A stretch of 64,000 nucleotides of DNA from a virus (IMGVR_UViG_3300049486_000079:28841-92840); one strand, 5' to 3'; positions 1 to 64,000 are shown, counted from the stretch's first letter. The notes: generated by a model from the sequence alone, not told the origin. Translations and numbers: made by a program.

Positions 1-158
1 GCTTTATTATCCTGAATCGTCTCAGGGAAATACTGGAATCTAAAGTGAGTCGTGCTATCGACATTACCGTCAGGTGTCAGCTCAAACAGAGAGGCAGACG
101 TCTTCTGCGCTAATGCAGCACTGCTCAATTTGTCCATCAGGCTACTGAGTCCTGCCAC
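1..158 (-). CDS. Partial (runs off window) putative tail tube initiator / CIS-tube-like protein
   Basis: Manual translation: AGGAGG RBS then GTG at 158, MAGLSSLMDKLSSAALAQKTSASLFELTPDGNVDSTTHFRFQYFPETIQDNK; the FQY-PE-I-D-K motif resembles CIS tube-initiator proteins. Confidence 0.55.
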   Translation of the reverse strand, partial: MAGLSSLMDKLSSAALAQKTSASLFELTPDGNVDSTTHFRFQYFPETIQDNK

Positions 159-198
159 AACGCCTCCTCTCTGGGACGAGATTTACGCCTAAAAGAAT

Positions 199-1188
199 TC
201 AGGCTCGATTGGCTTTTTCCCTGGCGGCGTATTTGCCCCCAGGATACTTCCCCAGGTGACGCCGCTTGACCTTCAGCCAGCGCTTGTAAGCCTGATTATA
301 GTGCTTCTTGTAGCCGACCTTGATTGTGATAGGATTGACCTCGCCTTTGCGGCCTCTGCACATTTGCTTATAGGCAGAGATCTTTCGACAATCCCAATAA
401 TTCGTACGCCCGACAGTCCTCGTGCTCCTGGGCGCTTGTGAATCGCTCTTTGGAGCGCTCTTCTTGCCAGTCGTGCCCTTATGCGCAACTGCGGACTTAG
501 GTGCTTCCTGTTTGCCTCCTGACGAGCGCTCTCTTGCCACAGCAGACTTGAGCGCGACTGCTGACTTATGAGGAGAGCCCTTCGACGAACTCGCCACGGT
601 CGCTTTATGTGCGACCGCAGATTTCCCAGCAGGCACTGTACCTTTGTGGACAATGGCGGACTTCTTTGCCGACACATCGGGCGCACGTCCAGAAGACGCT
701 TCGTCGAGAGCCTCGGCGATCAACTGATCGAAGGCCGCCATCTCCGACTCGTTCTTACGGCTACCCTTCTCGGAATCGATCCTTCCGCCCCGCCATGGGC
801 TGGTCCTATTCCGAAGAAGCGGGGTTCGGGTCGGGCCCATGCCCCGAAGGCGTTTCATGGGGCTCTTGACCTTATTATTAGACCCTGCCCAATAATGCAG
901 GCGGTACTTGGACCGATGGGTCTCTCGGGTGCCGCTGTCGCTTCCTCGGGGAGCCCGGCGCTTTTCGGAAGGAGGAGCCTTCTTCTCGGACTTCCCCTTC
1001 TTGCCTTTGCTCTTTTTGCCTTTAGCGACTTTTCCAGGCATCTCCTTGTTGGGACGCCGTAAGCGCTGGGCCTGAGCAGCCTTCAGCCCCTGCCCCTGCA
1101 TGCGAGCCCGTGCCTTGTACTGACGAGTTGCTTCGTCCAGCACCTCATCGAGCCCCGCCAACTCTGAGGCGATGTCTTCCCAAGCCAT
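199..1188 (-). CDS. Highly basic protein, candidate internal head / DNA-condensing protein
   Basis: K/R-rich, KSAVAHK repeats, two acidic LDEA segments; C-terminus paralogous to 1191..1733. Confidence 0.6.
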   Translation of the reverse strand: MAWEDIASELAGLDEVLDEATRQYKARARMQGQGLKAAQAQRLRRPNKEMPGKVAKGKKSKGKKGKSEKKAPPSEKRRAPRGSDSGTRETHRSKYRLHYWAGSNNKVKSPMKRLRGMGPTRTPLLRNRTSPWRGGRIDSEKGSRKNESEMAAFDQLIAEALDEASSGRAPDVSAKKSAIVHKGTVPAGKSAVAHKATVASSSKGSPHKSAVALKSAVARERSSGGKQEAPKSAVAHKGTTGKKSAPKSDSQAPRSTRTVGRTNYWDCRKISAYKQMCRGRKGEVNPITIKVGYKKHYNQAYKRWLKVKRRHLGKYPGGKYAAREKANRA

Positions 1189-1190
1189 GA

Positions 1191-1733
1191 CTAACCCCTT
1201 TTCGCAGCAACCCAGCGCTTATACTCGCGGTTATAGCGAGCCTTGTAGTCAGGGTCGATATGAATCTTTAAGGTGCGCCCCTTAGTCTCCGGCGCAATGC
1301 CCTTACAGACGTAGTTATAGTTAGAACCACTGCATTTCCAGCGTTGCTTGCGGGCCATCGTATCGCCTCGGGGACCTGGCCCAAGGCGCTTCTTGTTCGA
1401 GAAGGGGTTATGCTCGCTAGACTTTTTCTTCTTTGAGGAGGTCTCTTCTGCCAGAAGAGACTCGATCTCGCGGATACAGGACCGTACGGTCTCATGGACG
1501 GAGTTGGGGCGTTCAATGAACGTACCCAAACGCGCCCATCCACGATCAAGGGTCAGAATCTCCAATCCAAATCGAATTGAGGGATCCTCAAAAGATAAAG
1601 ACTCTTCCCTGATCGCAGTCGTTCCCTCAAGATCCCACCCTACACGAATAGAATCAGAACTAAAATCGAGAATACGTCCCCGATTTCCTTGCTGGTCTCG
1701 AATACACGCGCCCTTGAGGTACGACTCAAGCAT
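1191..1733 (-). CDS. Hypothetical protein with basic C-terminal module, candidate internal head protein
   Basis: ORF track; shares W-x-C...C-x-G...YK-x2-YN-x2-YKRW module with 199..1188. Confidence 0.6.
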   Translation of the reverse strand: MLESYLKGACIRDQQGNRGRILDFSSDSIRVGWDLEGTTAIREESLSFEDPSIRFGLEILTLDRGWARLGTFIERPNSVHETVRSCIREIESLLAEETSSKKKKSSEHNPFSNKKRLGPGPRGDTMARKQRWKCSGSNYNYVCKGIAPETKGRTLKIHIDPDYKARYNREYKRWVAAKRG

Positions 1734-1739
1734 AAAACC

Positions 1740-2099
1740 TCACATCGCAACCGTCGAAGGAAGCTCTTCGACGTTCGCGTCCCATATGACCGCCTCTACT
1801 TGATAAATATCGACCAAGCGATCAGCGACAGAGGCGTCTTTTTTAAGAAGCCAGTCAATTCGACCTGTTCTGTTAGGATTGACGAGAAGAAAATTGACAA
1901 TCTCTTTGGTCTCTTTACTGCGAATAAGGCCAATAAAGGCGCCCTGCTGAACACGCTTCAAAATAGCCCGAGACTGATCGCTTTTCGATGTAGAAAACCG
2001 GGTACAGAGATCGTCCCAGGAACAAGAGACAGGAGGGTCCCTCGTAGGAACGATCCTGTCCGCGAGCAAACGACAATGCTGTATAACAAAAGAAGCCAT
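1740..2099 (-). CDS. Hypothetical protein
   Basis: Fits tight minus-strand gene packing. Confidence 0.6.
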   Translation of the reverse strand: MASFVIQHCRLLADRIVPTRDPPVSCSWDDLCTRFSTSKSDQSRAILKRVQQGAFIGLIRSKETKEIVNFLLVNPNRTGRIDWLLKKDASVADRLVDIYQVEAVIWDANVEELPSTVAM

Positions 2100-2145
2100 G
2101 GTAAAAAAGGCGAACGCCCCTCATCGGAGCGTTCGCTCCTCGAAC

Positions 2146-2463
2146 TTAGATGAGATCGATGAAGAGTTCTTCGTTGTCTGTCCGGTTGGCCTCGGCAGCA
2201 ACCGCGAGCGTCACTTTGCCCGCCGCCACGAGCCCGTTCCACTGATCCTTCGGCTCGAAGGGCACCCAAGGGACCGACTTGTAGCGCCAATCGGAAGGGT
2301 GCATGGGGAGCTGCTTCGTACCCGCCGCAGCGAGCGCCCCAATGTGACCAAAGGGGTAAGGAAGCGGGTACTTCCGGGCACCGCCCGTAGCCCCCGAACC
2401 TCCATCATGGACATCGAGATCATTCATCGTCGCACCAGACGTATTTGTCACTGTAACAAGCAC
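2146..2463 (-). CDS. Small putative virion/decoration protein
   Basis: AGGAGG RBS and own promoter; N-terminus (VTVTNTSG...GKVTLAV) resembles 35150..35752. Confidence 0.65.
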   Translation of the reverse strand: MLVTVTNTSGATMNDLDVHDGGSGATGGARKYPLPYPFGHIGALAAAGTKQLPMHPSDWRYKSVPWVPFEPKDQWNGLVAAGKVTLAVAAEANRTDNEELFIDLI

Positions 2464-2511
2464 GGTATTTCCTCCTAGGAAGGCTAGACCGAATAGGCTT
2501 CGGCAGCATCC

Positions 2512-2540
2512 AGCCTAATGGTAAAACGCCTTCGAGTCAA
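2512..2540 (-). promoter_or_regulatory. Sigma70-like promoter TTGACT-N17-TAGGCT
   Basis: Intergenic, 17-bp spacer, upstream of 2146..2463. Confidence 0.6.
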
Positions 2541-2588
2541 GCTGACGTAACAGTTGTAGTCCCTACGGCATATCTGCATTAAGGACAT

Positions 2589-2996
2589 TTAATCGCCGAC
2601 TAAACCGACAATCACATCCATGTCGACGCTGCCCATGTTGCTCGCATAAAGCGCAGTCAGTCCTGTGGTGCTGATCAGAAGATGGCCTTCCTTCGTTCCG
2701 GAAAGCGGAATAATCCGTAACTGCTCCCCGACCACTGTATTAAAGCGGATCCGAATTTCTACAGGAGTCATCGTAGGATCTTTGGAGCTGGTTCGGATAA
2801 GCAGAAATTTCGCATCAGCAACCGAGGCCATATCAAGAGGGATATCGACAGCACCTCCCGGCACCACGTTTTTTCGAATCCCTCCCTCGTTCGACCCGTC
2901 AGTCACAACCTCGTACCGAACATTCGCGAGATCTTTTTCTTCAGCAGAAGTTGAAGAAGCAGCATAGGAAATGTTGTAACGCGCACGCACTGCCAT
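2589..2996 (-). CDS. Hypothetical beta-rich virion protein
   Basis: AGGAGG RBS; follows the tail fibre gene. Confidence 0.65.
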   Translation of the reverse strand: MAVRARYNISYAASSTSAEEKDLANVRYEVVTDGSNEGGIRKNVVPGGAVDIPLDMASVADAKFLLIRTSSKDPTMTPVEIRIRFNTVVGEQLRIIPLSGTKEGHLLISTTGLTALYASNMGSVDMDVIVGLVGD

Positions 2997-3024
2997 AAAA
3001 TACCTCCTACCCTAAGGAGCAGTG

Positions 3025-5259
3025 TTATAGCTCCACGGTAACGTAGCTATATGAAAGCACGATGTTGTTAACCCGTATTTCAGCACCACCGCTCCCAGTA
3101 AGCTGAAGGTAATATGCGTACAATGAGTTATCTACCACATTATTCTGATCAAAAGTAATAGTCGTGGTGGTAAAGGTAAGAATACTGCCTGTGTCAGTCA
3201 GCGACGGCACAGAAGAAGCCAACAAGCTGGGGCTAGAAATTGTACGATTTTCTCTGACAGGCTGGATTCCGGACGAGCCGCCTCCAGTTGTATATCCGTA
3301 CGATATGTTTGCAGAAAGAAGAGTTGCCCCATCCGGCGCGTGTAACGGATATACCCAGTTCCACGGGTTTCCTCCGAGATCGCTGCGTACATGAACAATA
3401 CTCGGAACAAAATTGGCAGTAGTCGCAATATCGACAGCCTCGTTGCCACTGATAGCAGAAACAGACGTCTTAGGGGAATTGTAAGTATAGTCGCCCTCGG
3501 CAATGAAGTCGGTACCTGCGTGATAATGCCCCGAGGTGTACTGATCCCCTGACGCGAGGTTGTACGTCCCTTTATGCGTCCAGTCGGTCGGAGATCCGGT
3601 AGCCGTATCGTCCCAATCCCCTGCGACCGCAGCTCGCCAGAAGAAATAGATCAGGTTATGCGTTACCTGAATCTTCATCGAGGGAGATCCAGGCCCGTCC
3701 AGTTTACTCCACTGGACGCCGTTCCACCCCGCATTAAAGAGTATTTCAAACGCATCACTCTCGCCGAAAGTCGCGTTCGTGGCACGGTACGTCCGCATCT
3801 TCTGATTCGAAGTGCCTGTTGCAGGATCCGACTGAAGTAGCCCTGTCCGGCCCACCCCTGCTTTATAAAAAGGAGCGACAATCCGGGGCAGCAACGCATT
3901 TGCGGCAGAATCCAGGAGAAGACTCCCTAAGAAAGTCTGTGCTCTGAACTGGACATTATTCCCTGTGAACGATGTAAAAAATGGATTCGAGGTCCACCCT
4001 GCGGCTCCGATGATGTTGTCGTCCCATGTGCTCACCCCCGCAGGGCGCGCGTACATAACAATTCTTTCATCAGAGATCGAAAACTTCGAGGAATACCGAG
4101 CCGTGTCGTCCTTGGTCCAAAACCCCGCACCGTCCGAATACGCGTTTACTGTAAAAATGATATTCGCAAAGCTGTCGAGATATATACGGACGTACATGGG
4201 CGTCGCTGTATTGAGCTTGAACTGCCCAAGTAACGTATGAGACGACGTGCCTGACGGAGCCCCTTCGGCCTCGACGCGTGGCAACAACGAATTCGCGAGG
4301 GTACCTAAAAGGCCGTCCCCTAGCTTAAGCCTATTGAGAAAGCCACGAGACCAGCGCACAAGAGCCGATCCAAGATTAAGCGTGTCGGTCGGCTCAGGGA
4401 TAATATCGCCCTGCATCGTCTGGGAGCCGTCCCTCGCAAGCTTCCCATCCTCGACATCTCCAATACGCTCCAAAGCCTCAGGATACAAAAGACCATGCCC
4501 GTCAAGAGAGGCCCACGGTCGATCTGTGACAGCCGGATCCGGTGCGTCGGTAATCCCGATTTTTTCAATGACAGAAGTCGTAAATGTCGAATCCGCACTC
4601 GTAACTACAATTCTACCACAGCGCAGCAAGTGCGGATGGGCTACAAGCTCTGACGCATCGACAATCTTGGCCTCGGCTGTTGTGTTGACCGCAAGCCTGT
4701 AATCTACGTCGAGAACCGCAAAAAGCGTATATCGGACAGAATAAGTGCCGCCCGTCTCAGACGCCGCTGCTGTCGCATTCGTAATCCATGCCTCAGTCGC
4801 AGAAGGCACGTTTGTGATCGTAAAGGTGCCGTTGAATCCGGGCGTCAGGAATCCTGCGAGGATCAGCTCCTGCCCGATCATCTGCGAGGTCATGCCTGCA
4901 AGGCTGGTGATCTTGAGCTGTCCCGTCGCAGGAGCGATCGGATCGACTTGAGGACTCGCTCCTCCAGGAATTGGAAAAATGCTGGTCGTTGTAACCTGAA
5001 GATCGCTCGTCACGACCAAAGTCGTCGTAACATCGTCATTCCGATCTTCAAGCACCGCAATGGAGTCCCCGGTGCCAGAGTCCACTTCTAAGCGGATCGA
5101 CGCTGAAGGAACCACGGTCTGCTTGAGGTCGAACCCTCGGTAAATACCCTTAGGTACGACTCCGAAGTCCTTCTGGTTGACGCCTTTCGTAATAAAAGGC
5201 TCCTTCCAACGAAGTTTGACGGAATCTTGTGAAATCGTTTGAGACCCTAAAACGCTCAT
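3025..5259 (-). CDS. Tail fibre / receptor-binding protein
   Basis: 744 aa, G/S/T-rich; KLARDGSQTMQGDI fibre motif; two internal FTVNA..W.K repeats; downstream of wedge genes. Confidence 0.75.
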   Translation of the reverse strand: MSVLGSQTISQDSVKLRWKEPFITKGVNQKDFGVVPKGIYRGFDLKQTVVPSASIRLEVDSGTGDSIAVLEDRNDDVTTTLVVTSDLQVTTTSIFPIPGGASPQVDPIAPATGQLKITSLAGMTSQMIGQELILAGFLTPGFNGTFTITNVPSATEAWITNATAAASETGGTYSVRYTLFAVLDVDYRLAVNTTAEAKIVDASELVAHPHLLRCGRIVVTSADSTFTTSVIEKIGITDAPDPAVTDRPWASLDGHGLLYPEALERIGDVEDGKLARDGSQTMQGDIIPEPTDTLNLGSALVRWSRGFLNRLKLGDGLLGTLANSLLPRVEAEGAPSGTSSHTLLGQFKLNTATPMYVRIYLDSFANIIFTVNAYSDGAGFWTKDDTARYSSKFSISDERIVMYARPAGVSTWDDNIIGAAGWTSNPFFTSFTGNNVQFRAQTFLGSLLLDSAANALLPRIVAPFYKAGVGRTGLLQSDPATGTSNQKMRTYRATNATFGESDAFEILFNAGWNGVQWSKLDGPGSPSMKIQVTHNLIYFFWRAAVAGDWDDTATGSPTDWTHKGTYNLASGDQYTSGHYHAGTDFIAEGDYTYNSPKTSVSAISGNEAVDIATTANFVPSIVHVRSDLGGNPWNWVYPLHAPDGATLLSANISYGYTTGGGSSGIQPVRENRTISSPSLLASSVPSLTDTGSILTFTTTTITFDQNNVVDNSLYAYYLQLTGSGGAEIRVNNIVLSYSYVTVEL

Positions 5260-5268
5260 AAAATCACC

Positions 5269-6018
5269 TCAAAAAGCCACATCGATATATGTCTCAAACG
5301 GACGGGCTCCCGTCTTTGTCACTTTCGGGAAGGTACCGTAGACCATCATCAAAGATCGATTGCTCGTTGCCCAGGTCAAAGAAGTCGCTTCGACAGCCGA
5401 TCCTACATTGGCATTTGTAACCGTCACGCTCGTAGCACTGATATAAGACGCGATCGTAAAGGTGCCGTTGTTTGCCGAATTAGGCGAGTTAAAAAGAGAA
5501 AGCGTCGACCCGATGTCAGTCGGCACCATCCCGGAAAGACCCGTGATCGTAAAAGTAGGAGTCGCCCCTGCGCTATAAACAGCGGCAGTGCCTCCCTGGA
5601 GGTGCCCGTACAGCCCGATCTCCCAGATTTGAGGTGCGTTCCCGAAGCCGTCGTTGTTGAACTCGACCGCATCGACCAAACAACGCACCCGAAGAACAGA
5701 GGGCGAGACAAACGTAAAGTCGGCGTTCGTCAGCGTTTTTTCAAAATAACCTCTAGAGTCTGAGGCATAACGTTGGTCTGCAACAGCACGAGTCGCGTCG
5801 ACAATCGCGTCGATTTCTTGGTTCAATGGAGAGCTAAGTCTTCGCAAGTCAGGTTGCGGCTCACGAGGAATAGCGCCGGATCCGTCGTCGATCCAACCGC
5901 CTTCGCCTACCTTAAAACGAGTCGGACGGAACAACTCGTTGTCCTGTACGTTTCCGAGATACTGCGCAAAATACTTGCGAGCATCGTCGGTCATCACCGC
6001 TCTGATAATCCCTGCCAT
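5269..6018 (-). CDS. Baseplate wedge / tail-collar fibre attachment protein
   Basis: FKVGEGG, IWEIGLY and YGTFPKVTK motifs typical of gpH N-terminal (tail-collar) proteins. Confidence 0.7.
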   Translation of the reverse strand: MAGIIRAVMTDDARKYFAQYLGNVQDNELFRPTRFKVGEGGWIDDGSGAIPREPQPDLRRLSSPLNQEIDAIVDATRAVADQRYASDSRGYFEKTLTNADFTFVSPSVLRVRCLVDAVEFNNDGFGNAPQIWEIGLYGHLQGGTAAVYSAGATPTFTITGLSGMVPTDIGSTLSLFNSPNSANNGTFTIASYISATSVTVTNANVGSAVEATSLTWATSNRSLMMVYGTFPKVTKTGARPFETYIDVAF

Positions 6019-6022
6019 AATA

Positions 6023-6427
6023 TTACTGAAGCGTGATCACGAGGTTGTTCGCCGGAATTGTAAACGTGTCAAGATTGTTGACAGTTTTCGGCACAGCCAG
6101 GGCTCCGTAAAACAGAGGGTTATTCAGATGATCGAACACTACCACGTGTGTAATGGGACCGGCCCACGCGCCTCCTGCTGTAGGAAACGTGATAATATTC
6201 AAATTCTGTGTCGATCCTGTAGGACTGGGATTCGACCAGCTCGCGCCTCCGACGGGATACGAAACCCGCGCGTAGTTAGTCCCCACGACCTCAGCACCAC
6301 CGGTCAAGTCATCACCAGGATTTCCAACCCAAAGACCGATGTTTACGCTCGTCGGCTGCGTAAGAGCCGCCGATCGAAAAAGATAATTGAGGGCACCTTG
6401 TTCAAGGAAATCCGTCATTGCGCTCAT
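6023..6427 (-). CDS. Small phage tail/fibre-associated protein
   Basis: TDFLEQGALNYLF, YARV, ITFPTA-W-ITH and L..PKTV..D motifs of a common ~130-aa phage structural family. Confidence 0.75.
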   Translation of the reverse strand: MSAMTDFLEQGALNYLFRSAALTQPTSVNIGLWVGNPGDDLTGGAEVVGTNYARVSYPVGGASWSNPSPTGSTQNLNIITFPTAGGAWAGPITHVVVFDHLNNPLFYGALAVPKTVNNLDTFTIPANNLVITLQ

Positions 6428-6433
6428 AAAACC

Positions 6434-9385
6434 TCACACTACGGTGGCGTCTGCGGTCAGAACTCCGACGCCCGTCAAAGAAGCAGAATCTACAAATATT
6501 ACACCTGAACCGATGACTATACCACCGACTCCGGTCAGAGAGGAAGAGCCGATTAAGGAAAGAGCAGACCCGACTCCTACGAAGCCTACTCCTGACATTG
6601 AGACGCTCCCTACAAGGATCAACGCAGAGCTTGCGGTAACAGTGCCTGTTCCTATAATCGCACCAAAAGCGGCAAAAACGCCGTCCGCAAAACCGGACGC
6701 CAGTATTGTCAAAGACGCCTGGAGGTACTGCGAGTATTTTATAGCAAGCTGGACATGCGCAGGCGTGGCCTCGGAAATACGCGTCAGAAGACGATCGAAA
6801 ACATCCTCAATGGGCTCTCCGACCTCATCTACAATCGTATCAGGCACGCACGTGGCCTGAGCCACATACGAGGCGCACCAATCGCAACCGAAGTCGACAG
6901 GGCCGCACTCATACGTAATCGACGCCTCTCCCGTCACAGGCGCTTGAAGCGCAAAGACATCAAATTCCGCATGCGTTGCCGACACTGTAACCGGAACCGT
7001 GTCCAAAAAGAAAGAAGTTCCGGCACTATCATCGAAGCGCCACACGCCCAACGAGAGGATCAGCTCGACCACGTCCCCAATAGGATAGCCGCTACCGGTG
7101 ACTCCTGAACGGACCACACGGACCCGATGCTTGTTTATTCCCACCGTCGTGACTGAAGCAACCGTGGTATGGATCGTCGTATAGAAGTTGTCTTCCCAGC
7201 AGAAATGATCGATCTCAAAGAACTTCGTCGGCTCGAACAAATTGACCTGTTCGACGTATTCTGCGAACGCCTCAGGCGCGATTTCGTCGAACAGAGGCAT
7301 CTCCGGTTGGAGATCGGTGTAATAGCGAACAGTCTGCCAGGTCAGGTTATTGTTGTTCGGCTCGCTAAGAGCCGCCGCCTGATCTTCGATCCTGAAAATA
7401 ACAGTCGAGCTGTTTACGATCTCCTCAATAACATAGGACTTGTTATTGCCAGAAACAGACGCGTTGGAGATGACAATACTACGGCCGACATCGGTAATGC
7501 TAAAATCAGGCGAAGGGGGATTGGGAGCAGGCCCCACGTCAATCGATCTGAACTGCGTACGTCCTGCTGTGCCCGCCTCTAGACGTCCTTTCAGGCCTGA
7601 CTTCCCTGGCGTCGTGGTCCCGATTGGATAAATGTTCGCATTAGGGAGCACTTCCAGGATGTCCTGGGGCACACGAAAAAGCTGGGTGACATCGACGTCG
7701 AACCCGCTCATTTTACCCAGAATCCGATAGCACTCCGGATGCCCCTTGATCCCGATCCACTTCTTCTGATCGGCGACCATGGAGCGCTGGCGCGTCTCGC
7801 TTTGCTGTGTATCCAGCTCCTCTGCAAAATCACGAGCAAGATGCGCAAGAAGCGAGGGCGGTCGAATTACGACCGCTGTTCCGTCGTCGTAACGTGTTTT
7901 CGCTCGTAGAGCACAATAAAGACCTGTTTCAGGGCCGACCAGTGTGGCATCCAGCTCCAGCTCGGTAGCCGAAAGCACTGCTACAATCTCGTATATGCCG
8001 TCATTGCCGAGACTGCTGCCACGAAGGGTGGCCAGCTTTCCGACATCTGTTTCCTTGAAAGAGGCCCTCAGGCTGCGAATGCGCGAGGGATTTATCCCCC
8101 CGACTGTTACCTCAGCGTCTGAGGTCTCAAATTCTAAATAGCCTCTTGGATAAGACTTCGTAGTTAGGTCGATCTCGGGACGGGGTAACAGAGCCCAGTC
8201 AAAAGGCCCCGCGTCCTCAGTCAGTAAGCGACCGGGGACCGTACGGTACACCGTCTCTCCCGCAGTTTGCGCTCCTGTGCCTAGAGCAGTCGCACGAAAA
8301 ATCAAAGACGCGTCTATATGGGAGTTTATTGCATCAGCCACATCGGAAGCCGATGAAACAATACTCCCAAAGACATCGGTTGCAAGAGAGACCGTAACAT
8401 CAGCACCATCGACTCCGACAGACAAAGTCGAATTCGGACCTGGCTTGACGTGTCGTATTCGAGGAACAACACCGCCAAACTCAGCCCCGAGTGAGCTGTA
8501 GGCGACACCTCCATCAGAAGTCTCGCCTCGAACAATTGCCCATGACGGTACCGCTATCGTGTTACCCCGGACCGCTGCAATGTCTACAACAACATTGTTC
8601 TCAGGGATCGAGGACTTTGAAATAGTGAGCTTCTTCCCGACGTCCTGCTGTGAGAGCATGATCGCTGTCGAAACGAAGAAACCATCACTGTTAATAGAGC
8701 CGTCGACACCTTCTTTTTCGGTCAGAAGACGGACAAGGCGCTCTGTCGTTCGGAGCTGCCTACGTGCTTGGAGTATAAACTGACCGTTTCCGTCTAGCAG
8801 CTCGCACCCAGGAAATAAATTGCCGACATCGCCGTTTTGAATTTCAAAACGTGTGAAATCCTGCTCCTCACTTAACGCTCGTAATTCCCACCGAAAAGGC
8901 CCTGCATCAGGTAAGAGTGTCGGGAACGTAGCCACCGCCTGAGGACTGATAATCGCCGTAATCGTAACCGTAGCATTGTTGGAGGACACGGTCGCCCCCG
9001 TGATCGACAACTCACGCCCGATATCCACAGCCGTAAACCTTGCGGTGTCGGCTGCAAACTCCTTGGTGACGACTACCTTGCCGTCCAAACCACTCTGAAC
9101 AACATCCCCTTTCAAGGGAATATTGCGTCCCAAACGGACTAGGACCTGCTCGTTGTACTGCGTCCGTATCGAATACGGATCTCGCAACGTATGAAACGAC
9201 CGGATCTTACGACGAATACGATCGTAAAGAGGCTGCTGTCCTTGTGCGAATTTAAGGTGCAGAAAACCGTTTTTCTGATCTTCAGTCCGATAAATGGCCG
9301 GTAAGCTATCGTAGAGAACAGCCTTGGCCCAGGCAAATTCCCCGAACGACTCTTCGCCGAATACGCCAGTTCCAAAGCCGGGCAT
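6434..9385 (-). CDS. Baseplate wedge protein (tail protein I / gp7-like) with inserted domains
   Basis: LPAIYR..D, LAHLA.DF, KGH and PAHV motifs; repeated D-[IV]-G beta-barrel inserts. Confidence 0.7.
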   Translation of the reverse strand: MPGFGTGVFGEESFGEFAWAKAVLYDSLPAIYRTEDQKNGFLHLKFAQGQQPLYDRIRRKIRSFHTLRDPYSIRTQYNEQVLVRLGRNIPLKGDVVQSGLDGKVVVTKEFAADTARFTAVDIGRELSITGATVSSNNATVTITAIISPQAVATFPTLLPDAGPFRWELRALSEEQDFTRFEIQNGDVGNLFPGCELLDGNGQFILQARRQLRTTERLVRLLTEKEGVDGSINSDGFFVSTAIMLSQQDVGKKLTISKSSIPENNVVVDIAAVRGNTIAVPSWAIVRGETSDGGVAYSSLGAEFGGVVPRIRHVKPGPNSTLSVGVDGADVTVSLATDVFGSIVSSASDVADAINSHIDASLIFRATALGTGAQTAGETVYRTVPGRLLTEDAGPFDWALLPRPEIDLTTKSYPRGYLEFETSDAEVTVGGINPSRIRSLRASFKETDVGKLATLRGSSLGNDGIYEIVAVLSATELELDATLVGPETGLYCALRAKTRYDDGTAVVIRPPSLLAHLARDFAEELDTQQSETRQRSMVADQKKWIGIKGHPECYRILGKMSGFDVDVTQLFRVPQDILEVLPNANIYPIGTTTPGKSGLKGRLEAGTAGRTQFRSIDVGPAPNPPSPDFSITDVGRSIVISNASVSGNNKSYVIEEIVNSSTVIFRIEDQAAALSEPNNNNLTWQTVRYYTDLQPEMPLFDEIAPEAFAEYVEQVNLFEPTKFFEIDHFCWEDNFYTTIHTTVASVTTVGINKHRVRVVRSGVTGSGYPIGDVVELILSLGVWRFDDSAGTSFFLDTVPVTVSATHAEFDVFALQAPVTGEASITYECGPVDFGCDWCASYVAQATCVPDTIVDEVGEPIEDVFDRLLTRISEATPAHVQLAIKYSQYLQASLTILASGFADGVFAAFGAIIGTGTVTASSALILVGSVSMSGVGFVGVGSALSLIGSSSLTGVGGIVIGSGVIFVDSASLTGVGVLTADATVV
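7111..7124. repeat. GGWCC-RYRY-GGWCC site
   Basis: GGACCACACGGACC. Confidence 0.75.
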
Positions 9386-9393
9386 AAAACACC

Positions 9394-9657
9394 TTACCGC
9401 CGAATGAGATGAATGTGAATGACGCTCAGGGTCCCTGTGTAATTAGGGGTGGTCTCCGTCGAAGCAGGCGAGCTGTGCCCGTAAAACTCAGAATAAGGGC
9501 CCCACGTCACATACCCCGCAGTCCCTGAATCGTACCCCTTGAAATAATAAAGAGCGGCGGCGGCTCCTGCGACACTGGTCACGAGGCGGCCCACCTTGAC
9601 CACCTGATCTCGGAACGCCGGAGAGCCAGGCGCAAAATTTTGCCTATCGACTGCCAT
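9394..9657 (-). CDS. Small virion protein, paralog of 13350..13652
   Basis: YDSG..YV.W...TTP.YTGTL motif shared with 13350..13652. Confidence 0.7.
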   Translation of the reverse strand: MAVDRQNFAPGSPAFRDQVVKVGRLVTSVAGAAAALYYFKGYDSGTAGYVTWGPYSEFYGHSSPASTETTPNYTGTLSVIHIHLIRR

Positions 9658-9665
9658 ACCTTACC

Positions 9666-10634
9666 TCAGAACGTCGGGACCGTATTTCCATTTGGCACCC
9701 AGACCTCACCAATGATGGTCGTAGTCGAGCTGCCCGAGCTGGGCTCGACCGTCCCCTGCACAATACCCGAGCCCGAAGGCGCATACGCGATGTCGACCAT
9801 AGTCCCTCGAATAGCAATCTGCGACGACGCTGTCGACACGCAGACGATAGGCATGTCGGGATATTTGCCCGAGATATTCGATCCAGTGTTTGTAACGTTC
9901 GTGAAAAAGTTATTCGATGTAAAAGGATTAAGAGGCGCAGCACCGTTTGCCGACGAATTGACAGTGTCGTCAATCCAGAATGACGTGTGCGCTCCGCTCT
10001 GGAGGTTCGCGAGGGTCAACGCACCATTCGTCGCATCGTAATTAACGAACTGATACGTCGGGTATAAGTCGCCAGACTCACTTCCCGTAAGCAAAAGGCT
10101 CGCCCAGGCAAAAAACATCTTCCCCGAACCTGTAGACGTGTAGAGCATAAGCCAGTCGCCGGCTGTGTTATACAGGATGCTGTATTTTGCCGCCGCGACC
10201 GCTGTCTTAATAAACTGCTGGTTCCCGATAGCGCGATTATTCGTAGGCGCAGTCGGATCGGTCGTCGTCGAACCACTCGTAAACGCAGCAGTCGCATACG
10301 TGATATTGATAAGGTGAGGGTTCCCTGAGCCTGTCGAACACGCAATGAGAATCCAAATATTCTTTCCGGACGACGGATAGTTCGTAGGGGACTTAAGCAC
10401 GATCCATGAGCGGGCGCTGCCGCCAGACTGCCACACAAGATTCGAGTCGGCCGACCAGCGATCCGTCCCATCCATACCAGCAGCAGTCGAAGACGAAGAT
10501 CCATCGACGGTCCACCCGGCGTTTTTCATCCCATCCTTGAACTGACGAAGGACCGCACGGGCCTGAGCTGTGAGCGACGCTGCGCTCGGAACATTGTTCC
10601 AAGAAGTTGTCCAGGTACGCACCAAAGTAGTCAT
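9666..10634 (-). CDS. Virion structural protein (fibre-tip/adhesin candidate)
   Basis: S/T/G-rich; AGWTV..S and WIVLK motifs; within fibre cluster. Confidence 0.65.
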   Translation of the reverse strand: MTTLVRTWTTSWNNVPSAASLTAQARAVLRQFKDGMKNAGWTVDGSSSSTAAGMDGTDRWSADSNLVWQSGGSARSWIVLKSPTNYPSSGKNIWILIACSTGSGNPHLINITYATAAFTSGSTTTDPTAPTNNRAIGNQQFIKTAVAAAKYSILYNTAGDWLMLYTSTGSGKMFFAWASLLLTGSESGDLYPTYQFVNYDATNGALTLANLQSGAHTSFWIDDTVNSSANGAAPLNPFTSNNFFTNVTNTGSNISGKYPDMPIVCVSTASSQIAIRGTMVDIAYAPSGSGIVQGTVEPSSGSSTTTIIGEVWVPNGNTVPTF

Positions 10635-10670
10635 CTATTCACCTCGCCTAACCATTAAAAGACGTACCCG

Positions 10671-11195
10671 CTAGGCCATATCGAAATCGACGCCACGAAA
10701 GAGACTTGTCCCAGAATCGCTCGAATTATACCCACGCAACTCGTACCAACCAGAAGAAGGAACCGTCACGCTTGTAGTGCTCGCGACTCCGAGCGTATTT
10801 GTACGCGTTAAAGTAGAAACCAAAGACGAGTCGCTCTGTCTGTAAAGCTTCAAAGTCGCTGTATGGCTTGCATCCAAGGACCCCATAAGCGCGGAAAAAG
10901 TCGCAAGGGTGCCGGAGTTTAGATAAAGAGCACCTATCATGGTCTCCACCGTGCCATCGACGTAATACGGATTAGGTATCACCGAAAATGCGCGAGATCC
11001 TGCATTGGTGTCGACATAGTCTTTTGTCGCCGCGTCTGTCGATACCGTAGGTGTTCCAAGGTTCGTAAGCTTGAAACCGCCCATGCTCTGATTCGCAGTA
11101 AAGGCCTGGCCGCCATCTGCCTGAATCACTGCCTCTGCAAGCCGATCGAGAGCGACTGAGCCTGAGGCTATTTGCTTGCCTTTTATTGCAGCCAT
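10671..11195 (-). CDS. Fibre protein (start refined to ATG 11195, MAAIKGKQIA)
   Basis: N-terminus nearly identical to 11266..12285; TNLGTPT..TDAATKDYVD fibre motif; C-terminus homologous to that of 14827..15606. Confidence 0.75.
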   Translation of the reverse strand: MAAIKGKQIASGSVALDRLAEAVIQADGGQAFTANQSMGGFKLTNLGTPTVSTDAATKDYVDTNAGSRAFSVIPNPYYVDGTVETMIGALYLNSGTLATFSALMGSLDASHTATLKLYRQSDSSLVSTLTRTNTLGVASTTSVTVPSSGWYELRGYNSSDSGTSLFRGVDFDMA

Positions 11196-11227
11196 GAACC
11201 TTCGGACTCCTACATAAAAAGAAGATG

Positions 11228-11255
11228 AAAAAAAGGAGCGGCGCGGGCCGCTCCT
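11228..11255 (-). terminator. Rho-independent terminator after 11266..12285
   Basis: GC-rich stem GGAGCGGC/GCCGCTCC followed by T7 on the minus strand. Confidence 0.75.
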
Positions 11256-11265
11256 ACGCAGCCAA

Positions 11266-12285
11266 TTAGAACGCAGAGTACACGAAATCGATTCGATCGC
11301 TCGTAGCCAGTTCAAACCCGGCAATAGAACCGTTCCAATGAAGAGTATCGCCAGCAGCAATAGCGCTCATAGCGCGTGCTGTAGAACCGCTGTCGTTCGA
11401 AAAATAACAATCCACGGAGACCTTCGTACCGTTGCCGACCAGATAGTGAATGCCATTCACACGCACTCCAATATAGCCGCCCAGCGCGTTATTTGAAGTG
11501 ACAGTAGAAGAAGTTGCCTGATCATTGTCCGTCGTCGTAGCTAAAGCCGTAAGGTTTTTATCGGCTGTAACCGCAACAGGCGAATCGTGTACGTGATCGC
11601 TACGAGCAACAGACGTCGCCACGCCTGCCGAGTTAGCTGTACCGACAGAAACGGGCGTGCCATAGGTCAAAGAACCTGTGCCTGTGAACTGAACCCACGT
11701 AATCGGATCTGTACCGATAACAGGAGCATCGCTAACCTGGGTCCAACCCGTATCCTCATTGACCGTGCCCTGCTGGACAAAGATGGCCGCACTATCAAGC
11801 TCTGCCGAGACATCCGCATCCGTAACACGCGTAAGCACCCACGGATTGCTGCCGTCCCCGACCGTAGTCAAAGAATACAGACCGTTCTCCTCGTCGTTTG
11901 TCTGATCTTTGACAAGGAGGCGATCGAACTGGACAAGAGTCACGCCATCGGAATCAGAAGACGACCAGGCGCCGTTACCTGTACGGGTCAGCGTCGCACC
12001 TACGCCAAGCGTACCGTTTGCGTAAACAGGCGTATTTGTAATCTGCGCAGTCGTCGCTGCGATAGCGGCGTCTTTCCAAGATAAACCTGCTGCGACAGCG
12101 TCAAGCTGCTGCTTATTAACAGCGTCCGTAGCAGCAGTACCGTTCGCAAGGTTGGTGATCTTAAAACCACCGTGGCTCTGATCGGCAGTAAAAGCCTGAC
12201 CACCGTCCGCCTGGATAACAGCCTCCACGAGGCGATCCAGTGCGATCGAAGCCGCCGCTATCTGTTTTCCTTTGATTAAAGCCAT
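11266..12285 (-). CDS. Fibre / head decoration-type protein
   Basis: ITNLANG..TDAVNKQQLD, GLSWKD, DRLLVKDQT..ENGLY and VARSDHVH motifs. Confidence 0.8.
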   Translation of the reverse strand: MALIKGKQIAAASIALDRLVEAVIQADGGQAFTADQSHGGFKITNLANGTAATDAVNKQQLDAVAAGLSWKDAAIAATTAQITNTPVYANGTLGVGATLTRTGNGAWSSSDSDGVTLVQFDRLLVKDQTNDEENGLYSLTTVGDGSNPWVLTRVTDADVSAELDSAAIFVQQGTVNEDTGWTQVSDAPVIGTDPITWVQFTGTGSLTYGTPVSVGTANSAGVATSVARSDHVHDSPVAVTADKNLTALATTTDNDQATSSTVTSNNALGGYIGVRVNGIHYLVGNGTKVSVDCYFSNDSGSTARAMSAIAAGDTLHWNGSIAGFELATSDRIDFVYSAF

Positions 12286-12309
12286 AGCCTCTCTCCTTCA
12301 GCGAATTCT

Positions 12310-13341
12310 TCAGAAGTCGTAGTCGAACTTCACCTCGTCACCGATAGCCAAGGTAAAGCTCAGGTTGAACCATGTCACAGCAGTGCCGACGACTGAAAAA
12401 TCGACACCGTTAAGATACTCCACACCATTTACGGTCATTTCCACGTCATTACCGTCAATAGGAACAGCAGACAGAGTAAAGGCAGTCTGACCGTTAATAG
12501 CCACAATAAACTGATCTGTCTGGTGATGGTCTGTCAAAACGGCACTGTCCGGAGGATAGGCACTAAGAATAAGCCACGAACTTGTTCCGTCGCTTCGAAA
12601 AGCGACGGAGGCACGCCCCACCTGAAGAACAAAGCTGGGGGAGCCATCGAGTGTATTTAGCCCTGTCGGCACAATCGTCACGTTATTAGGAAGAGGATTG
12701 CCTGTTGTTCCAGTGACGACCTTGACCTCAATCGTCTTACCTGAATTAGACGGATCCACTCCCGGCAACGTCACCGTCTGAGCGTTTAATGAGGGATCTA
12801 CTAAAACAGTTTCCGAAACCGCCGCCGTAACCGTAAGAGACGTATAGACGCTTGTTATTGTGGTCGCGCCGCTTGCGGTACTCTGAAAGGCAGTCAGAAC
12901 CGGATACGTCTCGCCTGTCGGGAGCGTCTTCCCGTTGACAAAATAAAGTCTTGTACCCCGTCGAACACAAAAAAGAAGAGCCGCGTCAGAGGACGGGACG
13001 CGATTCGACTTCTTCAGAGCAATTGTCGTATCCTGCGTCGGAGCCCTGACCAGCTCGACATAGGCCATATCACTATTTTGAAGAACAATGGAACCCGCGG
13101 CAATCGTACAACGAAAACCCGTGATTCCGGATAAGACTTCGATAGCCGAAGTCCAAGAAAGCAGGCCTGTCCCTGCATTAAAAGAAAAGTCGCCCCCTTC
13201 CATGAAGCGAAGATGGCGATCCTCCCGGGCTGCATAACCCGAAGCGTCCATCGCCTGGACCATCGACTCGAAGGGCTCAAACCACGGATCCTGCCCCCTC
13301 TGGGGGTAAGGCCATCGTAACCTTGGCGACGTCAGGCTCAT
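12310..13341 (-). CDS. Virion fibre/adaptor protein, N-terminal paralog of 14827..15606
   Basis: SPRLRWPYP..QDPWF..FESMV..MDASGYA.REDRHL shared; VTLP and GQTAFTL domains. Confidence 0.75.
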   Translation of the reverse strand: MSLTSPRLRWPYPQRGQDPWFEPFESMVQAMDASGYAAREDRHLRFMEGGDFSFNAGTGLLSWTSAIEVLSGITGFRCTIAAGSIVLQNSDMAYVELVRAPTQDTTIALKKSNRVPSSDAALLFCVRRGTRLYFVNGKTLPTGETYPVLTAFQSTASGATTITSVYTSLTVTAAVSETVLVDPSLNAQTVTLPGVDPSNSGKTIEVKVVTGTTGNPLPNNVTIVPTGLNTLDGSPSFVLQVGRASVAFRSDGTSSWLILSAYPPDSAVLTDHHQTDQFIVAINGQTAFTLSAVPIDGNDVEMTVNGVEYLNGVDFSVVGTAVTWFNLSFTLAIGDEVKFDYDF

Positions 13342-13349
13342 GCTTCTAC

Positions 13350-13652
13350 CTAGCAGTTCTGAGTGTCTAAGACAATTTCATAAGCAACGAGAGTCCCTGT
13401 ATAAGCAGGCGTCGTTACCCCGGGCGTTGGATCAGGCACCGAAGAAGTCCAATATACGTAGTCATTAGTGCCTCCAGAATCATAAGCCCGTTGAAAAACT
13501 TCTCTCCCAGAAACCACAGCCGCTGCTGGGGGAGGAATCAGCACTCCGTAAAAATCGACAACACTCGCTCGCGGAAGCGGTCTACCGAGCAACAAAGGCT
13601 GCTCAGGAATAACACTTCCAGGTTGTGTTCCGGTGGAATCAAAATCGGTCAT
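13350..13652 (-). CDS. Small virion protein, paralog of 9394..9657
   Basis: RAYDSG..YVYW...TTPAYTGTL. Confidence 0.7.
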   Translation of the reverse strand: MTDFDSTGTQPGSVIPEQPLLLGRPLPRASVVDFYGVLIPPPAAAVVSGREVFQRAYDSGGTNDYVYWTSSVPDPTPGVTTPAYTGTLVAYEIVLDTQNC

Positions 13653-13662
13653 CTCACTAACC

Positions 13663-14811
13663 TCAGGTGGCCCCAGGTCCGATTGCTAACCCAATCGAAG
13701 CGCCTCCGTAATTAAGAGATGGGAAAATCTTTTGGGCCTGCGCAACATCATAGTTAGGGATCATACGATCCCCGTCGACCTGGGTACCAATAGGCCACCA
13801 GAAGAGGTGCTCAGGGTAGCCTCGGAAACCACCGTTCGAGGGGCCCCCTGAAAAACCAGACGAAAACACATGAGCCCTAACACCTGCATAGAAATTAGTC
13901 GACTCTGGGGCATTCTGCCCGGCAAAAAACCCAGTGCTGGGGAACATCGGGCTAAAGCCGTGGCTCTGTGAGAAGGTGCCTGTATACACAGCATCGATGA
14001 AGTTGGTAAAATAAGGCGTCATCGTGCTGTTGTTGGAACCTATGTTGACATACATAGGACAGGGGTCGAGGCCTACGATTGCTTTTGATGTAGCAGACCC
14101 GTGATTATTCGCCAGGCTCACTACGGTAATATCGGTAGCCGTCACCGCGCTGACCTCGACAACTTCCGCATTGTCATGCGTGAGCGGAAAAGTAAAGCCA
14201 GGATCGACAACGTCGTACACCCAGACACGCTGCCCTACGGTAATTTCGGTAGAGATATCACGATCCAGCGCAATCGTCACCCCTGCTCCTGCTACGACGT
14301 TTGCAGTAGCTCGCGCTATGCCCGCAGCAAGCGAAGGTATGTGAGAACGAACAGGGCTGCCAAAGACTAAGAAATACCAACTACCGCTCTGCGCCCAGAG
14401 AATGACAAACTCATATTCATTCCGGACTCCCCAGTAATCAATCTGAGCTGTATCACTCAGCGTCACTCCGTGAGCGCCCATAGGTACTGCATCACGCAAA
14501 CCCACTTCAGCAACAACATCCCAGTCCTGGTACGCATTCACATAAATAGTCAAAGTACTCAATTGAATACGAACAAACAGATTGGCATCCCCTGCGCCAG
14601 AAACGAGGGTGCGGTCCCCGAGAGACCGAAACACTTTATCGAAAGTAACAGGAGGGCTCAACGTCAGAGACGCGTGCTCTTCCCACGCGTCCGTCGCATT
14701 ACTCTGAAAGGCAGTCAGCTCGGTCTCTATTGTCGTACAAAAATTAGAAACTTGCCCCGAAAGCACCGCAGCAAGGGTACCGCTGAAAAACTCGCCTGTA
14801 GACCGTGCCAT
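13663..14811 (-). CDS. Virion structural protein (fibre-tip/adhesin candidate)
   Basis: 382 aa beta-rich; occupies the same cassette position as 9666..10634. Confidence 0.65.
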   Translation of the reverse strand: MARSTGEFFSGTLAAVLSGQVSNFCTTIETELTAFQSNATDAWEEHASLTLSPPVTFDKVFRSLGDRTLVSGAGDANLFVRIQLSTLTIYVNAYQDWDVVAEVGLRDAVPMGAHGVTLSDTAQIDYWGVRNEYEFVILWAQSGSWYFLVFGSPVRSHIPSLAAGIARATANVVAGAGVTIALDRDISTEITVGQRVWVYDVVDPGFTFPLTHDNAEVVEVSAVTATDITVVSLANNHGSATSKAIVGLDPCPMYVNIGSNNSTMTPYFTNFIDAVYTGTFSQSHGFSPMFPSTGFFAGQNAPESTNFYAGVRAHVFSSGFSGGPSNGGFRGYPEHLFWWPIGTQVDGDRMIPNYDVAQAQKIFPSLNYGGASIGLAIGPGAT

Positions 14812-14826
14812 AGCTATTCCACCGTC

Positions 14827-15606
14827 CTATCGAAGCTCAAAAAAAACTCCGTTGCAAATAGCCACACCGGATGCGTTGTTACTGTAGAGGAGCAGATCGT
14901 GCCATCCCTCGGTGAATGTGATATCCGAAGCGGTTCTGACCGCTAGAGCGCCTGCTGCGCCCCCGACCACGGCTACAGAAGCCGCGTCAGAAGAACGACG
15001 AATCCGCAGCGTCGCTGTATGCGCGAGCACCTGGGAGCCGATAATTGTCTGCACATTTACGATTGTCGACCCCTTCAGGTAAATCGACCCGACAATTGTC
15101 TCGGCGGTCCCTGTGATGCTCCTGGGACTCGGCACGACATTATCGAACCGAACATTGTCGCTCAGAAGCCGGAAACAAGCACCTGCTTTGAGGATCGCCC
15201 CATTACGGAAATAAAGCGTATCTCCTCGTCTCAGGCAAATCAGAAGAGAGGCATCGCTCGGAGGCACCCGATTCGTTTTTTTCGCATCGAGCTGGACGGA
15301 AGAGGTCGGAGAGCGAACGAGGTCGAGGTAGAAAATATCGCCGTCGTTGAGAACAATGCTGCCTGCCGGCACATACCAGATAAACCCGGTAATCGCTGCA
15401 AAGATGTCTAAGCGCTCTGACCAGGAAAGCTCGCCTGTCAGAGCATTAAAACAGATATTTCCTCCTCCCATTAAGAGAAGGTGCCGATCCTCCCGGGAGG
15501 CATACCCGGAAGCGTCCATCGAGGCGACCATGGACTCGAAGGTCGTGAACCACGGATCCTGGAACTGCTCCGGATAAGGCCATTTAAGCTTAGGCGACAG
15601 CGGCAC
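14827..15606 (-). CDS. Virion fibre/adaptor protein
   Basis: N-terminus paralogous to 12310..13341, C-terminus paralogous to 10671..11195. Confidence 0.75.
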   Translation of the reverse strand: MPLSPKLKWPYPEQFQDPWFTTFESMVASMDASGYASREDRHLLLMGGGNICFNALTGELSWSERLDIFAAITGFIWYVPAGSIVLNDGDIFYLDLVRSPTSSVQLDAKKTNRVPPSDASLLICLRRGDTLYFRNGAILKAGACFRLLSDNVRFDNVVPSPRSITGTAETIVGSIYLKGSTIVNVQTIIGSQVLAHTATLRIRRSSDAASVAVVGGAAGALAVRTASDITFTEGWHDLLLYSNNASGVAICNGVFFELR

Positions 15607-15623
15607 GGGTTCCCTCTCTTAAA

Positions 15624-16019
15624 CTACAAAGGGATACGGGTGACCGTATCCTTTACTCGGAATAAAGAAGGAGGGACAACGACGAAGCGTTCCCCGCTCA
15701 GGGTGATAAGCCAGACGTCGAATAGGTAATCCACGTTGGAATCAAGGTTCTGGGTGTCTGCGGGCAGGATGTAGATCTCCGCGACCCCGACCTTAGGCTG
15801 GATCAACGCAGCCTGTAAGGGATCGTCTGTCCACTTCTGGATCAAGGGAAGCGGGTCCAAGACGTCGTACTTCACGGACATCACGACTCGGGCCCCAGTG
15901 ATGTCGTAGGGGACTCCGTCCGCATCCGTAACCTCAAGGCGAAGGGTCCGTGTGGTCCCTCGAACGATTTCGAGGCCCGTTTCGGGCAAGAGAAGAGACG
16001 CTCCGCTACTCACGACCAC
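15624..16019 (-). CDS. BppU-like baseplate/fibre adaptor
   Basis: IVRG.T..L, PYDITGA, PADT.L and YLFDV motifs. Confidence 0.7.
   Translation of the reverse strand: MVVSSGASLLLPETGLEIVRGTTRTLRLEVTDADGVPYDITGARVVMSVKYDVLDPLPLIQKWTDDPLQAALIQPKVGVAEIYILPADTQNLDSNVDYLFDVWLITLSGERFVVVPPSLFRVKDTVTRIPL
15945..15958. repeat. GGWCC-RYRY-GGWCC site
   Basis: GGTCCGTGTGGTCC. Confidence 0.75.
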
Positions 16020-16020
16020 C

Positions 16021-16224
16021 CTACCTTACATACAAACGAGCCTTGAGAGAGACGACCGCATGCACTCTACCACAAAGAGGGTTCTTCGGTGTAATCCGTG
16101 CCTGAATGTTCGTTTTAGCTAGGATACGTGCTCGCACGTGTTCTACCACTCGAATCGACCTCCGCGCTAGCTGAAATCGCCATACCAACGAAGCTCGTTT
16201 GTTTTTGACGACCGCAAAGCCCAT
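16021..16224 (-). CDS. Small basic hypothetical protein
   Basis: TGATG coupling to upstream gene; fills the gap. Confidence 0.55.
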   Translation of the reverse strand: MGFAVVKNKRASLVWRFQLARRSIRVVEHVRARILAKTNIQARITPKNPLCGRVHAVVSLKARLYVR

Positions 16225-16850
16225 CAGCCCACCGTCGTGAACGTCTGCACTGTCGAAGCCGTAGTCAGAGGATCCGTTACAGAGACCTCTACATAATACA
16301 CCCGATTATCCGCCAAGAAAATCGGAACAGTGCTTTGGAAGTAAAAAACACCGCTTGGAAAGGGCACGGACGAGGTCATCGTCAGAAGCACAACATCATT
16401 GGAGTCTCGAAGCACAAAGGAAGCCGAGACTGGGTCTGCGACCGTCTGGCCCGCACGGTCCATCCACACAGCCGAACGAACAAGCTGGGAGGCGTCTTCA
16501 TAGCTCAAATTGAACTGCGCCTCGACGAACATGTTCGCGATTTCCTGCGAAGACGGAACAACAATATCGGCCACGATAAGATCGTCCACCCGCCCGTATA
16601 CAGGACTGGGGATGGTGCGCCCGACATCGTCATAGACTGTGTAAACAACAATGTATTTTCCCGCTAGCGGAACCGTGTACGAGCCGTAATAGTAACCATC
16701 TAAAAGATGCGTAAGATTCACAGAAGCAATAGGTGTAGGGCTGCCTAACTCGTCAAACACCCTGGCTTGAGGGTATTTAGACGAGTTGCCATCTTCGATG
16801 ACCAGAGAAAAAGGAACGCTTTCCCCTGCTTGAGCAAGAATTTCAGACAT
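16224..16850 (-). CDS. Ig-like virion protein
   Basis: Two beta-sandwich-like halves (GYYYG.Y...GKY.V.Y; GVFYF...YYVEV). Confidence 0.65.
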   Translation of the reverse strand: MSEILAQAGESVPFSLVIEDGNSSKYPQARVFDELGSPTPIASVNLTHLLDGYYYGSYTVPLAGKYIVVYTVYDDVGRTIPSPVYGRVDDLIVADIVVPSSQEIANMFVEAQFNLSYEDASQLVRSAVWMDRAGQTVADPVSASFVLRDSNDVVLLTMTSSVPFPSGVFYFQSTVPIFLADNRVYYVEVSVTDPLTTASTVQTFTTVG

Positions 16851-16873
16851 CCCTACACCTACAAATCAAAACA

Positions 16874-16904
16874 ATAAGTAAAACACGTCTCGTGTTTTAC
16901 TTAT
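16874..16904 (-). terminator. Perfect 14-bp AT-rich inverted repeat, probable terminator of 16906..18060
   Basis: ATAAGTAAAACACG-tct-CGTGTTTTACTTAT followed by TGTTTTGATTT on the minus strand. Confidence 0.6.
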
Positions 16905-16905
16905 A

Positions 16906-18060
16906 TCAATAAGGCACAGCAACTGCACGCAGAGGAAAAGCTGAACCCCCTGTCGGCATAAACTGGATCCAGGGCTCAGAAGTCGAGGGCGAAGTCGCAA
17001 TCGTATAACGCCCCCAAACTGCACACTTCGTATTATCCCCGGTCGAACCTGTTGTAGGCGGGATCAGGTAGTGATTGTTGCCGCTCGTGGGAATTACGCC
17101 CACCATCGAAAACGCAGCGCCTCCCCACTGTCCTCCGCGAGGATTGAAACAAAAACCAAGAGCGCGCCCGTCGTCAGACGACGACGTAAGATGCATCTTG
17201 TAAAGCACACCATAATTTCCAGATATTGTCTCCGCTGTTGGGGGCGAAACTGCGTTATCATAGCCAGTCACATTCGCATCGTTCGCTGTGTTCCCCGCAA
17301 TCGGAAACTGCTGCACATCCCCTGATGTTAAAATAGTACCCGTGGCGTCATAGACCTTATCTGCATAGTCAAACGTCCCCCGATCATGCGAGTCGCGAGA
17401 CGCCACGGATAATCCAGGGCAGACGCTGGTAGCAGAGTCGCCAGTGTTCAACATGCAAATAGCGACTGTGTGATCACAAGGGAATGAGTAGTCCCAAATG
17501 CCGTGGTAAAGATTGCCGTTCGAGACATTGGTCCCATTAAAAGTCGAGTCGAGCGCGACCCAGCTCCCGGCAGAGACATTGACTCCCGAAGCAGCAGAAG
17601 ACGTATCCCAACGATTATAAGCGAGCTTGCCTGCATACAAAAAGCTCGTGGTCGGTCCCGCAAGCCCAGTCTTCTGACGTGTAAGCGTGCACGAAGTTCC
17701 TGAACGGTTCTTAAGAACAACTGCAAAACGCTTTGTCGAACCCGAGTTGTTCACATGATACGAGAAAATGCGATTGTAGACCCCTGACGAAGTTGCTCCG
17801 AGAGTCGCATCTTCATAAAGCTTCGTTTTCGCGGTCGGACTTTCGGGTGAGTCCGAAAAAATCAGCTTCCCGCCTTCCCAGGTCTCCGACATCGAGATCT
17901 CAGGACACCCTGGAACAGATGAAATACCGTCAAGCGTAATAACCTGCGCTAGAGTCGAATTAGTCATGTCCGTATCGAGCGTCGAACTCACGGGACAACT
18001 GCCGTAAGCCTCGCGCGTGATAAAGACAGCGACCAAACCAAGATATGCTCTCCAATTCAA
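16906..18060 (-). CDS. Secreted protein with signal peptide (FSDSPE / GNYGVLY family, DUF3370-like)
   Basis: Signal-peptide-like N-terminus ending AYG; LIFSDSPE, RIFSYHVN, H.RGTF and GNYGVLY motifs recalled from bacterial exported proteins. Confidence 0.65.
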   Translation of the reverse strand: MNWRAYLGLVAVFITREAYGSCPVSSTLDTDMTNSTLAQVITLDGISSVPGCPEISMSETWEGGKLIFSDSPESPTAKTKLYEDATLGATSSGVYNRIFSYHVNNSGSTKRFAVVLKNRSGTSCTLTRQKTGLAGPTTSFLYAGKLAYNRWDTSSAASGVNVSAGSWVALDSTFNGTNVSNGNLYHGIWDYSFPCDHTVAICMLNTGDSATSVCPGLSVASRDSHDRGTFDYADKVYDATGTILTSGDVQQFPIAGNTANDANVTGYDNAVSPPTAETISGNYGVLYKMHLTSSSDDGRALGFCFNPRGGQWGGAAFSMVGVIPTSGNNHYLIPPTTGSTGDNTKCAVWGRYTIATSPSTSEPWIQFMPTGGSAFPLRAVAVPY

Positions 18061-18077
18061 GATCCCACCTCCTACCG

Positions 18078-18812
18078 CTACAGCGGCTGTTCGTACATAA
18101 TGAGAGTCGCACGAATCGTTGTGCTCGTCGCCTGGTTCGGGACAACAGTTACACGTACATAGGTCTTTTCAGGCACAATAATAGACTCGGCAGTGCCGTA
18201 CCCTCCAAGAAATTCACGCTCAAAGCTCAGTCGCGTCGGGGGCGTCGGATTGCTCTCGAATAATTTATCCAAGTCGATGGTGGCGTCGACCAAATTGCTT
18301 CCAAATCTTTGCTGCGCCAGCAGCTTCATCGAGGCCTCATCGTCCACAACAGCCGACCATTTGAGAATAATACCCTGGTACCCAGCAGGAACGTAGTGGT
18401 GCGCAGCGAACGTCTGCGAGGTAGCCGAAGCAATACCCATAATCTCCGTACCACCCCCTCCCGTCACGGTACGCAACGTAATAGCCCCGGCCGCTGCCGC
18501 GCCCTGGATGACCTGCATGCTCTCGATAAATCGAATATCAGTAGCGACTGAATTGACGGCCGTCGTTCCATTCAGCGTAAAGTCCTCTGTGCTCCGCACA
18601 TAACTCGAATTAAGATAGGTCACGCGAACGGCTTTGGCGCCAGATCCCGCTGAAGCATCCTGCGCAGACGTAGACACAATCGATCGTTGCGCCTCACTAG
18701 CGGGCTCTGCATAGGTACGGCCAAAAACAAGCACCTCGCTGGTAGAAGTCGCAGTCAGATTTCCCAGACGACGAATAACATTAGGATCACTGACAAGAGT
18801 GATATTAGACAC
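18078..18812 (-). CDS. Virion structural protein (start refined to GTG 18812)
   Basis: SIVSTSAQD..GSGAKAVRV.YL, TLNGTT.V and YVPAG motifs; GAGGTG RBS. Confidence 0.7.
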   Translation of the reverse strand: MSNITLVSDPNVIRRLGNLTATSTSEVLVFGRTYAEPASEAQRSIVSTSAQDASAGSGAKAVRVTYLNSSYVRSTEDFTLNGTTAVNSVATDIRFIESMQVIQGAAAAGAITLRTVTGGGGTEIMGIASATSQTFAAHHYVPAGYQGIILKWSAVVDDEASMKLLAQQRFGSNLVDATIDLDKLFESNPTPPTRLSFEREFLGGYGTAESIIVPEKTYVRVTVVPNQATSTTIRATLIMYEQPL

Positions 18813-18820
18813 TGCCCACC

Positions 18821-19372
18821 TCACACCACGGAAAAAACAACAATTACGTCGAAGGTGCCCGCAGTCGAATTTGCCGTCTGCTTGAGGGTCAAAGACTGGT
18901 CTGCCCGTAACGTAAGAGGAACAGGTCTCGCCGCCCAAGCAGGGAGAAGACTCTGCAAGGCGTGATCAGCAGACTCCACATCAGCGGTGCCCGTCCCCCA
19001 TTCATCTGACGACCAAAGCCAGCGCTCCAGTAAAGAAGTAGACTCGCCTGTAATCGTCGCACCGGTCCTCACGCTAATATTCCCATTGAGTGTATTGTTT
19101 GTATCGTACGCAACAACACTCGATGTAAGACTCGTCCCTCCTGAGTGCGAAGTTGCTCGTCGAAGCTCGAACGTCGCTGCAACACCTGTAACAGCACCTG
19201 TTTGTACGTTACGAATTGAGATTGAGAAAACGCGTAGACGGACCGAGCTTCCCGATAAATTCGCGAGAGAAATCATCGACTTATTTTGCGCAATCGCAGT
19301 CGCCGACGAAACTACGACGAAAGTATCCTCTTCGTAAATCCGAACAGGATCAAGAACTACTACGCCAGGCAT
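18821..19372 (-). CDS. Virion structural protein
   Basis: Beta-rich, within fibre cluster. Confidence 0.65.
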   Translation of the reverse strand: MPGVVVLDPVRIYEEDTFVVVSSATAIAQNKSMISLANLSGSSVRLRVFSISIRNVQTGAVTGVAATFELRRATSHSGGTSLTSSVVAYDTNNTLNGNISVRTGATITGESTSLLERWLWSSDEWGTGTADVESADHALQSLLPAWAARPVPLTLRADQSLTLKQTANSTAGTFDVIVVFSVV

Positions 19373-19373
19373 C

Positions 19374-20093
19374 TCAGACCTCTCTCACACGCGTCGCGCT
19401 AGAGACAAACCCGCCGGTTCTCGTATATGTTATATTGACACGTCCGAGTTGCGTCGTGCCGTCCGCTGCAAAGACCTTAATAAGCTCTCCGGTAACGAAA
19501 CTGCCCGAATACGTGTAGTCGATGCTCTTAATCAACGTCGCGTCGCTCGTCCTTTTCCACTCTTCTTTGGTTACTGTCTGACCGGAACGGGTCACAATGT
19601 AATCGTTCGTAGGCTCCGGGGGCTGATTCTCTAGTAAAAAATCAGTGTCGGTTCCGATGTTGCCGCCCGATCCAATCGCAGAATCAAAATCAGAAATCAG
19701 ACCTTGAAGCGTCGATGCCGCTGAGTTACTAAGGCCTGTAGTGTCGACACCGACTCTCAGCGCCCCTGACTTAAATCGAAAAGCAGCGGAACCACCAGTG
19801 GAAGTAACAATCGACTCGGTCACGTCAAATGTTACATCATCCACCACAACAGCGACCGTATAAGTCCCTGCGGCTGCTGACCCTGAAATGACACATTTAT
19901 CTCCGACCTCAATCGGGTCGTCGCCATGAATAAGCGCAGCCCCTGAAGCCAAGACGACTCTCTTCGTTCCTGAAGTCGTCGAGACAATAGTGGTCCCTGA
20001 GCGAAAGTTAGACGTCCCCGTAGCGGCCAATTCGGCCGCATCGACGAAGTCCGCGTCATCGAGATCGCGAGCACCGGGTCTATTTATTCCCAC
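19374..20093 (-). CDS. Virion structural protein with beta-barrel insert
   Basis: IEVGDKCVISGS..GTYTV domain; fibre-like. Confidence 0.65.
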   Translation of the reverse strand: MGINRPGARDLDDADFVDAAELAATGTSNFRSGTTIVSTTSGTKRVVLASGAALIHGDDPIEVGDKCVISGSAAAGTYTVAVVVDDVTFDVTESIVTSTGGSAAFRFKSGALRVGVDTTGLSNSAASTLQGLISDFDSAIGSGGNIGTDTDFLLENQPPEPTNDYIVTRSGQTVTKEEWKRTSDATLIKSIDYTYSGSFVTGELIKVFAADGTTQLGRVNITYTRTGGFVSSATRVREV

Positions 20094-20505
20094 CGTTCTT
20101 GCTCTTCTTAGGACCGCGTCGTCCTGTTTGATCTTCGTCCTGGCTCATCGCCTGTTGAATACCTAAAGCCTCTTGCTTGGCAAGCTCTCGTTCGAGGCGC
20201 TCTATTTCTTGGGCAGCCTCTGCTTCTTGTTGCTTGACCGTCTGTCGGTTGTACGCAGCAATAGTTTCCACTAAAATAGAGCCCATCATCTCAGCGGCTT
20301 TAATCTGCCCTTTGCATTCTCCTATGAGAGATTGAAGCCGCTCCATCTCCGAATGCGCCTTCAACTTGATGTTGTTACAAGACATCAAGAGCTGAGTCAC
20401 TTGCTGCTGATAAAGCTCAAGACTGACAATGCCAAGGGTCTGGGCCTTCACAAACTCTTCTCGAAGGTTGACAAGAAGACCGTTGAAATCATTGACCATG
20501 TTCAT
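20080..20505 (-). CDS. Coiled-coil hypothetical protein
   Basis: Q/E-rich helical composition. Confidence 0.65.
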   Translation of the reverse strand: MNMVNDFNGLLVNLREEFVKAQTLGIVSLELYQQQVTQLLMSCNNIKLKAHSEMERLQSLIGECKGQIKAAEMMGSILVETIAAYNRQTVKQQEAEAAQEIERLERELAKQEALGIQQAMSQDEDQTGRRGPKKSKNGGNK

Positions 20506-20508
20506 AAA

Positions 20509-20781
20509 TCACCGTATCGAAAAAACGAGCTTACGCGTCTTGGCCATTTTATTCGCAATAGCCATACACTCTTCACAATAGACGCCTTGATGCTCGGGGG
20601 CTAAAAGCTCTCCAGAGGTTCGAAAAAACCGCATCGGAATCGCCGAACCGTCATCCCGGAGAAATAACTCTTTCGAAAAGTGACCTGATTTACACCACGA
20701 CCCTGGTGGGTACTCTACGCTCGATACCAGGCTAAATGAAACAGAAGGACCTTGTTTCTTGCCAGAAAACACAGGAACCAC
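20509..20781 (-). CDS. Small putative Zn-binding protein
   Basis: C-x3-H ... CEEC. Confidence 0.55.
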   Translation of the reverse strand: MVPVFSGKKQGPSVSFSLVSSVEYPPGSWCKSGHFSKELFLRDDGSAIPMRFFRTSGELLAPEHQGVYCEECMAIANKMAKTRKLVFSIR

Positions 20782-20800
20782 CGATAAGGCCTAGCTGAAA

Positions 20801-22279
20801 TCAGGCGTAAATGTAGTAGTTGATGTGATCACCGTTTTTGATCTTGGTATACGGCGTAAAAGACGTAGTAGATGTCTCCGCGTAATCGTTATTATCGACA
20901 ACGGGTCCAGGATCGCGAAGCAGCTTGGTCCAGAATAAAGTCATGTTTTGACCGTTGTTGCTGCCGTCCAAGGTGTACGTCTGGGCTCCGGGTATCGTAC
21001 GAGCGACGTTTGCACTGTTATCCGAGGTGAGCCGCTCGATGGTTCGAACAAACGTCGAACCTGAAATCGCATCCGACAATGCCTGAAGGCTTGCGGTGAT
21101 CGTCTGCCCGTCAGTAAGAATAGAGCCCGTATAGTCACGATTACCAATCTGTGCGTTCAACAGATTGAAAAGCTCGACTACCGTAGGCGTCGCATCCGCA
21201 GAAGCAAAGACGTAGAAATTGCCTGTATTGGTCAGAAGACCGTTAAGGCTTGTAGCACCATCCGCAATCCCTATTGCAGTACGAATATCAGATATGTCTT
21301 GGGACATATCCGCGTCGGCCACAAGGCCGTTGGTCAGTACGGTCCTCAGAGCCGTTTCCGTGAGATTGTCAAGTCGCTCACGAAACCCGTAGTAGTAATC
21401 GACCGTCGTCGGCTGACCTGACTCCCAGGTGTAGGCAACCGAAGTCGAAAGATCGGCTCCCTTTGTGACCGCACGGAACTCAATCTCGACGCTATTCGGA
21501 GACGTAGACGCACCCGCACGGGTGCGTCCAAAAACACGCTTGCCTATATCAGGTCCCGCAAGAACCTCAAGTGCTGCTTCAGTCGCCGGATTTATAATCT
21601 CGACGTAGGTCGCGAGATGGGCTCCTGCATCCGCACCGTCCTGAATAGGAACGCCTGTGCGATCCGTCGCATCCGCATGCTTAAGATTGCCTACGTCTGT
21701 GATTGTATCAGAGGTGTCTGTGGCGGCGACTGTTGCTCCGGCAAACTTCCGATTGACGACCAACGCTTTAGCGTCCGTGGTCTTTCCAGCGATATTTGTC
21801 AGGTTCGCAGCGACGTTGGTGCCTACAGCAGTCGGACGCTGATAAGTCGGCACATCCGTAATATGCGAAGCGGTTCCTTTGATATTCCTTCGATCTGTAC
21901 GAGCGAAGTTGATATCGTCTTCAATCGAATAAGGCTTGGTAATCGTCCACGTGCCTGCAAACGCCTCAGCCACGCCTGACGCATTATTATAAGAAATAAC
22001 GGTACCGCTGGTGAAGCCAACGATCATGAAGGTACCGTCATTCGCAGGTGTTGTGGCGCCAGACAGCGTAATAAAACGCCCTACGTCCTGCGCCGTAAAT
22101 ACGGCCCCTGCATCGGTCAGAGTCATCGTCGGGGCAGTGCCACCAATCGTATCGCCTGTACCGGTGCTAATTTGCGCACCGAGCGCGTTTGACTCGTCGG
22201 TAAGAGTCCGAGTGTTGCTGACGTTTAACGAGCCTTGGATATCAATTTCCTGGCTCAGGTTACCATTCCGTACGGGCAT
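20801..22279 (-). CDS. Virion structural protein (fibre/decoration)
   Basis: T/A/G-rich; FTAQDVGRFITLSGA domain. Confidence 0.7.
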   Translation of the reverse strand: MPVRNGNLSQEIDIQGSLNVSNTRTLTDESNALGAQISTGTGDTIGGTAPTMTLTDAGAVFTAQDVGRFITLSGATTPANDGTFMIVGFTSGTVISYNNASGVAEAFAGTWTITKPYSIEDDINFARTDRRNIKGTASHITDVPTYQRPTAVGTNVAANLTNIAGKTTDAKALVVNRKFAGATVAATDTSDTITDVGNLKHADATDRTGVPIQDGADAGAHLATYVEIINPATEAALEVLAGPDIGKRVFGRTRAGASTSPNSVEIEFRAVTKGADLSTSVAYTWESGQPTTVDYYYGFRERLDNLTETALRTVLTNGLVADADMSQDISDIRTAIGIADGATSLNGLLTNTGNFYVFASADATPTVVELFNLLNAQIGNRDYTGSILTDGQTITASLQALSDAISGSTFVRTIERLTSDNSANVARTIPGAQTYTLDGSNNGQNMTLFWTKLLRDPGPVVDNNDYAETSTTSFTPYTKIKNGDHINYYIYA

Positions 22280-22301
22280 TCGGGAGGTCCATCCTTTCTA
22301 A

Positions 22302-22589
22302 TCAGACAAGCAAGTAGTCGGACTTCAAAATCGACGTCGCAACAGGGGTAAATGAGATAAGCGTTACCGTATCAAATCCCGAGCCGGGACCCCCACTCTC
22401 AGACACATAGAAATCCCCATTTAGAGGGGACAACGTCGCTGTCCGATTGAGTCTTCGTCCGTTATGATACACACTAATAGAGTCTTGCGCAAACTTCTCC
22501 AATGTCAGGAAAGTGCGGTTGATCCCATCGAGTGTGCCCAATAGGGTTGAATCAACCCTCAGCACCAACAATCGACGAGAAGTAGCCAC
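22302..22589 (-). CDS. Small beta-sandwich virion protein (start likely GTG 22589)
   Basis: GTLDGINRTF..SVYHNG.RL..DF..DY motif; AAGGA RBS. Confidence 0.65.
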   Translation of the reverse strand: MATSRRLLVLRVDSTLLGTLDGINRTFLTLEKFAQDSISVYHNGRRLNRTATLSPLNGDFYVSESGGPGSGFDTVTLISFTPVATSILKSDYLLV

Positions 22590-22658
22590 GTTTATGGTCC
22601 TTTTAAAGCCGCGAGCTTGCCTAATGCACACCGCATTAGGACGAGAAAGAGACCTTAG

Positions 22659-25073
22659 CTAAGCAACTTCTGTCGAGACCGTCACAACGCCTTTTGTCAC
22701 AATCTCCCCCACGGAGACAATGAGATTGCCCTCTGCATCCAGCTTCGACGCCGAGACAGTAACACCGTCCGTTAAAAGATGGCCTTCAATTGAGATATTT
22801 CGGAAGACTACGCCGGAAATAACACGCACCGCCTCATCCAGCTCAGACACGTACAGGTCCGACGATGATCTCCCCCTGAGAACTGAATCGACGGCGGCTT
22901 CGACAGCTCTTTGTCCGGCAGTCAGGGCTACTCCACGTAGCCCCACTCTGACTGAAATAACGACACGAACCAGGAAGGGCTCCCCAGAAACTACACGAAC
23001 GACCTGCGTAACCTCTTTTTTGCCGTCCAAATAAGTCTGGAGGGCCTGAATCAGACCCACAGAGGGCGCTGTATAAAAACCAGAGAAATCGGTCGTAAGA
23101 ATGGGGACAGTAACAAGGTTTGCTTTACAATCCGCTGAAAGCAACGTGTCGACGTGTGTTTGAATTTGGGTACAAAGATCTTCTATCTGGCTTGAAGTGT
23201 CTACAACAACAATCGAGATCGCGGAAAGCTGAGCTGTTATATTCGCCGTGTCCGCTGTGATCTCGGTGAGACGATCCGACGCCGTCTTGAGAATCGTAGA
23301 AGCCGTAGTCACATCCAGTCCGACATCGGCAAGCTCGTCCTGTCCCGTCGTTATATTGGTCAAAGCCGTATCGGCACTAGATCCTATCACAGCCGTAAGG
23401 CTTGAGATCGAACCTCCTTGCGCAGATATCTTGTCCCAAAGTGCCTCTAGCTCTGTCCGAGTCTCCGTCGAAAGCCTGTCATTATCGGGAATGTCGACGG
23501 ACGCAGTCGCCGCTGTATTAGCAGATTCGGTAGCGACCACATCCGTAATAATGCAAATAATGTCAGAGGCCGTCACCGACAGAACAGTGAACACCGACTG
23601 GGTCTGAAGCAGCGCTCCCGTGATCTTTATTTTCATCCCCGGAACAACAGAGTCGGCAATCCAGCTTCCAGAGGCCCTCGTGATCGTACGAGTCGTACCG
23701 TTGAAAGCCAGTGAAGTCGTAGCGCTTATTGCGGGAGGCGCTGTGAGAGCGTTCGTCGTGCTTTTCCCTGAGGACGCGTCCGTAGAAACACCGGTCGCAA
23801 CAGACGCAGCCTCAGTCGCTTTCCCTTTGATGTTCCGTACATCGAGTTTACAGGACGCAAGTGCGTTATCGATATTGGTGTTTTTATCGGCTATGTCGCT
23901 GAGATCGTCATTTAGATTGGAAACCTCCGCGTCGATTTCAGTAACACTCTGCGAAGCACTAGCGGTCGCTGCTGTAACAGTCGTAATAGGATCATCGGCC
24001 AGATCGGCAATTTGAGATGTCAGCGTCTGTATCGTCAGATCTGACGTCGAGCCTCGGCTCGGAATCGCCTGTGCTACAGCCACCCTGCCGAAAAGGGGAT
24101 CTGCAAAGGCGCTTGCAAGCGCCTTATGATCATACAACGTAACCGCAACCTGCCGGGTCTTGTATACGAGAGGCGCAAACCTTTTCGCATGAGCGATGTC
24201 TTCTGGATCTGCTCCCCCGACTGAGGGGGCGGGGTTATCAATAGAAAGCTGGATTGTCTGAAAACTTACAACCAGCGGTATAACAGCCCGAGTTATTGTG
24301 TTCTTGAGGACAAGCCCTTGAACCCCGTTCGAAGCCACGTAGGTCACAAGAATAGTAGCGCCGTTAGTAGGGATTGTGCCCGAGGTACCATTCCCAAAAC
24401 GAACAGTCGGAGGATCGTCATTTGCCGCAAATTCAAACTGATCTGAAGAGGTAAACTCTAGGAATTCTTTTTCGACAAACGGGGAGCCGTTGACCGTCAC
24501 AGTCACGCTATTCTGAACAACAAACTTCCCTTGGGGTACTCGGGCGAGCTGAAATACCTGATTCGGAAGACCAGTGGACACAAAAGTCTCAGTAACGGTC
24601 TCGCCCTCATAACAAGCCACGGTCTGAGGACTGCTCAGCCCTGAGAAAGCAGGATAGGTCACAGATCTTGCTGTTTCAAAAATCGTGTTATTGGGTCCCT
24701 GGAACTGAAATCCTTGTGGTATTGTGACCGCAAAAGGCACCGCAACACGAATAGCCACAGTGAGATCGACTGAGGACGCGACGGCCGCGCCCATTTTATA
24801 GCCGAGTTGTCGCGTAAGCCGTGAAACCGCGCCTCGGGTCCGTGCGGTCTCCAGGTACACATCCGTCGCCCGCCGATCGAGGTAGAAACTCAGGGTATCG
24901 TTGCCATACGCCTGAAGATCTAGGAGTACAATCCCTAAGCTTGAAAGAGCAAAATCGTTGAACTCAGCAGCGAACTTGACCTGAAGTCGCGCCTGAAGCT
25001 CGTCAAAGGACGTATCGAAGTCGAAGCCTGTGTACTTGACCCGAGTAATATCAGACGATGCGACAGAAACCAT
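22659..25073 (-). CDS. Baseplate J / gp6-like wedge protein with large insertion
   Basis: YLETAR.R, LGYK, VRFGNG..G.IP, GGADPE and AVT..D motifs. Confidence 0.9.
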   Translation of the reverse strand: MVSVASSDITRVKYTGFDFDTSFDELQARLQVKFAAEFNDFALSSLGIVLLDLQAYGNDTLSFYLDRRATDVYLETARTRGAVSRLTRQLGYKMGAAVASSVDLTVAIRVAVPFAVTIPQGFQFQGPNNTIFETARSVTYPAFSGLSSPQTVACYEGETVTETFVSTGLPNQVFQLARVPQGKFVVQNSVTVTVNGSPFVEKEFLEFTSSDQFEFAANDDPPTVRFGNGTSGTIPTNGATILVTYVASNGVQGLVLKNTITRAVIPLVVSFQTIQLSIDNPAPSVGGADPEDIAHAKRFAPLVYKTRQVAVTLYDHKALASAFADPLFGRVAVAQAIPSRGSTSDLTIQTLTSQIADLADDPITTVTAATASASQSVTEIDAEVSNLNDDLSDIADKNTNIDNALASCKLDVRNIKGKATEAASVATGVSTDASSGKSTTNALTAPPAISATTSLAFNGTTRTITRASGSWIADSVVPGMKIKITGALLQTQSVFTVLSVTASDIICIITDVVATESANTAATASVDIPDNDRLSTETRTELEALWDKISAQGGSISSLTAVIGSSADTALTNITTGQDELADVGLDVTTASTILKTASDRLTEITADTANITAQLSAISIVVVDTSSQIEDLCTQIQTHVDTLLSADCKANLVTVPILTTDFSGFYTAPSVGLIQALQTYLDGKKEVTQVVRVVSGEPFLVRVVISVRVGLRGVALTAGQRAVEAAVDSVLRGRSSSDLYVSELDEAVRVISGVVFRNISIEGHLLTDGVTVSASKLDAEGNLIVSVGEIVTKGVVTVSTEVA

Positions 25074-25082
25074 GCCTCAACC

Positions 25083-25460
25083 TCACGTGCTCTGACTCGT
25101 TGGAATCGGCACGCTCAACGATTCGACACTTTTCGTAAAATCTACGACATATTGTATCGTTACCGTGAGAGTGCTATCCGATCGAGAAGTGGTAATCTCT
25201 AAAACAGAAACCCTGGGCTCGAATCTCGCTAGTGCGAGAGCGACCTCGCTTCTTAAAGCAGCCTCTAAAGCAGGATTGTTGTTCTCAAACACGTAATCGT
25301 GCACATTTGTCCCAAAATCGGGGCGATTAATCCTCTCCAATCGAGAGGTCATGAGGATCTGATACAGACTCTTCTTGAGAAGCTCTCCGTCCGTCACGCG
25401 AGCAGGGAATGAATCGTCTGATGCAATTAGAGGAAAGTCGAAGCCGTAATAGACAGCCAT
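25083..25460 (-). CDS. Baseplate wedge gp25/GPW-like protein
   Basis: ILMT..ER..RPDFG and FEPRV motifs. Confidence 0.92.
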   Translation of the reverse strand: MAVYYGFDFPLIASDDSFPARVTDGELLKKSLYQILMTSRLERINRPDFGTNVHDYVFENNNPALEAALRSEVALALARFEPRVSVLEITTSRSDSTLTVTIQYVVDFTKSVESLSVPIPTSQST

Positions 25461-25481
25461 CAGCTATTTACCTCAAACGTA

Positions 25482-25865
25482 TCAAGGGCACGGTAACTCA
25501 GGGAGCTTCGGAAGCTTCGGAAGCTTCGGCAGACTCGGTGGGGAGAGTAACGGAGGGAGCACAGGTAACGCAAGCTTCGGAAGAGGAGGTGATGGAATCG
25601 AAGGCAGCCCCAACGAGGGCCCCAAAGGCAGCAAAACAGGAAGCTTCGGAAGCCTCGGCAACGAAGGAGGACTCGGTATTGGAGGAAGAATCGGAAGCTT
25701 CAGCGCAGGAAGCTTCGGCACCGGCACCATGCCCAGCCCCAATCCCAGCAAAGCCAGCGAAGGCAAACCGGGTAGTACAGGAAGCTTAGGTAAAGAGGGA
25801 GGCGCAGGAATAGGAGGCAGCACCGGTAAGCTGATTTTTGGTAAAGCTGGAATCGGACAAGTCAT
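25482..25865 (-). CDS. Pro/Leu low-complexity repeat protein (LPKLP)
   Basis: ATG follows upstream stop by 3 nt; LPKLP/PPSLP repeats; Cys near both termini. Confidence 0.65.
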   Translation of the reverse strand: MTCPIPALPKISLPVLPPIPAPPSLPKLPVLPGLPSLALLGLGLGMVPVPKLPALKLPILPPIPSPPSLPRLPKLPVLLPLGPSLGLPSIPSPPLPKLALPVLPPLLSPPSLPKLPKLPKLPELPCP

Positions 25866-25868
25866 AAT

Positions 25869-26324
25869 TCAAACCCAAGGAGGAACAGGAGGTGCAGGAG
25901 GAATTCCCCAAAGACCTGTCTTAAACCACAAGTCTACAGACGTCGCTATGACCGTGGCACCAATAAGCGCGTTGTTAACAGGAGGCATCGGCGGGATCAC
26001 CAGAGGTGCAGGAGGTGGAACCGCAACAGGAACGGACATCCCTGCAAATACTGCTGCGGCAACCGCAAAAGCACGGGGTAAAACCAAAGGCGCCTGAAGC
26101 GGAAGCGAAAACCCAATAACAGCGCCCTTAAACGCCTCTGCTGCGAGGACCGCACGGACCGGAACAAGAGGCGGCGGCGTCAGCACGGTAGTCAGGTAGC
26201 TGCGAACCGCATCAGACCAAAAGAGCGCAGCTTCCGGCTCGTTCTCTGGAAACTTCACAAATCCAGAGAATGTCTTATCCGTAAAGCGACGAATACCATC
26301 TATGAGAAGATTTACGGCGGCCAT
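25869..26324 (-). CDS. Pro/Ala-rich hypothetical protein next to the spike
   Basis: Coupled to the spike gene. Confidence 0.65.
   Translation of the reverse strand: MAAVNLLIDGIRRFTDKTFSGFVKFPENEPEAALFWSDAVRSYLTTVLTPPPLVPVRAVLAAEAFKGAVIGFSLPLQAPLVLPRAFAVAAAVFAGMSVPVAVPPPAPLVIPPMPPVNNALIGATVIATSVDLWFKTGLWGIPPAPPVPPWV
26147..26160. repeat. GGWCC-RYRY-GGWCC site
   Basis: GGACCGCACGGACC. Confidence 0.75.
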
Positions 26325-26325
26325 C

Positions 26326-27279
26326 CTAGATCTTTACCTTTACGCTATTCGATAACAAGGTCGGGGGCGCCGGAACAACTGGAGGCGTAGAAGGCCCGAA
26401 CGCTGTCAGGTGAACGTGCGTATTCAGCCAGGCCAAGAGCGGCTCACCGAGCACTGCTTTCAAAGTCGCAGCGTCCCCAAGATAAACACCTCCACTCTTG
26501 AGATTCACCGAGGGCGCTGTTACAGCAACCTCGGAACTGCCTATTACAGTCACCTTGCCATTGTCCAACGACACTGAAGACTTGCCGTCCCCACAAACAA
26601 CAGAAATCGCGCCCTTCTCCGTGCTGATAATATTGCTATTCTCGTCGGCTACGACCACACGCTTGTTCTCAGCGTCGAGGTGCACACGCGTCCCATTCTT
26701 ATTGAAAATAACCACATCGCCGTTAGGCATAAACATGATGCCCGACGCGTTCCCTTCACCTCGGTTAGAAGAAACCTCGCTTTGTTCGAGCGAATCATCC
26801 CCTGGCGCAGTCCTGTGCCATAAGATCTTCAACGACTCGTTGCCGTCTTCATCACTCCAAATAATCTGATGCCCCTTGCGGCTAATAAACCCACGGGCCT
26901 CTGGCTTCTTGTTTTCCGCCTCTGCCCCGCTACCTGTGTAGGCAAAAGCACTGGGAATACTCGTGGTAAAGAAACCGCCAAAATATAAATGAGGCCAGTT
27001 CGCGTCGCCATTTTCAAACTGAATCCAAACCCAATCCCCTACCTCGGGCGGATTAAAAAACCCTCGATCAGGGCCGCTCGACATCGCTGCCGCATCGAGC
27101 CAGACATTCATAGCCTGATTGCCTGCGAAGCCTGGGCATAAAACCTGAACACGACCTCGCCCCTCGGGATCGTCATTGCGAGTGACTTGAGCCCTGTAAG
27201 ATCCATAAAAACGACGAATAGAAAAGTGCTCAAGCCCGAATGATTTCAGGTTCTCTAAGAAAGTACGAAAATCAAGCAC
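26326..27279 (-). CDS. Baseplate spike (gpV / gp5-OB / VgrG-like)
   Basis: DPEGRGRVQV, P.VGD.VW..FE.GD motifs, beta-helix, terminal THVH metal-binding motif. Confidence 0.92.
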   Translation of the reverse strand: MLDFRTFLENLKSFGLEHFSIRRFYGSYRAQVTRNDDPEGRGRVQVLCPGFAGNQAMNVWLDAAAMSSGPDRGFFNPPEVGDWVWIQFENGDANWPHLYFGGFFTTSIPSAFAYTGSGAEAENKKPEARGFISRKGHQIIWSDEDGNESLKILWHRTAPGDDSLEQSEVSSNRGEGNASGIMFMPNGDVVIFNKNGTRVHLDAENKRVVVADENSNIISTEKGAISVVCGDGKSSVSLDNGKVTVIGSSEVAVTAPSVNLKSGGVYLGDAATLKAVLGEPLLAWLNTHVHLTAFGPSTPPVVPAPPTLLSNSVKVKI

Positions 27280-27337
27280 AGCGTCTCCTTAGAGAGTCTT
27301 CGTATAAAAAGTCTAAAGCGTTCGCGAAAAAGATCTA

Positions 27338-29014
27338 CTAAGGTCCCGTCACTACAGTTCCACTAGTCACAGGAGGAGATCCGTCAGCGACCTGGATAAC
27401 TGTCCGGGTAGCCGGATAATACCCCTGGCCGGGCAGTAACCTAACTACCTTTCCCTTCGGAAGAGTAGCTCTTTCTCCAACCTTGAGTCGAAACTCGACA
27501 ACCTCGACCGACTCCTCTTCCGGCATGACCTTTACAGTCGAAGACCCACTGGTGCCCGATCCTGACTTATCATTCATAATCTTCGCAGCATGATCCGAAG
27601 AGCCGCCCGTACCCGATCCTGAGTTATCATTAGTACTCGTCCCTGATTGAGTATCTGATCTCTTGAAAAGAGCCTGCGTATTGCTCCACGCAGTCAACGA
27701 CGTCGAAAGCCCTGAAGCACCTGCGGTGTGCGTGACAGTAAAAACACCGTAGTTGCCGACTTTATCTCCTGAAATACGCCCGCCCAAACCGCGAACATTG
27801 ATTACATCCCCAGGAGAAAGATCAGGGATGCCTAGCGTGGTGATCTCAAGATTGATGCCCATGGAAGTCCTAGCACGATCGTACTCGTTCTGTGCGATTG
27901 CTGCCGCCTGTGCATTCGCAACATGAACCTCAACAGGTTCTTTAGGTAAAGCATCGCTCCCTGTTACTGCTGCCTTAACAGGAGAACCTGTTCCAGTCGA
28001 AACCCCTGTCTTTGCATCAATTGTTGTTGGCGGAGAAAGCGCCCCCGTAGTAGGGTCGAAGCGCGTCAAACTATACCCGGACGAAGCCAGTCCTTGCGCC
28101 CTAGGTAAATAAGCCGCCACTGTAGGAGATGAAACCTCCATGATTGGGAATATGTAACTGGAGTCGTTGCCGGGACCTGATGTAGGAATAAGCCCGAGGC
28201 GCCCTCCGTTAAAATTATAAACCTGAAGAATAGCCTTGGGCTCCCCAGCTAGCCTCTCATTGCGTGCCGAGATATAAAGAGTAGCGCCCTCGAAAGACAA
28301 CCAACAGTTGCACTCCTTCGCAATCTGCCACATGGCCTCCCAGTCCGTACGATCTCCCCCGCTCCAAAAAGCAACAGGCGCCTTTAATTTTGCTTTTGCT
28401 GCTTTCGCCGCAGGATCACTAGAATCATTTATACGACTGAAATCTAGACTGAGTTTACTGTCTCTGGCTACCTTTTTGTGGCGATCGAAAAGTAATTGCA
28501 ATATTGTCTCGAACGTATGATTCGAACCCTGGAAGGTGTTCTGTGATGCCGTACGAAGCATCGAGAAGCCGCCGACCCCCTGCGCGTTCAGTGTGATAGA
28601 TATACGGGGCCCGATAGCAATCTGGGGCTGAACGGTGAAACCTCTCCATGTGGGACCTGTAACGACCTGATTATTGTCCGTATTTACGTAGCCCATACGA
28701 ACTTCGATGAAAGAGTTCGCAAATTCTACCAAGGTAGAATTTAGAATCGCGATTCCTTCCTCGTAGGGAGGCTCCATCCGAACAGAAATTCGAGGCACGT
28801 CGCCAAGATTATTCTCGACGCTGATCTCAGTCACATAAGGAACACCGTTAGCGCGCCAGAGTATGTTCGTAGGATCCGACGGCGCAATCCTGCTGCCTAT
28901 ACCCTGCTTGTTCGCCCAGTCGACCCACAAAGGGGTTTGATTCCCATCCGCGTCTATGTGGACAGCCCGCATAAAGGGCGCATAGAAATCGTAGGATGTT
29001 CCCGTAATTGGCAT
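27338..29014 (-). CDS. Baseplate hub (gp27/gpD-like)
   Basis: TDW...IA, GIPDL.PG.VI...GLG and GNY.V..VTH motifs. Confidence 0.8.
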   Translation of the reverse strand: MPITGTSYDFYAPFMRAVHIDADGNQTPLWVDWANKQGIGSRIAPSDPTNILWRANGVPYVTEISVENNLGDVPRISVRMEPPYEEGIAILNSTLVEFANSFIEVRMGYVNTDNNQVVTGPTWRGFTVQPQIAIGPRISITLNAQGVGGFSMLRTASQNTFQGSNHTFETILQLLFDRHKKVARDSKLSLDFSRINDSSDPAAKAAKAKLKAPVAFWSGGDRTDWEAMWQIAKECNCWLSFEGATLYISARNERLAGEPKAILQVYNFNGGRLGLIPTSGPGNDSSYIFPIMEVSSPTVAAYLPRAQGLASSGYSLTRFDPTTGALSPPTTIDAKTGVSTGTGSPVKAAVTGSDALPKEPVEVHVANAQAAAIAQNEYDRARTSMGINLEITTLGIPDLSPGDVINVRGLGGRISGDKVGNYGVFTVTHTAGASGLSTSLTAWSNTQALFKRSDTQSGTSTNDNSGSGTGGSSDHAAKIMNDKSGSGTSGSSTVKVMPEEESVEVVEFRLKVGERATLPKGKVVRLLPGQGYYPATRTVIQVADGSPPVTSGTVVTGP

Positions 29015-29029
29015 AGACTGACCTATCTC

Positions 29030-29344
29030 TTAAACAGGAGCGCCTTCAAACAGAAACTGGCTTACGTACCTCGGCGACGGAATCGTAATGATCGCCCCCT
29101 CCACAAGCTCGGTCGGCAAAATCTCCATGCCATTAGCAACCGCAATAACCCACCAAAGCCTAGGGCTCTTGTAATAACGGTAGGCTAAGAGGTCCATACG
29201 GTCCGTGACCTGAACCTGATGTCGAATGTCGTCTTGTTGCGCCTCGATCGTAGGGTACTCAAAGAAATTCCAAAATTCATATCCATCTACTACAACTAGA
29301 CGTGAAAAACGGAGTCGGCTGTTCTTTGCGATTGTAACTGTCAT
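29030..29344 (-). CDS. LysM / tail X / gp53-like baseplate protein
   Basis: DRMDLLAYRYY..P.LWWVIA.AN. Confidence 0.88.
   Translation of the reverse strand: MTVTIAKNSRLRFSRLVVVDGYEFWNFFEYPTIEAQQDDIRHQVQVTDRMDLLAYRYYKSPRLWWVIAVANGMEILPTELVEGAIITIPSPRYVSQFLFEGAPV
29191..29204. repeat. GGWCC-RYRY-GGWCC site
   Basis: GGTCCATACGGTCC. Confidence 0.75.
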
Positions 29345-31959
29345 AGCGGCACCTGTGGCAATGTAAAGGTTTCGCCAGCAGTAGTCCTGTACTGCGACTG
29401 TGTCGTGCCTTGGCCAGTTCCGGTGTCGGGTTTATCAAGAATATCAACAGTGGCTTTTGTGTTGGCAGCGTTTTGCTTGAGGAGTTCGTTTGACTCCTTG
29501 AGATCCTCCCGCACACCCCTCAATTCGGTATGTACCTTATCAGGTTTCGCAAGACTATTCGAGGCGCCTGCGCTCAAAAAGGGAACAGGACTACCTGGGG
29601 TTAAAGAAGCACCAAAGCTTAAAGGAGTCATACCTTGCTTGAGATAGTCAGCTACGGCACCGCTAGCCCCAGTTGAACCCGGGTCTCCACTCCCGCCTTT
29701 AGCCGCCTTAATAGCCTTATCGACAGTTTCTCCAATATTAAGCCAAGGCTCCACAGCGTTTGAAACAGCCCCATAGGCCGCTCCTCCTGCGAACAAAGCC
29801 GCAGTCCCAGTGTCGCCCTTAAGAGCAAATATTCCCGCAAGGATACCTGCTTCCTTGGGGTTCTCCTTAAGGAACGTAGAGGCGGCACCACTAACAGCGG
29901 TAAAGAGATCTTTTACGATGCCAGGTCCTTTTTCTTTAAGAAATGTAAGCAGTGCATTAAACCCGTCCGTAACAGCGTCCTTCAAAAAGGTCCCAAACGA
30001 AATACCGAAGTTGCCAGTCTCATTTTTCATGGTTTGCTGCATGGCAGAATCTCCTGTGAGTCCTCCCCAGAAACCCTTGAAAAAAGCCTTGACTTCGGGC
30101 CATAGCGTCTCATTGAAATACTTCTTAAACTCGACAAACCCGTCATGGAAAAAAGACCCCAACGAAATACCGAAGTTGGCAGTCTCGTTTTTCATAGTTT
30201 TCTGTATGGCAGGATCTCCTGTGAGTCCTCCCCAGAAACCTTTAAGGAATGTCTGGACATTCGCCCAAAGATCCTTCAAAGCCGGTTTAAGATCTTGCTC
30301 CCATAAGTCTTTGAAGATCGGTCCGATGTCTCTGAAAATCTCGCCTATGGTGTCCTTGATAAAGCTAGCGCCCTGAAGGAGGCCCTTAATCCTGTCTCTG
30401 ATCGTCAAAACAAAGCTGCGTATATCTTCGACCGTCTGTTTTTGCGCCTTCCTTACGTCACCCAGGGCCTTCTTGTTCTGCATGAACTTCAAAGTCACAG
30501 CCGTAACGGCTCCGGCCAAGAGCTTAAGCGGGGTCAAGAAGGTAAACGCAAGAACCCCTGACTGGCTCAACTGCTCGCCGATCTCAGAGATCATGGTGAC
30601 CGCTTTGCCCATAACAGGAGCTACACCCTGCCACTCTTTCGGGAAAAACGCCAAGATACCGCGCTGTGAGAAATCAGACACTTTCCTCACTATCTCGCCA
30701 AGGGGGCCATCGTCTTTCGCCAAATCCTCTAGGATGCCCTCGGCTTCCTTGTAGGCTTTCTGAGTATCCTTGAGCCAACTACTGTTGGCTCGCCCCATTG
30801 CACGGAACTTCGTCTCAAACTGATCTTCCATCAGTTTGAGCGCTTCCTGCAAAGAACGTCCAGATCTCCAGGCTTCTTTAGTCAGATTTTTTAAGTCTAC
30901 AGCACCTGTATTAGACACATCACTGAGTGTTTTCTGCATCTTCTCTAGCTCTGTAGTGCTAGACTTAGCGGCTTTCATTAAGAAATTTGCAAACTCGTCC
31001 CCAAGGATGCCTCTCAACTGGACATCGGCAAACCGAGTCGCTTTTTCTATGCTATCAAGATCGTTCGTTTTCTGGAACTCTGCAATCTGATCGACAAAGT
31101 TTTTCATAAAGGCGGCGGGACCTCCCTCCGCTACCTTCATGGCTTTATCGAAGCTACCAAACGTCTTAGCGAGCCCTTCCGATAATCCAGAAATAACCCC
31201 GACCTTGCCCCCCAGTAGCTCCTGAAAACCAAATCGAATCTCTGTAAGGGACTCAGAGACTTTTTGAGCAGCAGCGTACGCTACATCCCCTTGTAGGCCC
31301 ATCTGAGAGAACAACTGCGTAACGGTCAGAACTTCTTTACCGTACTGTTTGAAGTTTACTCGGCCAAGTGCCTGTTCCTTCCGCATAAGCTCAAGAACAG
31401 AAGGAACCTTACTCATGGTACCAGACAAGTCACCTACGGCTTGGCCTGTAGCCACAACTGTTTGCAAAAATTCTTTTGTCTCACCACTAGTATAGCCAAG
31501 ACTCTTTTGAAGAGAACGAACCTGATCGCCAAGCTGGAACGAATCGACTCCTAGGACTTCAGAGAGCTTCAGTAATTCCTTGTAGTTTTCTGCTATTCCC
31601 TCTAAGGCCTCTTTTCCTGCCCGTTCGAACCCCGTATAGGCCTTTGTCGTCTCGTCGATACCTCTATTAAGCTCGACGGCCGCGCTGGTAGCTTCCTTCG
31701 ATATTTTATTGAGATCCCCCGCAGCAGCACCATGCTGCGCGGCAATTTGTCGAGCCGCCTTATCAAACTGCTGGAGTTGGCTCTCGTATGAGGTGGTGAG
31801 GTTCATCGCCTCAGACGTAAACTGCCGAGCGACCATCCCGACCGAGTTGAACTCGCGGCTGACATTAGCCAGAAGGCCTGCCATACCTTCGAGGCCCTTC
31901 TTGAATCCCTTGTCGACGATGCTGAAGGAAAAGCCGAGCGGCAAGAAATTCAGGGCCAT
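29341..31959 (-). CDS. Tape measure protein
   Basis: 872 aa helical, aromatic periodic repeats, downstream of the frameshifting chaperone. Confidence 0.85.
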   Translation of the reverse strand: MALNFLPLGFSFSIVDKGFKKGLEGMAGLLANVSREFNSVGMVARQFTSEAMNLTTSYESQLQQFDKAARQIAAQHGAAAGDLNKISKEATSAAVELNRGIDETTKAYTGFERAGKEALEGIAENYKELLKLSEVLGVDSFQLGDQVRSLQKSLGYTSGETKEFLQTVVATGQAVGDLSGTMSKVPSVLELMRKEQALGRVNFKQYGKEVLTVTQLFSQMGLQGDVAYAAAQKVSESLTEIRFGFQELLGGKVGVISGLSEGLAKTFGSFDKAMKVAEGGPAAFMKNFVDQIAEFQKTNDLDSIEKATRFADVQLRGILGDEFANFLMKAAKSSTTELEKMQKTLSDVSNTGAVDLKNLTKEAWRSGRSLQEALKLMEDQFETKFRAMGRANSSWLKDTQKAYKEAEGILEDLAKDDGPLGEIVRKVSDFSQRGILAFFPKEWQGVAPVMGKAVTMISEIGEQLSQSGVLAFTFLTPLKLLAGAVTAVTLKFMQNKKALGDVRKAQKQTVEDIRSFVLTIRDRIKGLLQGASFIKDTIGEIFRDIGPIFKDLWEQDLKPALKDLWANVQTFLKGFWGGLTGDPAIQKTMKNETANFGISLGSFFHDGFVEFKKYFNETLWPEVKAFFKGFWGGLTGDSAMQQTMKNETGNFGISFGTFLKDAVTDGFNALLTFLKEKGPGIVKDLFTAVSGAASTFLKENPKEAGILAGIFALKGDTGTAALFAGGAAYGAVSNAVEPWLNIGETVDKAIKAAKGGSGDPGSTGASGAVADYLKQGMTPLSFGASLTPGSPVPFLSAGASNSLAKPDKVHTELRGVREDLKESNELLKQNAANTKATVDILDKPDTGTGQGTTQSQYRTTAGETFTLPQVPL
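29975..30250 (-). repeat. 165-bp (55-aa) tandem duplication in tape measure gene
   Basis: KGFWGGLTGD..Q.TMKNET.NFGIS.G.F twice; AACGAAATACCGAAGTTG at 29996 and 30161. Confidence 0.85.
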
Positions 31960-31978
31960 GGTTCAACTCCGATCTGGA

Positions 31979-32167
31979 CTAACGTCGTCTTGACTCCGAC
32001 ACTTCAGCGTGAAGAGCCCGCTGCTTCTCAAGATCTTGCTTCTTAATCAAAAGACGGTAGCGCCTCGAAAAAGGCAGCGCCATAATCTCTTCATACGACA
32101 TTCCCCACATCTCGATCAGGTAGAAGACTTCAGCTTCAATTTCTTCTTGACTCTGGAAGGGAAAAAA
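31979..32167 (-). CDS. -1 frameshift extension of the tail assembly chaperone
   Basis: T TTT TTC at 32161-32167; the -1 frame reads PFQSQEEIEAEVFYLIEMWGMSYEEIMALPFSRRYRLL...* to 31979. Confidence 0.8.
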   Translation of the reverse strand, partial: FFPFQSQEEIEAEVFYLIEMWGMSYEEIMALPFSRRYRLLIKKQDLEKQRALHAEVSESRRR

Positions 32168-32913
32168 AACCCGGGCTGCCCGATTTCAATATCTTCGCTC
32201 CACTCAGCATCGCAGAACTGGCACTGTAGCTCAAGCGCCGTATCCACTCCCCCGTCCACTTCCTCCATCTTCGCACGGAGAAAATCGCGATCCCGGGAGC
32301 TGAGATTCTTAATAGACGCCATCGACGGCGCCTGCCCGTTGATTAGCTCGATCCGTGTGAGAATCTGAACCGAGGCCCTGTTCTCGTTATCAGGCCGCTT
32401 GTGCGACTCCTCTTCGTCCCTACCGGTCAAACATCGAAAACGTACGACGATCCCTGAAGGCAACTCCACATCGAAGATACGCTTCAAAGGATCTGGCATC
32501 TCCTGAATCGTGAGGTCACTGAGGTCGACGAGATACGAACCCTCTTTGTTGCACGAATCGCAACGCGCTCTGAATGGATATTCATCGCCCAAGGTAAGTC
32601 GACGTACCGCAAACAACAGAAAAACACGATCTCCAAGCAAGAGATCTTGGACAATGCTCGCGATCTTGCCCTTGTCCGTGTAAGGGCCTACCCGTGTGAT
32701 ACACCTGCTGAGAAGCGCGCTGATCTTCTTGTGATGAGGAATCGCAGACGACGCGAGAAGATCTTCCTCGTTCCCCGTCATCTCCCGAAGCTCCACATCC
32801 TTGTGGACACCTTCCGCGTCTAAATAACCGCAGGGAAGCTCGACCAAGGTCTGGGAGCTTTTTGCGTTCTCCAGTCCTGAAATAACCTTCGCATTATCGG
32901 CAACATTCGTCAT
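32116..32913 (-). CDS. Tail assembly chaperone / T4 gp26-like
   Basis: ELPCGY, LREMTG.EED, CxxC pairs, LS.RDR..LR and FFFP end. Confidence 0.85.
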   Translation of the reverse strand: MTNVADNAKVISGLENAKSSQTLVELPCGYLDAEGVHKDVELREMTGNEEDLLASSAIPHHKKISALLSRCITRVGPYTDKGKIASIVQDLLLGDRVFLLFAVRRLTLGDEYPFRARCDSCNKEGSYLVDLSDLTIQEMPDPLKRIFDVELPSGIVVRFRCLTGRDEEESHKRPDNENRASVQILTRIELINGQAPSMASIKNLSSRDRDFLRAKMEEVDGGVDTALELQCQFCDAEWSEDIEIGQPGFFFPSRVKKKLKLKSST

Positions 32914-32944
32914 GGAAAAACCCCGAACTAAAATAAGAAGCGGT

Positions 32945-33574
32945 CTACTTGAACCGCTTTCTCCCGTTCACTGTCTCATCGTCAAATACACGGATGAGAG
33001 CTTTCAGCCCGTCCGTGACCGTCATCCCGCGTTTTTTCAGCTTTGCTTGAAAAACATCGTACCGGCTTCTCTCGACCCAAACATTGATCTTCACTTCGTT
33101 GCCCGAGTCCTGGTACTGCTCCAGATCGTCGAAAGAGCTGTCGTCGGCGACGTATTTACCGATGAGATACCGGATAAAAGCACTCATGCTACGAAAACCG
33201 CTCTCGGGTTGGACGACGAGCTGAATCCGGTTGTACAGCCCTCGACTTGTCCAGAAGTTTACGGGCCACTTATCGGTCTTAGACGGAGAAGGAACCCTGT
33301 CCTTGGCTAAATCGCAAGCTCTGCAAAGGCAGACCCCGTTAGACTCGACATAATGACCGCCTGCTTGCGCAGGCACGATCATGCGGACCCTGACTTTATC
33401 TTCGCTCCCGCAATTAGAACACTTGTGACGCGCACGCAAAAGAATCTGCTGTTCCCATAAAGAACGAAATGCCGGCGACAACTCTTGTCTCACCGGTTCT
33501 TCTATCTTCTCCACGCACTCAGCAGGAGACTGGGGTTTCTCTTGCGAGAAAAAATCTGAGCCACTCTCGGTCAT
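32945..33574 (-). CDS. Degenerate HNH Zn-fold fused to tandem ribbon-helix-helix-like domains (putative regulator)
   Basis: CSNCG...IVP..GG...N...LCRAC lacking the catalytic His; two VN[F/V]W...helix-helix units. Confidence 0.65.
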   Translation of the reverse strand: MTESGSDFFSQEKPQSPAECVEKIEEPVRQELSPAFRSLWEQQILLRARHKCSNCGSEDKVRVRMIVPAQAGGHYVESNGVCLCRACDLAKDRVPSPSKTDKWPVNFWTSRGLYNRIQLVVQPESGFRSMSAFIRYLIGKYVADDSSFDDLEQYQDSGNEVKINVWVERSRYDVFQAKLKKRGMTVTDGLKALIRVFDDETVNGRKRFK

Positions 33575-33696
33575 GAAAACTTACCCCGAAAATACAGTAA
33601 AGGGTGGCAAAAAAAGGTCAGAGCCTCTTCTTTTTACGAAAACGCCTCAGTAGGCCCCCCAGAGGCACAGCATAAGATCCCGCATTGCTGCTGGTG

Positions 33697-33725
33697 GTTG
33701 TACCCCCGCTCACAAAACCTGCCAT
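33697..33725 (-). promoter_or_regulatory. Putative promoter ATGGCA-N17-TACAAC
   Basis: Shares GGGGGTACAACC with the sheath promoter. Confidence 0.45.
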
Positions 33726-33787
33726 CCCTCCAGAGACCATCTCCCGAAGGATACACGTATGATAGCGAAGCCTGTCTTTATTCATAA

Positions 33788-34498
33788 TTAAGAAGCCAGC
33801 CCGATCTCTTCAAAATATTCCATCTCAATGTCCAGTTCCGCAATAGACACATCAGGGGATGAGGCGTCAAACCCGGTTCCGACCTTATAGCGTGCTGGTA
33901 TACAATCGTAAAGTAACCATGCCTTAGCGGGAATGCGTAACGCCCATCCAGACAAAGCAGCAAAACCGAGAAAGCCTCCTGCGCTGACGCCCGCGCTTAC
34001 TCCTGAGGCGAGCAGTGCGTTACTTTCCAAATCAGACCCGAATGCCGCAGCCCCTGAACTTAGAGCGACGAGACCTGTCGCCGCAATCGCGGTATTCGCG
34101 GCCTTTTCTCGAAAAGGTCCCCTGGCAAAAAACTGCACCAAGAGCAGATTTCGTCGATAAGTCGGACCGCCTGACCCGTCGTTCGTACCTCTGATGCTGT
34201 TTTTAATCCATCTCCAGAAATCACCGTCGACAAAGTGAGCCCCACGAGAGCACGTGATCGGACCGACAGAGGCACTCTCGATCACTTTCCTTGGAAAGTA
34301 ATTGTTGCCCTCCTTGACCGTTCTTATGGATGTGGTGACCTCGGGCGCACTGATCGCAGAAAACCCAAAGAGAGGCAAGAAAATAGGGAGCGCCAACGTA
34401 TCGACAGGAGACACGTCCATAATCCAGAACGGGAAATTCTGGAGATGGTCGTACAGGAACGCTGGTTTCCTGCCCCCTAAGATCGATCTAGTAGGCAT
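33788..34498 (-). CDS. Second gp19-type tail tube protein with hydrophobic insertion
   Basis: GF..I..PE, KEGN, IT.SRG, FW.W, RRNL, W.L..C.P..YK and FDA.S..VSI.EL motifs. Confidence 0.85.
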   Translation of the reverse strand: MPTRSILGGRKPAFLYDHLQNFPFWIMDVSPVDTLALPIFLPLFGFSAISAPEVTTSIRTVKEGNNYFPRKVIESASVGPITCSRGAHFVDGDFWRWIKNSIRGTNDGSGGPTYRRNLLLVQFFARGPFREKAANTAIAATGLVALSSGAAAFGSDLESNALLASGVSAGVSAGGFLGFAALSGWALRIPAKAWLLYDCIPARYKVGTGFDASSPDVSIAELDIEMEYFEEIGLAS

Positions 34499-34512
34499 AC
34501 GACTACAATAAC

Positions 34513-35100
34513 CTAGACTTCGGGAACACCAGCCCCGGCTTTAAGATCTTCGACCTCAAAAGACTCATAAGTCAGAGTGAGATTCTGGATCGAAATCTCA
34601 GACGAGCCGCTGTCAAGATCAGAAGCTACTTTATGCTGAACAGGAAAACTCTCGAACAAGTAATACGCCCTATAGGTACCACGCCCTATATTCAAGGTCT
34701 GCGCGCTATTGGGGTTCTCACGAACATTTTTATTAGCACTTGCGTTAGGGAGGGCCTCTCGCGGGAAATGCTTGATCGTGACGTTGGCCCGGTAGTCGCC
34801 AGCACCTTCGATAATATACCGAAGCCACTGCCATAAATCAGAATAAAATAAAGCGACCCCACGAGACAACTGGACATCGGTCATCTCGGGTATGCCACCT
34901 GGCTGCTTTCGTGTGTAGATATACTGGCCCTCGCGATAAGAGACAGCAGCCACACTGACATCCGGAGTCGACGCCTGCATGAAACCCGCAGAAGCAGTGT
35001 CCCCGCTCGGATTTGTCTGCTTAAGAAGCGTATTATCGTCTACAGAAACATGAAAACGCATGTTGTGTAGAAAATCAGACGACACAGCACGACCGGCCAT
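34513..35100 (-). CDS. Major tail tube protein (gp19-type)
   Basis: DFL...RFHV, AGF, YREG..RK.PG, LSRG and DLDS.SSEI.I..L.L.YE motifs. Confidence 0.92.
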   Translation of the reverse strand: MAGRAVSSDFLHNMRFHVSVDDNTLLKQTNPSGDTASAGFMQASTPDVSVAAVSYREGQYIYTRKQPGGIPEMTDVQLSRGVALFYSDLWQWLRYIIEGAGDYRANVTIKHFPREALPNASANKNVRENPNSAQTLNIGRGTYRAYYLFESFPVQHKVASDLDSGSSEISIQNLTLTYESFEVEDLKAGAGVPEV

Positions 35101-35149
35101 TGTTATGGCCTCCTTTCAGGCAGGAAGGAGCAAGAGGGAGGAATATTTC

Positions 35150-35752
35150 TTACGACTCCGCACGAAGGGTGAGAACAACCTCACCCGCGACGCCCGCAGC
35201 AGATCTCGTGAGGAAAAGGCCGACGAGTGCGCCCGGCGTAACAAGGGTCGTCGTCGTCTTCGTCGCATCGACCACTCGACCTGCTGTGCCCGTATCGAAA
35301 GTCGCGATCGTCGTACCGCCACCCGCCTGCGTCCGAAGAATTGCAGTCGACGCTCCCACCGCAGTGCTGCAATAGAACATTGCGTCGAGAATACGCGCCT
35401 TGAAGGGAAACGCATTGGCCGCAATCAAGATCACTTCCGCAGCACCACCCGCCGCGACAGCAATCCGCATGGTAACCCCGCCTGCCGAAACCGCGCTGGC
35501 GGCAACAGGCGCCATATCCACAGCCTGAATGCTCTGCGGCGGTGCGATGAGACCCGAGGCTAACTCGTTCGCGGAATAGGTCACCGCAATCGTCAGCTCC
35601 CCCGCTCCCACGCCATCGACAATCGACTTCATGGCAGGGATATCGGTCGACGGACGATCAAACGTCACACTGTCGCCCACCGCAAGCTGGCGGTAAATAT
35701 CCGAGTAAAAAGCAGCCGATCCACTCACCTTCGTCACAGTCACGCTAGCCAT
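35150..35752 (-). CDS. Virion structural / decoration protein
   Basis: A/V/T-rich, GAGGAG RBS, between sheath and tube. Confidence 0.65.
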   Translation of the reverse strand: MASVTVTKVSGSAAFYSDIYRQLAVGDSVTFDRPSTDIPAMKSIVDGVGAGELTIAVTYSANELASGLIAPPQSIQAVDMAPVAASAVSAGGVTMRIAVAAGGAAEVILIAANAFPFKARILDAMFYCSTAVGASTAILRTQAGGGTTIATFDTGTAGRVVDATKTTTTLVTPGALVGLFLTRSAAGVAGEVVLTLRAES

Positions 35753-35813
35753 TTTAAGAACTCCTCACCTTGATCTAATGCTTCGAACATGGAGCAGATC
35801 GAACATACTCCAA

Positions 35814-38800
35814 CTAGACACTCTTCTGGGTAAACCTGAACACCACGAACTCGGCAGGCTTGTTGTAGGCGACACCGACATCGATAATGACCTTGCCTGC
35901 CTCGATGGTCTCCGCCGTATTATTCGTCGAATCGCATTTCACGAAATACGCTTCCGATGGAGTCGTACCTGCGAAATAATTCTCCTGGAACAGTCCACCA
36001 AGGAAACCGCTCAACTGGGCTGTAATCCTTGTCCAAAGCGCAGGCCCGTTGTTCTCGAAAACAACCCAATGGGTCGAATTGAAAATCGACTTCTCCAAGA
36101 ACATGAAGAGCCGCGTAGCGTTGATATGACGCCATTCGCTCTGGCTTGGGCTCGCCATCGTACGAGTACCCCAAACCGCACGTCCTGTCTGAACAGAGTC
36201 GACCAACGAGTTGATACGCGCCGGAGAGACCAAATCCCGATCGGTCTGCGTAGGGATTCTCTCTAAGCCGATGCAATAATTCAGAGCACCGTCCACCGTA
36301 CCCGCAGGCGCTTTGCCGACATTCTTATTGTTGTCTGTTCGAGCATAGACGCCTGCGATGTGGCCCAACGGAGGTACGGTCAAAGGACGACCGTTCGCCA
36401 GTGTATCCGCAATCTTGATCCAAGGCCAGTAGCACGCGGCATATTTTGAGTAACGTCCCAAAGTGTAGCGAATCCAGGCAACCGCGTCCTGTGCAGAAAG
36501 ACCCTGCGGGGTCGTCAGGAGCACGAACCGATCTCCCCCTGCCGGCTGAGAACGCCTACTTTCGACGTAATCTAAGAGATCGCCTGTGACGGTCGTGTCT
36601 CCCGCGAAATCAGGAATAGCGACCTGCATCAGCTCGTCGATCGCGTTAAGAGCATAAATCCCTTTTGAATCCGGAATCAACGCGGGCGAGGTAAACTGGT
36701 CTCGTGAATACGTGCTCGAAGTAAACGTTCCGTCGCTGCCTGCCGTGTAGCTCTTGGTCGTATCGCCGAAAATTTCCGAATGCGTAGTCTCCTCAGGAGC
36801 ACTGGCATAGCGGACCGTCACCAGGGTCCCGCCCAAAATCTCATCGTCCAGCGTAACCTCAATAGCGCCGTTAGGATACGAAATCGTATTCGTACCTGAA
36901 ATATCGACAGAGCCAGTCATTGTCCCGGCACTCGTGCTGGAAGGCGTATCCGTAACGGTCTTTGTCTCCCCCGACGTATTGATATAGGAAATGACCACCG
37001 AACGCTGCGCAATCGGGGCATCCTCAAGGACCACGCTGAAGGTCCTGCCGGGAGATCCCTCGTCACCTCCGCCGATCACCTGCACACGAGACACGCCATT
37101 GAGCTGCCCCGGAGCCTCGTCGGCACCCGTAAGACCTACGCGCACATAATCCGAAAGAGCGTTGATAACATCAGGGAAATAGCTCTTATCCGTCGGAGTA
37201 TCCAGGTCGGTGCTCTCGAACTGCTCAAGAACGACGTACGTCGCAGAGGCCTCATCATATTCGAGAACATTGCATGTAAACTTGGAGTACGTCGCCGTAG
37301 TGACGTCAAGATAATCTTCCTCGCCACGAAGATCGACCCGAAAATCATTCGCCCAAGCGCCCTTAGAAACCGGCGTGAGCGCTCTTGCCTTAATCGTATA
37401 CGTGGCAAGAATCCTTGCGCGATCGTGAGGTGCCGAAGAACAGGTGAAGCTGTACGCTCCTGTTGTATAGGTCAACGTTCCCGACGAAACGAAGCTGGTA
37501 CTCAGCAGGTTACCCGACCCGTTATCCACCGCCGTATGGACAGTGCGGTCCGCTGAAACAGACGAAGGAACAGGGGCCGATGCCGGGGTATACGAAGCAC
37601 GAAGATCTGTCGTCGCCGCGCTGGGAATGTCCGAGCCCGCGAACTTCACCGAAACAGTCCCACTACGATGATCGAAAGACAGCGAAGTTCCCGCAGTAAA
37701 GCCCGTGTTCGCAACGCTCTCGCTCAAAACAATAGAACCCGACGAGTCGTGAGTTAGAAGAACAAGACTAGTTCCGCTATCGACTGCCGTAACCGCAAGC
37801 AGATTCCCGACACCGTTGATTGCACTTATAATAGCATTTCGAACCTGAGTAACCGTATCCAACGCTGTAAAAGTGACCGCCACCCTTCCAGCGGTTACAG
37901 TCGCGTTGCTGTCAAATTCGAATACCGTCGGTGTGCTAATACCATCGTCAATCGTGAACGTCTCACCATCGACAATGCTCGCGCCTGCAACAGCGCGAAT
38001 TGTCCAAATACGTCCTGTTAAAGACGCGTACGCCTCAGGAATGTTGATGCTGCGATCTCCGCCGCCATCGGGATCGAAAACCAAGGAGAACGTCCCTCGA
38101 ATGACCCCGTCGAGCGCCTGATCGAGATCACAGAGCCCCCCGACAAGAGGCGTCGAAACTGCTGCTGCAACAAGACCAAGGCCCGTACCCTGCGCCGTCG
38201 CAGTCACGAGTGCCGCTGCCGCAGGCGTGCCATTAACCGAAGCAGCAATCGAATTTGCCGTCTCTGATGTAGCGACCGCACCGAGACCGTCTGTCGCTAC
38301 AGTAACCGTAACAACAGTACCAGAGACACCAATCGAACGTACGGTATTAAGGCCCGCCACCAGATGGATGATAGAAATATCATTCCGACCGTCGCCAACA
38401 CTCTGGTAAAGAATATCGCCGTTAGCAGCACCAGGGACGATAACCCACGCTTTAGGGTTGATGCGGCCTTCGTAATCTTCAGTGCTATTTACGAGCGCAA
38501 CCTGATCAGAAAGGTCGCGCTCCCAAAGCGACTGAGTAACGACAGGAGTACCCGTCGACCGCCATCGCAACGAGAAGCTCTCAGGATGAACAGGACTGGT
38601 GCCGCCATTATCCTTGATAAGCGACGTTGCGGCTGTCTTGGTAAATGCCGTCGTAGATCCGTCGCCTGTTTCAAGTTCCTGATCGTACGTCTTGCTCAGG
38701 ATATAGGCAGTAGCCGCAATTGCGTCGCTGGGGACCACGCGGACCACGTACGACCGCACACCGCCGTTATTAAAAAAGGCGGCCATCGTCTCGCCGAGAT

Positions 38801-38990
38801 AAGAATCCGCGACGATTTCGCCGAAGGTATCGCTGAATTCCTGAAACGAGCCGACAATCGTAGCTTCGTCCGTCGGACCCTTCGGAGTAAACCCTGCGAT
38901 ACCGAAAGTGCTAGTCGAAACAGCAGTAATAATCTGCTGCTGAGACGGGACCTCCTCGATAAATACGCCGGGCGACAATAACTCTGCCAT
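35814..38990 (-). CDS. Tail sheath protein
   Basis: LSPGVFIEE, GFTPKGP, YWPWI, PPLGHIAGVYARTD..V.KAPAG, WG.RT and KPAEFV motifs. Confidence 0.97.
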   Translation of the reverse strand: MAELLSPGVFIEEVPSQQQIITAVSTSTFGIAGFTPKGPTDEATIVGSFQEFSDTFGEIVADSYLGETMAAFFNNGGVRSYVVRVVPSDAIAATAYILSKTYDQELETGDGSTTAFTKTAATSLIKDNGGTSPVHPESFSLRWRSTGTPVVTQSLWERDLSDQVALVNSTEDYEGRINPKAWVIVPGAANGDILYQSVGDGRNDISIIHLVAGLNTVRSIGVSGTVVTVTVATDGLGAVATSETANSIAASVNGTPAAAALVTATAQGTGLGLVAAAVSTPLVGGLCDLDQALDGVIRGTFSLVFDPDGGGDRSINIPEAYASLTGRIWTIRAVAGASIVDGETFTIDDGISTPTVFEFDSNATVTAGRVAVTFTALDTVTQVRNAIISAINGVGNLLAVTAVDSGTSLVLLTHDSSGSIVLSESVANTGFTAGTSLSFDHRSGTVSVKFAGSDIPSAATTDLRASYTPASAPVPSSVSADRTVHTAVDNGSGNLLSTSFVSSGTLTYTTGAYSFTCSSAPHDRARILATYTIKARALTPVSKGAWANDFRVDLRGEEDYLDVTTATYSKFTCNVLEYDEASATYVVLEQFESTDLDTPTDKSYFPDVINALSDYVRVGLTGADEAPGQLNGVSRVQVIGGGDEGSPGRTFSVVLEDAPIAQRSVVISYINTSGETKTVTDTPSSTSAGTMTGSVDISGTNTISYPNGAIEVTLDDEILGGTLVTVRYASAPEETTHSEIFGDTTKSYTAGSDGTFTSSTYSRDQFTSPALIPDSKGIYALNAIDELMQVAIPDFAGDTTVTGDLLDYVESRRSQPAGGDRFVLLTTPQGLSAQDAVAWIRYTLGRYSKYAACYWPWIKIADTLANGRPLTVPPLGHIAGVYARTDNNKNVGKAPAGTVDGALNYCIGLERIPTQTDRDLVSPARINSLVDSVQTGRAVWGTRTMASPSQSEWRHINATRLFMFLEKSIFNSTHWVVFENNGPALWTRITAQLSGFLGGLFQENYFAGTTPSEAYFVKCDSTNNTAETIEAGKVIIDVGVAYNKPAEFVVFRFTQKSV
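38732..38745. repeat. GGWCC-RYRY-GGWCC site
   Basis: GGACCACGCGGACC. Confidence 0.75.
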
Positions 38991-39089
38991 GGTGTTTTGA
39001 TCCTCCTAATCGAAGAACTGCGCGCTGACCGTTCGCCCTGACGTAGGTTTTTAATCCCACATGTTTTTTTCGAGGGGCTCTCAAGTGAG

Positions 39090-39118
39090 GTTGTACCCCC
39101 AAAAGCTCGTGTTATCAA
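39090..39118 (-). promoter_or_regulatory. Sigma70-like promoter TTGATA-N17-TACAAC upstream of sheath
   Basis: Intergenic, 17-bp spacer. Confidence 0.55.
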
Positions 39119-39181
39119 GCCGTTTAGGGTATACTTGCGTACTCATCACAATTGCAGTAAACTGTTCGATTCCCCATGAAG

Positions 39182-39925
39182 CTACTCGTCGAGCTTCACC
39201 CGGACAGAAGGCAGAGTAACGACTGCCTGAGACGTCGTCGGATCCGCGAGATCCAGTTCCGCTTCGACTCGAAGAGAAAGAGCATAACCAACCTGACGCG
39301 CTCCGACCTCTGAGAGGTCATCCAGCATCGAAATACCTTCTCGGAAGCACTCGTAGGTGCGAACGTCCCCTACACTATCAGTCACTATGACCTGGCCATA
39401 AGCCTGGAACTTGCCCAACAGGTACTTGAAAATCGTGTTCACTTCACGACGGAGCCCTAACCCCTGCCGATGCTTCGCTATGACGGAGACGGTATAATAG
39501 ATACTCTCAGGCTCGCCCTGAAAATACGTCTCATACGCAGTATAACCGTACCGAGTAGAGCCCCCGCTCGTCACGCCCACAGGGACTGCCGTCGGCGCAG
39601 GCACACGATAGTTCGTGGCCCCCGGATGCCATCGCTGCATGTCCGTCTGAATATCGTCCCTGCGCACGATAATAGCAGGAATGAAATACTTCTCGAAGAC
39701 GTCCTCAGGGTAAGCGAAGGTGACGGGAATACCGGGCAGTCCTGGAGGCGGCGACACGTTGTCGAGCAGAAGCCAGTAATTATCGTCGATGATCTCAGCC
39801 CCCATCGTCACAGGAATGCTCTCATCGAACGCACGGATATCCACCATGCCCGCACGGGCACGTCCTTCTGCACGCGCGTTAATCGCCTCAAGCTCGACTG
39901 GGGGTATAGTCGCCATATAATTCAA
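39182..39925 (-). CDS. Tail terminator / sheath stabiliser (gp15-like)
   Basis: IPVTFAYPE..P.I...R motif; immediately upstream of sheath. Confidence 0.7.
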   Translation of the reverse strand: MNYMATIPPVELEAINARAEGRARAGMVDIRAFDESIPVTMGAEIIDDNYWLLLDNVSPPPGLPGIPVTFAYPEDVFEKYFIPAIIVRRDDIQTDMQRWHPGATNYRVPAPTAVPVGVTSGGSTRYGYTAYETYFQGEPESIYYTVSVIAKHRQGLGLRREVNTIFKYLLGKFQAYGQVIVTDSVGDVRTYECFREGISMLDDLSEVGARQVGYALSLRVEAELDLADPTTSQAVVTLPSVRVKLDE

Positions 39926-40290
39926 CCAAACGAGCGCATCATGGCTTCACGGACCGCGTTTTTAGTCAACTCGGAATTCTGAGCAGCAGCCAACCAACGG
40001 CCTACCTCAGAAGGTGACGAGCTGGCGGTCGGAAACGGAGGCAAGAGACCTTTCGCCTCCATCGCAGTCGCGACCTCTTCGATGAATCGAAAAGCCTCTT
40101 CGGGCTTCTGCTTGAAATCCAGACAACGGTCATGGACCTCGTTCATGACAAGCTCGATAAACCGAAAGAACTGCCGCTTCGGCTCCTGGTAGTTCGCTGC
40201 GGGGTTGTTGCGATCCTTATTCATAATAGAGGTAATCCCCAGTCGCTTGTGAATGTCCGAAAGAACTTCGTTGAGACTGCTGCGATCCAT
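39922..40290 (-). CDS. Hypothetical protein
   Basis: ORF track; 4-nt overlap with next gene. Confidence 0.6.
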   Translation of the reverse strand: MDRSSLNEVLSDIHKRLGITSIMNKDRNNPAANYQEPKRQFFRFIELVMNEVHDRCLDFKQKPEEAFRFIEEVATAMEAKGLLPPFPTASSSPSEVGRWLAAAQNSELTKNAVREAMMRSFG

Positions 40291-40296
40291 GACACA

Positions 40297-41142
40297 TCAC
40301 CTGAATTTAAGACCCAGACGCTGCATAAAAGGTCCAAAAGAGGAGAGCCTCGTCGCGGCGATCTTTTTCTTGGTCTCCGTCGGCCAACCTGCCCACCCAA
40401 GAAAAAGAGGATCCATAAAGCCTTTGACCAGATCAGGGCTTTTCAGCAAAGCAGGGACCTCTTTGCGTACAGTCTCGCTGATCCCTACCCTCCAATGGGG
40501 TTGTGGTTTCCTGTTGACCCCGAATTCTGCCCGAAGAGCGAACTGGGTCATATCTGTCGTCGCATAGCCTTTAGTCAGACGATTAAGCTTCGCTTGTGAA
40601 CGATCGCCTGTTGTCTGGGGCACCTGAACTGCGCGAAGCGCCTTTGTCCACTGGGACCTCGTCTTTCTGCGCGCTCTACGAACAGCCTCGACTTCCGCTG
40701 AAGACACCACTCGCTTGATAATCGTCCCTTCGCTCGGAGAAATGTAGCGAGGGATCGTGTCCATAGTCCACGGTCCGAACTGCTCCAACACAGCGACATA
40801 ACGACTCGAAGCACCCTGCGACTTGCGGCTTTTCACGTACAAAACCACCGAGCCTCTATCCTGCTCTCGAAGGGCTTTGGGCTTTGATACGGACTGAAGG
40901 ACATAATTGACAGAATTGTCGGAAGATCCGTTCACACTGGAGACTGTCAGCGACTTTCGGTATTCGGCGAATTCCTTGGATCGTGGGATCCTATTTTTGA
41001 CTTGAGCCTGGGCCTTCGAGGCCAGCTCATAGCCGAACTGCTTCAGATAATTCTCTCCACGATCTTCCCACTGGTTAAACATGCGGTACGCACGCTTGGC
41101 AGAAGGCTCCATAGCGACTTTGATCTCGAATCCTCTAGTCAC
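40297..41142 (-). CDS. Basic neck / tail-completion-like protein
   Basis: EFG....PHWR motif; neck-region synteny. Confidence 0.6.
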   Translation of the reverse strand: MTRGFEIKVAMEPSAKRAYRMFNQWEDRGENYLKQFGYELASKAQAQVKNRIPRSKEFAEYRKSLTVSSVNGSSDNSVNYVLQSVSKPKALREQDRGSVVLYVKSRKSQGASSRYVAVLEQFGPWTMDTIPRYISPSEGTIIKRVVSSAEVEAVRRARRKTRSQWTKALRAVQVPQTTGDRSQAKLNRLTKGYATTDMTQFALRAEFGVNRKPQPHWRVGISETVRKEVPALLKSPDLVKGFMDPLFLGWAGWPTETKKKIAATRLSSFGPFMQRLGLKFR

Positions 41143-41590
41143 GGTGCCCCTCTGCCTCGGCGAAAGCTTGTTCCGTCTGGATCATTTCCTCGACAAGGGT
41201 ATTTTTCGTGTAGCGCCCGTTCACCGAGGTCACAATACCTTTGGGGCTATGAACCTCAAAAACAACCGGAACGCCCTTCTCGGCCTTCAGTCGATCAAAG
41301 AGACCAAGATGGACCTTACACACTCCGATTGCTTGACGCCAGGCCTGTCCCTTGACACCGAAATCGGCCAGAGTTCCACACACAAAACAGCGATCTTCGA
41401 GATTGGATATAGGCCCTTCGTAACGGGGGAAATCGAGTCCTGCAATAGGGCCTCCGCAGGGTAGCAGCGTGGTACAAGAAGGGAATGGAAGTCCCTTCTC
41501 TCGGCCTTCCCAGAACCGAGAACACGTAGCACAGACCACAGACACTCCTTGATCTATGGCTTTTTTAACACCGACTATATCCAACACCAT
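41135..41590 (-). CDS. Cys-rich metal-binding hypothetical protein
   Basis: CxxC, C-x5-C, CxxC and CxxH motifs. Confidence 0.65.
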   Translation of the reverse strand: MVLDIVGVKKAIDQGVSVVCATCSRFWEGREKGLPFPSCTTLLPCGGPIAGLDFPRYEGPISNLEDRCFVCGTLADFGVKGQAWRQAIGVCKVHLGLFDRLKAEKGVPVVFEVHSPKGIVTSVNGRYTKNTLVEEMIQTEQAFAEAEGHRD

Positions 41591-41593
41591 AAA

Positions 41594-42169
41594 CTAAGGC
41601 GGCAGGATCTTCCGCTCCGGTCCGAATTCGCTTCGTCTCTTGATTGTTACTCTGAAACCTACAAATGACGAGCTATCATGAAGGTGCCCATCAGGCACTG
41701 CCTGGATAATGTCGAAAAAGTACCCGGCTTTGGGCACCTCAGTGTGCGCCGCTTCCTTTGCAAAAAAAGGTGTGTTCCAGAACCGGAGAATATCTCCTTC
41801 GGTGGGGTTGGGGGCTTGAACCTCTTCCAGTGAGGCTCGTGCAATCCACGCTGTCGCATCGAAATGCACTCGAAAACCCTCTTCCCCTACAATGGGATTC
41901 TGGGAAGGCGCAGAAACCCACACAGACATTCGATAGCCCTTAGACCATTCCCTCTGAGTAGGTTCGTCGTAAAGCGCATCTCTTTTGGACTGTTTCAGCT
42001 TTAAGCTGAAGAAATCGACCTCTGTACCCCAGATGTTGTTCGACTCCTTCGCCCAGATATCTCGAAGAGCTAACTCCTGATCAGACAGACGAAAAGCCTC
42101 TTCTCCAGCACGGAGAGGTGCGACCTTCATATTAGGCAGCATAAGAGGCTTAATCTTCGTCTTCGGCAT
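41594..42169 (-). CDS. Head closure / neck protein (gp14-like)
   Basis: G..V.F, DALYDE and P.EGD motifs; follows gp13. Confidence 0.75.
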   Translation of the reverse strand: MPKTKIKPLMLPNMKVAPLRAGEEAFRLSDQELALRDIWAKESNNIWGTEVDFFSLKLKQSKRDALYDEPTQREWSKGYRMSVWVSAPSQNPIVGEEGFRVHFDATAWIARASLEEVQAPNPTEGDILRFWNTPFFAKEAAHTEVPKAGYFFDIIQAVPDGHLHDSSSFVGFRVTIKRRSEFGPERKILPP

Positions 42170-42180
42170 AATACTTTCAA

Positions 42181-42194
42181 GGACCGTACGGTCC
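42181..42194. repeat. GGWCC-RYRY-GGWCC site (perfect palindrome, intergenic)
   Basis: GGACCGTACGGTCC between gp13-like and gp14-like genes. Confidence 0.8.
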
Positions 42195-42214
42195 TATTCA
42201 GAATAAACCGGCCG

Positions 42215-42940
42215 TTATCCTACCAGAAGACCCATGGGGAAACCGCTCTGGGCGATCTCGTCCTCAAGAAGCTGGAGCTGCGCCTCCGCCTCCTGAATCA
42301 GACGCGTTCCATCGAGACTCGTCTGTCCCTGCGCAGTCGCATAAGAATCGTATTTAGACCGGACAACACCGAGCTTCTGTTTGGCTTGCGCAAGAGCATA
42401 CCGCTTCACAAGGTCATGATCACGCTCGTCGAGCTGTTCTATCGTAATCGTAATCGATTTATACGCTACAATGATCGTGCCTGAGCTTTTCCGCGCAGGA
42501 AGAATATACAAGGTCCGTCCGTCCTGTCTCCAGTCCATCTCCGCCCCAGTCACACGCTTTGCCAGCTCTAAGTACATAATGGACTGCGCGTACGTAGAGA
42601 TCAGGCCCATGGTACCTGGTGTCGGAAACAAATTGTAAGGGACGCTGTGATCCAACAGACCCATCGGGTCTATGAGTGTATTGAAGTCGTCTGTGGTTTG
42701 AGAAAAAACGACATCGGTGACAGTGTCGACATCCTCGGGCAATGTCAGCTCGGTAATAGAAGACGCCACAAAGACGTTAAAAAGGCGCTTCACTCCCTTT
42801 TTCGCAGTAAACCACCGACGCGCTTCTTCTACCGCATCGTCAAGGTCGTCCTGGGTCAGCTCTACCTTCAACTGAGGAGCCCCCAGCCGTCGCAAAATAA
42901 ACTGCTGAAGCTGCTCCTGGTTCATGAGCTGACGTGTCAC
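42215..42940 (-). CDS. Neck protein (gp13-like)
   Basis: RRLGAP...VELT and YALA..K..LG.VRSKY...LDG motifs. Confidence 0.88.
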   Translation of the reverse strand: MTRQLMNQEQLQQFILRRLGAPQLKVELTQDDLDDAVEEARRWFTAKKGVKRLFNVFVASSITELTLPEDVDTVTDVVFSQTTDDFNTLIDPMGLLDHSVPYNLFPTPGTMGLISTYAQSIMYLELAKRVTGAEMDWRQDGRTLYILPARKSSGTIIVAYKSITITIEQLDERDHDLVKRYALAQAKQKLGVVRSKYDSYATAQGQTSLDGTRLIQEAEAQLQLLEDEIAQSGFPMGLLVG

Positions 42941-42948
42941 GGACTACC

Positions 42949-43233
42949 TCACTTTTTCAGCTTAAACCCCGGACGTCTCGGCTGAAGAGAATGCTCAGTA
43001 GCTTTCGGGCGCTCGTCTGTCTTCGCTATTTCAAGTAAAAGCTCCTGCTTTTCCAGAGGAGCTTTTGCCTCAAGGGGAACAAGAGGAGGAGACGTCGAGT
43101 CCAAAATCTCTACAAGACACTGAGGGCAATAACGAGCCCACTCGTCTCCTTCGAGAACCTGATCATTTCGCAAACGACCGATTCCGGGAAGGACAACAAG
43201 GTTCAAGTTATCTCGTTTCTTAAACCGCCTCAT
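42949..43233 (-). CDS. Hypothetical protein
   Basis: ATGA overlap with upstream gene. Confidence 0.65.
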   Translation of the reverse strand: MRRFKKRDNLNLVVLPGIGRLRNDQVLEGDEWARYCPQCLVEILDSTSPPLVPLEAKAPLEKQELLLEIAKTDERPKATEHSLQPRRPGFKLKK

Positions 43234-43511
43234 TCGTCCTCCTCGCCCTCCTCAGCCTCCACCTCGTCGTCTTCCTCGTCAGAAGACTCCTGAATTTCAA
43301 CCGCCTCATCCAGAACCGACTTGAAATTCTCTACAGCCTCGTGAAGCTGTGTGAAATTGGAGCTGAGTTGATCCAGCGCTTTGCGGATATTCTCAAAAGC
43401 AGAACCGAGCCCTTCGACAGAATCAGGTGATTCTGCAAGCGGGGAGGGGCTGTCGATCCTCCCAATGTCTTTCAATTCTTCAAGAAGCGCGATCGTGCTC
43501 TTATTTGACAT
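43230..43511 (-). CDS. Acidic hypothetical protein (prohead core-like)
   Basis: E/D-rich with L-x-E motifs. Confidence 0.6.
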   Translation of the reverse strand: MSNKSTIALLEELKDIGRIDSPSPLAESPDSVEGLGSAFENIRKALDQLSSNFTQLHEAVENFKSVLDEAVEIQESSDEEDDEVEAEEGEEDE

Positions 43512-43550
43512 TTCCAGACCTCTAGTAAAAACGGCACCTGCGGGTGCTCT

Positions 43551-43595
43551 AAAAAAAACAGTAAAGACAGGCCCGGATACACCACCGGGCCTGTC
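43551..43595 (-). terminator. Rho-independent terminator after major capsid gene
   Basis: 11-bp stem GACAGGCCCGG/CCGGGCCTGTC followed by TTTACTGTTTTTTTT. Confidence 0.8.
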
Positions 43596-43626
43596 GATAC
43601 TTTATGTAAACCGGCCTAAAACCGAT

Positions 43627-45150
43627 TTACAGGTTCGTCACGCCAAGCTGCCCGTAGAACTCCTGCCGGAGAGCCTTCTTCGCGTAACGTGTCCGCATAC
43701 CCTTCCTGAAGCTGAAGTCATTCGGATCAAGGAAGGTCGGCGTGACCTGGAGCGGAATATAAGGCGCCCAAGCATACCCCGCGTCAAGGTAGCTCGCACC
43801 TTTGAGACCGATCAGCATCTTATTGCGGGTGAAGAACGGATCTTCGTACACCACCCACTTATTAAGAAGCGTACCCGTCTTGTAGATGCCGAACTGACCA
43901 TGCGGTGCACCGCCCGGCATGATCATATCGATCGGCGTCTGCGACGACTGCCCGCCAGCAATCGGGCCCCACAGCGGCCGGAAGTCGCCATGCGTGGTCA
44001 ACTGCGCAAAAAGAGCCGAGACCTCAGGGCTAGTCACGATCCAGTTTGCAGGAGCACGCAACGACTTCTTGTGAATGAGATTCGACACGGTCGAGATCGG
44101 GGTGATCATCGCACGCAAATGATCGATCTCGCTCACACCGCCAGGCGGAATACGATCGAAAGTACCCGTCGTACCCGTCGAAAGGAGCAGAAGATCGTTG
44201 ATGATCTCACGATCAATCTCAAGAGCAATCTCCTGAGCGATCGACGAAACCAGCTCGGTCTCTGCATCCACACCGTGAAGAGTCCGAAGATCCTCAGCGG
44301 CTTCAGACGAATAAAGCGCCTTCAAACGTCGAGGCTGAGCCTCGACCGGCGCCTTCTTGATATCGAGATTCACCTGCGGAATCTTCGAATTCAACTCACC
44401 ATCGTAGTAGTAGTACGCCTTAATCGGGTTTCCAGAAGCAGGCACGTTCTGGAAATTGAAAGACGCAACGCTGCCGTTGGCGTAGTTGATCATGCCGGCC
44501 ACGTTCGCGCCGGTCGGGCTGAACGTAAACCCGCCCGTCCCGTTATCCGTAGCGACCTGGACATCGGCACCTGTTGTCGCGTTGATCTCCTTGATCACAA
44601 CGCTAAAACCACGTGTCGTATCCAGCGGGCGAACCGGCGTGAAATTCAGAACGGCTGTGAGCACTGCCGTAGGCGCAGCACCACCGTACTTCGCTCCGTC
44701 ACCTGTCGCGAGAGGCTCTCCGTTGATGAACTCCGAGCTGTAGTCGCGATCGAAGTCACGCGGGAAAATATTCCCCTCGGTCGTGCCGCCCTTCGTGGTG
44801 CCGTACACGTAATCGAGGAAGAAAACCGCCCCGACAGGCGCGGTCATCGGCTGAACCGAGACAATCTCATTCGCAATGAGATTCGGGAACACTCGACGAA
44901 GTACCGGGAAAATAAACTTCGTAAAGCTGCCCGTGTTGACCATGCGCGTCTCTTCGGAAAGGCTCCGAAGATGTCGCGCCTCGTTTTCCATGATCATCGC
45001 AGTAATGCCACGAACATACTGATCGTGAGCACTGCGTGCTGGAATGCCCTCAAGTAAAGGGGCCCATTTGTTCTTACAAGCGGCCACGTACGTATCATCT
45101 CCGACCGTACGACGACCTTCTTCCGACAGAATCTTACGCGCCTGACTCAT
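43627..45150 (-). CDS. Major capsid protein (T4 gp23-like)
   Basis: RRVFPNLIA.EIVSVQPM, R.LKA, EIDREII, APYIPL and RTRY motifs. Confidence 0.97.
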   Translation of the reverse strand: MSQARKILSEEGRRTVGDDTYVAACKNKWAPLLEGIPARSAHDQYVRGITAMIMENEARHLRSLSEETRMVNTGSFTKFIFPVLRRVFPNLIANEIVSVQPMTAPVGAVFFLDYVYGTTKGGTTEGNIFPRDFDRDYSSEFINGEPLATGDGAKYGGAAPTAVLTAVLNFTPVRPLDTTRGFSVVIKEINATTGADVQVATDNGTGGFTFSPTGANVAGMINYANGSVASFNFQNVPASGNPIKAYYYYDGELNSKIPQVNLDIKKAPVEAQPRRLKALYSSEAAEDLRTLHGVDAETELVSSIAQEIALEIDREIINDLLLLSTGTTGTFDRIPPGGVSEIDHLRAMITPISTVSNLIHKKSLRAPANWIVTSPEVSALFAQLTTHGDFRPLWGPIAGGQSSQTPIDMIMPGGAPHGQFGIYKTGTLLNKWVVYEDPFFTRNKMLIGLKGASYLDAGYAWAPYIPLQVTPTFLDPNDFSFRKGMRTRYAKKALRQEFYGQLGVTNL

Positions 45151-45166
45151 TAGGCGTCCTCCTCAA

Positions 45167-46654
45167 TTACGACGGGATACCAGACAAAACCTTGAGAGTG
45201 CCGAGATCGACACCAAGGTCATTGTAATTGCTTTCAACAAGGCCGCGTTGATCCGTCGGCTCTTCATCGTCCAAAGGCGAGGGTCCATACCCGCCCTTGG
45301 TCATAGAGCGTACTCGTGACCGGATGGCCTCCAATTCATCTGCATCTCTCGCTGGGACCTGGAAGCTGTCGATGATCGCATCGACATCTTCCGTCGTCCC
45401 TGGCTTCGATGACTCGATGAGCTTCCTGATTCGAGCAGCATTCGGATGCTTCGCCAGGCGCTGCTCTGCATAGACCTGAACGGCGAGAAGACGATTGAGC
45501 TTCGAGCTTTTATTCAGAGCCTCTTCGAGGCGCTCGACTTTTGTTCCGAGTGTCTTCCGATCCTCGGCGATCAACTGGCGCTCGCGCTCACGCTCGCGGG
45601 CTAACTTCTCTTCACGAATAAAGCGCCGTCGGATTTCCTTACGGGTCGCATCGACCCGATGCTTGATATCCTCGACACTCTCGTACATCGAAACTTCACC
45701 GACGACGCTGCGAAGCATGTCCGCATTTTCATCGCCGGCAATGTAGCGTTCGAGCGCGTATTTGTATCCGATCTGTTTGGATATCTCAGCCAGTTCGCCG
45801 AGCTGCTCCTCAAGACCTTTGATAACCAAATCGCGATCCGCCAACTCCGCCTGAAGCCGCGTGACCTCGTTCCCCTTGCTCTCCAGCGCAGACTGAAGAT
45901 CTTCCGGAGTAACGATACTCGGAATAAGCTGCTTGAGCTGCGTCAGAGCTGAGAGAACAGCGGCCGTATCGACAGGAGGCGTCTTTGCCGTCTCCACTTT
46001 CACAGCCTCACGCTGATCCACATTTTTCTGGGCAAGCTCCGCGGGCTTATCCTTCTTCGTGGCTTCAGGATCGGGCTGTTTGGCCTGAACATTAAGTTCC
46101 TTATTCACGACCTGTTCCCTCTCCTCATAATAAACATCAGGGTAGGAAGTCCGATTGGCAGGATCGGCCACGAAATCGAACGACAAAAGCCGATAATCCT
46201 CCTGGACTACCTCGTCGCCTTGATCGTTCGGAGTGGTCGATCCGTAACCACGGGACGATACCCCGATTTTAGCATTAGACCGCAGAAGAGCCTGTAAATC
46301 ACGGCCCTTCTGTGTGTCCAGGATCTCTGCCTCGCCAACAACGACTCCGTTGTCGTCGACATGCAAATCCGTAATAATGTGGGAAACGCGCTGAAGCAGC
46401 GTTCGACCGTCACTGGGATGATCAAGCTCCCCCAGCATTTTACGTTCTACAATGTCGCTAGAAAGGCGATTTAACTCGCGCTCCCAAAGTTTGGTCTTGT
46501 AAAACCGTTTGTTGGCTGTGGCGACATTTCCTCGGGCAAACTCGCCCTTGACGAGGATTTTACCTGGTTTATCAGCGGATTCGACCAGTGTCATCGAAAA
46601 CGGACACGTGTCGATCAGTAGCCGACCCTCAGGCTTGGATGACCGGCTGCTCAT
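45167..46654 (-). CDS. Prohead protease (gp21-like) fused to scaffold (gp22-like)
   Basis: N.RFY, LGELDHP, VSH, IGVSSRG.GS and DFVADP motifs, then coiled coil. Confidence 0.93.
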   Translation of the reverse strand: MSSRSSKPEGRLLIDTCPFSMTLVESADKPGKILVKGEFARGNVATANKRFYKTKLWERELNRLSSDIVERKMLGELDHPSDGRTLLQRVSHIITDLHVDDNGVVVGEAEILDTQKGRDLQALLRSNAKIGVSSRGYGSTTPNDQGDEVVQEDYRLLSFDFVADPANRTSYPDVYYEEREQVVNKELNVQAKQPDPEATKKDKPAELAQKNVDQREAVKVETAKTPPVDTAAVLSALTQLKQLIPSIVTPEDLQSALESKGNEVTRLQAELADRDLVIKGLEEQLGELAEISKQIGYKYALERYIAGDENADMLRSVVGEVSMYESVEDIKHRVDATRKEIRRRFIREEKLARERERERQLIAEDRKTLGTKVERLEEALNKSSKLNRLLAVQVYAEQRLAKHPNAARIRKLIESSKPGTTEDVDAIIDSFQVPARDADELEAIRSRVRSMTKGGYGPSPLDDEEPTDQRGLVESNYNDLGVDLGTLKVLSGIPS

Positions 46655-46855
46655 TTAATGCCTCCGCCACCTGAAATTTGACTTAAAAGCAGTTCCATCG
46701 AGCGATGAACTTTCAGGACTTCGGCGCATGACCGCTCTTTTTTGCTTAAAAGGATTCATGTACCGATGCTCCGCTCCTATCACCTCTCGTCGCCCACTTG
46801 CATACGCCGTACGCCGCTTACGCCAGGCTTCGAGAAGGTCAAGAACACTCAGCAT
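46655..46855 (-). CDS. Small basic prohead-associated protein
   Basis: Coupled between core and protease genes; LLEA then basic tail. Confidence 0.6.
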   Translation of the reverse strand: MLSVLDLLEAWRKRRTAYASGRREVIGAEHRYMNPFKQKRAVMRRSPESSSLDGTAFKSNFRWRRH

Positions 46856-47595
46856 TCCTTCTTGGACTTTTTTTTATCCTTGGAAGGCTTTTCCTCTTCA
46901 GAGTCGTCCTCGGAATCCTCTTCCTCGTCGCTCTCCTCGGAGTCCTCTTCCTCATCGTCCGCTTCGACGACATCTCCATAGACGTCCAAGCCGTCAAGAA
47001 GGGCGGACATCATCTCATGGAAATCCGACTCGACGACAGAGACATCGACCTCATCAAAGGCGCCTTCCTGAAGCGTGGCACTCAAAGACTCCGCCTTACC
47101 AGCGGCGTCCTCTGCGAGGGCACTAAATTCCTCAGAAAGTCCCTGGAAGCCTTCAAGCATCTCCTCATCAACGTCTTCGTCCTGCGCAAGAGCCTCGGCA
47201 ATCTCCGCAAAACGCTCCGAGAGGACATCGGCCACAACCGCCGTGTAGGCGAAGCTTCGAACAATCTCGTTATTCTCGGATTCCTCGAAATTCGCAAGAA
47301 GAGCATCGACCTCAGAGGCCAGCTCCTCTGCCTCCTGCGTCACACCAGCGGTCTCTTGATCGTCCGCAGCATCTTCCGACTCTGAGGTGTCTTCGACCTC
47401 GACATCTTCGCGAAGACCCTTCACATGTCGAGCATAGCCCGAAGCAAGTGACCCGCTGCTGCTGCCGCGCCGTTTATATTTCTTCGGCTTGCTGCCCTCT
47501 TCAAGGGGCTCGGCAACAGTTGTGGGGACCGAAAGACCGATCTGCGCGAGATCTTCTTCGAGCGAACAAACATCCTTAGCGGTTTTAGGATACAT
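46849..47595 (-). CDS. Acidic prohead core/scaffold-like protein
   Basis: Very E/D-rich; between portal and protease. Confidence 0.65.
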   Translation of the reverse strand: MYPKTAKDVCSLEEDLAQIGLSVPTTVAEPLEEGSKPKKYKRRGSSSGSLASGYARHVKGLREDVEVEDTSESEDAADDQETAGVTQEAEELASEVDALLANFEESENNEIVRSFAYTAVVADVLSERFAEIAEALAQDEDVDEEMLEGFQGLSEEFSALAEDAAGKAESLSATLQEGAFDEVDVSVVESDFHEMMSALLDGLDVYGDVVEADDEEEDSEESDEEEDSEDDSEEEKPSKDKKKSKKEC

Positions 47596-48173
47596 TAACG
47601 TGCCCTTTCATTATTGGAATCGACCAGCCTAACGGCTACAGAAGAAACATATTCAACCGACTGCTGGCTTTTTTCCAAAAAAAGCCCCACGTTCTCATGC
47701 AGCTCGGTCAGACGCTCTGGATCTTTTTCGACCTTCAGAGCCTCGCGAAGAAATCGAAGGGCGACAGACGAGTCGTACCCCAGATCTTCGCAAAAATAAG
47801 AAAGGGTACGTGAGCCGCTAGAAGCCTGCGCGCTCTCAAGCACCCTCCTATGGGTCTCCAGATCCTCGATCACCTTAAGAAGAATGTTCTCAGCCTCTTT
47901 AAGGTCTCGCTGAACGGCGGGTAAGAAACGAGCGAAGTCCTCAGCAGAAGCGCAATACCGAAGGACAGGTCGAAAGCCAGATCCCTCTGACGGAGGAAGG
48001 ACCCCCCGCTTCTCAAGCGCCTCACTGAGATGCTTCCAGGGGCGAGGAGACGTCAGATGAGATAACACCGCTTGGCTATAACCCTGACTTACTGTACTTT
48101 CTGAGTATCCGTCCGAAGAGGCATCGATAGGTCGTTTGAGAGAGTGTGGTACTTGTCGGTCCGTGCGGTCCAC
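47595..48173 (-). CDS. Hypothetical protein
   Basis: TAATG coupling; follows portal. Confidence 0.6.
   Translation of the reverse strand: MDRTDRQVPHSLKRPIDASSDGYSESTVSQGYSQAVLSHLTSPRPWKHLSEALEKRGVLPPSEGSGFRPVLRYCASAEDFARFLPAVQRDLKEAENILLKVIEDLETHRRVLESAQASSGSRTLSYFCEDLGYDSSVALRFLREALKVEKDPERLTELHENVGLFLEKSQQSVEYVSSVAVRLVDSNNERAR
48158..48171. repeat. GGWCC-RYRY-GGWCC site
   Basis: GGTCCGTGCGGTCC overlapping the start of 47595..48173. Confidence 0.75.
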
Positions 48174-48195
48174 CAGCGGCCTCGATCCAGCTCAG

Positions 48196-50088
48196 TCAGC
48201 GTGATTTCATAGCCGATCTGAGATCCTGCATAAACCCACTAAGCTCACGGATTTGCTTGGCAAATTGCTCGTCGTTTTTGAGCAGCTTCTCAAAATTCTC
48301 TTCGGCTCTCTTTTCGGACTCACGATCTCCAGATAGGAGGTCACGTTCCCAACTACCAGAGGTTTTACGATTGCGCAAGACCCTAGCAGCGAATTGTGAA
48401 GAGATTTCGGGATGTCCGCTTGCAAGCGCCCTCATCACAGACTCGGACTGGCCAAAAGACGGCTGCTGTTGGACACCTGCCGGCGCTTGCCCAGGGCTTT
48501 GTTGGGGTGCGGGTGTCAAAGTCGGAGCTGCTGGCGTCGCAGCCGCTGCGGCTTTGTTCATATACTGCATGCTAGATGCCTGCATTCGGGCCTGCTGCTC
48601 TCCACGACGCTCGTCATCCCGCTCCTTCTCTTTACGGATCTGAATGATCTCCTCGTCGGTAAAGTCAAAAATACGCTGAAGAATCCAGCGTTCTGACACA
48701 AACGCCTGAAGTCTCGCCGCGAGATCAGCCCGTGCATTCTGAACTTCAATCTGAGCAAGATGGTAAATTGCGGACGGAACCGTAAGATGGATATTATATT
48801 CCGTGTCATACGGATTGATGTCGAGAGCGGCCAAGTGAACCCGGGTCAGCTTATGTAGGCCTGTTTTGAGACCTAGCTGTACACGTAGAATGGTCCGAGC
48901 AAACCGAACATCCTCACTGCTGAGAACTTGACGCGAAGCGCCTTCATCCTGGCCTAAATAGCTTTTAGGCACCTTGACAGCAGCAAAGAGACGATCCCTG
49001 AAGTAATTGATATCGTCCATGGACTGCCACTGAGGCGAGCCCATGACTTCGACACGCGCCCCGTCCTGGCCTTTACGTCGCGGGATCCAGAAGTCATCGT
49101 CAGGCCCCAGACCGTCCCATTTGAGATTCAGCTTCCCTGTCTGGGGATCGTAGATCTTTTTCTTCTTGTACATCTGCTTGACGCGGTTCACGTACGCAAG
49201 CGCCTCAGCAGGAGGGAGATCGCCCACATCCACATAAAACGCGAACCGCTCAGGGGCTCTCTGAAGACGGTAAACAAGCGCAGAATCCTCGATTAACCCA
49301 AGGCGCTTGAAAATCCACCTGCCTGCTTCAAGCACACTGTGCCCGTAAGCAGAGCGCCTATACCGCCCTCTCAAACGAAAATGAACAACTTCCCAATCTT
49401 CAAAAGGAACCGCGCGATTCCGGTCGGTCGCTTTGATATCCTCTTCATCGGGAGCGGTTCCTCCAAACTTTTTGAACCGCTCTGCCAAGATTGCCTTGAA
49501 TTCCTTAGGACCCCAGCCCTGTCGTCCCCTGAAATCCTGGACGAACCCATACAGCTCGCCTCGCGAACCCTCTACACGACGCATGGTAGCAGGAGGCAAG
49601 AAATTAAGACCGACAACACCTGAGGGTGCTACGAGTAACTCCTCAAAATCATTGCCGTATTTACAGAGGGTCCGTGCGATCTCCCATATCTCTTCGTCCA
49701 AACGGAGCGTTCTCTGAAAAAGATCACGATCGAGGATGTTTTGAAGGGTTCGATCAGGGGAGGTCACCCATACAGTACGCTTCAACTCCTCGTTAGGCTG
49801 CGTCGAATCGTCTGCAAAGATGTCGAGGGCCGGCGAAAGAAAGGCATCCTCGTCCATCTCCTCATAATCGGCGTACCGAGACATCAAGTCGTTTTCGACT
49901 GTCAGCCTCTCTGCAACAGCATCGTAACCAAAGGCCTGGAGCATATCCCGGCCGTAGGTGTACATAGGCCCCGAAGCAGTGCTGCCTTTAGCCAGCTCTT
50001 TCGAGGCTTGCTCTTTGTCAAAGCGAAACCATCCTCGAATAAGGCTGGCTGTACCTGTAAGAAATCCCATCGGAACCTCTGAACTCAA
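48196..50088 (-). CDS. Portal protein (T4 gp20-like)
   Basis: HFRL, YG.SVLE, ED..LVYR..RAPER..FYVDVG.LP, DDFWIP and D..YF...LF..KVP motifs. Confidence 0.96.
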   Translation of the reverse strand: MSSEVPMGFLTGTASLIRGWFRFDKEQASKELAKGSTASGPMYTYGRDMLQAFGYDAVAERLTVENDLMSRYADYEEMDEDAFLSPALDIFADDSTQPNEELKRTVWVTSPDRTLQNILDRDLFQRTLRLDEEIWEIARTLCKYGNDFEELLVAPSGVVGLNFLPPATMRRVEGSRGELYGFVQDFRGRQGWGPKEFKAILAERFKKFGGTAPDEEDIKATDRNRAVPFEDWEVVHFRLRGRYRRSAYGHSVLEAGRWIFKRLGLIEDSALVYRLQRAPERFAFYVDVGDLPPAEALAYVNRVKQMYKKKKIYDPQTGKLNLKWDGLGPDDDFWIPRRKGQDGARVEVMGSPQWQSMDDINYFRDRLFAAVKVPKSYLGQDEGASRQVLSSEDVRFARTILRVQLGLKTGLHKLTRVHLAALDINPYDTEYNIHLTVPSAIYHLAQIEVQNARADLAARLQAFVSERWILQRIFDFTDEEIIQIRKEKERDDERRGEQQARMQASSMQYMNKAAAAATPAAPTLTPAPQQSPGQAPAGVQQQPSFGQSESVMRALASGHPEISSQFAARVLRNRKTSGSWERDLLSGDRESEKRAEENFEKLLKNDEQFAKQIRELSGFMQDLRSAMKSR

Positions 50089-52205
50089 AAGCTATTCGGA
50101 TCCCAACCACTGCCCCAATCGGCGCCCCCGCTAATAAAAGGCGGCATCAGATCGGACATCGACCCCTGAGAAGGAGCCAAGGGTAAAATGGAGGGGGCGT
50201 TGGTAAAGTCTGCCATCCCTAAAGAAGGAGGCGTCGGCATCAAAGGAGACGTGTTCCCCTGGTTCGCAGCGTACCCAGGATCGACCCAGAACATGGGAGA
50301 CATACTGGAGCTGGAGACTATGGGAAGAGGCATATTGGTATGAGCCTGACTTAAAGTGAACAAGGCCCCTGCCAGCGCATCCGCGCAGTCCTTGCTGCCC
50401 TTGGGAGGGTGGTCGACCTTATTCTTAGTCGCGTGCTTTTCAAGCTGCCTCAGCTCGACCTTCAGAGGCTCGTAGTCATACAAGACCACACGGTCCTCAT
50501 ATAAAGCAAGCTTAAGATTCTCGTACGGCTCTAGTGAAGTATCCACAGATACAAGCTGCGCATTGTACCCTTTTTGACTGAGCTTTTGAATGGTGTCCGC
50601 CGACTGAAATGAGTCAGTCGACACCGAAGTAATGGTGTAGCCATGACTCGTCAGCTCGTAAATGAGCCGACGTATATCTCCCAGTACAATCTCTCCGCCT
50701 ATCGGTGGAATGATCTGAAGTACGACATCCACGTAATAGATAGGAGCGCGCTCCAGGTACTCACGTTGATCCTCTGTCCTTCGGATAACGTCTTTCCAGC
50801 CTGCGATATGAGACATGCAGAAACCAGCGCAGTCTCCTGATAAGGCGGGGTCTATATGAACGTGACGTACTGCGCGAGGATTCACGAGAGGACGCACAAC
50901 CCGCGTCGTTCCTCCACCAGAGACCCTCTCACTAAAGGCCCCTGTCATAACGCTCCAAAGGAAGCTGCCTCCTTTGGACATGTCGTAAACAGGAGTCGAA
51001 AAAGGATGGGCCCTACTGGGATCGATCGCATCCTGAATCTTCTCTCGTTTATGAATGAAGGGATGAAGCGCCGCTGTCGCCCGCCCCGCCAGATCGCGGA
51101 TGGCGCCTTCAAGGTCACGCTCAAAGTCGGCACGGAACTCTGGAGGGACCGCGATGATCTCGGTACCTTCAGGAAGCTGCTTACGGAACGAATCGACCTC
51201 CTCCGGCTCCAAGATCCGCGAGAGAGCTACTTCGTTGCCACAAAAGACATGAAAGCAGTTCTCCATGTCATAGGCCTCAGGCTTCACATCCCAAAGTGCA
51301 TAATCTAGGGCATAGACACTCGGATCACTCGCAGACTCTCGGATTTTTCTCTCGGTGAAATCGTCGTTCGACTGTTTCGACGAGACGAGAAAAAGGATCC
51401 CAGGAAGGCGGCCTCGTTTCTCGAAACGCGACTTCATACGACGCTTGATCGCGTTATAGATGACCTCGGCCTGGTCATACCTAGGGACGCCTGGTATATT
51501 ACGAACAGACTTCTGAGGCTTGGCTAAGAAGTTCGTCTCGTCGAGAAACGCCGCGATAGGAGCAAGACCTAACGCAGACGTGTCCGTCGTCGCTCGTGCC
51601 GCCACCCAGATATTGTTGGGAAACACAAGCTCCTTTTTCATGGCCTTGAACGGGAAATGCTGCTGAAAATACTCGCTGGCCTTTATCTTGGCTGCGATGT
51701 ACTCAAAGGCTACTTTAATCGCAAGCTGTTCCGTGACAGAGAGGCATATGGCCGATATTTTAGAATCTGCCGCGAGACCGAAGGCTTTCTGTGGGCTCTT
51801 CATGCAAGAAAGCTCGTAAAGAATACGACAGATTCCTATAGACGCAAAATAGCTTTTCCCGTAGCCAATGGACCCGCTGACAATAACCTCGTTGTAGCCC
51901 CCGCTGAAGACGTTCTTCAAATCCTCAAAGAGCACCCGATACGTATTCCCACATGTCTCCCCAAGAAAATGAGGATCATAGACGAATGTCTCCAGATCTA
52001 CAGGCGTGTTCTTATACTGCGCATTGTTGAGAACATCGATAATGGTGGGCTGACCTTGGAGATCGGTATTTAGCTCCGCCAGCATCAGCTTTAGAGTCTC
52101 AATCTCCTCAGCCGTCAGAGATCCTAACTCTTTTAGAATCGAAGACTCTTCGTCAGCACTGCCCCGAACGGTCTTGTACTGACCCCCTTCTTTAATAATA
52201 GGCAT
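50085..52205 (-). CDS. terL: Terminase large subunit
   Basis: Walker A GSIGYGKS, Walker B FLDE, nuclease HIDPA and DHP..GSKD.ADA motifs; upstream of portal. Confidence 0.93.
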   Translation of the reverse strand: MPIIKEGGQYKTVRGSADEESSILKELGSLTAEEIETLKLMLAELNTDLQGQPTIIDVLNNAQYKNTPVDLETFVYDPHFLGETCGNTYRVLFEDLKNVFSGGYNEVIVSGSIGYGKSYFASIGICRILYELSCMKSPQKAFGLAADSKISAICLSVTEQLAIKVAFEYIAAKIKASEYFQQHFPFKAMKKELVFPNNIWVAARATTDTSALGLAPIAAFLDETNFLAKPQKSVRNIPGVPRYDQAEVIYNAIKRRMKSRFEKRGRLPGILFLVSSKQSNDDFTERKIRESASDPSVYALDYALWDVKPEAYDMENCFHVFCGNEVALSRILEPEEVDSFRKQLPEGTEIIAVPPEFRADFERDLEGAIRDLAGRATAALHPFIHKREKIQDAIDPSRAHPFSTPVYDMSKGGSFLWSVMTGAFSERVSGGGTTRVVRPLVNPRAVRHVHIDPALSGDCAGFCMSHIAGWKDVIRRTEDQREYLERAPIYYVDVVLQIIPPIGGEIVLGDIRRLIYELTSHGYTITSVSTDSFQSADTIQKLSQKGYNAQLVSVDTSLEPYENLKLALYEDRVVLYDYEPLKVELRQLEKHATKNKVDHPPKGSKDCADALAGALFTLSQAHTNMPLPIVSSSSMSPMFWVDPGYAANQGNTSPLMPTPPSLGMADFTNAPSILPLAPSQGSMSDLMPPFISGGADWGSGWDPNSF

Positions 52206-52220
52206 GAGCTTCTCCCTCTT

Positions 52221-53006
52221 TTAGGTCGGTTCCTCTGAGGTAACTTTTGCCATCAATTTCTGCCCCGTCGCCCCCTCAGCGCTTACAGGCACAGGCGCGT
52301 CGGTATCTTTATTGAGCGTAAGAAATTTCTCTAAAACAGAGGCAGAAATCGAACCATCCGAGACAAGAAGCCTCTGGGCAACCGAGGCGATCCGCTGGCG
52401 CTTTTCTGGATCTTCCAGCACCCTTGAGACCGCTTCGGATCCATAACGCGCGCCGATGTCGTCCATCAGCCGCCCTTCCATCTCGACTAGACCCAAATGC
52501 CGCTTCGAGATGCCCAGATCCATTTTCAACTGAGCACTTGTCTCAAGGATCTCTTTCGCAACACGCATCTCCTGAACCATGGTCGGAGACAGCTTGTTCT
52601 TCTCATCTTCAAGCTGAACCCCTTTCTCTATCCGCTTCAACTGAATGCGGTAGAGCTTTTCCAGCTCGGACAACTCGTCTAAGCCCTGGTGAAGTTGCTG
52701 CGCGACCTTCGTGTGAAGAGGCATCAGCCTCTGGTTCACAACGCCTTCGGGAAGATCAGAGACAAACTCGCCTGGAGGGATCGACTTTCGAAACTCGTCT
52801 ACACGACCCGCTATCAAAGGCCGGGGGTGTTTTGCAACCTGAGGCTCTTCCTCCAGAAGATAATCGACCAGCGCTCCTGTCGTCCAGCCCGCGACCACTC
52901 GCTTTCGGAACTCCGAAAAGCATTCGAGTCCTCGTAAAAACTGGTGGTCGTCCTTGCGTGAGACGGGTTTCAGCTTCGGACCGGGCATTGAAGGTCGTCT
53001 AGGCAA
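52221..53006 (-). CDS. Putative terminase small subunit
   Basis: Helical/coiled coil directly upstream of TerL. Confidence 0.6.
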   Translation of the reverse strand: MPRRPSMPGPKLKPVSRKDDHQFLRGLECFSEFRKRVVAGWTTGALVDYLLEEEPQVAKHPRPLIAGRVDEFRKSIPPGEFVSDLPEGVVNQRLMPLHTKVAQQLHQGLDELSELEKLYRIQLKRIEKGVQLEDEKNKLSPTMVQEMRVAKEILETSAQLKMDLGISKRHLGLVEMEGRLMDDIGARYGSEAVSRVLEDPEKRQRIASVAQRLLVSDGSISASVLEKFLTLNKDTDAPVPVSAEGATGQKLMAKVTSEEPT

Positions 53007-53027
53007 GACAAATCACCTCAGAGATCC

Positions 53028-53056
53028 AGACTAGCACTTACCTTATCAAGCGCCAA
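53028..53056 (-). promoter_or_regulatory. Putative promoter TTGGCG-N17-(TGc)TAGTCT for packaging/head genes
   Basis: Intergenic, extended -10. Confidence 0.45.
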
Positions 53057-53076
53057 GAGCTGAAGAATGGGGGAGC

Positions 53077-54834
53077 TTACTTCGCGTCCGCCCAGGTCTT
53101 GCCGCTCCCTGGATCTACGCGAACTGGTACTGATTTCAAGAGGGTAGCCATAGCCTCTTGCATCCCGATGCGCAGCTCGTTCTTCACAGCCTCAACGAGA
53201 TCTGCGTCGTCGTCAACCTCACAAATAATCTCATCGTGCACATGATGGACCATCTTCGCTCGATCTCCAAAAGGCTTCAGACGGAAATAAACCTCGCGCA
53301 ACGCTCGTTTAAGACCGTCCGCACCTGTCCCCTGGACGGGTGTGTTCATGAACTCGCTATACGTATTCTCGGCTTCCAGGTAACGGACGCGTCCTGAGAG
53401 GGTGCGCGTAAACCCGCAGCGCTTCCCGTCGTTCACCGCTCGTTTGTGCCAGCGCTGAATCGATGAATACTCAGAAAAGTAACGTTCGATGAACGTCTCG
53501 GCTTGCCGCTTGGTCATCGAAACCCCGTAGTTGGACTGCGCGTAAAGCACCAACTTGTCGGCCCCCATACCATAAATCAACCCGAAATTCACTGCCTTGG
53601 CCGCTTGCCTCTGCGCCTTGGTGATATCCTTCTCCGCGACGTTGTTGATGACCGCTGCCGTATGGTAGTGAGCGTCCTTGTCCTCTTTGAAAATCCGAAG
53701 GAGGGTCTCGTCCTGAGCGATCTCCGCCGCAATCCGCATCTCGATCCCTGCGTAGTCGGCGACCACGTAAACCCTGCCGTTTTCCGGTCGAAAACACTCC
53801 CGAAACCGGGTGTCCCTGGGAATCTGCTGCAAATTAGGAGCAGAGCACGAAAAACGGCCTGCCCCTGTAAAAGGATAATACTGAGGATGGATTCTCCCTG
53901 TCTTAGGATGCACATACTCAAGAAAACTCGGCCCGAAAGCCGCAAGACATTTACTGTACTCGCGGTACTTGAAAATATCCGCAATCACAGGCATAGCACT
54001 GAGGAACTGCGCCAGGTCAATTTCAGCCGTGTTGGCTATTTTAGGGTTGAGCTTCTGAAGCGCTACCAGAAGCTGCGGGGTCGAATCGAGATTCCATGAG
54101 ACATCCATCCCCGGCAACGTCAACTGTGAAGAAGGATTTGGAAGCTGCGCGAGGAGCTTCTTTTTGTATTGGTCGGAAAGAGATTTATTCTCACGAGCCA
54201 AAGCCAGCCAGCGCGGCTGATCAATGTAAAAACCTTTCAACTCGACAGCGGACTCCGGGAGGACAGATCCAAACTCGATCAGCGCACAATGCTGAAGCCC
54301 AAAGGAGAAAATCTGCTTACGTAAAGAATCACGAAGTGCAGGAAGGAGGATAACGTCGTCCGCTGCATAATCATACTGCTCTTTAGTCAGGGCTCCCGCC
54401 CAATTCGACCCGCCTAGATCCTGGGTTCGAGGGAGCATGCCCAGCTCACGGGAATAGAGAGTGTAGAGGTCATGCGGGACCTTCCGACCATTGTGAATAA
54501 CGGCGCTCGCTCTATACGTATCAAAAATAGGCCACAGCTCTAGATTATAATGGTGAAGTAACCACTTCTGATCGAACTTGGCATTCTGAATAATTTTGAC
54601 CCCTTTCGAGGTCCGGAGCGCTCCTTCAAGCGGACCCAACCCACCAGTCTGGAAAAGGTCTACGACGAACGCTTCCTCGGAACACCCTATAGAGATGAGA
54701 CGAATATCGCCGTCCAGTGGATTCAGGGCCGTTGTCTCAAGGTCCAGCGCAAAGGCATCTGCTTTTTGAACAGCTTCGCAGACTTTCCCGAGGTCCGCAC
54801 GGTCCGTAACCAGCGTATACTCAAGATCTCTCAC
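53077..54834 (-). CDS. polA: DNA polymerase family A (3'-5' exonuclease + polymerase, no 5' nuclease)
   Basis: DLETT, NAKFD, YAADD, PNLQQIP, ADY..IE.R, RQAAKAVNFGLIYG and VHDE motifs. Confidence 0.97.
   Translation of the reverse strand: MRDLEYTLVTDRADLGKVCEAVQKADAFALDLETTALNPLDGDIRLISIGCSEEAFVVDLFQTGGLGPLEGALRTSKGVKIIQNAKFDQKWLLHHYNLELWPIFDTYRASAVIHNGRKVPHDLYTLYSRELGMLPRTQDLGGSNWAGALTKEQYDYAADDVILLPALRDSLRKQIFSFGLQHCALIEFGSVLPESAVELKGFYIDQPRWLALARENKSLSDQYKKKLLAQLPNPSSQLTLPGMDVSWNLDSTPQLLVALQKLNPKIANTAEIDLAQFLSAMPVIADIFKYREYSKCLAAFGPSFLEYVHPKTGRIHPQYYPFTGAGRFSCSAPNLQQIPRDTRFRECFRPENGRVYVVADYAGIEMRIAAEIAQDETLLRIFKEDKDAHYHTAAVINNVAEKDITKAQRQAAKAVNFGLIYGMGADKLVLYAQSNYGVSMTKRQAETFIERYFSEYSSIQRWHKRAVNDGKRCGFTRTLSGRVRYLEAENTYSEFMNTPVQGTGADGLKRALREVYFRLKPFGDRAKMVHHVHDEIICEVDDDADLVEAVKNELRIGMQEAMATLLKSVPVRVDPGSGKTWADAK
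54792..54805. repeat. GGWCC-RYRY-GGWCC site
   Basis: GGTCCGCACGGTCC near polA start. Confidence 0.75.
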
Positions 54835-54842
54835 CAGGAGGC

Positions 54843-54871
54843 TTCATAACCAGGCAGGCAGAAAGTGTAAA
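54843..54871 (-). promoter_or_regulatory. Putative promoter TTTACA-N17-TATGAA just upstream of polA
   Basis: 17-bp spacer; -10 lies 8 nt from the GTG start. Confidence 0.4.
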
Positions 54872-54877
54872 GCAGAG

Positions 54878-55150
54878 TCACTGCGATTGCATTTTCTTGC
54901 GTCGAGCCGTCACCCTGGCCTGTAACCTCTGACGAAGGCCAGTCAAAGCAACCGACGAATCTCCCGAATCACGATGCTTGTACCTAGGGTCATAGACAGC
55001 GCCTCTTATTGTACTTTCTCGCTCACCCTCAGGTTTTCCCTTGAAGGCGCGCCCTGTGTACTTAGGGCCGTACGTGGTTTTCCGCAAAGCGACTGTTTCG
55101 CCCAGCGACCGCCTGAGAGCTTCCGTCAAAATCAACAGTACCGTCGACAT
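54878..55150 (-). CDS. Small basic hypothetical protein
   Basis: LTEA then K/R-rich. Confidence 0.55.
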   Translation of the reverse strand: MSTVLLILTEALRRSLGETVALRKTTYGPKYTGRAFKGKPEGERESTIRGAVYDPRYKHRDSGDSSVALTGLRQRLQARVTARRKKMQSQ

Positions 55151-55183
55151 GCGAACAACCCTACATCGAAGTGAGCAAGAACG

Positions 55184-55423
55184 CTAGTCCTGCTGCTGAA
55201 GTGACGGAATCACATGGTCTGCCATACTCCGTGCTTTATCTGAAATAAGATACAGATCGTTACGGAGATGAAACGCCAAGTAGAACATATCCTCCCGCAC
55301 AGAGGGGTCCAAATCCTGCTCTGCGGGAAGAACCGCAAGCCTCTCTGTCCAACGTCGGACCTGATCTAACAAAGAATATAACTCCGTAGTCACCGTATCT
55401 CTCGGAAGCCCGAACAAAAACAT
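55184..55423 (-). CDS. Hypothetical protein
   Basis: GAGG RBS; fills the gap. Confidence 0.55.
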   Translation of the reverse strand: MFLFGLPRDTVTTELYSLLDQVRRWTERLAVLPAEQDLDPSVREDMFYLAFHLRNDLYLISDKARSMADHVIPSLQQQD

Positions 55424-55435
55424 TAAAAACCTCGG

Positions 55436-56275
55436 TTATTCTGTGCGAGCCAACGCTTCGAGCGTATCCACCCCGAACACAATCTCTCCCTTGGACGGAT
55501 CGTACGCAATCAGCCTGACATTAAGAGAGGATTCTAACCCGTTCAGGTATTCCTCCAGCACTCTCTCCTCTTTCGTGAAAGAATGTGTCGCAAGAAAGTT
55601 CGTACAAATCAGGTCGAGGTTGTGGCTCTTCTTATCCGACTTGGACAACCGTGCGGCCGTCTCCAAAGCCTTCTCCACGTTCACTGCTTGCTCGGGGTAC
55701 AGCTTGAAAGCTTCGTTCTTTAAGGCCTCGGGTTTCGGAATCTTCGTGTCGACGTCGTTAAGATCGATCGTCTCACGATCCTCCCCATACTCTTCCTGAA
55801 CACGATCCAGGTACTGATTCACAAGCTGACAGAGCTTGGCGTGACTGATCTGCTCCGCCTGCTCAATCCACTCTTCCGCATTATGCTGGTTAATGACACG
55901 GATAAGCTCGCGCACCTTAGAAAAGCCCAACGCCACAAGGCGTGCTTTGATCGATTCGTTGAGCCGGTTCCCCAGATCGACTTCCAGTCGATACCAGATC
56001 CTACGAAGCCGCTGTGCCCGCTTAGGCTCGATATTCAGATCCTGACGGACATATTCATCGAAAGTCTCAAATCCCCACGATCGGTAAATAGGTCCTTTCT
56101 CGGGATCTCCATCGACAGGAGCGTCGTAAATGGTATAAAGAAGACGGGCCAACTCCATATAGCCCTCTTCCACTTTTGTAGCGAAATCACGCGCCTTGCG
56201 CCGAACACGGCGTCCCCAGTCGGCAGATCCGACATCGGTCACAGTCTCAGTCTGGACTTCCTCATACGCATGCAT
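55436..56275 (-). CDS. Helical DNA-binding protein (DUF3102/ParB-HTH-like)
   Basis: GF.TF.EY...L.I....A..L, G.SK..EL motifs. Confidence 0.6.
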   Translation of the reverse strand: MHAYEEVQTETVTDVGSADWGRRVRRKARDFATKVEEGYMELARLLYTIYDAPVDGDPEKGPIYRSWGFETFDEYVRQDLNIEPKRAQRLRRIWYRLEVDLGNRLNESIKARLVALGFSKVRELIRVINQHNAEEWIEQAEQISHAKLCQLVNQYLDRVQEEYGEDRETIDLNDVDTKIPKPEALKNEAFKLYPEQAVNVEKALETAARLSKSDKKSHNLDLICTNFLATHSFTKEERVLEEYLNGLESSLNVRLIAYDPSKGEIVFGVDTLEALARTE

Positions 56276-56279
56276 AAAA

Positions 56280-56855
56280 TCACTCCACTAAAGAACGAGC
56301 CATCCGAACGACTTCTGAATCCAAACAAGCTTCGATAGAAGCAAGAGCATCAAAGGCATGTTCGACGTCTTGTTTGACAAAGGCCTCTGGAAAAACCTGG
56401 AACTTGGAGGACACCGCCTCCTGGATCTCGAACTTCGAGGCGTTCTTCCGTCCGCACAGCTTCTCTTTTAGCTCTTGCGGCGAACACTGTACCACAGGCA
56501 AGTCATTGAGTGCCGATAAAGTCCCAAGGATCCCCCAACAAATTCCGAGCTGCTGCGCCACAGAAGCCGAAGGTGGGAAAGACATGGCCTCTGCCGAGAT
56601 AACCCTTATGTTCAAGTCGGACTTCTCAAATATGCGCGTATTAAGCTCCAAGGCTATCTCACGAGCCCGTCGAAGCCGGTCGTCTGACGCCCTAACCTCA
56701 CGTTTTTTAGCCGACTGCTCCGTATGCAAAGCACCCATCAAAGGACGACCATGCCTATCTCTCACAAGCTCACAGGTTTTCCTGGAAAGGGTCACAACCG
56801 CATAGCCTATATTGGCGAGCCCGGGATCGATGCCGAGCATATGTATCTGCGCCAT
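56280..56855 (-). CDS. ruvC: RuvC-like Holliday junction resolvase
   Basis: LGIDPG..N.GY, E, P..LK....G..NASK and H..DA motifs. Confidence 0.9.
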   Translation of the reverse strand: MAQIHMLGIDPGLANIGYAVVTLSRKTCELVRDRHGRPLMGALHTEQSAKKREVRASDDRLRRAREIALELNTRIFEKSDLNIRVISAEAMSFPPSASVAQQLGICWGILGTLSALNDLPVVQCSPQELKEKLCGRKNASKFEIQEAVSSKFQVFPEAFVKQDVEHAFDALASIEACLDSEVVRMARSLVE

Positions 56856-57229
56856 TATTCCGCTCGCACCTTCATCTCGACTAGACGAGAGACAAACGCG
56901 ATTGAGCCTAAGATCCGATCAGCGTCGTCTGTCTTAACCAGGCAAGAATCTTCGCTTTTTTCAAAAACCGCGCCCATCGCGTCCTCAGTGTCCTTGATCA
57001 GACGCTTGATATCTTCTTGCCTCCGCTTACCCCACTCGGACTTGTACAAAAAACACCAAGAACACAATGCCAAAAGCGAGTCTTCGGCCGAAGCAGATCG
57101 AAGTGCAGGATCCAGAAGACCCCAACGAGCCACTGTTCGATGACAGCAACTACAGGCGACTCCCCAGAGAGCCTTCGGCAAAGGCTGAAGATAACGAGGA
57201 TCCAACAAAAGTAGATTGTCAAAAGCCAC
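56855..57229 (-). CDS. Hypothetical Zn-finger protein
   Basis: CSCC ... CSWC; coupled to neighbours. Confidence 0.6.
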   Translation of the reverse strand: MAFDNLLLLDPRYLQPLPKALWGVACSCCHRTVARWGLLDPALRSASAEDSLLALCSWCFLYKSEWGKRRQEDIKRLIKDTEDAMGAVFEKSEDSCLVKTDDADRILGSIAFVSRLVEMKVRAE

Positions 57230-58079
57230 GATACCGCTCCGTCATCGAAAAACAAGGGCCTACGACCACGCAATCACGTGCGCGTGAACAAGACGAATCT
57301 GAACAAATACGTTCAGGCAAAATACCTTCCCGTATCCCTCGTTGAATCTCCAACGCGGTCTTTTTGACAGCGTCGGTCGTTTCCCGGTCTTCTTCGATAA
57401 AATGCTCGATAAGAGCCTTTGCGCCAAAAGCGCCTTTGTTCCAGTAGATAAAAACAGCCCACTTCAAGCCTGTGAGCATGAAGTACACGTGCGCCTGAAT
57501 CACATGATTGATATTAGGCGTATTACGGATCTCAAAGGACGACCGCTCGCTGACGGATTTTATTTCCAATAAGCCCAAGCCAGGCAAGGAAGGCAGTCGG
57601 AGAAACCCGTCGGGATGGCCCGAAACCCGATAAGCGTCGTCCTTGAAATGAAGTTCGTTGTACACAAACTTGTCGTGCCCACAACGACGGCAGTGCAGGG
57701 GACGTGTCATCAGCCCCATCTCCAAAGGACGATGCCTTGGGCGACCCCCGTGGCGTTTGTTGCACCTCAGACACAACCACTGCCCGAGAAGAACTCCGGT
57801 TTTAGGCAGGATTTCGTTCTGCATGACCCAATGCAGTCCGGTACCGTGAGCAAAAGTGAGCAGAAGATCTGTGTTAAACCGATTCCGCCGCTCTCTCTTC
57901 TCAAGTGAGCAGATTACTTCCTCGCGAGGACAAAGCGCTCCAAACGAAGACGCCCTGAGATACGAATCCTCTGTAAAATAAGGTTTCGCAGAATCCTCGA
58001 CGAAATAGGACTCAATCAGACTGCGGAGGGACGTTTTGGCTCGGTTCGCCTGAATAATCGCCGAAAAAGCCATAACCAT
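57219..58079 (-). CDS. Cas4-like PD-(D/E)xK exonuclease (start likely near 58079)
   Basis: AS....CPR, GT.LH, GHPDG...LEIKS, Q.H.Y, C-terminal C-x4-C-x5-C; CxxC/CxxC insert. Confidence 0.85.
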   Translation of the reverse strand: MVMAFSAIIQANRAKTSLRSLIESYFVEDSAKPYFTEDSYLRASSFGALCPREEVICSLEKRERRNRFNTDLLLTFAHGTGLHWVMQNEILPKTGVLLGQWLCLRCNKRHGGRPRHRPLEMGLMTRPLHCRRCGHDKFVYNELHFKDDAYRVSGHPDGFLRLPSLPGLGLLEIKSVSERSSFEIRNTPNINHVIQAHVYFMLTGLKWAVFIYWNKGAFGAKALIEHFIEEDRETTDAVKKTALEIQRGIREGILPERICSDSSCSRARDCVVVGPCFSMTERYRGF

Positions 58080-58369
58080 CCTCTCTGTACGGGCTGTAGT
58101 TCTGAAGGGAAAAGACCGTCTAATGCTCGAACACAAAGACCTATAAGCGCACGGGTTTCTGCCGCATTGAGGTCCGACTGGCAACCGCTACAGGAGAAAC
58201 GGCGCGTCTCAGGCGACCAGCACATTACCTCTTCACAAAAACAGCATACGATTAAGGCTTTGAGGTTTTTTCCGTCCTGCTGGGAGAATGTAACCGAAAC
58301 ACGACTCTGGGGCCTGATAAATAGCTTATCTCGCTGCAATTCAATCTCGTGTTCAAGTTCCTTCTCCAT
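58016..58369 (-). CDS. Zn-ribbon hypothetical protein
   Basis: CCFC ... CSGC. Confidence 0.6.
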   Translation of the reverse strand: MEKELEHEIELQRDKLFIRPQSRVSVTFSQQDGKNLKALIVCCFCEEVMCWSPETRRFSCSGCQSDLNAAETRALIGLCVRALDGLFPSELQPVQRGWLWLFRRLFRRTEPKRPSAV

Positions 58370-58739
58370 GATGAATCAGTCTCTTAAATACCTGTTTGGG
58401 CAATAAGACCCAGTCTTCTGCTTGTCCTCGAAGTCCTTCAAAAGTGATAATCACCGCAGGATCCTTCAGGCGTTCCGTAGCTGCGAGGAAGACCTTGGTC
58501 AGCCATTCTCGTTTGAGTGCTAAGGACTCTTTTTCTGTCCGTTTATGTTCGACCCAGAAAGAACCGAAGGTGAGATCTGCCCCCTCGGTCGAAATGCTGT
58601 CCTTAGATCCTCTGCGTGCCCCTGACTGAAGGAGCCTCTTTCCGCCAAACTCAGCAGCCAGACGCTCCTCGTCCTTTCGGGACTTACGCACCCGCTGAGC
58701 CGTGCGCTTCGAGTCTGACAGCCACCTAGGGCCGCTCAC
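58353..58739 (-). CDS. Hjc-like PD-(D/E)xK resolvase
   Basis: E..LA...GG....SGA, AD, VEHK.T.K.S and W..K motifs. Confidence 0.8.
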   Translation of the reverse strand: MSGPRWLSDSKRTAQRVRKSRKDEERLAAEFGGKRLLQSGARRGSKDSISTEGADLTFGSFWVEHKRTEKESLALKREWLTKVFLAATERLKDPAVIITFEGLRGQAEDWVLLPKQVFKRLIHHGEGT

Positions 58740-58742
58740 AAC

Positions 58743-59915
58743 TCAGCTCTTCTTCTTCGATCGAGTACCCTCGACCGGAGCAGTCTCGGCCGACTCGACC
58801 GAATCAGGCGAAGACGCTTTGAAATCCAAATTCAAGAGGTGCTGTTTCACGATATAGGAGAACTCCGGATCGATCATCAAGCGACGCTCGACATGAGAGC
58901 GTGCCGAGAATTCCTCTCCGAGGCAAATCCACTTGTTTTTACTCTTGAAAAGGACGCCCTGCTGCTCCGCGACCTCGACTACGGCAGGCTCGTCAATAAC
59001 AGAGCCTTTCTTTTTCGTCTCCGTGTCCATGAGAACGAGCCTGTAGCTCCCCTCCATCCCACGAGTGCCACCGTATTTGTTCTTCTCAATCTTGAATTCG
59101 ATCTCGCAGTATTTCGGAAGCTTCGTCGCCTCGTCCAGCTCGGGGTTGTTCGACTTGACACGAACCTCAGTCGAAGTGGAAAAGCCGATTGCAAGCCCTC
59201 CGGGCTGAACCTCGGGATTCCCGAACATCGTCATCTTATTGCGAATCTGATTTGTGAAAAACACAGTCGGTCTGCGTCCTCGGTCGTTCCCGAGCGTATT
59301 CAACGCGGCTGTTGTCTTTCGAATCAGCTTCCCAATGAGACGAGGCTGCTGGCCCATAAAATCTCTCTCGGCCGACTCCTCGGTCTCCTTAATCGGAACC
59401 AAAAAGGCGAGCGAGTCGAGATATATGATGTCACACTCCCCGCTCAGAAGAATGGCCTCGAAAATGTCGACCGCCTGCTCTCCGTATTCAGGCTCCGAGT
59501 AGAGGATCTTGGTCGTATCGACCCCCAACGAAGAGGCCCAGGAGGCGTCCCAGGTTCCCTCGACATTCACCATGGCGACGATAGGCTCCCTGTACTCGGG
59601 GCACGTGCACAACAGCTCGCCCGTAATCGGATGAATGCCCTTCCAGCAATTCGCGCACATCTTCTGAGCATTCGCGATCGTCTTCAAAAGCGTCGTCGTC
59701 TTCGATGATGCTTTGAAACCGAACATGAGATTGACCACTCCGACTGGGAAGCCGCCGCCAAGTGCCCGATCGAGAGGGAAAATCGTAGTCGGAATCCTTG
59801 CGATCCTTGCGGCCCTATGGTCGGAGGCCCGCATAATAATATCATCTCGTTTGAGATGCTTAGCCAGCTTTTTCAGGGACTCCGAAGCGAGAAAAGACGA
59901 TAACCGATCGTTCAT
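58743..59915 (-). CDS. recA: RecA/UvsX-like recombinase
   Basis: LDRALGGG.P.G, G..SSKTT, DSLA.L.P..E, NQIR...MFGNPE..PGG and KNK motifs. Confidence 0.93.
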   Translation of the reverse strand: MNDRLSSFLASESLKKLAKHLKRDDIIMRASDHRAARIARIPTTIFPLDRALGGGFPVGVVNLMFGFKASSKTTTLLKTIANAQKMCANCWKGIHPITGELLCTCPEYREPIVAMVNVEGTWDASWASSLGVDTTKILYSEPEYGEQAVDIFEAILLSGECDIIYLDSLAFLVPIKETEESAERDFMGQQPRLIGKLIRKTTAALNTLGNDRGRRPTVFFTNQIRNKMTMFGNPEVQPGGLAIGFSTSTEVRVKSNNPELDEATKLPKYCEIEFKIEKNKYGGTRGMEGSYRLVLMDTETKKKGSVIDEPAVVEVAEQQGVLFKSKNKWICLGEEFSARSHVERRLMIDPEFSYIVKQHLLNLDFKASSPDSVESAETAPVEGTRSKKKS

Positions 59916-59918
59916 GCC

Positions 59919-60260
59919 CTACTCCAGATCTCCTGCGCTGCTGAGCACCGCTTTTCGGATCGACTCCTTCTCGGAGTTAATACGCTCTTCTGCCCATTTC
60001 GATGCGAACTTATAGGCAGTATCCATCTCTTCAAAATAGCAAGGAATACTGACAGCGACCCCTAGCCGGGCGCTCTCGTAATTACCAAGGCTCAGAGTCA
60101 TTCCATACTCGACAGTAACCCGAGCAGGCTCTGTCACGTATTTATGGACTCGAATGAGTTCGTCTTTTACGAGGGGCGCCCCTTGGGCCTCTCCCTTTCT
60201 TAGGAACTGGCTTGTCACTATTACCTGACTGGACTGTACCTGCTCTTTTTGCTTCGGCAT
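59919..60260 (-). CDS. Conserved phage protein (T.SLGNYESARL family); start likely ATG 60260
   Basis: LGNYES motif; AAGG upstream. Confidence 0.7.
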   Translation of the reverse strand: MPKQKEQVQSSQVIVTSQFLRKGEAQGAPLVKDELIRVHKYVTEPARVTVEYGMTLSLGNYESARLGVAVSIPCYFEEMDTAYKFASKWAEERINSEKESIRKAVLSSAGDLE

Positions 60261-60435
60261 GCTGCTTGACCTTATCCAAAGCCGCTTTACGTTCACGTCG
60301 AAGACGCTTACGGTTTTCGTTATTCTGTTCTAGAATCCGCTGACGATAGTCGGGGTCGTTCTCATAACGAGATCTTCGAAGCTCGTTATACCTGTCTTTG
60401 TTTTCCTGGTACCAATCTTGAAATGTACGAGCCAT
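60142..60435 (-). CDS. Basic helical protein; start likely ATG 60435
   Basis: AGGAG RBS; WY.ENK....RR.RY..DP.YR. Confidence 0.6.
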   Translation of the reverse strand: MARTFQDWYQENKDRYNELRRSRYENDPDYRQRILEQNNENRKRLRRERKAALDKVKQHAEAKRAGTVQSGNSDKPVPKKGRGPRGAPRKRRTHSSP

Positions 60436-60445
60436 AGGACTGCTC

Positions 60446-61813
60446 CTAAAAATCCATAGATCGAACCCAGGACTTTTTGTAATACAAGTTCCAGCGACTA
60501 AAAGCAGCACGTTTACAAAGCCCGATGTTGTCGTCCCGGATATCGACAACAATAGGCTCCTTCTTACCTGGATAGGGACGCTGGATTCTTCCTACGGCCT
60601 GCTCGACATCGCTGATCGGTGTCGCCAAAACGAGGGTATCAAGAGGGGGGATATCCAAAGCCTCTTGCACGAGCTGTGCAGTCGCAAAAATGACCTGCGC
60701 TTCTTCCGCTTTCTCATAATCGCCGTCCTTCATGCCTCCGATATAATAACCAATCGTCGGAAGAATGCCCCACTCCGGCTCCCAAGTCTTTCGGAAGAGA
60801 TCTTCGAGTACGCGAAGGTGCTGATCCAGTCGCTCGCTCAGCACCAAAATCTTACGCCCCGACCGCGCAGCTTGTTGAATTTGATCGACAATAATGAGAT
60901 TTCTCTTCTTGTTTTGAACAAGAAACTTCAGAAGTATCGTCTTTTTGAGAAGACCTTGATTGATCTTATCTCCCCTCGGGAGAACGAATCCTGTGTGCAC
61001 TCGCTTGATAACGGGCTTTAGCCGCTGCGTACGTCCAGTGTAGAGAATGGGACCGATATGATGCCAAAAGACATCCTCGGCACCGTCCTTACGTCGAGGT
61101 GTCGCAGACAGCCCGAGCCTCCACCTCGCGGGAAAACGAGGCGGAATCTGACTCCACGTAGGGGCTCCAATCCGATGGACCTCATCAGAAATAATCAAGC
61201 CGAAATGATTACGAAAACAGGCACCATAATCACGAGCAATAAGGCTGTCGTTCATCGCCACCACAATGTGACGACCCTTGAACTCACACCGATCCTGCTG
61301 AACAACCCCTACAAGGGCTTTAGGCAAAAAACGAGCGATGCGCTCCAGCCACTGGCGCATCAAAAACCCTTTATGAACCGTAATCAAAGTCGGAACATTG
61401 AGTCGAGCGACAAGCGCCAACGTAGCGACCGTCTTACCCCAACCACACCCTGCGCAGAGAATCCCCCCAAGATCTCCGCTCTCGAACGCATCGAGAATCT
61501 GAGCAATCGCCTTCTCTTGATCAGGCTCCAACCGCCCAGAAAAGCTCAGATCTGAGTGCCACCCTGACTTGTCTCCTTCAGTGTAGGAGGGGATAATCTC
61601 ATGATCAGGGCGCCTGTATTTGAAAAAAAATCCCCGTGGGACTCCGAACTTGTCCGGACGCTCCTCGTAGAGATGCAAAGGCGAAGGATCGTCCCCGGGA
61701 TAATCGCCCACCTTCTGAGGCTGAAGAGTCAGGGACTGTTTGAGCTTAAGAATCTGAGAAGACGACAACGCGTCTTTCGGAAACCAGGCCCAACTGTCCA
61801 CCGCAATCTTCAC
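60446..61813 (-). CDS. SF2 DEAD/DEAH helicase (UvsW-like); start likely GTG 61813
   Basis: G.GKT, DEVH, GLSATP.R.DG and Q.VGRI.R motifs; GTGA overlap. Confidence 0.93.
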   Translation of the reverse strand: MKIAVDSWAWFPKDALSSSQILKLKQSLTLQPQKVGDYPGDDPSPLHLYEERPDKFGVPRGFFFKYRRPDHEIIPSYTEGDKSGWHSDLSFSGRLEPDQEKAIAQILDAFESGDLGGILCAGCGWGKTVATLALVARLNVPTLITVHKGFLMRQWLERIARFLPKALVGVVQQDRCEFKGRHIVVAMNDSLIARDYGACFRNHFGLIISDEVHRIGAPTWSQIPPRFPARWRLGLSATPRRKDGAEDVFWHHIGPILYTGRTQRLKPVIKRVHTGFVLPRGDKINQGLLKKTILLKFLVQNKKRNLIIVDQIQQAARSGRKILVLSERLDQHLRVLEDLFRKTWEPEWGILPTIGYYIGGMKDGDYEKAEEAQVIFATAQLVQEALDIPPLDTLVLATPISDVEQAVGRIQRPYPGKKEPIVVDIRDDNIGLCKRAAFSRWNLYYKKSWVRSMDF

Positions 61814-62025
61814 CGCAAATCCTCTACACGTTTGGGGTTGTTCTCTATGGAAAGACGATAATCCACCTCCCCGCGAACCGACTCTAACCAGTCCGCTGGA
61901 AGGCGCGTCGGGTGTTCCCTTTGAAACCAATGAAAATCGATCTTTCGTCGCTTCCCCGGAGGGGCCTCGACGATAGCCGATAATTTTGATTTACCCAGGA
62001 ACAAGGTCACGCTAACCAAGTTCAT
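61810..62025 (-). CDS. Hypothetical protein
   Basis: Coupled to the helicase start. Confidence 0.6.
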   Translation of the reverse strand: MNLVSVTLFLGKSKLSAIVEAPPGKRRKIDFHWFQREHPTRLPADWLESVRGEVDYRLSIENNPKRVEDLR

Positions 62026-62039
62026 GAGACACCAAGCCC

Positions 62040-62053
62040 GGACCGTGCGGTCC
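62040..62053. repeat. GGWCC-RYRY-GGWCC site (intergenic)
   Basis: GGACCGTGCGGTCC downstream of SSB. Confidence 0.8.
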
Positions 62054-62060
62054 GCGTTAT

Positions 62061-62858
62061 TCAGAATGGGACGTCGTCCTCTGTCCCTGCCCCGCCCGCT
62101 GCCTGCGGCCGATCGTTCCCATTTTCAGGAGCACGGTAGTTCCGCAAGATATCCTTCATCTCCTTGGGCGTCTTGGGTTTCAGAATCTCCATGTAATTGA
62201 GCGCAGGAGTGATGAAGGGAAACTGCCCGTCTTCCTGCTCGACCTGAAACCGCTGCTTGAGGATCTTCGCTTCTTTCTCGTCACGATTGGCCGCCTCAAA
62301 AAGATCTCGAAGGCGCTTCCCTCGGAACATAGCGGCCTCTGCCACCTTCCCGAGGTCGACGATCTTTTTGAAATTGAAATCATCTCCGCAGCCCGGAGAC
62401 TTCTCGCCGATACGTGCGATCGAAAACATCGCTCCTGCCAAAGTCCCCAAATCCGTACGACGGCTTTCCAAAATCTTGAGAGCCGTGAGCTTGGCAGGAT
62501 ACAGAGACATCTCGTACTTGTGCTTATTACCCTGCTGGTCTTCCCACTCATTGCAGTCAATGACCGTGAAATAACCAAGCCAGTGGCGGCTCTTTCGACC
62601 AAGACGGTCACAACAGACCGTCTCGTCGTAAATACCCTGCGCACAGGTCATCCAGTTCTTCCAGTGACCATCTGCGTAGTAATTGTGCTCGTTAAGCGTA
62701 AAAGGCTCATCGTCGACAAAAATAAAGTCTCGCTTGGAGCCCTTCTTCAGCCAGATCCGATTCGGACGAATCGAAGCTGCCTGCCGCTCTTCCTGCTGTC
62801 GAACACCAGCAAACCCTCTACTGTACCACGCATCCTGCGCCAATGTCGGTTCCACCAC
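62061..62858 (-). CDS. ssb: Single-stranded DNA-binding protein (gp32-like)
   Basis: H...C...CC possible Zn ligands; acidic EDDVPF tail; replication cluster. Confidence 0.75.
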   Translation of the reverse strand: MVEPTLAQDAWYSRGFAGVRQQEERQAASIRPNRIWLKKGSKRDFIFVDDEPFTLNEHNYYADGHWKNWMTCAQGIYDETVCCDRLGRKSRHWLGYFTVIDCNEWEDQQGNKHKYEMSLYPAKLTALKILESRRTDLGTLAGAMFSIARIGEKSPGCGDDFNFKKIVDLGKVAEAAMFRGKRLRDLFEAANRDEKEAKILKQRFQVEQEDGQFPFITPALNYMEILKPKTPKEMKDILRNYRAPENGNDRPQAAGGAGTEDDVPF

Positions 62859-62942
62859 AATAACCTCTTTTTTATTCCCAATAAAAATGGAACAAGTGTT
62901 AACCCGTATACACCAGACTCGTCTATTTAGACGGTCGTTTGT

Positions 62943-62971
62943 TCGATAACAGCATCCTTGGATGGTGTCAA
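62943..62971 (-). promoter_or_regulatory. Putative promoter TTGACA-N17-TATCGA upstream of SSB
   Basis: Consensus -35, 17-bp spacer, TG extension. Confidence 0.5.
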
Positions 62972-62993
62972 GCTATTATCAATAGAAGGATCT

Positions 62994-64000
62994 CTAGATC
63001 CTATTCTGGAATGTTTCGGCTCTGGCACCCAACAAAACGTTCAGCTCTTCGTCTTCCAATTGGTCCGGATCTTTCCCGGGCGGTAATCGTACGATGCGAA
63101 AAGGAATGCGTCCCGAAAGCCGGGATGCAATAGAGTCCGCCATCTTGTAGCCGGCCTCGTCTCCGTCTCCCACAATAAAGGCATAGGAGAACAATTGAAG
63201 CAGCTTCTTAAGCTGCACGTCACTGATGTAACTCCCCATGATCGCTACCGCATTCGTATACCCGGCCTGCTTGAGGAATATCGCATCGAAAAACCCTTCA
63301 CAAATATAGCAGGGCTTTCCTTTGTCCACCAGATGTTCCCCGTAGAGGTACAAATCCCGACGAAATCCTTTTGAATGCAGGTACTTAGGAACCTTTTTAT
63401 CCTGCCACTCGCAGCCTGGAAGCAATCGGCGAGATAACCCCACCAAGTTGCGGTTGAGATCGCGAATGGGGATCGTAACTCGAAAAGACTGAGCGTCCCA
63501 GCCCAATTCCCACAACGTGACCGTATCGTCTGTCAGACGTCTTTGCGGGCCTGTCAGGTACAGGTACGGTTCGAGATCCAGAAACGAATAGGGCTTGAGA
63601 GACGCCTCTTCCAGCACAACCGGTGCTTGCTCAAACCTGGCCGCGACCTTCGATGAGAGCGTCACTCCTGCCACCGTTACAGGCTTTTTCTCGAAAGAGG
63701 CTTTGCTGATTTTATCTGCAAGACGAGCAAAGTCGACTGCTCCGTCATTCTGGACGAGAGCATACAAATGCTTGAGATTCAGGCCCTGCTCTGCTTCGAG
63801 CCGCCAGACCATTTGTTTGAGAGTGCCTGAAAGCCGACACCCGTAACAATGGAATGTACTACACCCCTCGGAAGTGACCTTGACACCGAAGGAAGGATGT
63901 TGGTCGCCTCCGCTCTTGTGACGCCTAGAAAACGGGCATGAGGCCGTCACCCACTGAGTCGATCCCTCTCTTATCTTGGTCGCCCCTACTTCTTTCAGCA
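62994..64000 (-). CDS. dnaG: DNA primase (Zn finger + TOPRIM), 5' end beyond window
   Basis: CPF...H...PSF..C.GC, CEGFFD, DGDEAG and KDPD motifs; frame stays open to window end. Confidence 0.92.
   Translation of the reverse strand, partial: LKEVGATKIREGSTQWVTASCPFSRRHKSGGDQHPSFGVKVTSEGCSTFHCYGCRLSGTLKQMVWRLEAEQGLNLKHLYALVQNDGAVDFARLADKISKASFEKKPVTVAGVTLSSKVAARFEQAPVVLEEASLKPYSFLDLEPYLYLTGPQRRLTDDTVTLWELGWDAQSFRVTIPIRDLNRNLVGLSRRLLPGCEWQDKKVPKYLHSKGFRRDLYLYGEHLVDKGKPCYICEGFFDAIFLKQAGYTNAVAIMGSYISDVQLKKLLQLFSYAFIVGDGDEAGYKMADSIASRLSGRIPFRIVRLPPGKDPDQLEDEELNVLLGARAETFQNRI

Follow-up and report, generated by a model that had tools for sequence, protein, structure and literature searches.

Evenly spaced 14-bp palindromic sites along a T4-like phage genome and a candidate ParB-type reader

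Introduction

Why does a phage genome repeat one 14-bp motif, GGWCC-RYRY-GGWCC, along its length and mostly within genes? The motif was examined in a 64,000-nt window, bases 28841-92840 of a 92,840-bp contig (G000) from an uncultured T4-like phage, about 54% complete, where a sequence-only reading had taken it for a parS-like, genome-wide system of binding sites.

Abundance, form and placement of the motif

The nine exact and nine one-mismatch copies named in that reading are all present in the window (window coordinates, sites listed without strand):

1479..1492, one-mismatch site
7111..7124, exact site GGACCACACGGACC, within a 983-aa gene
8236..8249, one-mismatch site
10550..10563, one-mismatch site, W replaced by G
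15945..15958, exact site, within a 131-aa gene
16448..16461, one-mismatch site, W replaced by C
20111..20124, one-mismatch site
21332..21345, one-mismatch site
24837..24850, one-mismatch site
26147..26160, exact site, within a 151-aa gene
29191..29204, exact site, within a 104-aa gene
37538..37551, one-mismatch site, within the sheath gene
38732..38745, exact site, within the tail sheath gene
42181..42194, exact site and perfect palindrome, intergenic, 12 nt upstream of a 191-aa gene; abuts an AT-rich palindrome
48158..48171, exact site, at the 5' end of a 192-aa gene that is downstream of the portal gene
50483..50496, one-mismatch site, within a 706-aa putative large terminase gene
54792..54805, exact site, close to the 5' end of the DNA polymerase gene
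62040..62053, exact site, between genes and upstream of the helicase gene; an AT-rich palindrome lies 3 nt away

None of 100 dinucleotide shuffles of the window produced an exact copy, against nine in the real sequence, and the whole 92,840-bp contig holds 13 exact and 13 one-mismatch sites where a third-order Markov model expects 0 and 0.43. The excess persists against synonymous-codon shuffles, which reached maxima of only 4 exact and 7 one-mismatch copies; their means were 2.5 and 2.9, and about two of the 2.5 exact copies are intergenic sites that stay unshuffled. Among pairs of GGWCC up to 40 bp apart, 13 have a spacer of 4, which is RYRY in every case, and any other spacer occurs at most twice. 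Because single GGWCC is not enriched (156 observed against about 200 by a zero-order estimate), the resemblance of each arm to an AvaII/SinI-type site is uninformative and has no explanatory value. Copies with two mismatches are at chance level (10 observed, 9.1 expected), and the three such copies listed earlier therefore carry no evidential weight.

The description of the motif as a palindrome applies to 21 of the 43 exact sites found across the relatives; in the rest the W positions are not symmetric. More specifically, the W pairs are A..T in 21 sites, A..A in 12, T..T in 10 and T..A in none, so that the W positions vary semi-independently across exact sites. The half-site logo is GGACCRY and the flanks add no information, a form that would fit the dimeric reader proposed earlier.

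The sites mark the whole chromosome evenly. The earlier estimate of one site per approximately 3.5 kb was accurate (mean gap 3,544 bp), and spacing is more regular than chance both for the 26 sites of the contig (CV 0.59, P = 0.003) and for exact sites alone (CV 0.38, P = 0.0002). All genes of the contig lie on one strand in a single 90-kb co-directional array, and about 85% of the sites fall within genes, most of them deep inside long ones; compared with random positions, the sites show no tendency towards gene starts (P about 0.4). All three reading frames are used (22 genic sites split 4/6/12), the peptides previously quoted (VRVV, DRAD, TTRT and GRRGP) are correct, and the copies at 42181 and 62040 are indeed intergenic. 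The constraint acts on double-stranded DNA and not on protein, as had been argued, nor does it act on RNA.

Conservation and turnover among related phages

The motif is conserved, with turnover of sites and lineage-specific variants. Conservation in related phages, which had been suggested as a check, was found at 45-60% protein identity, where the motif is the most over-represented dyad (G002, G006, G012, G013, G015 and G016; 1.1-2.8 sites per 10 kb, GC 53 to 62%). One orthologous site is 100% conserved against flanks that are 72-77% identical, and the other sites turn over. The preferred centre of the motif varies by lineage in a direction opposite to the GC trend. A different 14-bp palindrome, GAGYCAYRTGRCTC, occurs in 28 evenly spaced copies (CV 0.48) in the outgroup relative G008, and a 5-N4-5 lattice of their own is found in each of G029, G024 and G021 and in the cultured phages DLP5, RcTiptonus and RHph_TM16. 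Lattices are significantly even in 9 of the 11 genomes tested, and that of G000 is the densest. In several genomes intergenic DNA is over-represented among the sites, as in G008, where it holds 8 of 28 sites and non-coding DNA makes up 8%. The motif has been lost in G020.

A candidate reader in the recombination module

The motif is best described as a lattice of double-stranded DNA binding sites for a phage-encoded, sequence-specific dimeric protein, most likely the product of a gene here called X, a reading held with somewhat more belief than doubt. About 46% of the genome is missing from the contig, and another reader could be encoded there. The features concerned are:

55436..56275, minus strand, gene X (279 aa), candidate reader; last gene of the recombination module
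56280..59915, minus strand, recombination module beside X: RuvC-like, 124-aa ORF, Cas4/RecE-like exonuclease, 128-aa ORF, UvsX/RecA

X is predicted to be a DUF3102-like protein with an N-terminal helix-turn-helix of the ParB/Noc/KorB DNA-binding fold (residues about 11-160) followed by a small C-terminal domain. Its structure model (pLDDT 84) matches Spo0J-parS (4umk_D, Z 9.3, rmsd 3.5, 114 residues), ParB-parS (6t1f, Z 8.1), 6s6h (Z 7.5), Noc-NBS (7ol9/6y93, Z 7.5-7.7) and, weakly, KorB (Z 4.9-5.7, including KorB-operator 1r71), scores that are middling for an all-helical protein. When 48,161 chains were searched without bias, ParB-family structures made up four of the ten best matches, and a non-ParB protein, the Rubisco chaperone Raf1, scored at the same level (Z 7.9). 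The G000 protein has no Pfam match and is assigned to phrog_17202. Its G029 homologue matches DUF3102 (PF11300) with 23.3 bits, under the cut-off of 24.4 (E 8e-5). Structural neighbours in the Atlas include DUF3102 clusters (TM 0.39-0.44). An intein is inserted in the conserved GW-SK motif of the G021 protein.

A profile search with X recovered homologues in all three cultured lattice phages (gp066 in DLP5, and also in RcTiptonus and TM16) and none in KellEzio, G001 or G004, which are without a lattice; in the siphovirus DLP5 the gene has the same recombination-module neighbourhood as in G000. In a comparison of few and phylogenetically structured lineages, a pair of residues in the putative recognition helix follows the arms of the palindrome, with covariation at one of them: KA[QE]RL occurs with GGWCC, KANAL with GAGYC, KARHL with TCCAA, and a tyrosine helix (A.YL; KA.YL in most, TAMYL in TM16) with TGCAA, CGCAA or CGAAA arms. 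G020, with the motif lost, has the helix KAEHL. RcTiptonus has the same motif as DLP5 although its X has diverged strongly (E 4e-9, helix SKGRGL). Among carriers of X, no lattice was found in G014 (25 kb, a branch within the motif-bearing phages), in G020 (98 kb) or in G026 (complete, 149 kb), nor at loci L226-L229, where the helix is of the GGWCC type.

The parS-like reading stands in part. The frame G-nnn-C-RYRY-G-nnn-C is common to the motif and the canonical parS core GTTTCACGTGAAAC, and the candidate reader is modelled with a ParB/Noc/KorB-type fold; the remainder of a partition system was not found. The search for ParB, Noc or methylase genes in the available genome gave no match in G000 to the ParB N-terminal (CTP-binding) domain (PF02195), to ParA-type ATPases (PF01656, PF13614), to an integrase or to a C5 or N6/N4 methyltransferase. 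Nor did a ParA-type ATPase score over the cut-off in G024 or G029, two complete genomes with a lattice.

Alternative explanations

The reader may be a protein other than X, such as the ParB N-terminal-domain protein phrog_26387, encoded beside X in relatives, which would then lie in the missing 46% of G000. This is improbable on present evidence. In its favour, the gene is a syntenic core gene in G002, G007, G008 and G011-G020, its product aligns to Noc and Spo0J over residues 7-147, and many contigs retrieved through it carry 5-N4-5 palindromes. Against this, a profile of 19 family members found nothing in six frames of G000, where the lattice is densest (best E 0.42, against 1e-71 or lower in controls), and only two small ORFs occupy the syntenic place of the gene in that contig; G014 and G020 possess the protein but no motif, and phage KellEzio has it with neither X nor a lattice. 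A second possibility, which we regard as remote, is that the sites are targets of a modifying or nicking enzyme, whether by ParB-activated 5mYOX-type thymine oxidation and glycosylation or by methylation, and not docking sites. A thymine is indeed present in each W pair and in most centres, phage T-dioxygenases are found together with ParBs, glycosyltransferases and terminases (PMC13229309), and the ParB-like gene of cultured phages is flanked by a glycosyltransferase gene and the terminase gene. However, the Tet_JBP dioxygenase profile (PF12851), which may miss divergent members, matched nothing in ten genomes (G000, G002, G008, G012, the complete G024 and G029, and four cultured phages), G000 offers no methyltransferase of the classes searched, known enzymes favour contexts of 2-3 nt and not 14-bp palindromes, and symmetric nicks would break the genome. 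An origin in the host (a nucleoid protein, a titrated defence protein or a repair bias, with the losses in G014 and G020 as host switches) would agree with the patchy distribution in close relatives and with the 25 kb that G014 shares with G002, in which no phage gene is visibly lost. We give this little credence, in that phages of different GC (53-62%) have the same motif, the preferred centre runs opposite to genome GC, and deeper lineages each have their own variant, which tracks the helix of a phage protein.

The same reader could instead serve transcription, with global repression of the KorB or stoperator kind, or a roadblock, setting the timing of expression along the 90-kb co-directional gene array. 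The orientation of all genes on one strand, the two to four intergenic sites directly upstream of genes and the intergenic over-representation in G008 and other genomes favour this, and KorB represses by sliding from dispersed operators (PMC11790492). It is nevertheless doubtful, as G000 sites keep no closer to gene starts than chance and lie mostly deep in long genes, operators are not expected to be evenly spaced, and symmetric sites cannot be oriented with transcription, unlike stoperators (PMC4351075). Control of individual promoters by the lattice seems unlikely. Finally, a structural element in DNA or RNA (hairpin, terminator or cruciform), a topoisomerase site or a tiny mobile element is hardly credible, since the sequence alone contradicts it. 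A perfect copy could fold into a 5-bp stem capped by a 4-nt loop; the centre of the motif, which alternates pyrimidine and purine, is flexible, and its 4 bp equal the type II topoisomerase stagger. A hairpin is nonetheless ruled out by the A·A or T·T stem mismatch at the W positions of about half of the exact sites; there is no T-run, the flanks are not conserved, and a 14-bp insertion would disrupt reading frames. The gyrase motif, moreover, is about 130 bp and degenerate (PMC6379681), and among the subset of ORFs scanned only the primase Toprim domain matched a topoisomerase family.

Proposed mechanism and significance

To return to X, we infer its role as the reader, its binding in dimeric form and a function of the lattice in some DNA transaction that spans the genome. 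Each subunit would read one half-site GGACCRY, and selection would maintain the number and even spacing of the sites (approximately one per 3.5 kb), not their exact positions. In most relatives the neighbouring gene after X encodes a protein with a ParB N-terminal nucleotide-binding-type domain and a C-terminal domain; the two proteins resemble a ParB split in two, and could load at the sites and then spread. The G000 contig has X alone, with no nucleotide-binding partner found. The lattice could mark or coat phage DNA for recombination-dependent replication, packaging or silencing.

A wider proposal is offered tentatively, as one less likely than not to hold. Diverse tailed phages (T4-like myoviruses and siphoviruses of approximately 95 kb including DLP5, RcTiptonus and RHph_TM16) may tile their whole genomes with even 5-N4-5 palindromes that act as loading or docking sites for a split ParB-type protein, one half of which binds DNA (X, DUF3102-like) and the other a nucleotide. 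One or two helix residues would let the specificity of X co-evolve with the sites, the DNA-binding half alone would sustain the lattice in G000, and phage DNA would be labelled by the lattice as self, for a process that covers the genome and is linked to the recombination/replication module.

The known roles of the ParB family are centromere binding and, for KorB, plasmid-wide regulation. No description of even genome tiling by such palindromes was found in the literature searched. If the proposal is true, an evenly spaced ParB-family lattice over a lytic phage genome, with sites written into essential genes through codon choice, would give these proteins a new use and would account for a class of phage repeats still lacking an explanation, the Cluster O 17-mers among them. 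Three cultured phages combine an equivalent lattice with an X homologue and open the finding to direct test. The proposed specificity code, in which Arg, Tyr, His or Ala at a single position of the helix pairs with different arms, predicts residue swaps that should retarget binding. Such motifs could also act as lineage markers linking metagenomic phage fragments.

Comparison with known systems

As is proposed here, the KorB/OB system of the IncP plasmid RK2 pairs a ParB-family helix-turn-helix protein with one short palindrome dispersed over a replicon of tens of kb; the 60 kb of RK2 contain 12 OB sites. X can be aligned with the DNA-binding domain of KorB (1r71, Z 5.7), but KorB has its own CTP-binding N-terminal domain, which X lacks, and works with KorA and the ParA-type IncC; neither ParB_N nor ParA was seen in the G000 contig. 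The phage sites are about twice as dense as OB, mostly genic and evenly spaced, and G000 is a T4-like phage whose available sequence shows no lysogeny genes. By loading at its OB sites and sliding, KorB exerts its effect at a distance (PMC11790492). The 5mYOX-associated ParB systems differ by their Tet_JBP dioxygenase, for which the ten genomes scanned gave no profile match.

Among phage repeats, the stoperators of Cluster A are also one short site in 20-30 copies per genome, some inside genes, bound by one phage protein. They lack symmetry, follow the direction of transcription and serve as binding sites of the immunity repressor in temperate phages (PMC4351075), whereas the G000 sites are symmetric and no repressor or integrase was seen. 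The 17-bp dyad repeat of Cluster O mycobacteriophages (Corndog), for which a reader has not so far been proposed, is present in more than 30 copies throughout a phage without lysogens or integrase, most of them not at promoters; its geometry is 7-3-7 with invariant arms, and approximately 70% of copies lie between genes or at 5' ends, against approximately 85% within genes here (PMC4351075).

The chromosomal ParB-parS and Noc-NBS systems provide the best structural matches of X (4umk, 6t1f, 7ol9, 6y93) and use 14-16-bp palindromes read by a dimer. The parS core has the same G-nnn-C-RYRY-G-nnn-C frame as the motif, and Noc sites are also dispersed along the chromosome. The arms are GWC here and TTT in parS, and parS, with the half-site GTTTCAC, has few copies clustered near the origin, in contrast to 26 evenly spread sites built on GGACCRY. 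ParABS further includes a ParA, which was not found in G000. ParB and Noc carry their CTPase domain in the same chain, whereas the relatives of G000 encode that domain as a separate protein.

Contig and gene content

The 92,840-bp IMG/VR contig that contains the window as its bases 28841-92840 (here G000) is classed as linear with a CheckV completeness of about 54%, and almost all of its ORFs, which are simple ORF picks, lie on the minus strand both in the 64-kb window and in the full 92.8 kb. Its structural genes encode a T4-type major capsid protein (gp23), prohead protease, portal, sheath and baseplate wedge, and its DNA metabolism genes a family A DNA polymerase, UvsX/RecA, a RuvC-like resolvase, a Cas4/RecE-like exonuclease, an SF2 helicase and a primase; beyond the window are DHFR, thymidylate synthase and an intein-bearing ribonucleotide reductase. 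No close cultured relative was found by megablast and tblastn against cultured phages, the top portal identity being 33%, and searches of this approximately 54% complete contig detected neither ParA nor an integrase nor a DNA methyltransferase. The following loci are of separate interest.

Window 43627-45150, minus strand: gp23-type capsid gene
Window 43381-45057, plus strand: ORF of 558 aa overlapping the capsid gene, probably spurious
Contig 5938-6939, beyond the window: thymidylate-synthase-family protein extended by 57 residues at its N terminus, adjoining DHFR; its product may be dTMP or a hydroxymethylated pyrimidine
Contig 20016-23591 (locus L037:5016-8591), beyond the window: ribonucleotide reductase large subunit, 1,191 aa, with a LAGLIDADG intein

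A symmetric, evenly spaced 14-bp motif

The palindrome GGWCCRYRYGGWCC occurs in the contig as 13 exact and 13 one-mismatch copies, against 0 and 0.43 expected under a third-order Markov model. The sequence-only reading, which regarded these sites as parS-like, gave every coordinate correctly; its two-mismatch copies, however, belong to a class present only at chance level (10 versus 9.1 expected). Its view that the constraint does not lie in the encoded protein is supported. When synonymous codons are shuffled within each gene, the genic copies fall to about 0.5 exact and 2.9 one-mismatch. The 22 genic sites do cover all three frames, and the unrelated peptides quoted for them are right. Among pairs of GGWCC, enrichment is confined to the proposed spacer of 4 (13 pairs versus at most 2 at any other), the centre is RYRY in 13 of 13, and single GGWCC is not enriched in G000.

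The symmetrised logo reads G G A(0.75)/T(0.19) C C R Y, and positions beyond the 14 bp carry no information. Because the two W positions vary semi-independently, a perfect hairpin is impossible in about half of the exact sites; these mismatching positions rule out a hairpin or terminator, and the constraint therefore acts on duplex DNA. A gyrase or topoisomerase site was also set aside, the published gyrase motif being long and degenerate; the proteins scanned, a subset of the ORFs, contain no match to a topoisomerase family.

Compared with random placement, the sites in G000 are more regularly spaced (CV 0.59 versus 0.94, P = 0.003), and the exact sites alone more so (CV 0.38, P = 0.0002), with a mean gap of 3.5 kb and a largest gap of 8.3 kb. 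Their nearness to gene starts equals that of random points (P about 0.4), for which reason a promoter or operator function was rejected. Each of the two intergenic exact sites, at 42181 and 62040, is abutted by a form of a different, AT-rich palindrome.

Window 42194-42206: AT-rich palindrome TTATTCNGAATAA, abutting the site at 42181
Window 62057-62069: AT-rich palindrome TTATTCNGAATAA, abutting the site at 62040

Words related to it (TTATT-N4-ATAAA) number 8 versus 0.18 expected and rank second among the over-represented dyads of the genome; together these may represent a promoter or terminator element.

Conservation, turnover and probable loss among relatives

The expectation that such a motif would recur in related phages was borne out: it is present in G002, G006, G007, G011 (identical to G013), G012, G015 and G016, at 1.1-2.8 sites per 10 kb. 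These are IMG/VR contigs of 53 to 62% GC whose core proteins are 45-60% identical, and in each of them the GGWCC motif is the most over-represented dyad. In a wider set of 40 loci, variants that keep the 12-bp core GWCC-RYRY-GGWC and differ in the outer bases number 31, versus about 4 expected. Motif-bearing genomes span the clade on the DNA polymerase tree while G020 and G014, the latter nested among them, are without the motif, which suggests that it was probably lost in both. One site has the same sequence in G013, G012, G016 and G002, within flanks of 70-85% identity (72-77% where G002 is compared); in G014 this site is disrupted. Most of the other sites lack positional conservation. The preferred centre is lineage-specific, being G-rich in G000 (53% GC) and ATAT or ATAC in G012 and G013 (61% GC), a trend opposite to base composition. 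Subtracting gene content between the motif-bearing phages and G014 and G020 yielded zero candidates.

Lattices built on other palindromes

The outgroup G008 (IMGVR_UViG_3300033070_001349, 148 kb) has only traces of the GGWCC motif and contains 27 exact copies and 1 near copy of GAGYCAYRTGRCTC (spacing CV 0.48), which shares with the G000 motif the centre C-R-Y-R-Y-G and the outer G...C but differs in the arms. These copies lie about 5.3 kb apart and are usually flanked by G...C, extending them to 16 bp; the lattice is cleaner than that of the window. Further phages carry lattices of their own.

Palindromes in other phage genomes (palindrome; genome; copies)
TCCAATNNATTGGA; G029; 25
TGCAA-N4-TTGCA; G024; 24
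CGCAA-N4-TTGCG; G021; 14
GTCCAAC-NN-GTTGGAC; G023
TGCAA-type, 14 bp; cultured Stenotrophomonas phage DLP5 (NC_042082); 35
TGCAA-type, 14 bp; cultured Rhodobacter phage RcTiptonus (MW677527); 48
TGCAA-type, 14 bp; cultured Rhizobium phage RHph_TM16 (MN988459); at least 17

Spacing is significantly even in 9 of 11 genomes, and the majority of sites fall within ORFs. The palindromes of the three cultured phages are likewise regularly spaced. The GGWCC motif itself is at most weak in cultured ParB-like phages. Papers on DLP3/DLP5 and the Rhodobacter phages do not mention the repeats; DLP5 reportedly persists as a phagemid.

Candidate readers of the lattice

Two candidates were considered, a ParB N-terminal-domain protein (ParB_N, phrog_26387) encoded in relatives, and the product of the ORF listed here.

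Window 55436-56275, minus strand: X, 279 aa, putative ParB/Noc/KorB-type helix-turn-helix protein

ParB_N looked promising as the reader: its top PDB sequence matches are Noc and Spo0J, co-occurrence is seen in G002, G008 and locus L005, and the motif is restricted to loci with close ParB_N orthologues. Nearly all relatives keep the gene in a syntenic block that runs X, ParB_N, a 253-aa ORF, an ORF of about 1,700 aa and DNA polymerase. In G000, however, X is followed by two small ORFs and then the polymerase, with zero ParB_N remnant in any frame; G014 and G020 keep the gene and lack the motif, phage KellEzio has the gene without X or a lattice, and no lattice site lies consistently beside it. 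These discordant genomes undermine ParB_N as the reader. The long ORF (1,686 aa at L066:11659-16719 in G002, syntenic in G011-G017 between ParB_N and the polymerase) has no Pfam match, and the whole block of about 8 kb is missing from G000. Inteins occur in ParB_N of G016 and G020 and in the DNA polymerase of several relatives. A link to thymine dioxygenases was discarded, no Tet_JBP domain being present in ten genomes tested.

X of G000 has no Pfam match (one homologue falls narrowly below the DUF3102 cut-off), and its alignment contains a stretch resembling a helix-turn-helix as well as the conserved motif LGWSKxREL; in G021, an intein lies at this GW-SK motif. With an AlphaFold model built on 18 homologues (mean pLDDT 84), the top Foldseek rows were all ParB or Noc, with weak E-values, and VIA-align gave Z scores of 9.3 for Spo0J-parS, 8.1 for ParB-parS, 7.5-7.7 for Noc-NBS and 5.7 for KorB-operator, all covering DNA-binding domains. 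In an unbiased search just 9 of 48,161 chains reached Z 5; 4 of the top ten were ParB-family, and a Rubisco chaperone scored equally. A ParB-type fold is probable for the modelled X, but not proven.

X is the last gene of a recombination module (UvsX, exonuclease, RuvC, X) in G000 and in the siphovirus DLP5. An X profile matches homologues in DLP5 (gp066, record 47752-48564), TM16 (ORF 29045-30346), RcTiptonus (ORF 68031-69326), G003, G008, G021, G024, G026 and G029, whereas KellEzio, G001 and G004 give no match; searching revealed no fused, longer relatives, which is weak evidence. A putative recognition-helix residue pair tracks the arms of the palindrome: [QE]R accompanies GGWCC, NA GAGYC, RH TCCAA, and.Y the arms TGCAA, CGCAA or CGAAA. 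In G020, where the motif is absent, the pair is EH. Exceptions to X as the reader are G014, G026 and loci L226-L229, which carry X with no detectable lattice, and RcTiptonus, whose X is highly divergent. The association of X with lattices is phylogenetically structured, and its statistics are informal because the control phages lacking ParB or X were limited to G001, G004, G005 and KellEzio.

A proposed genome-wide role

Several features favour a role of the lattice that acts on DNA across the genome over control of individual promoters: the even spacing, the symmetry of the palindrome, which therefore has no orientation, the turnover of sites with density retained, their location within genes, and the placement of X in a recombination module. 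The G000 arrangement suggests that the DNA-binding half, X, could maintain the lattice alone, unless its partner sits in the unsequenced half of the genome. Where the ParB_N partner exists, an attractive model is that the system would load and spread in the manner of KorB (PMC11790492).
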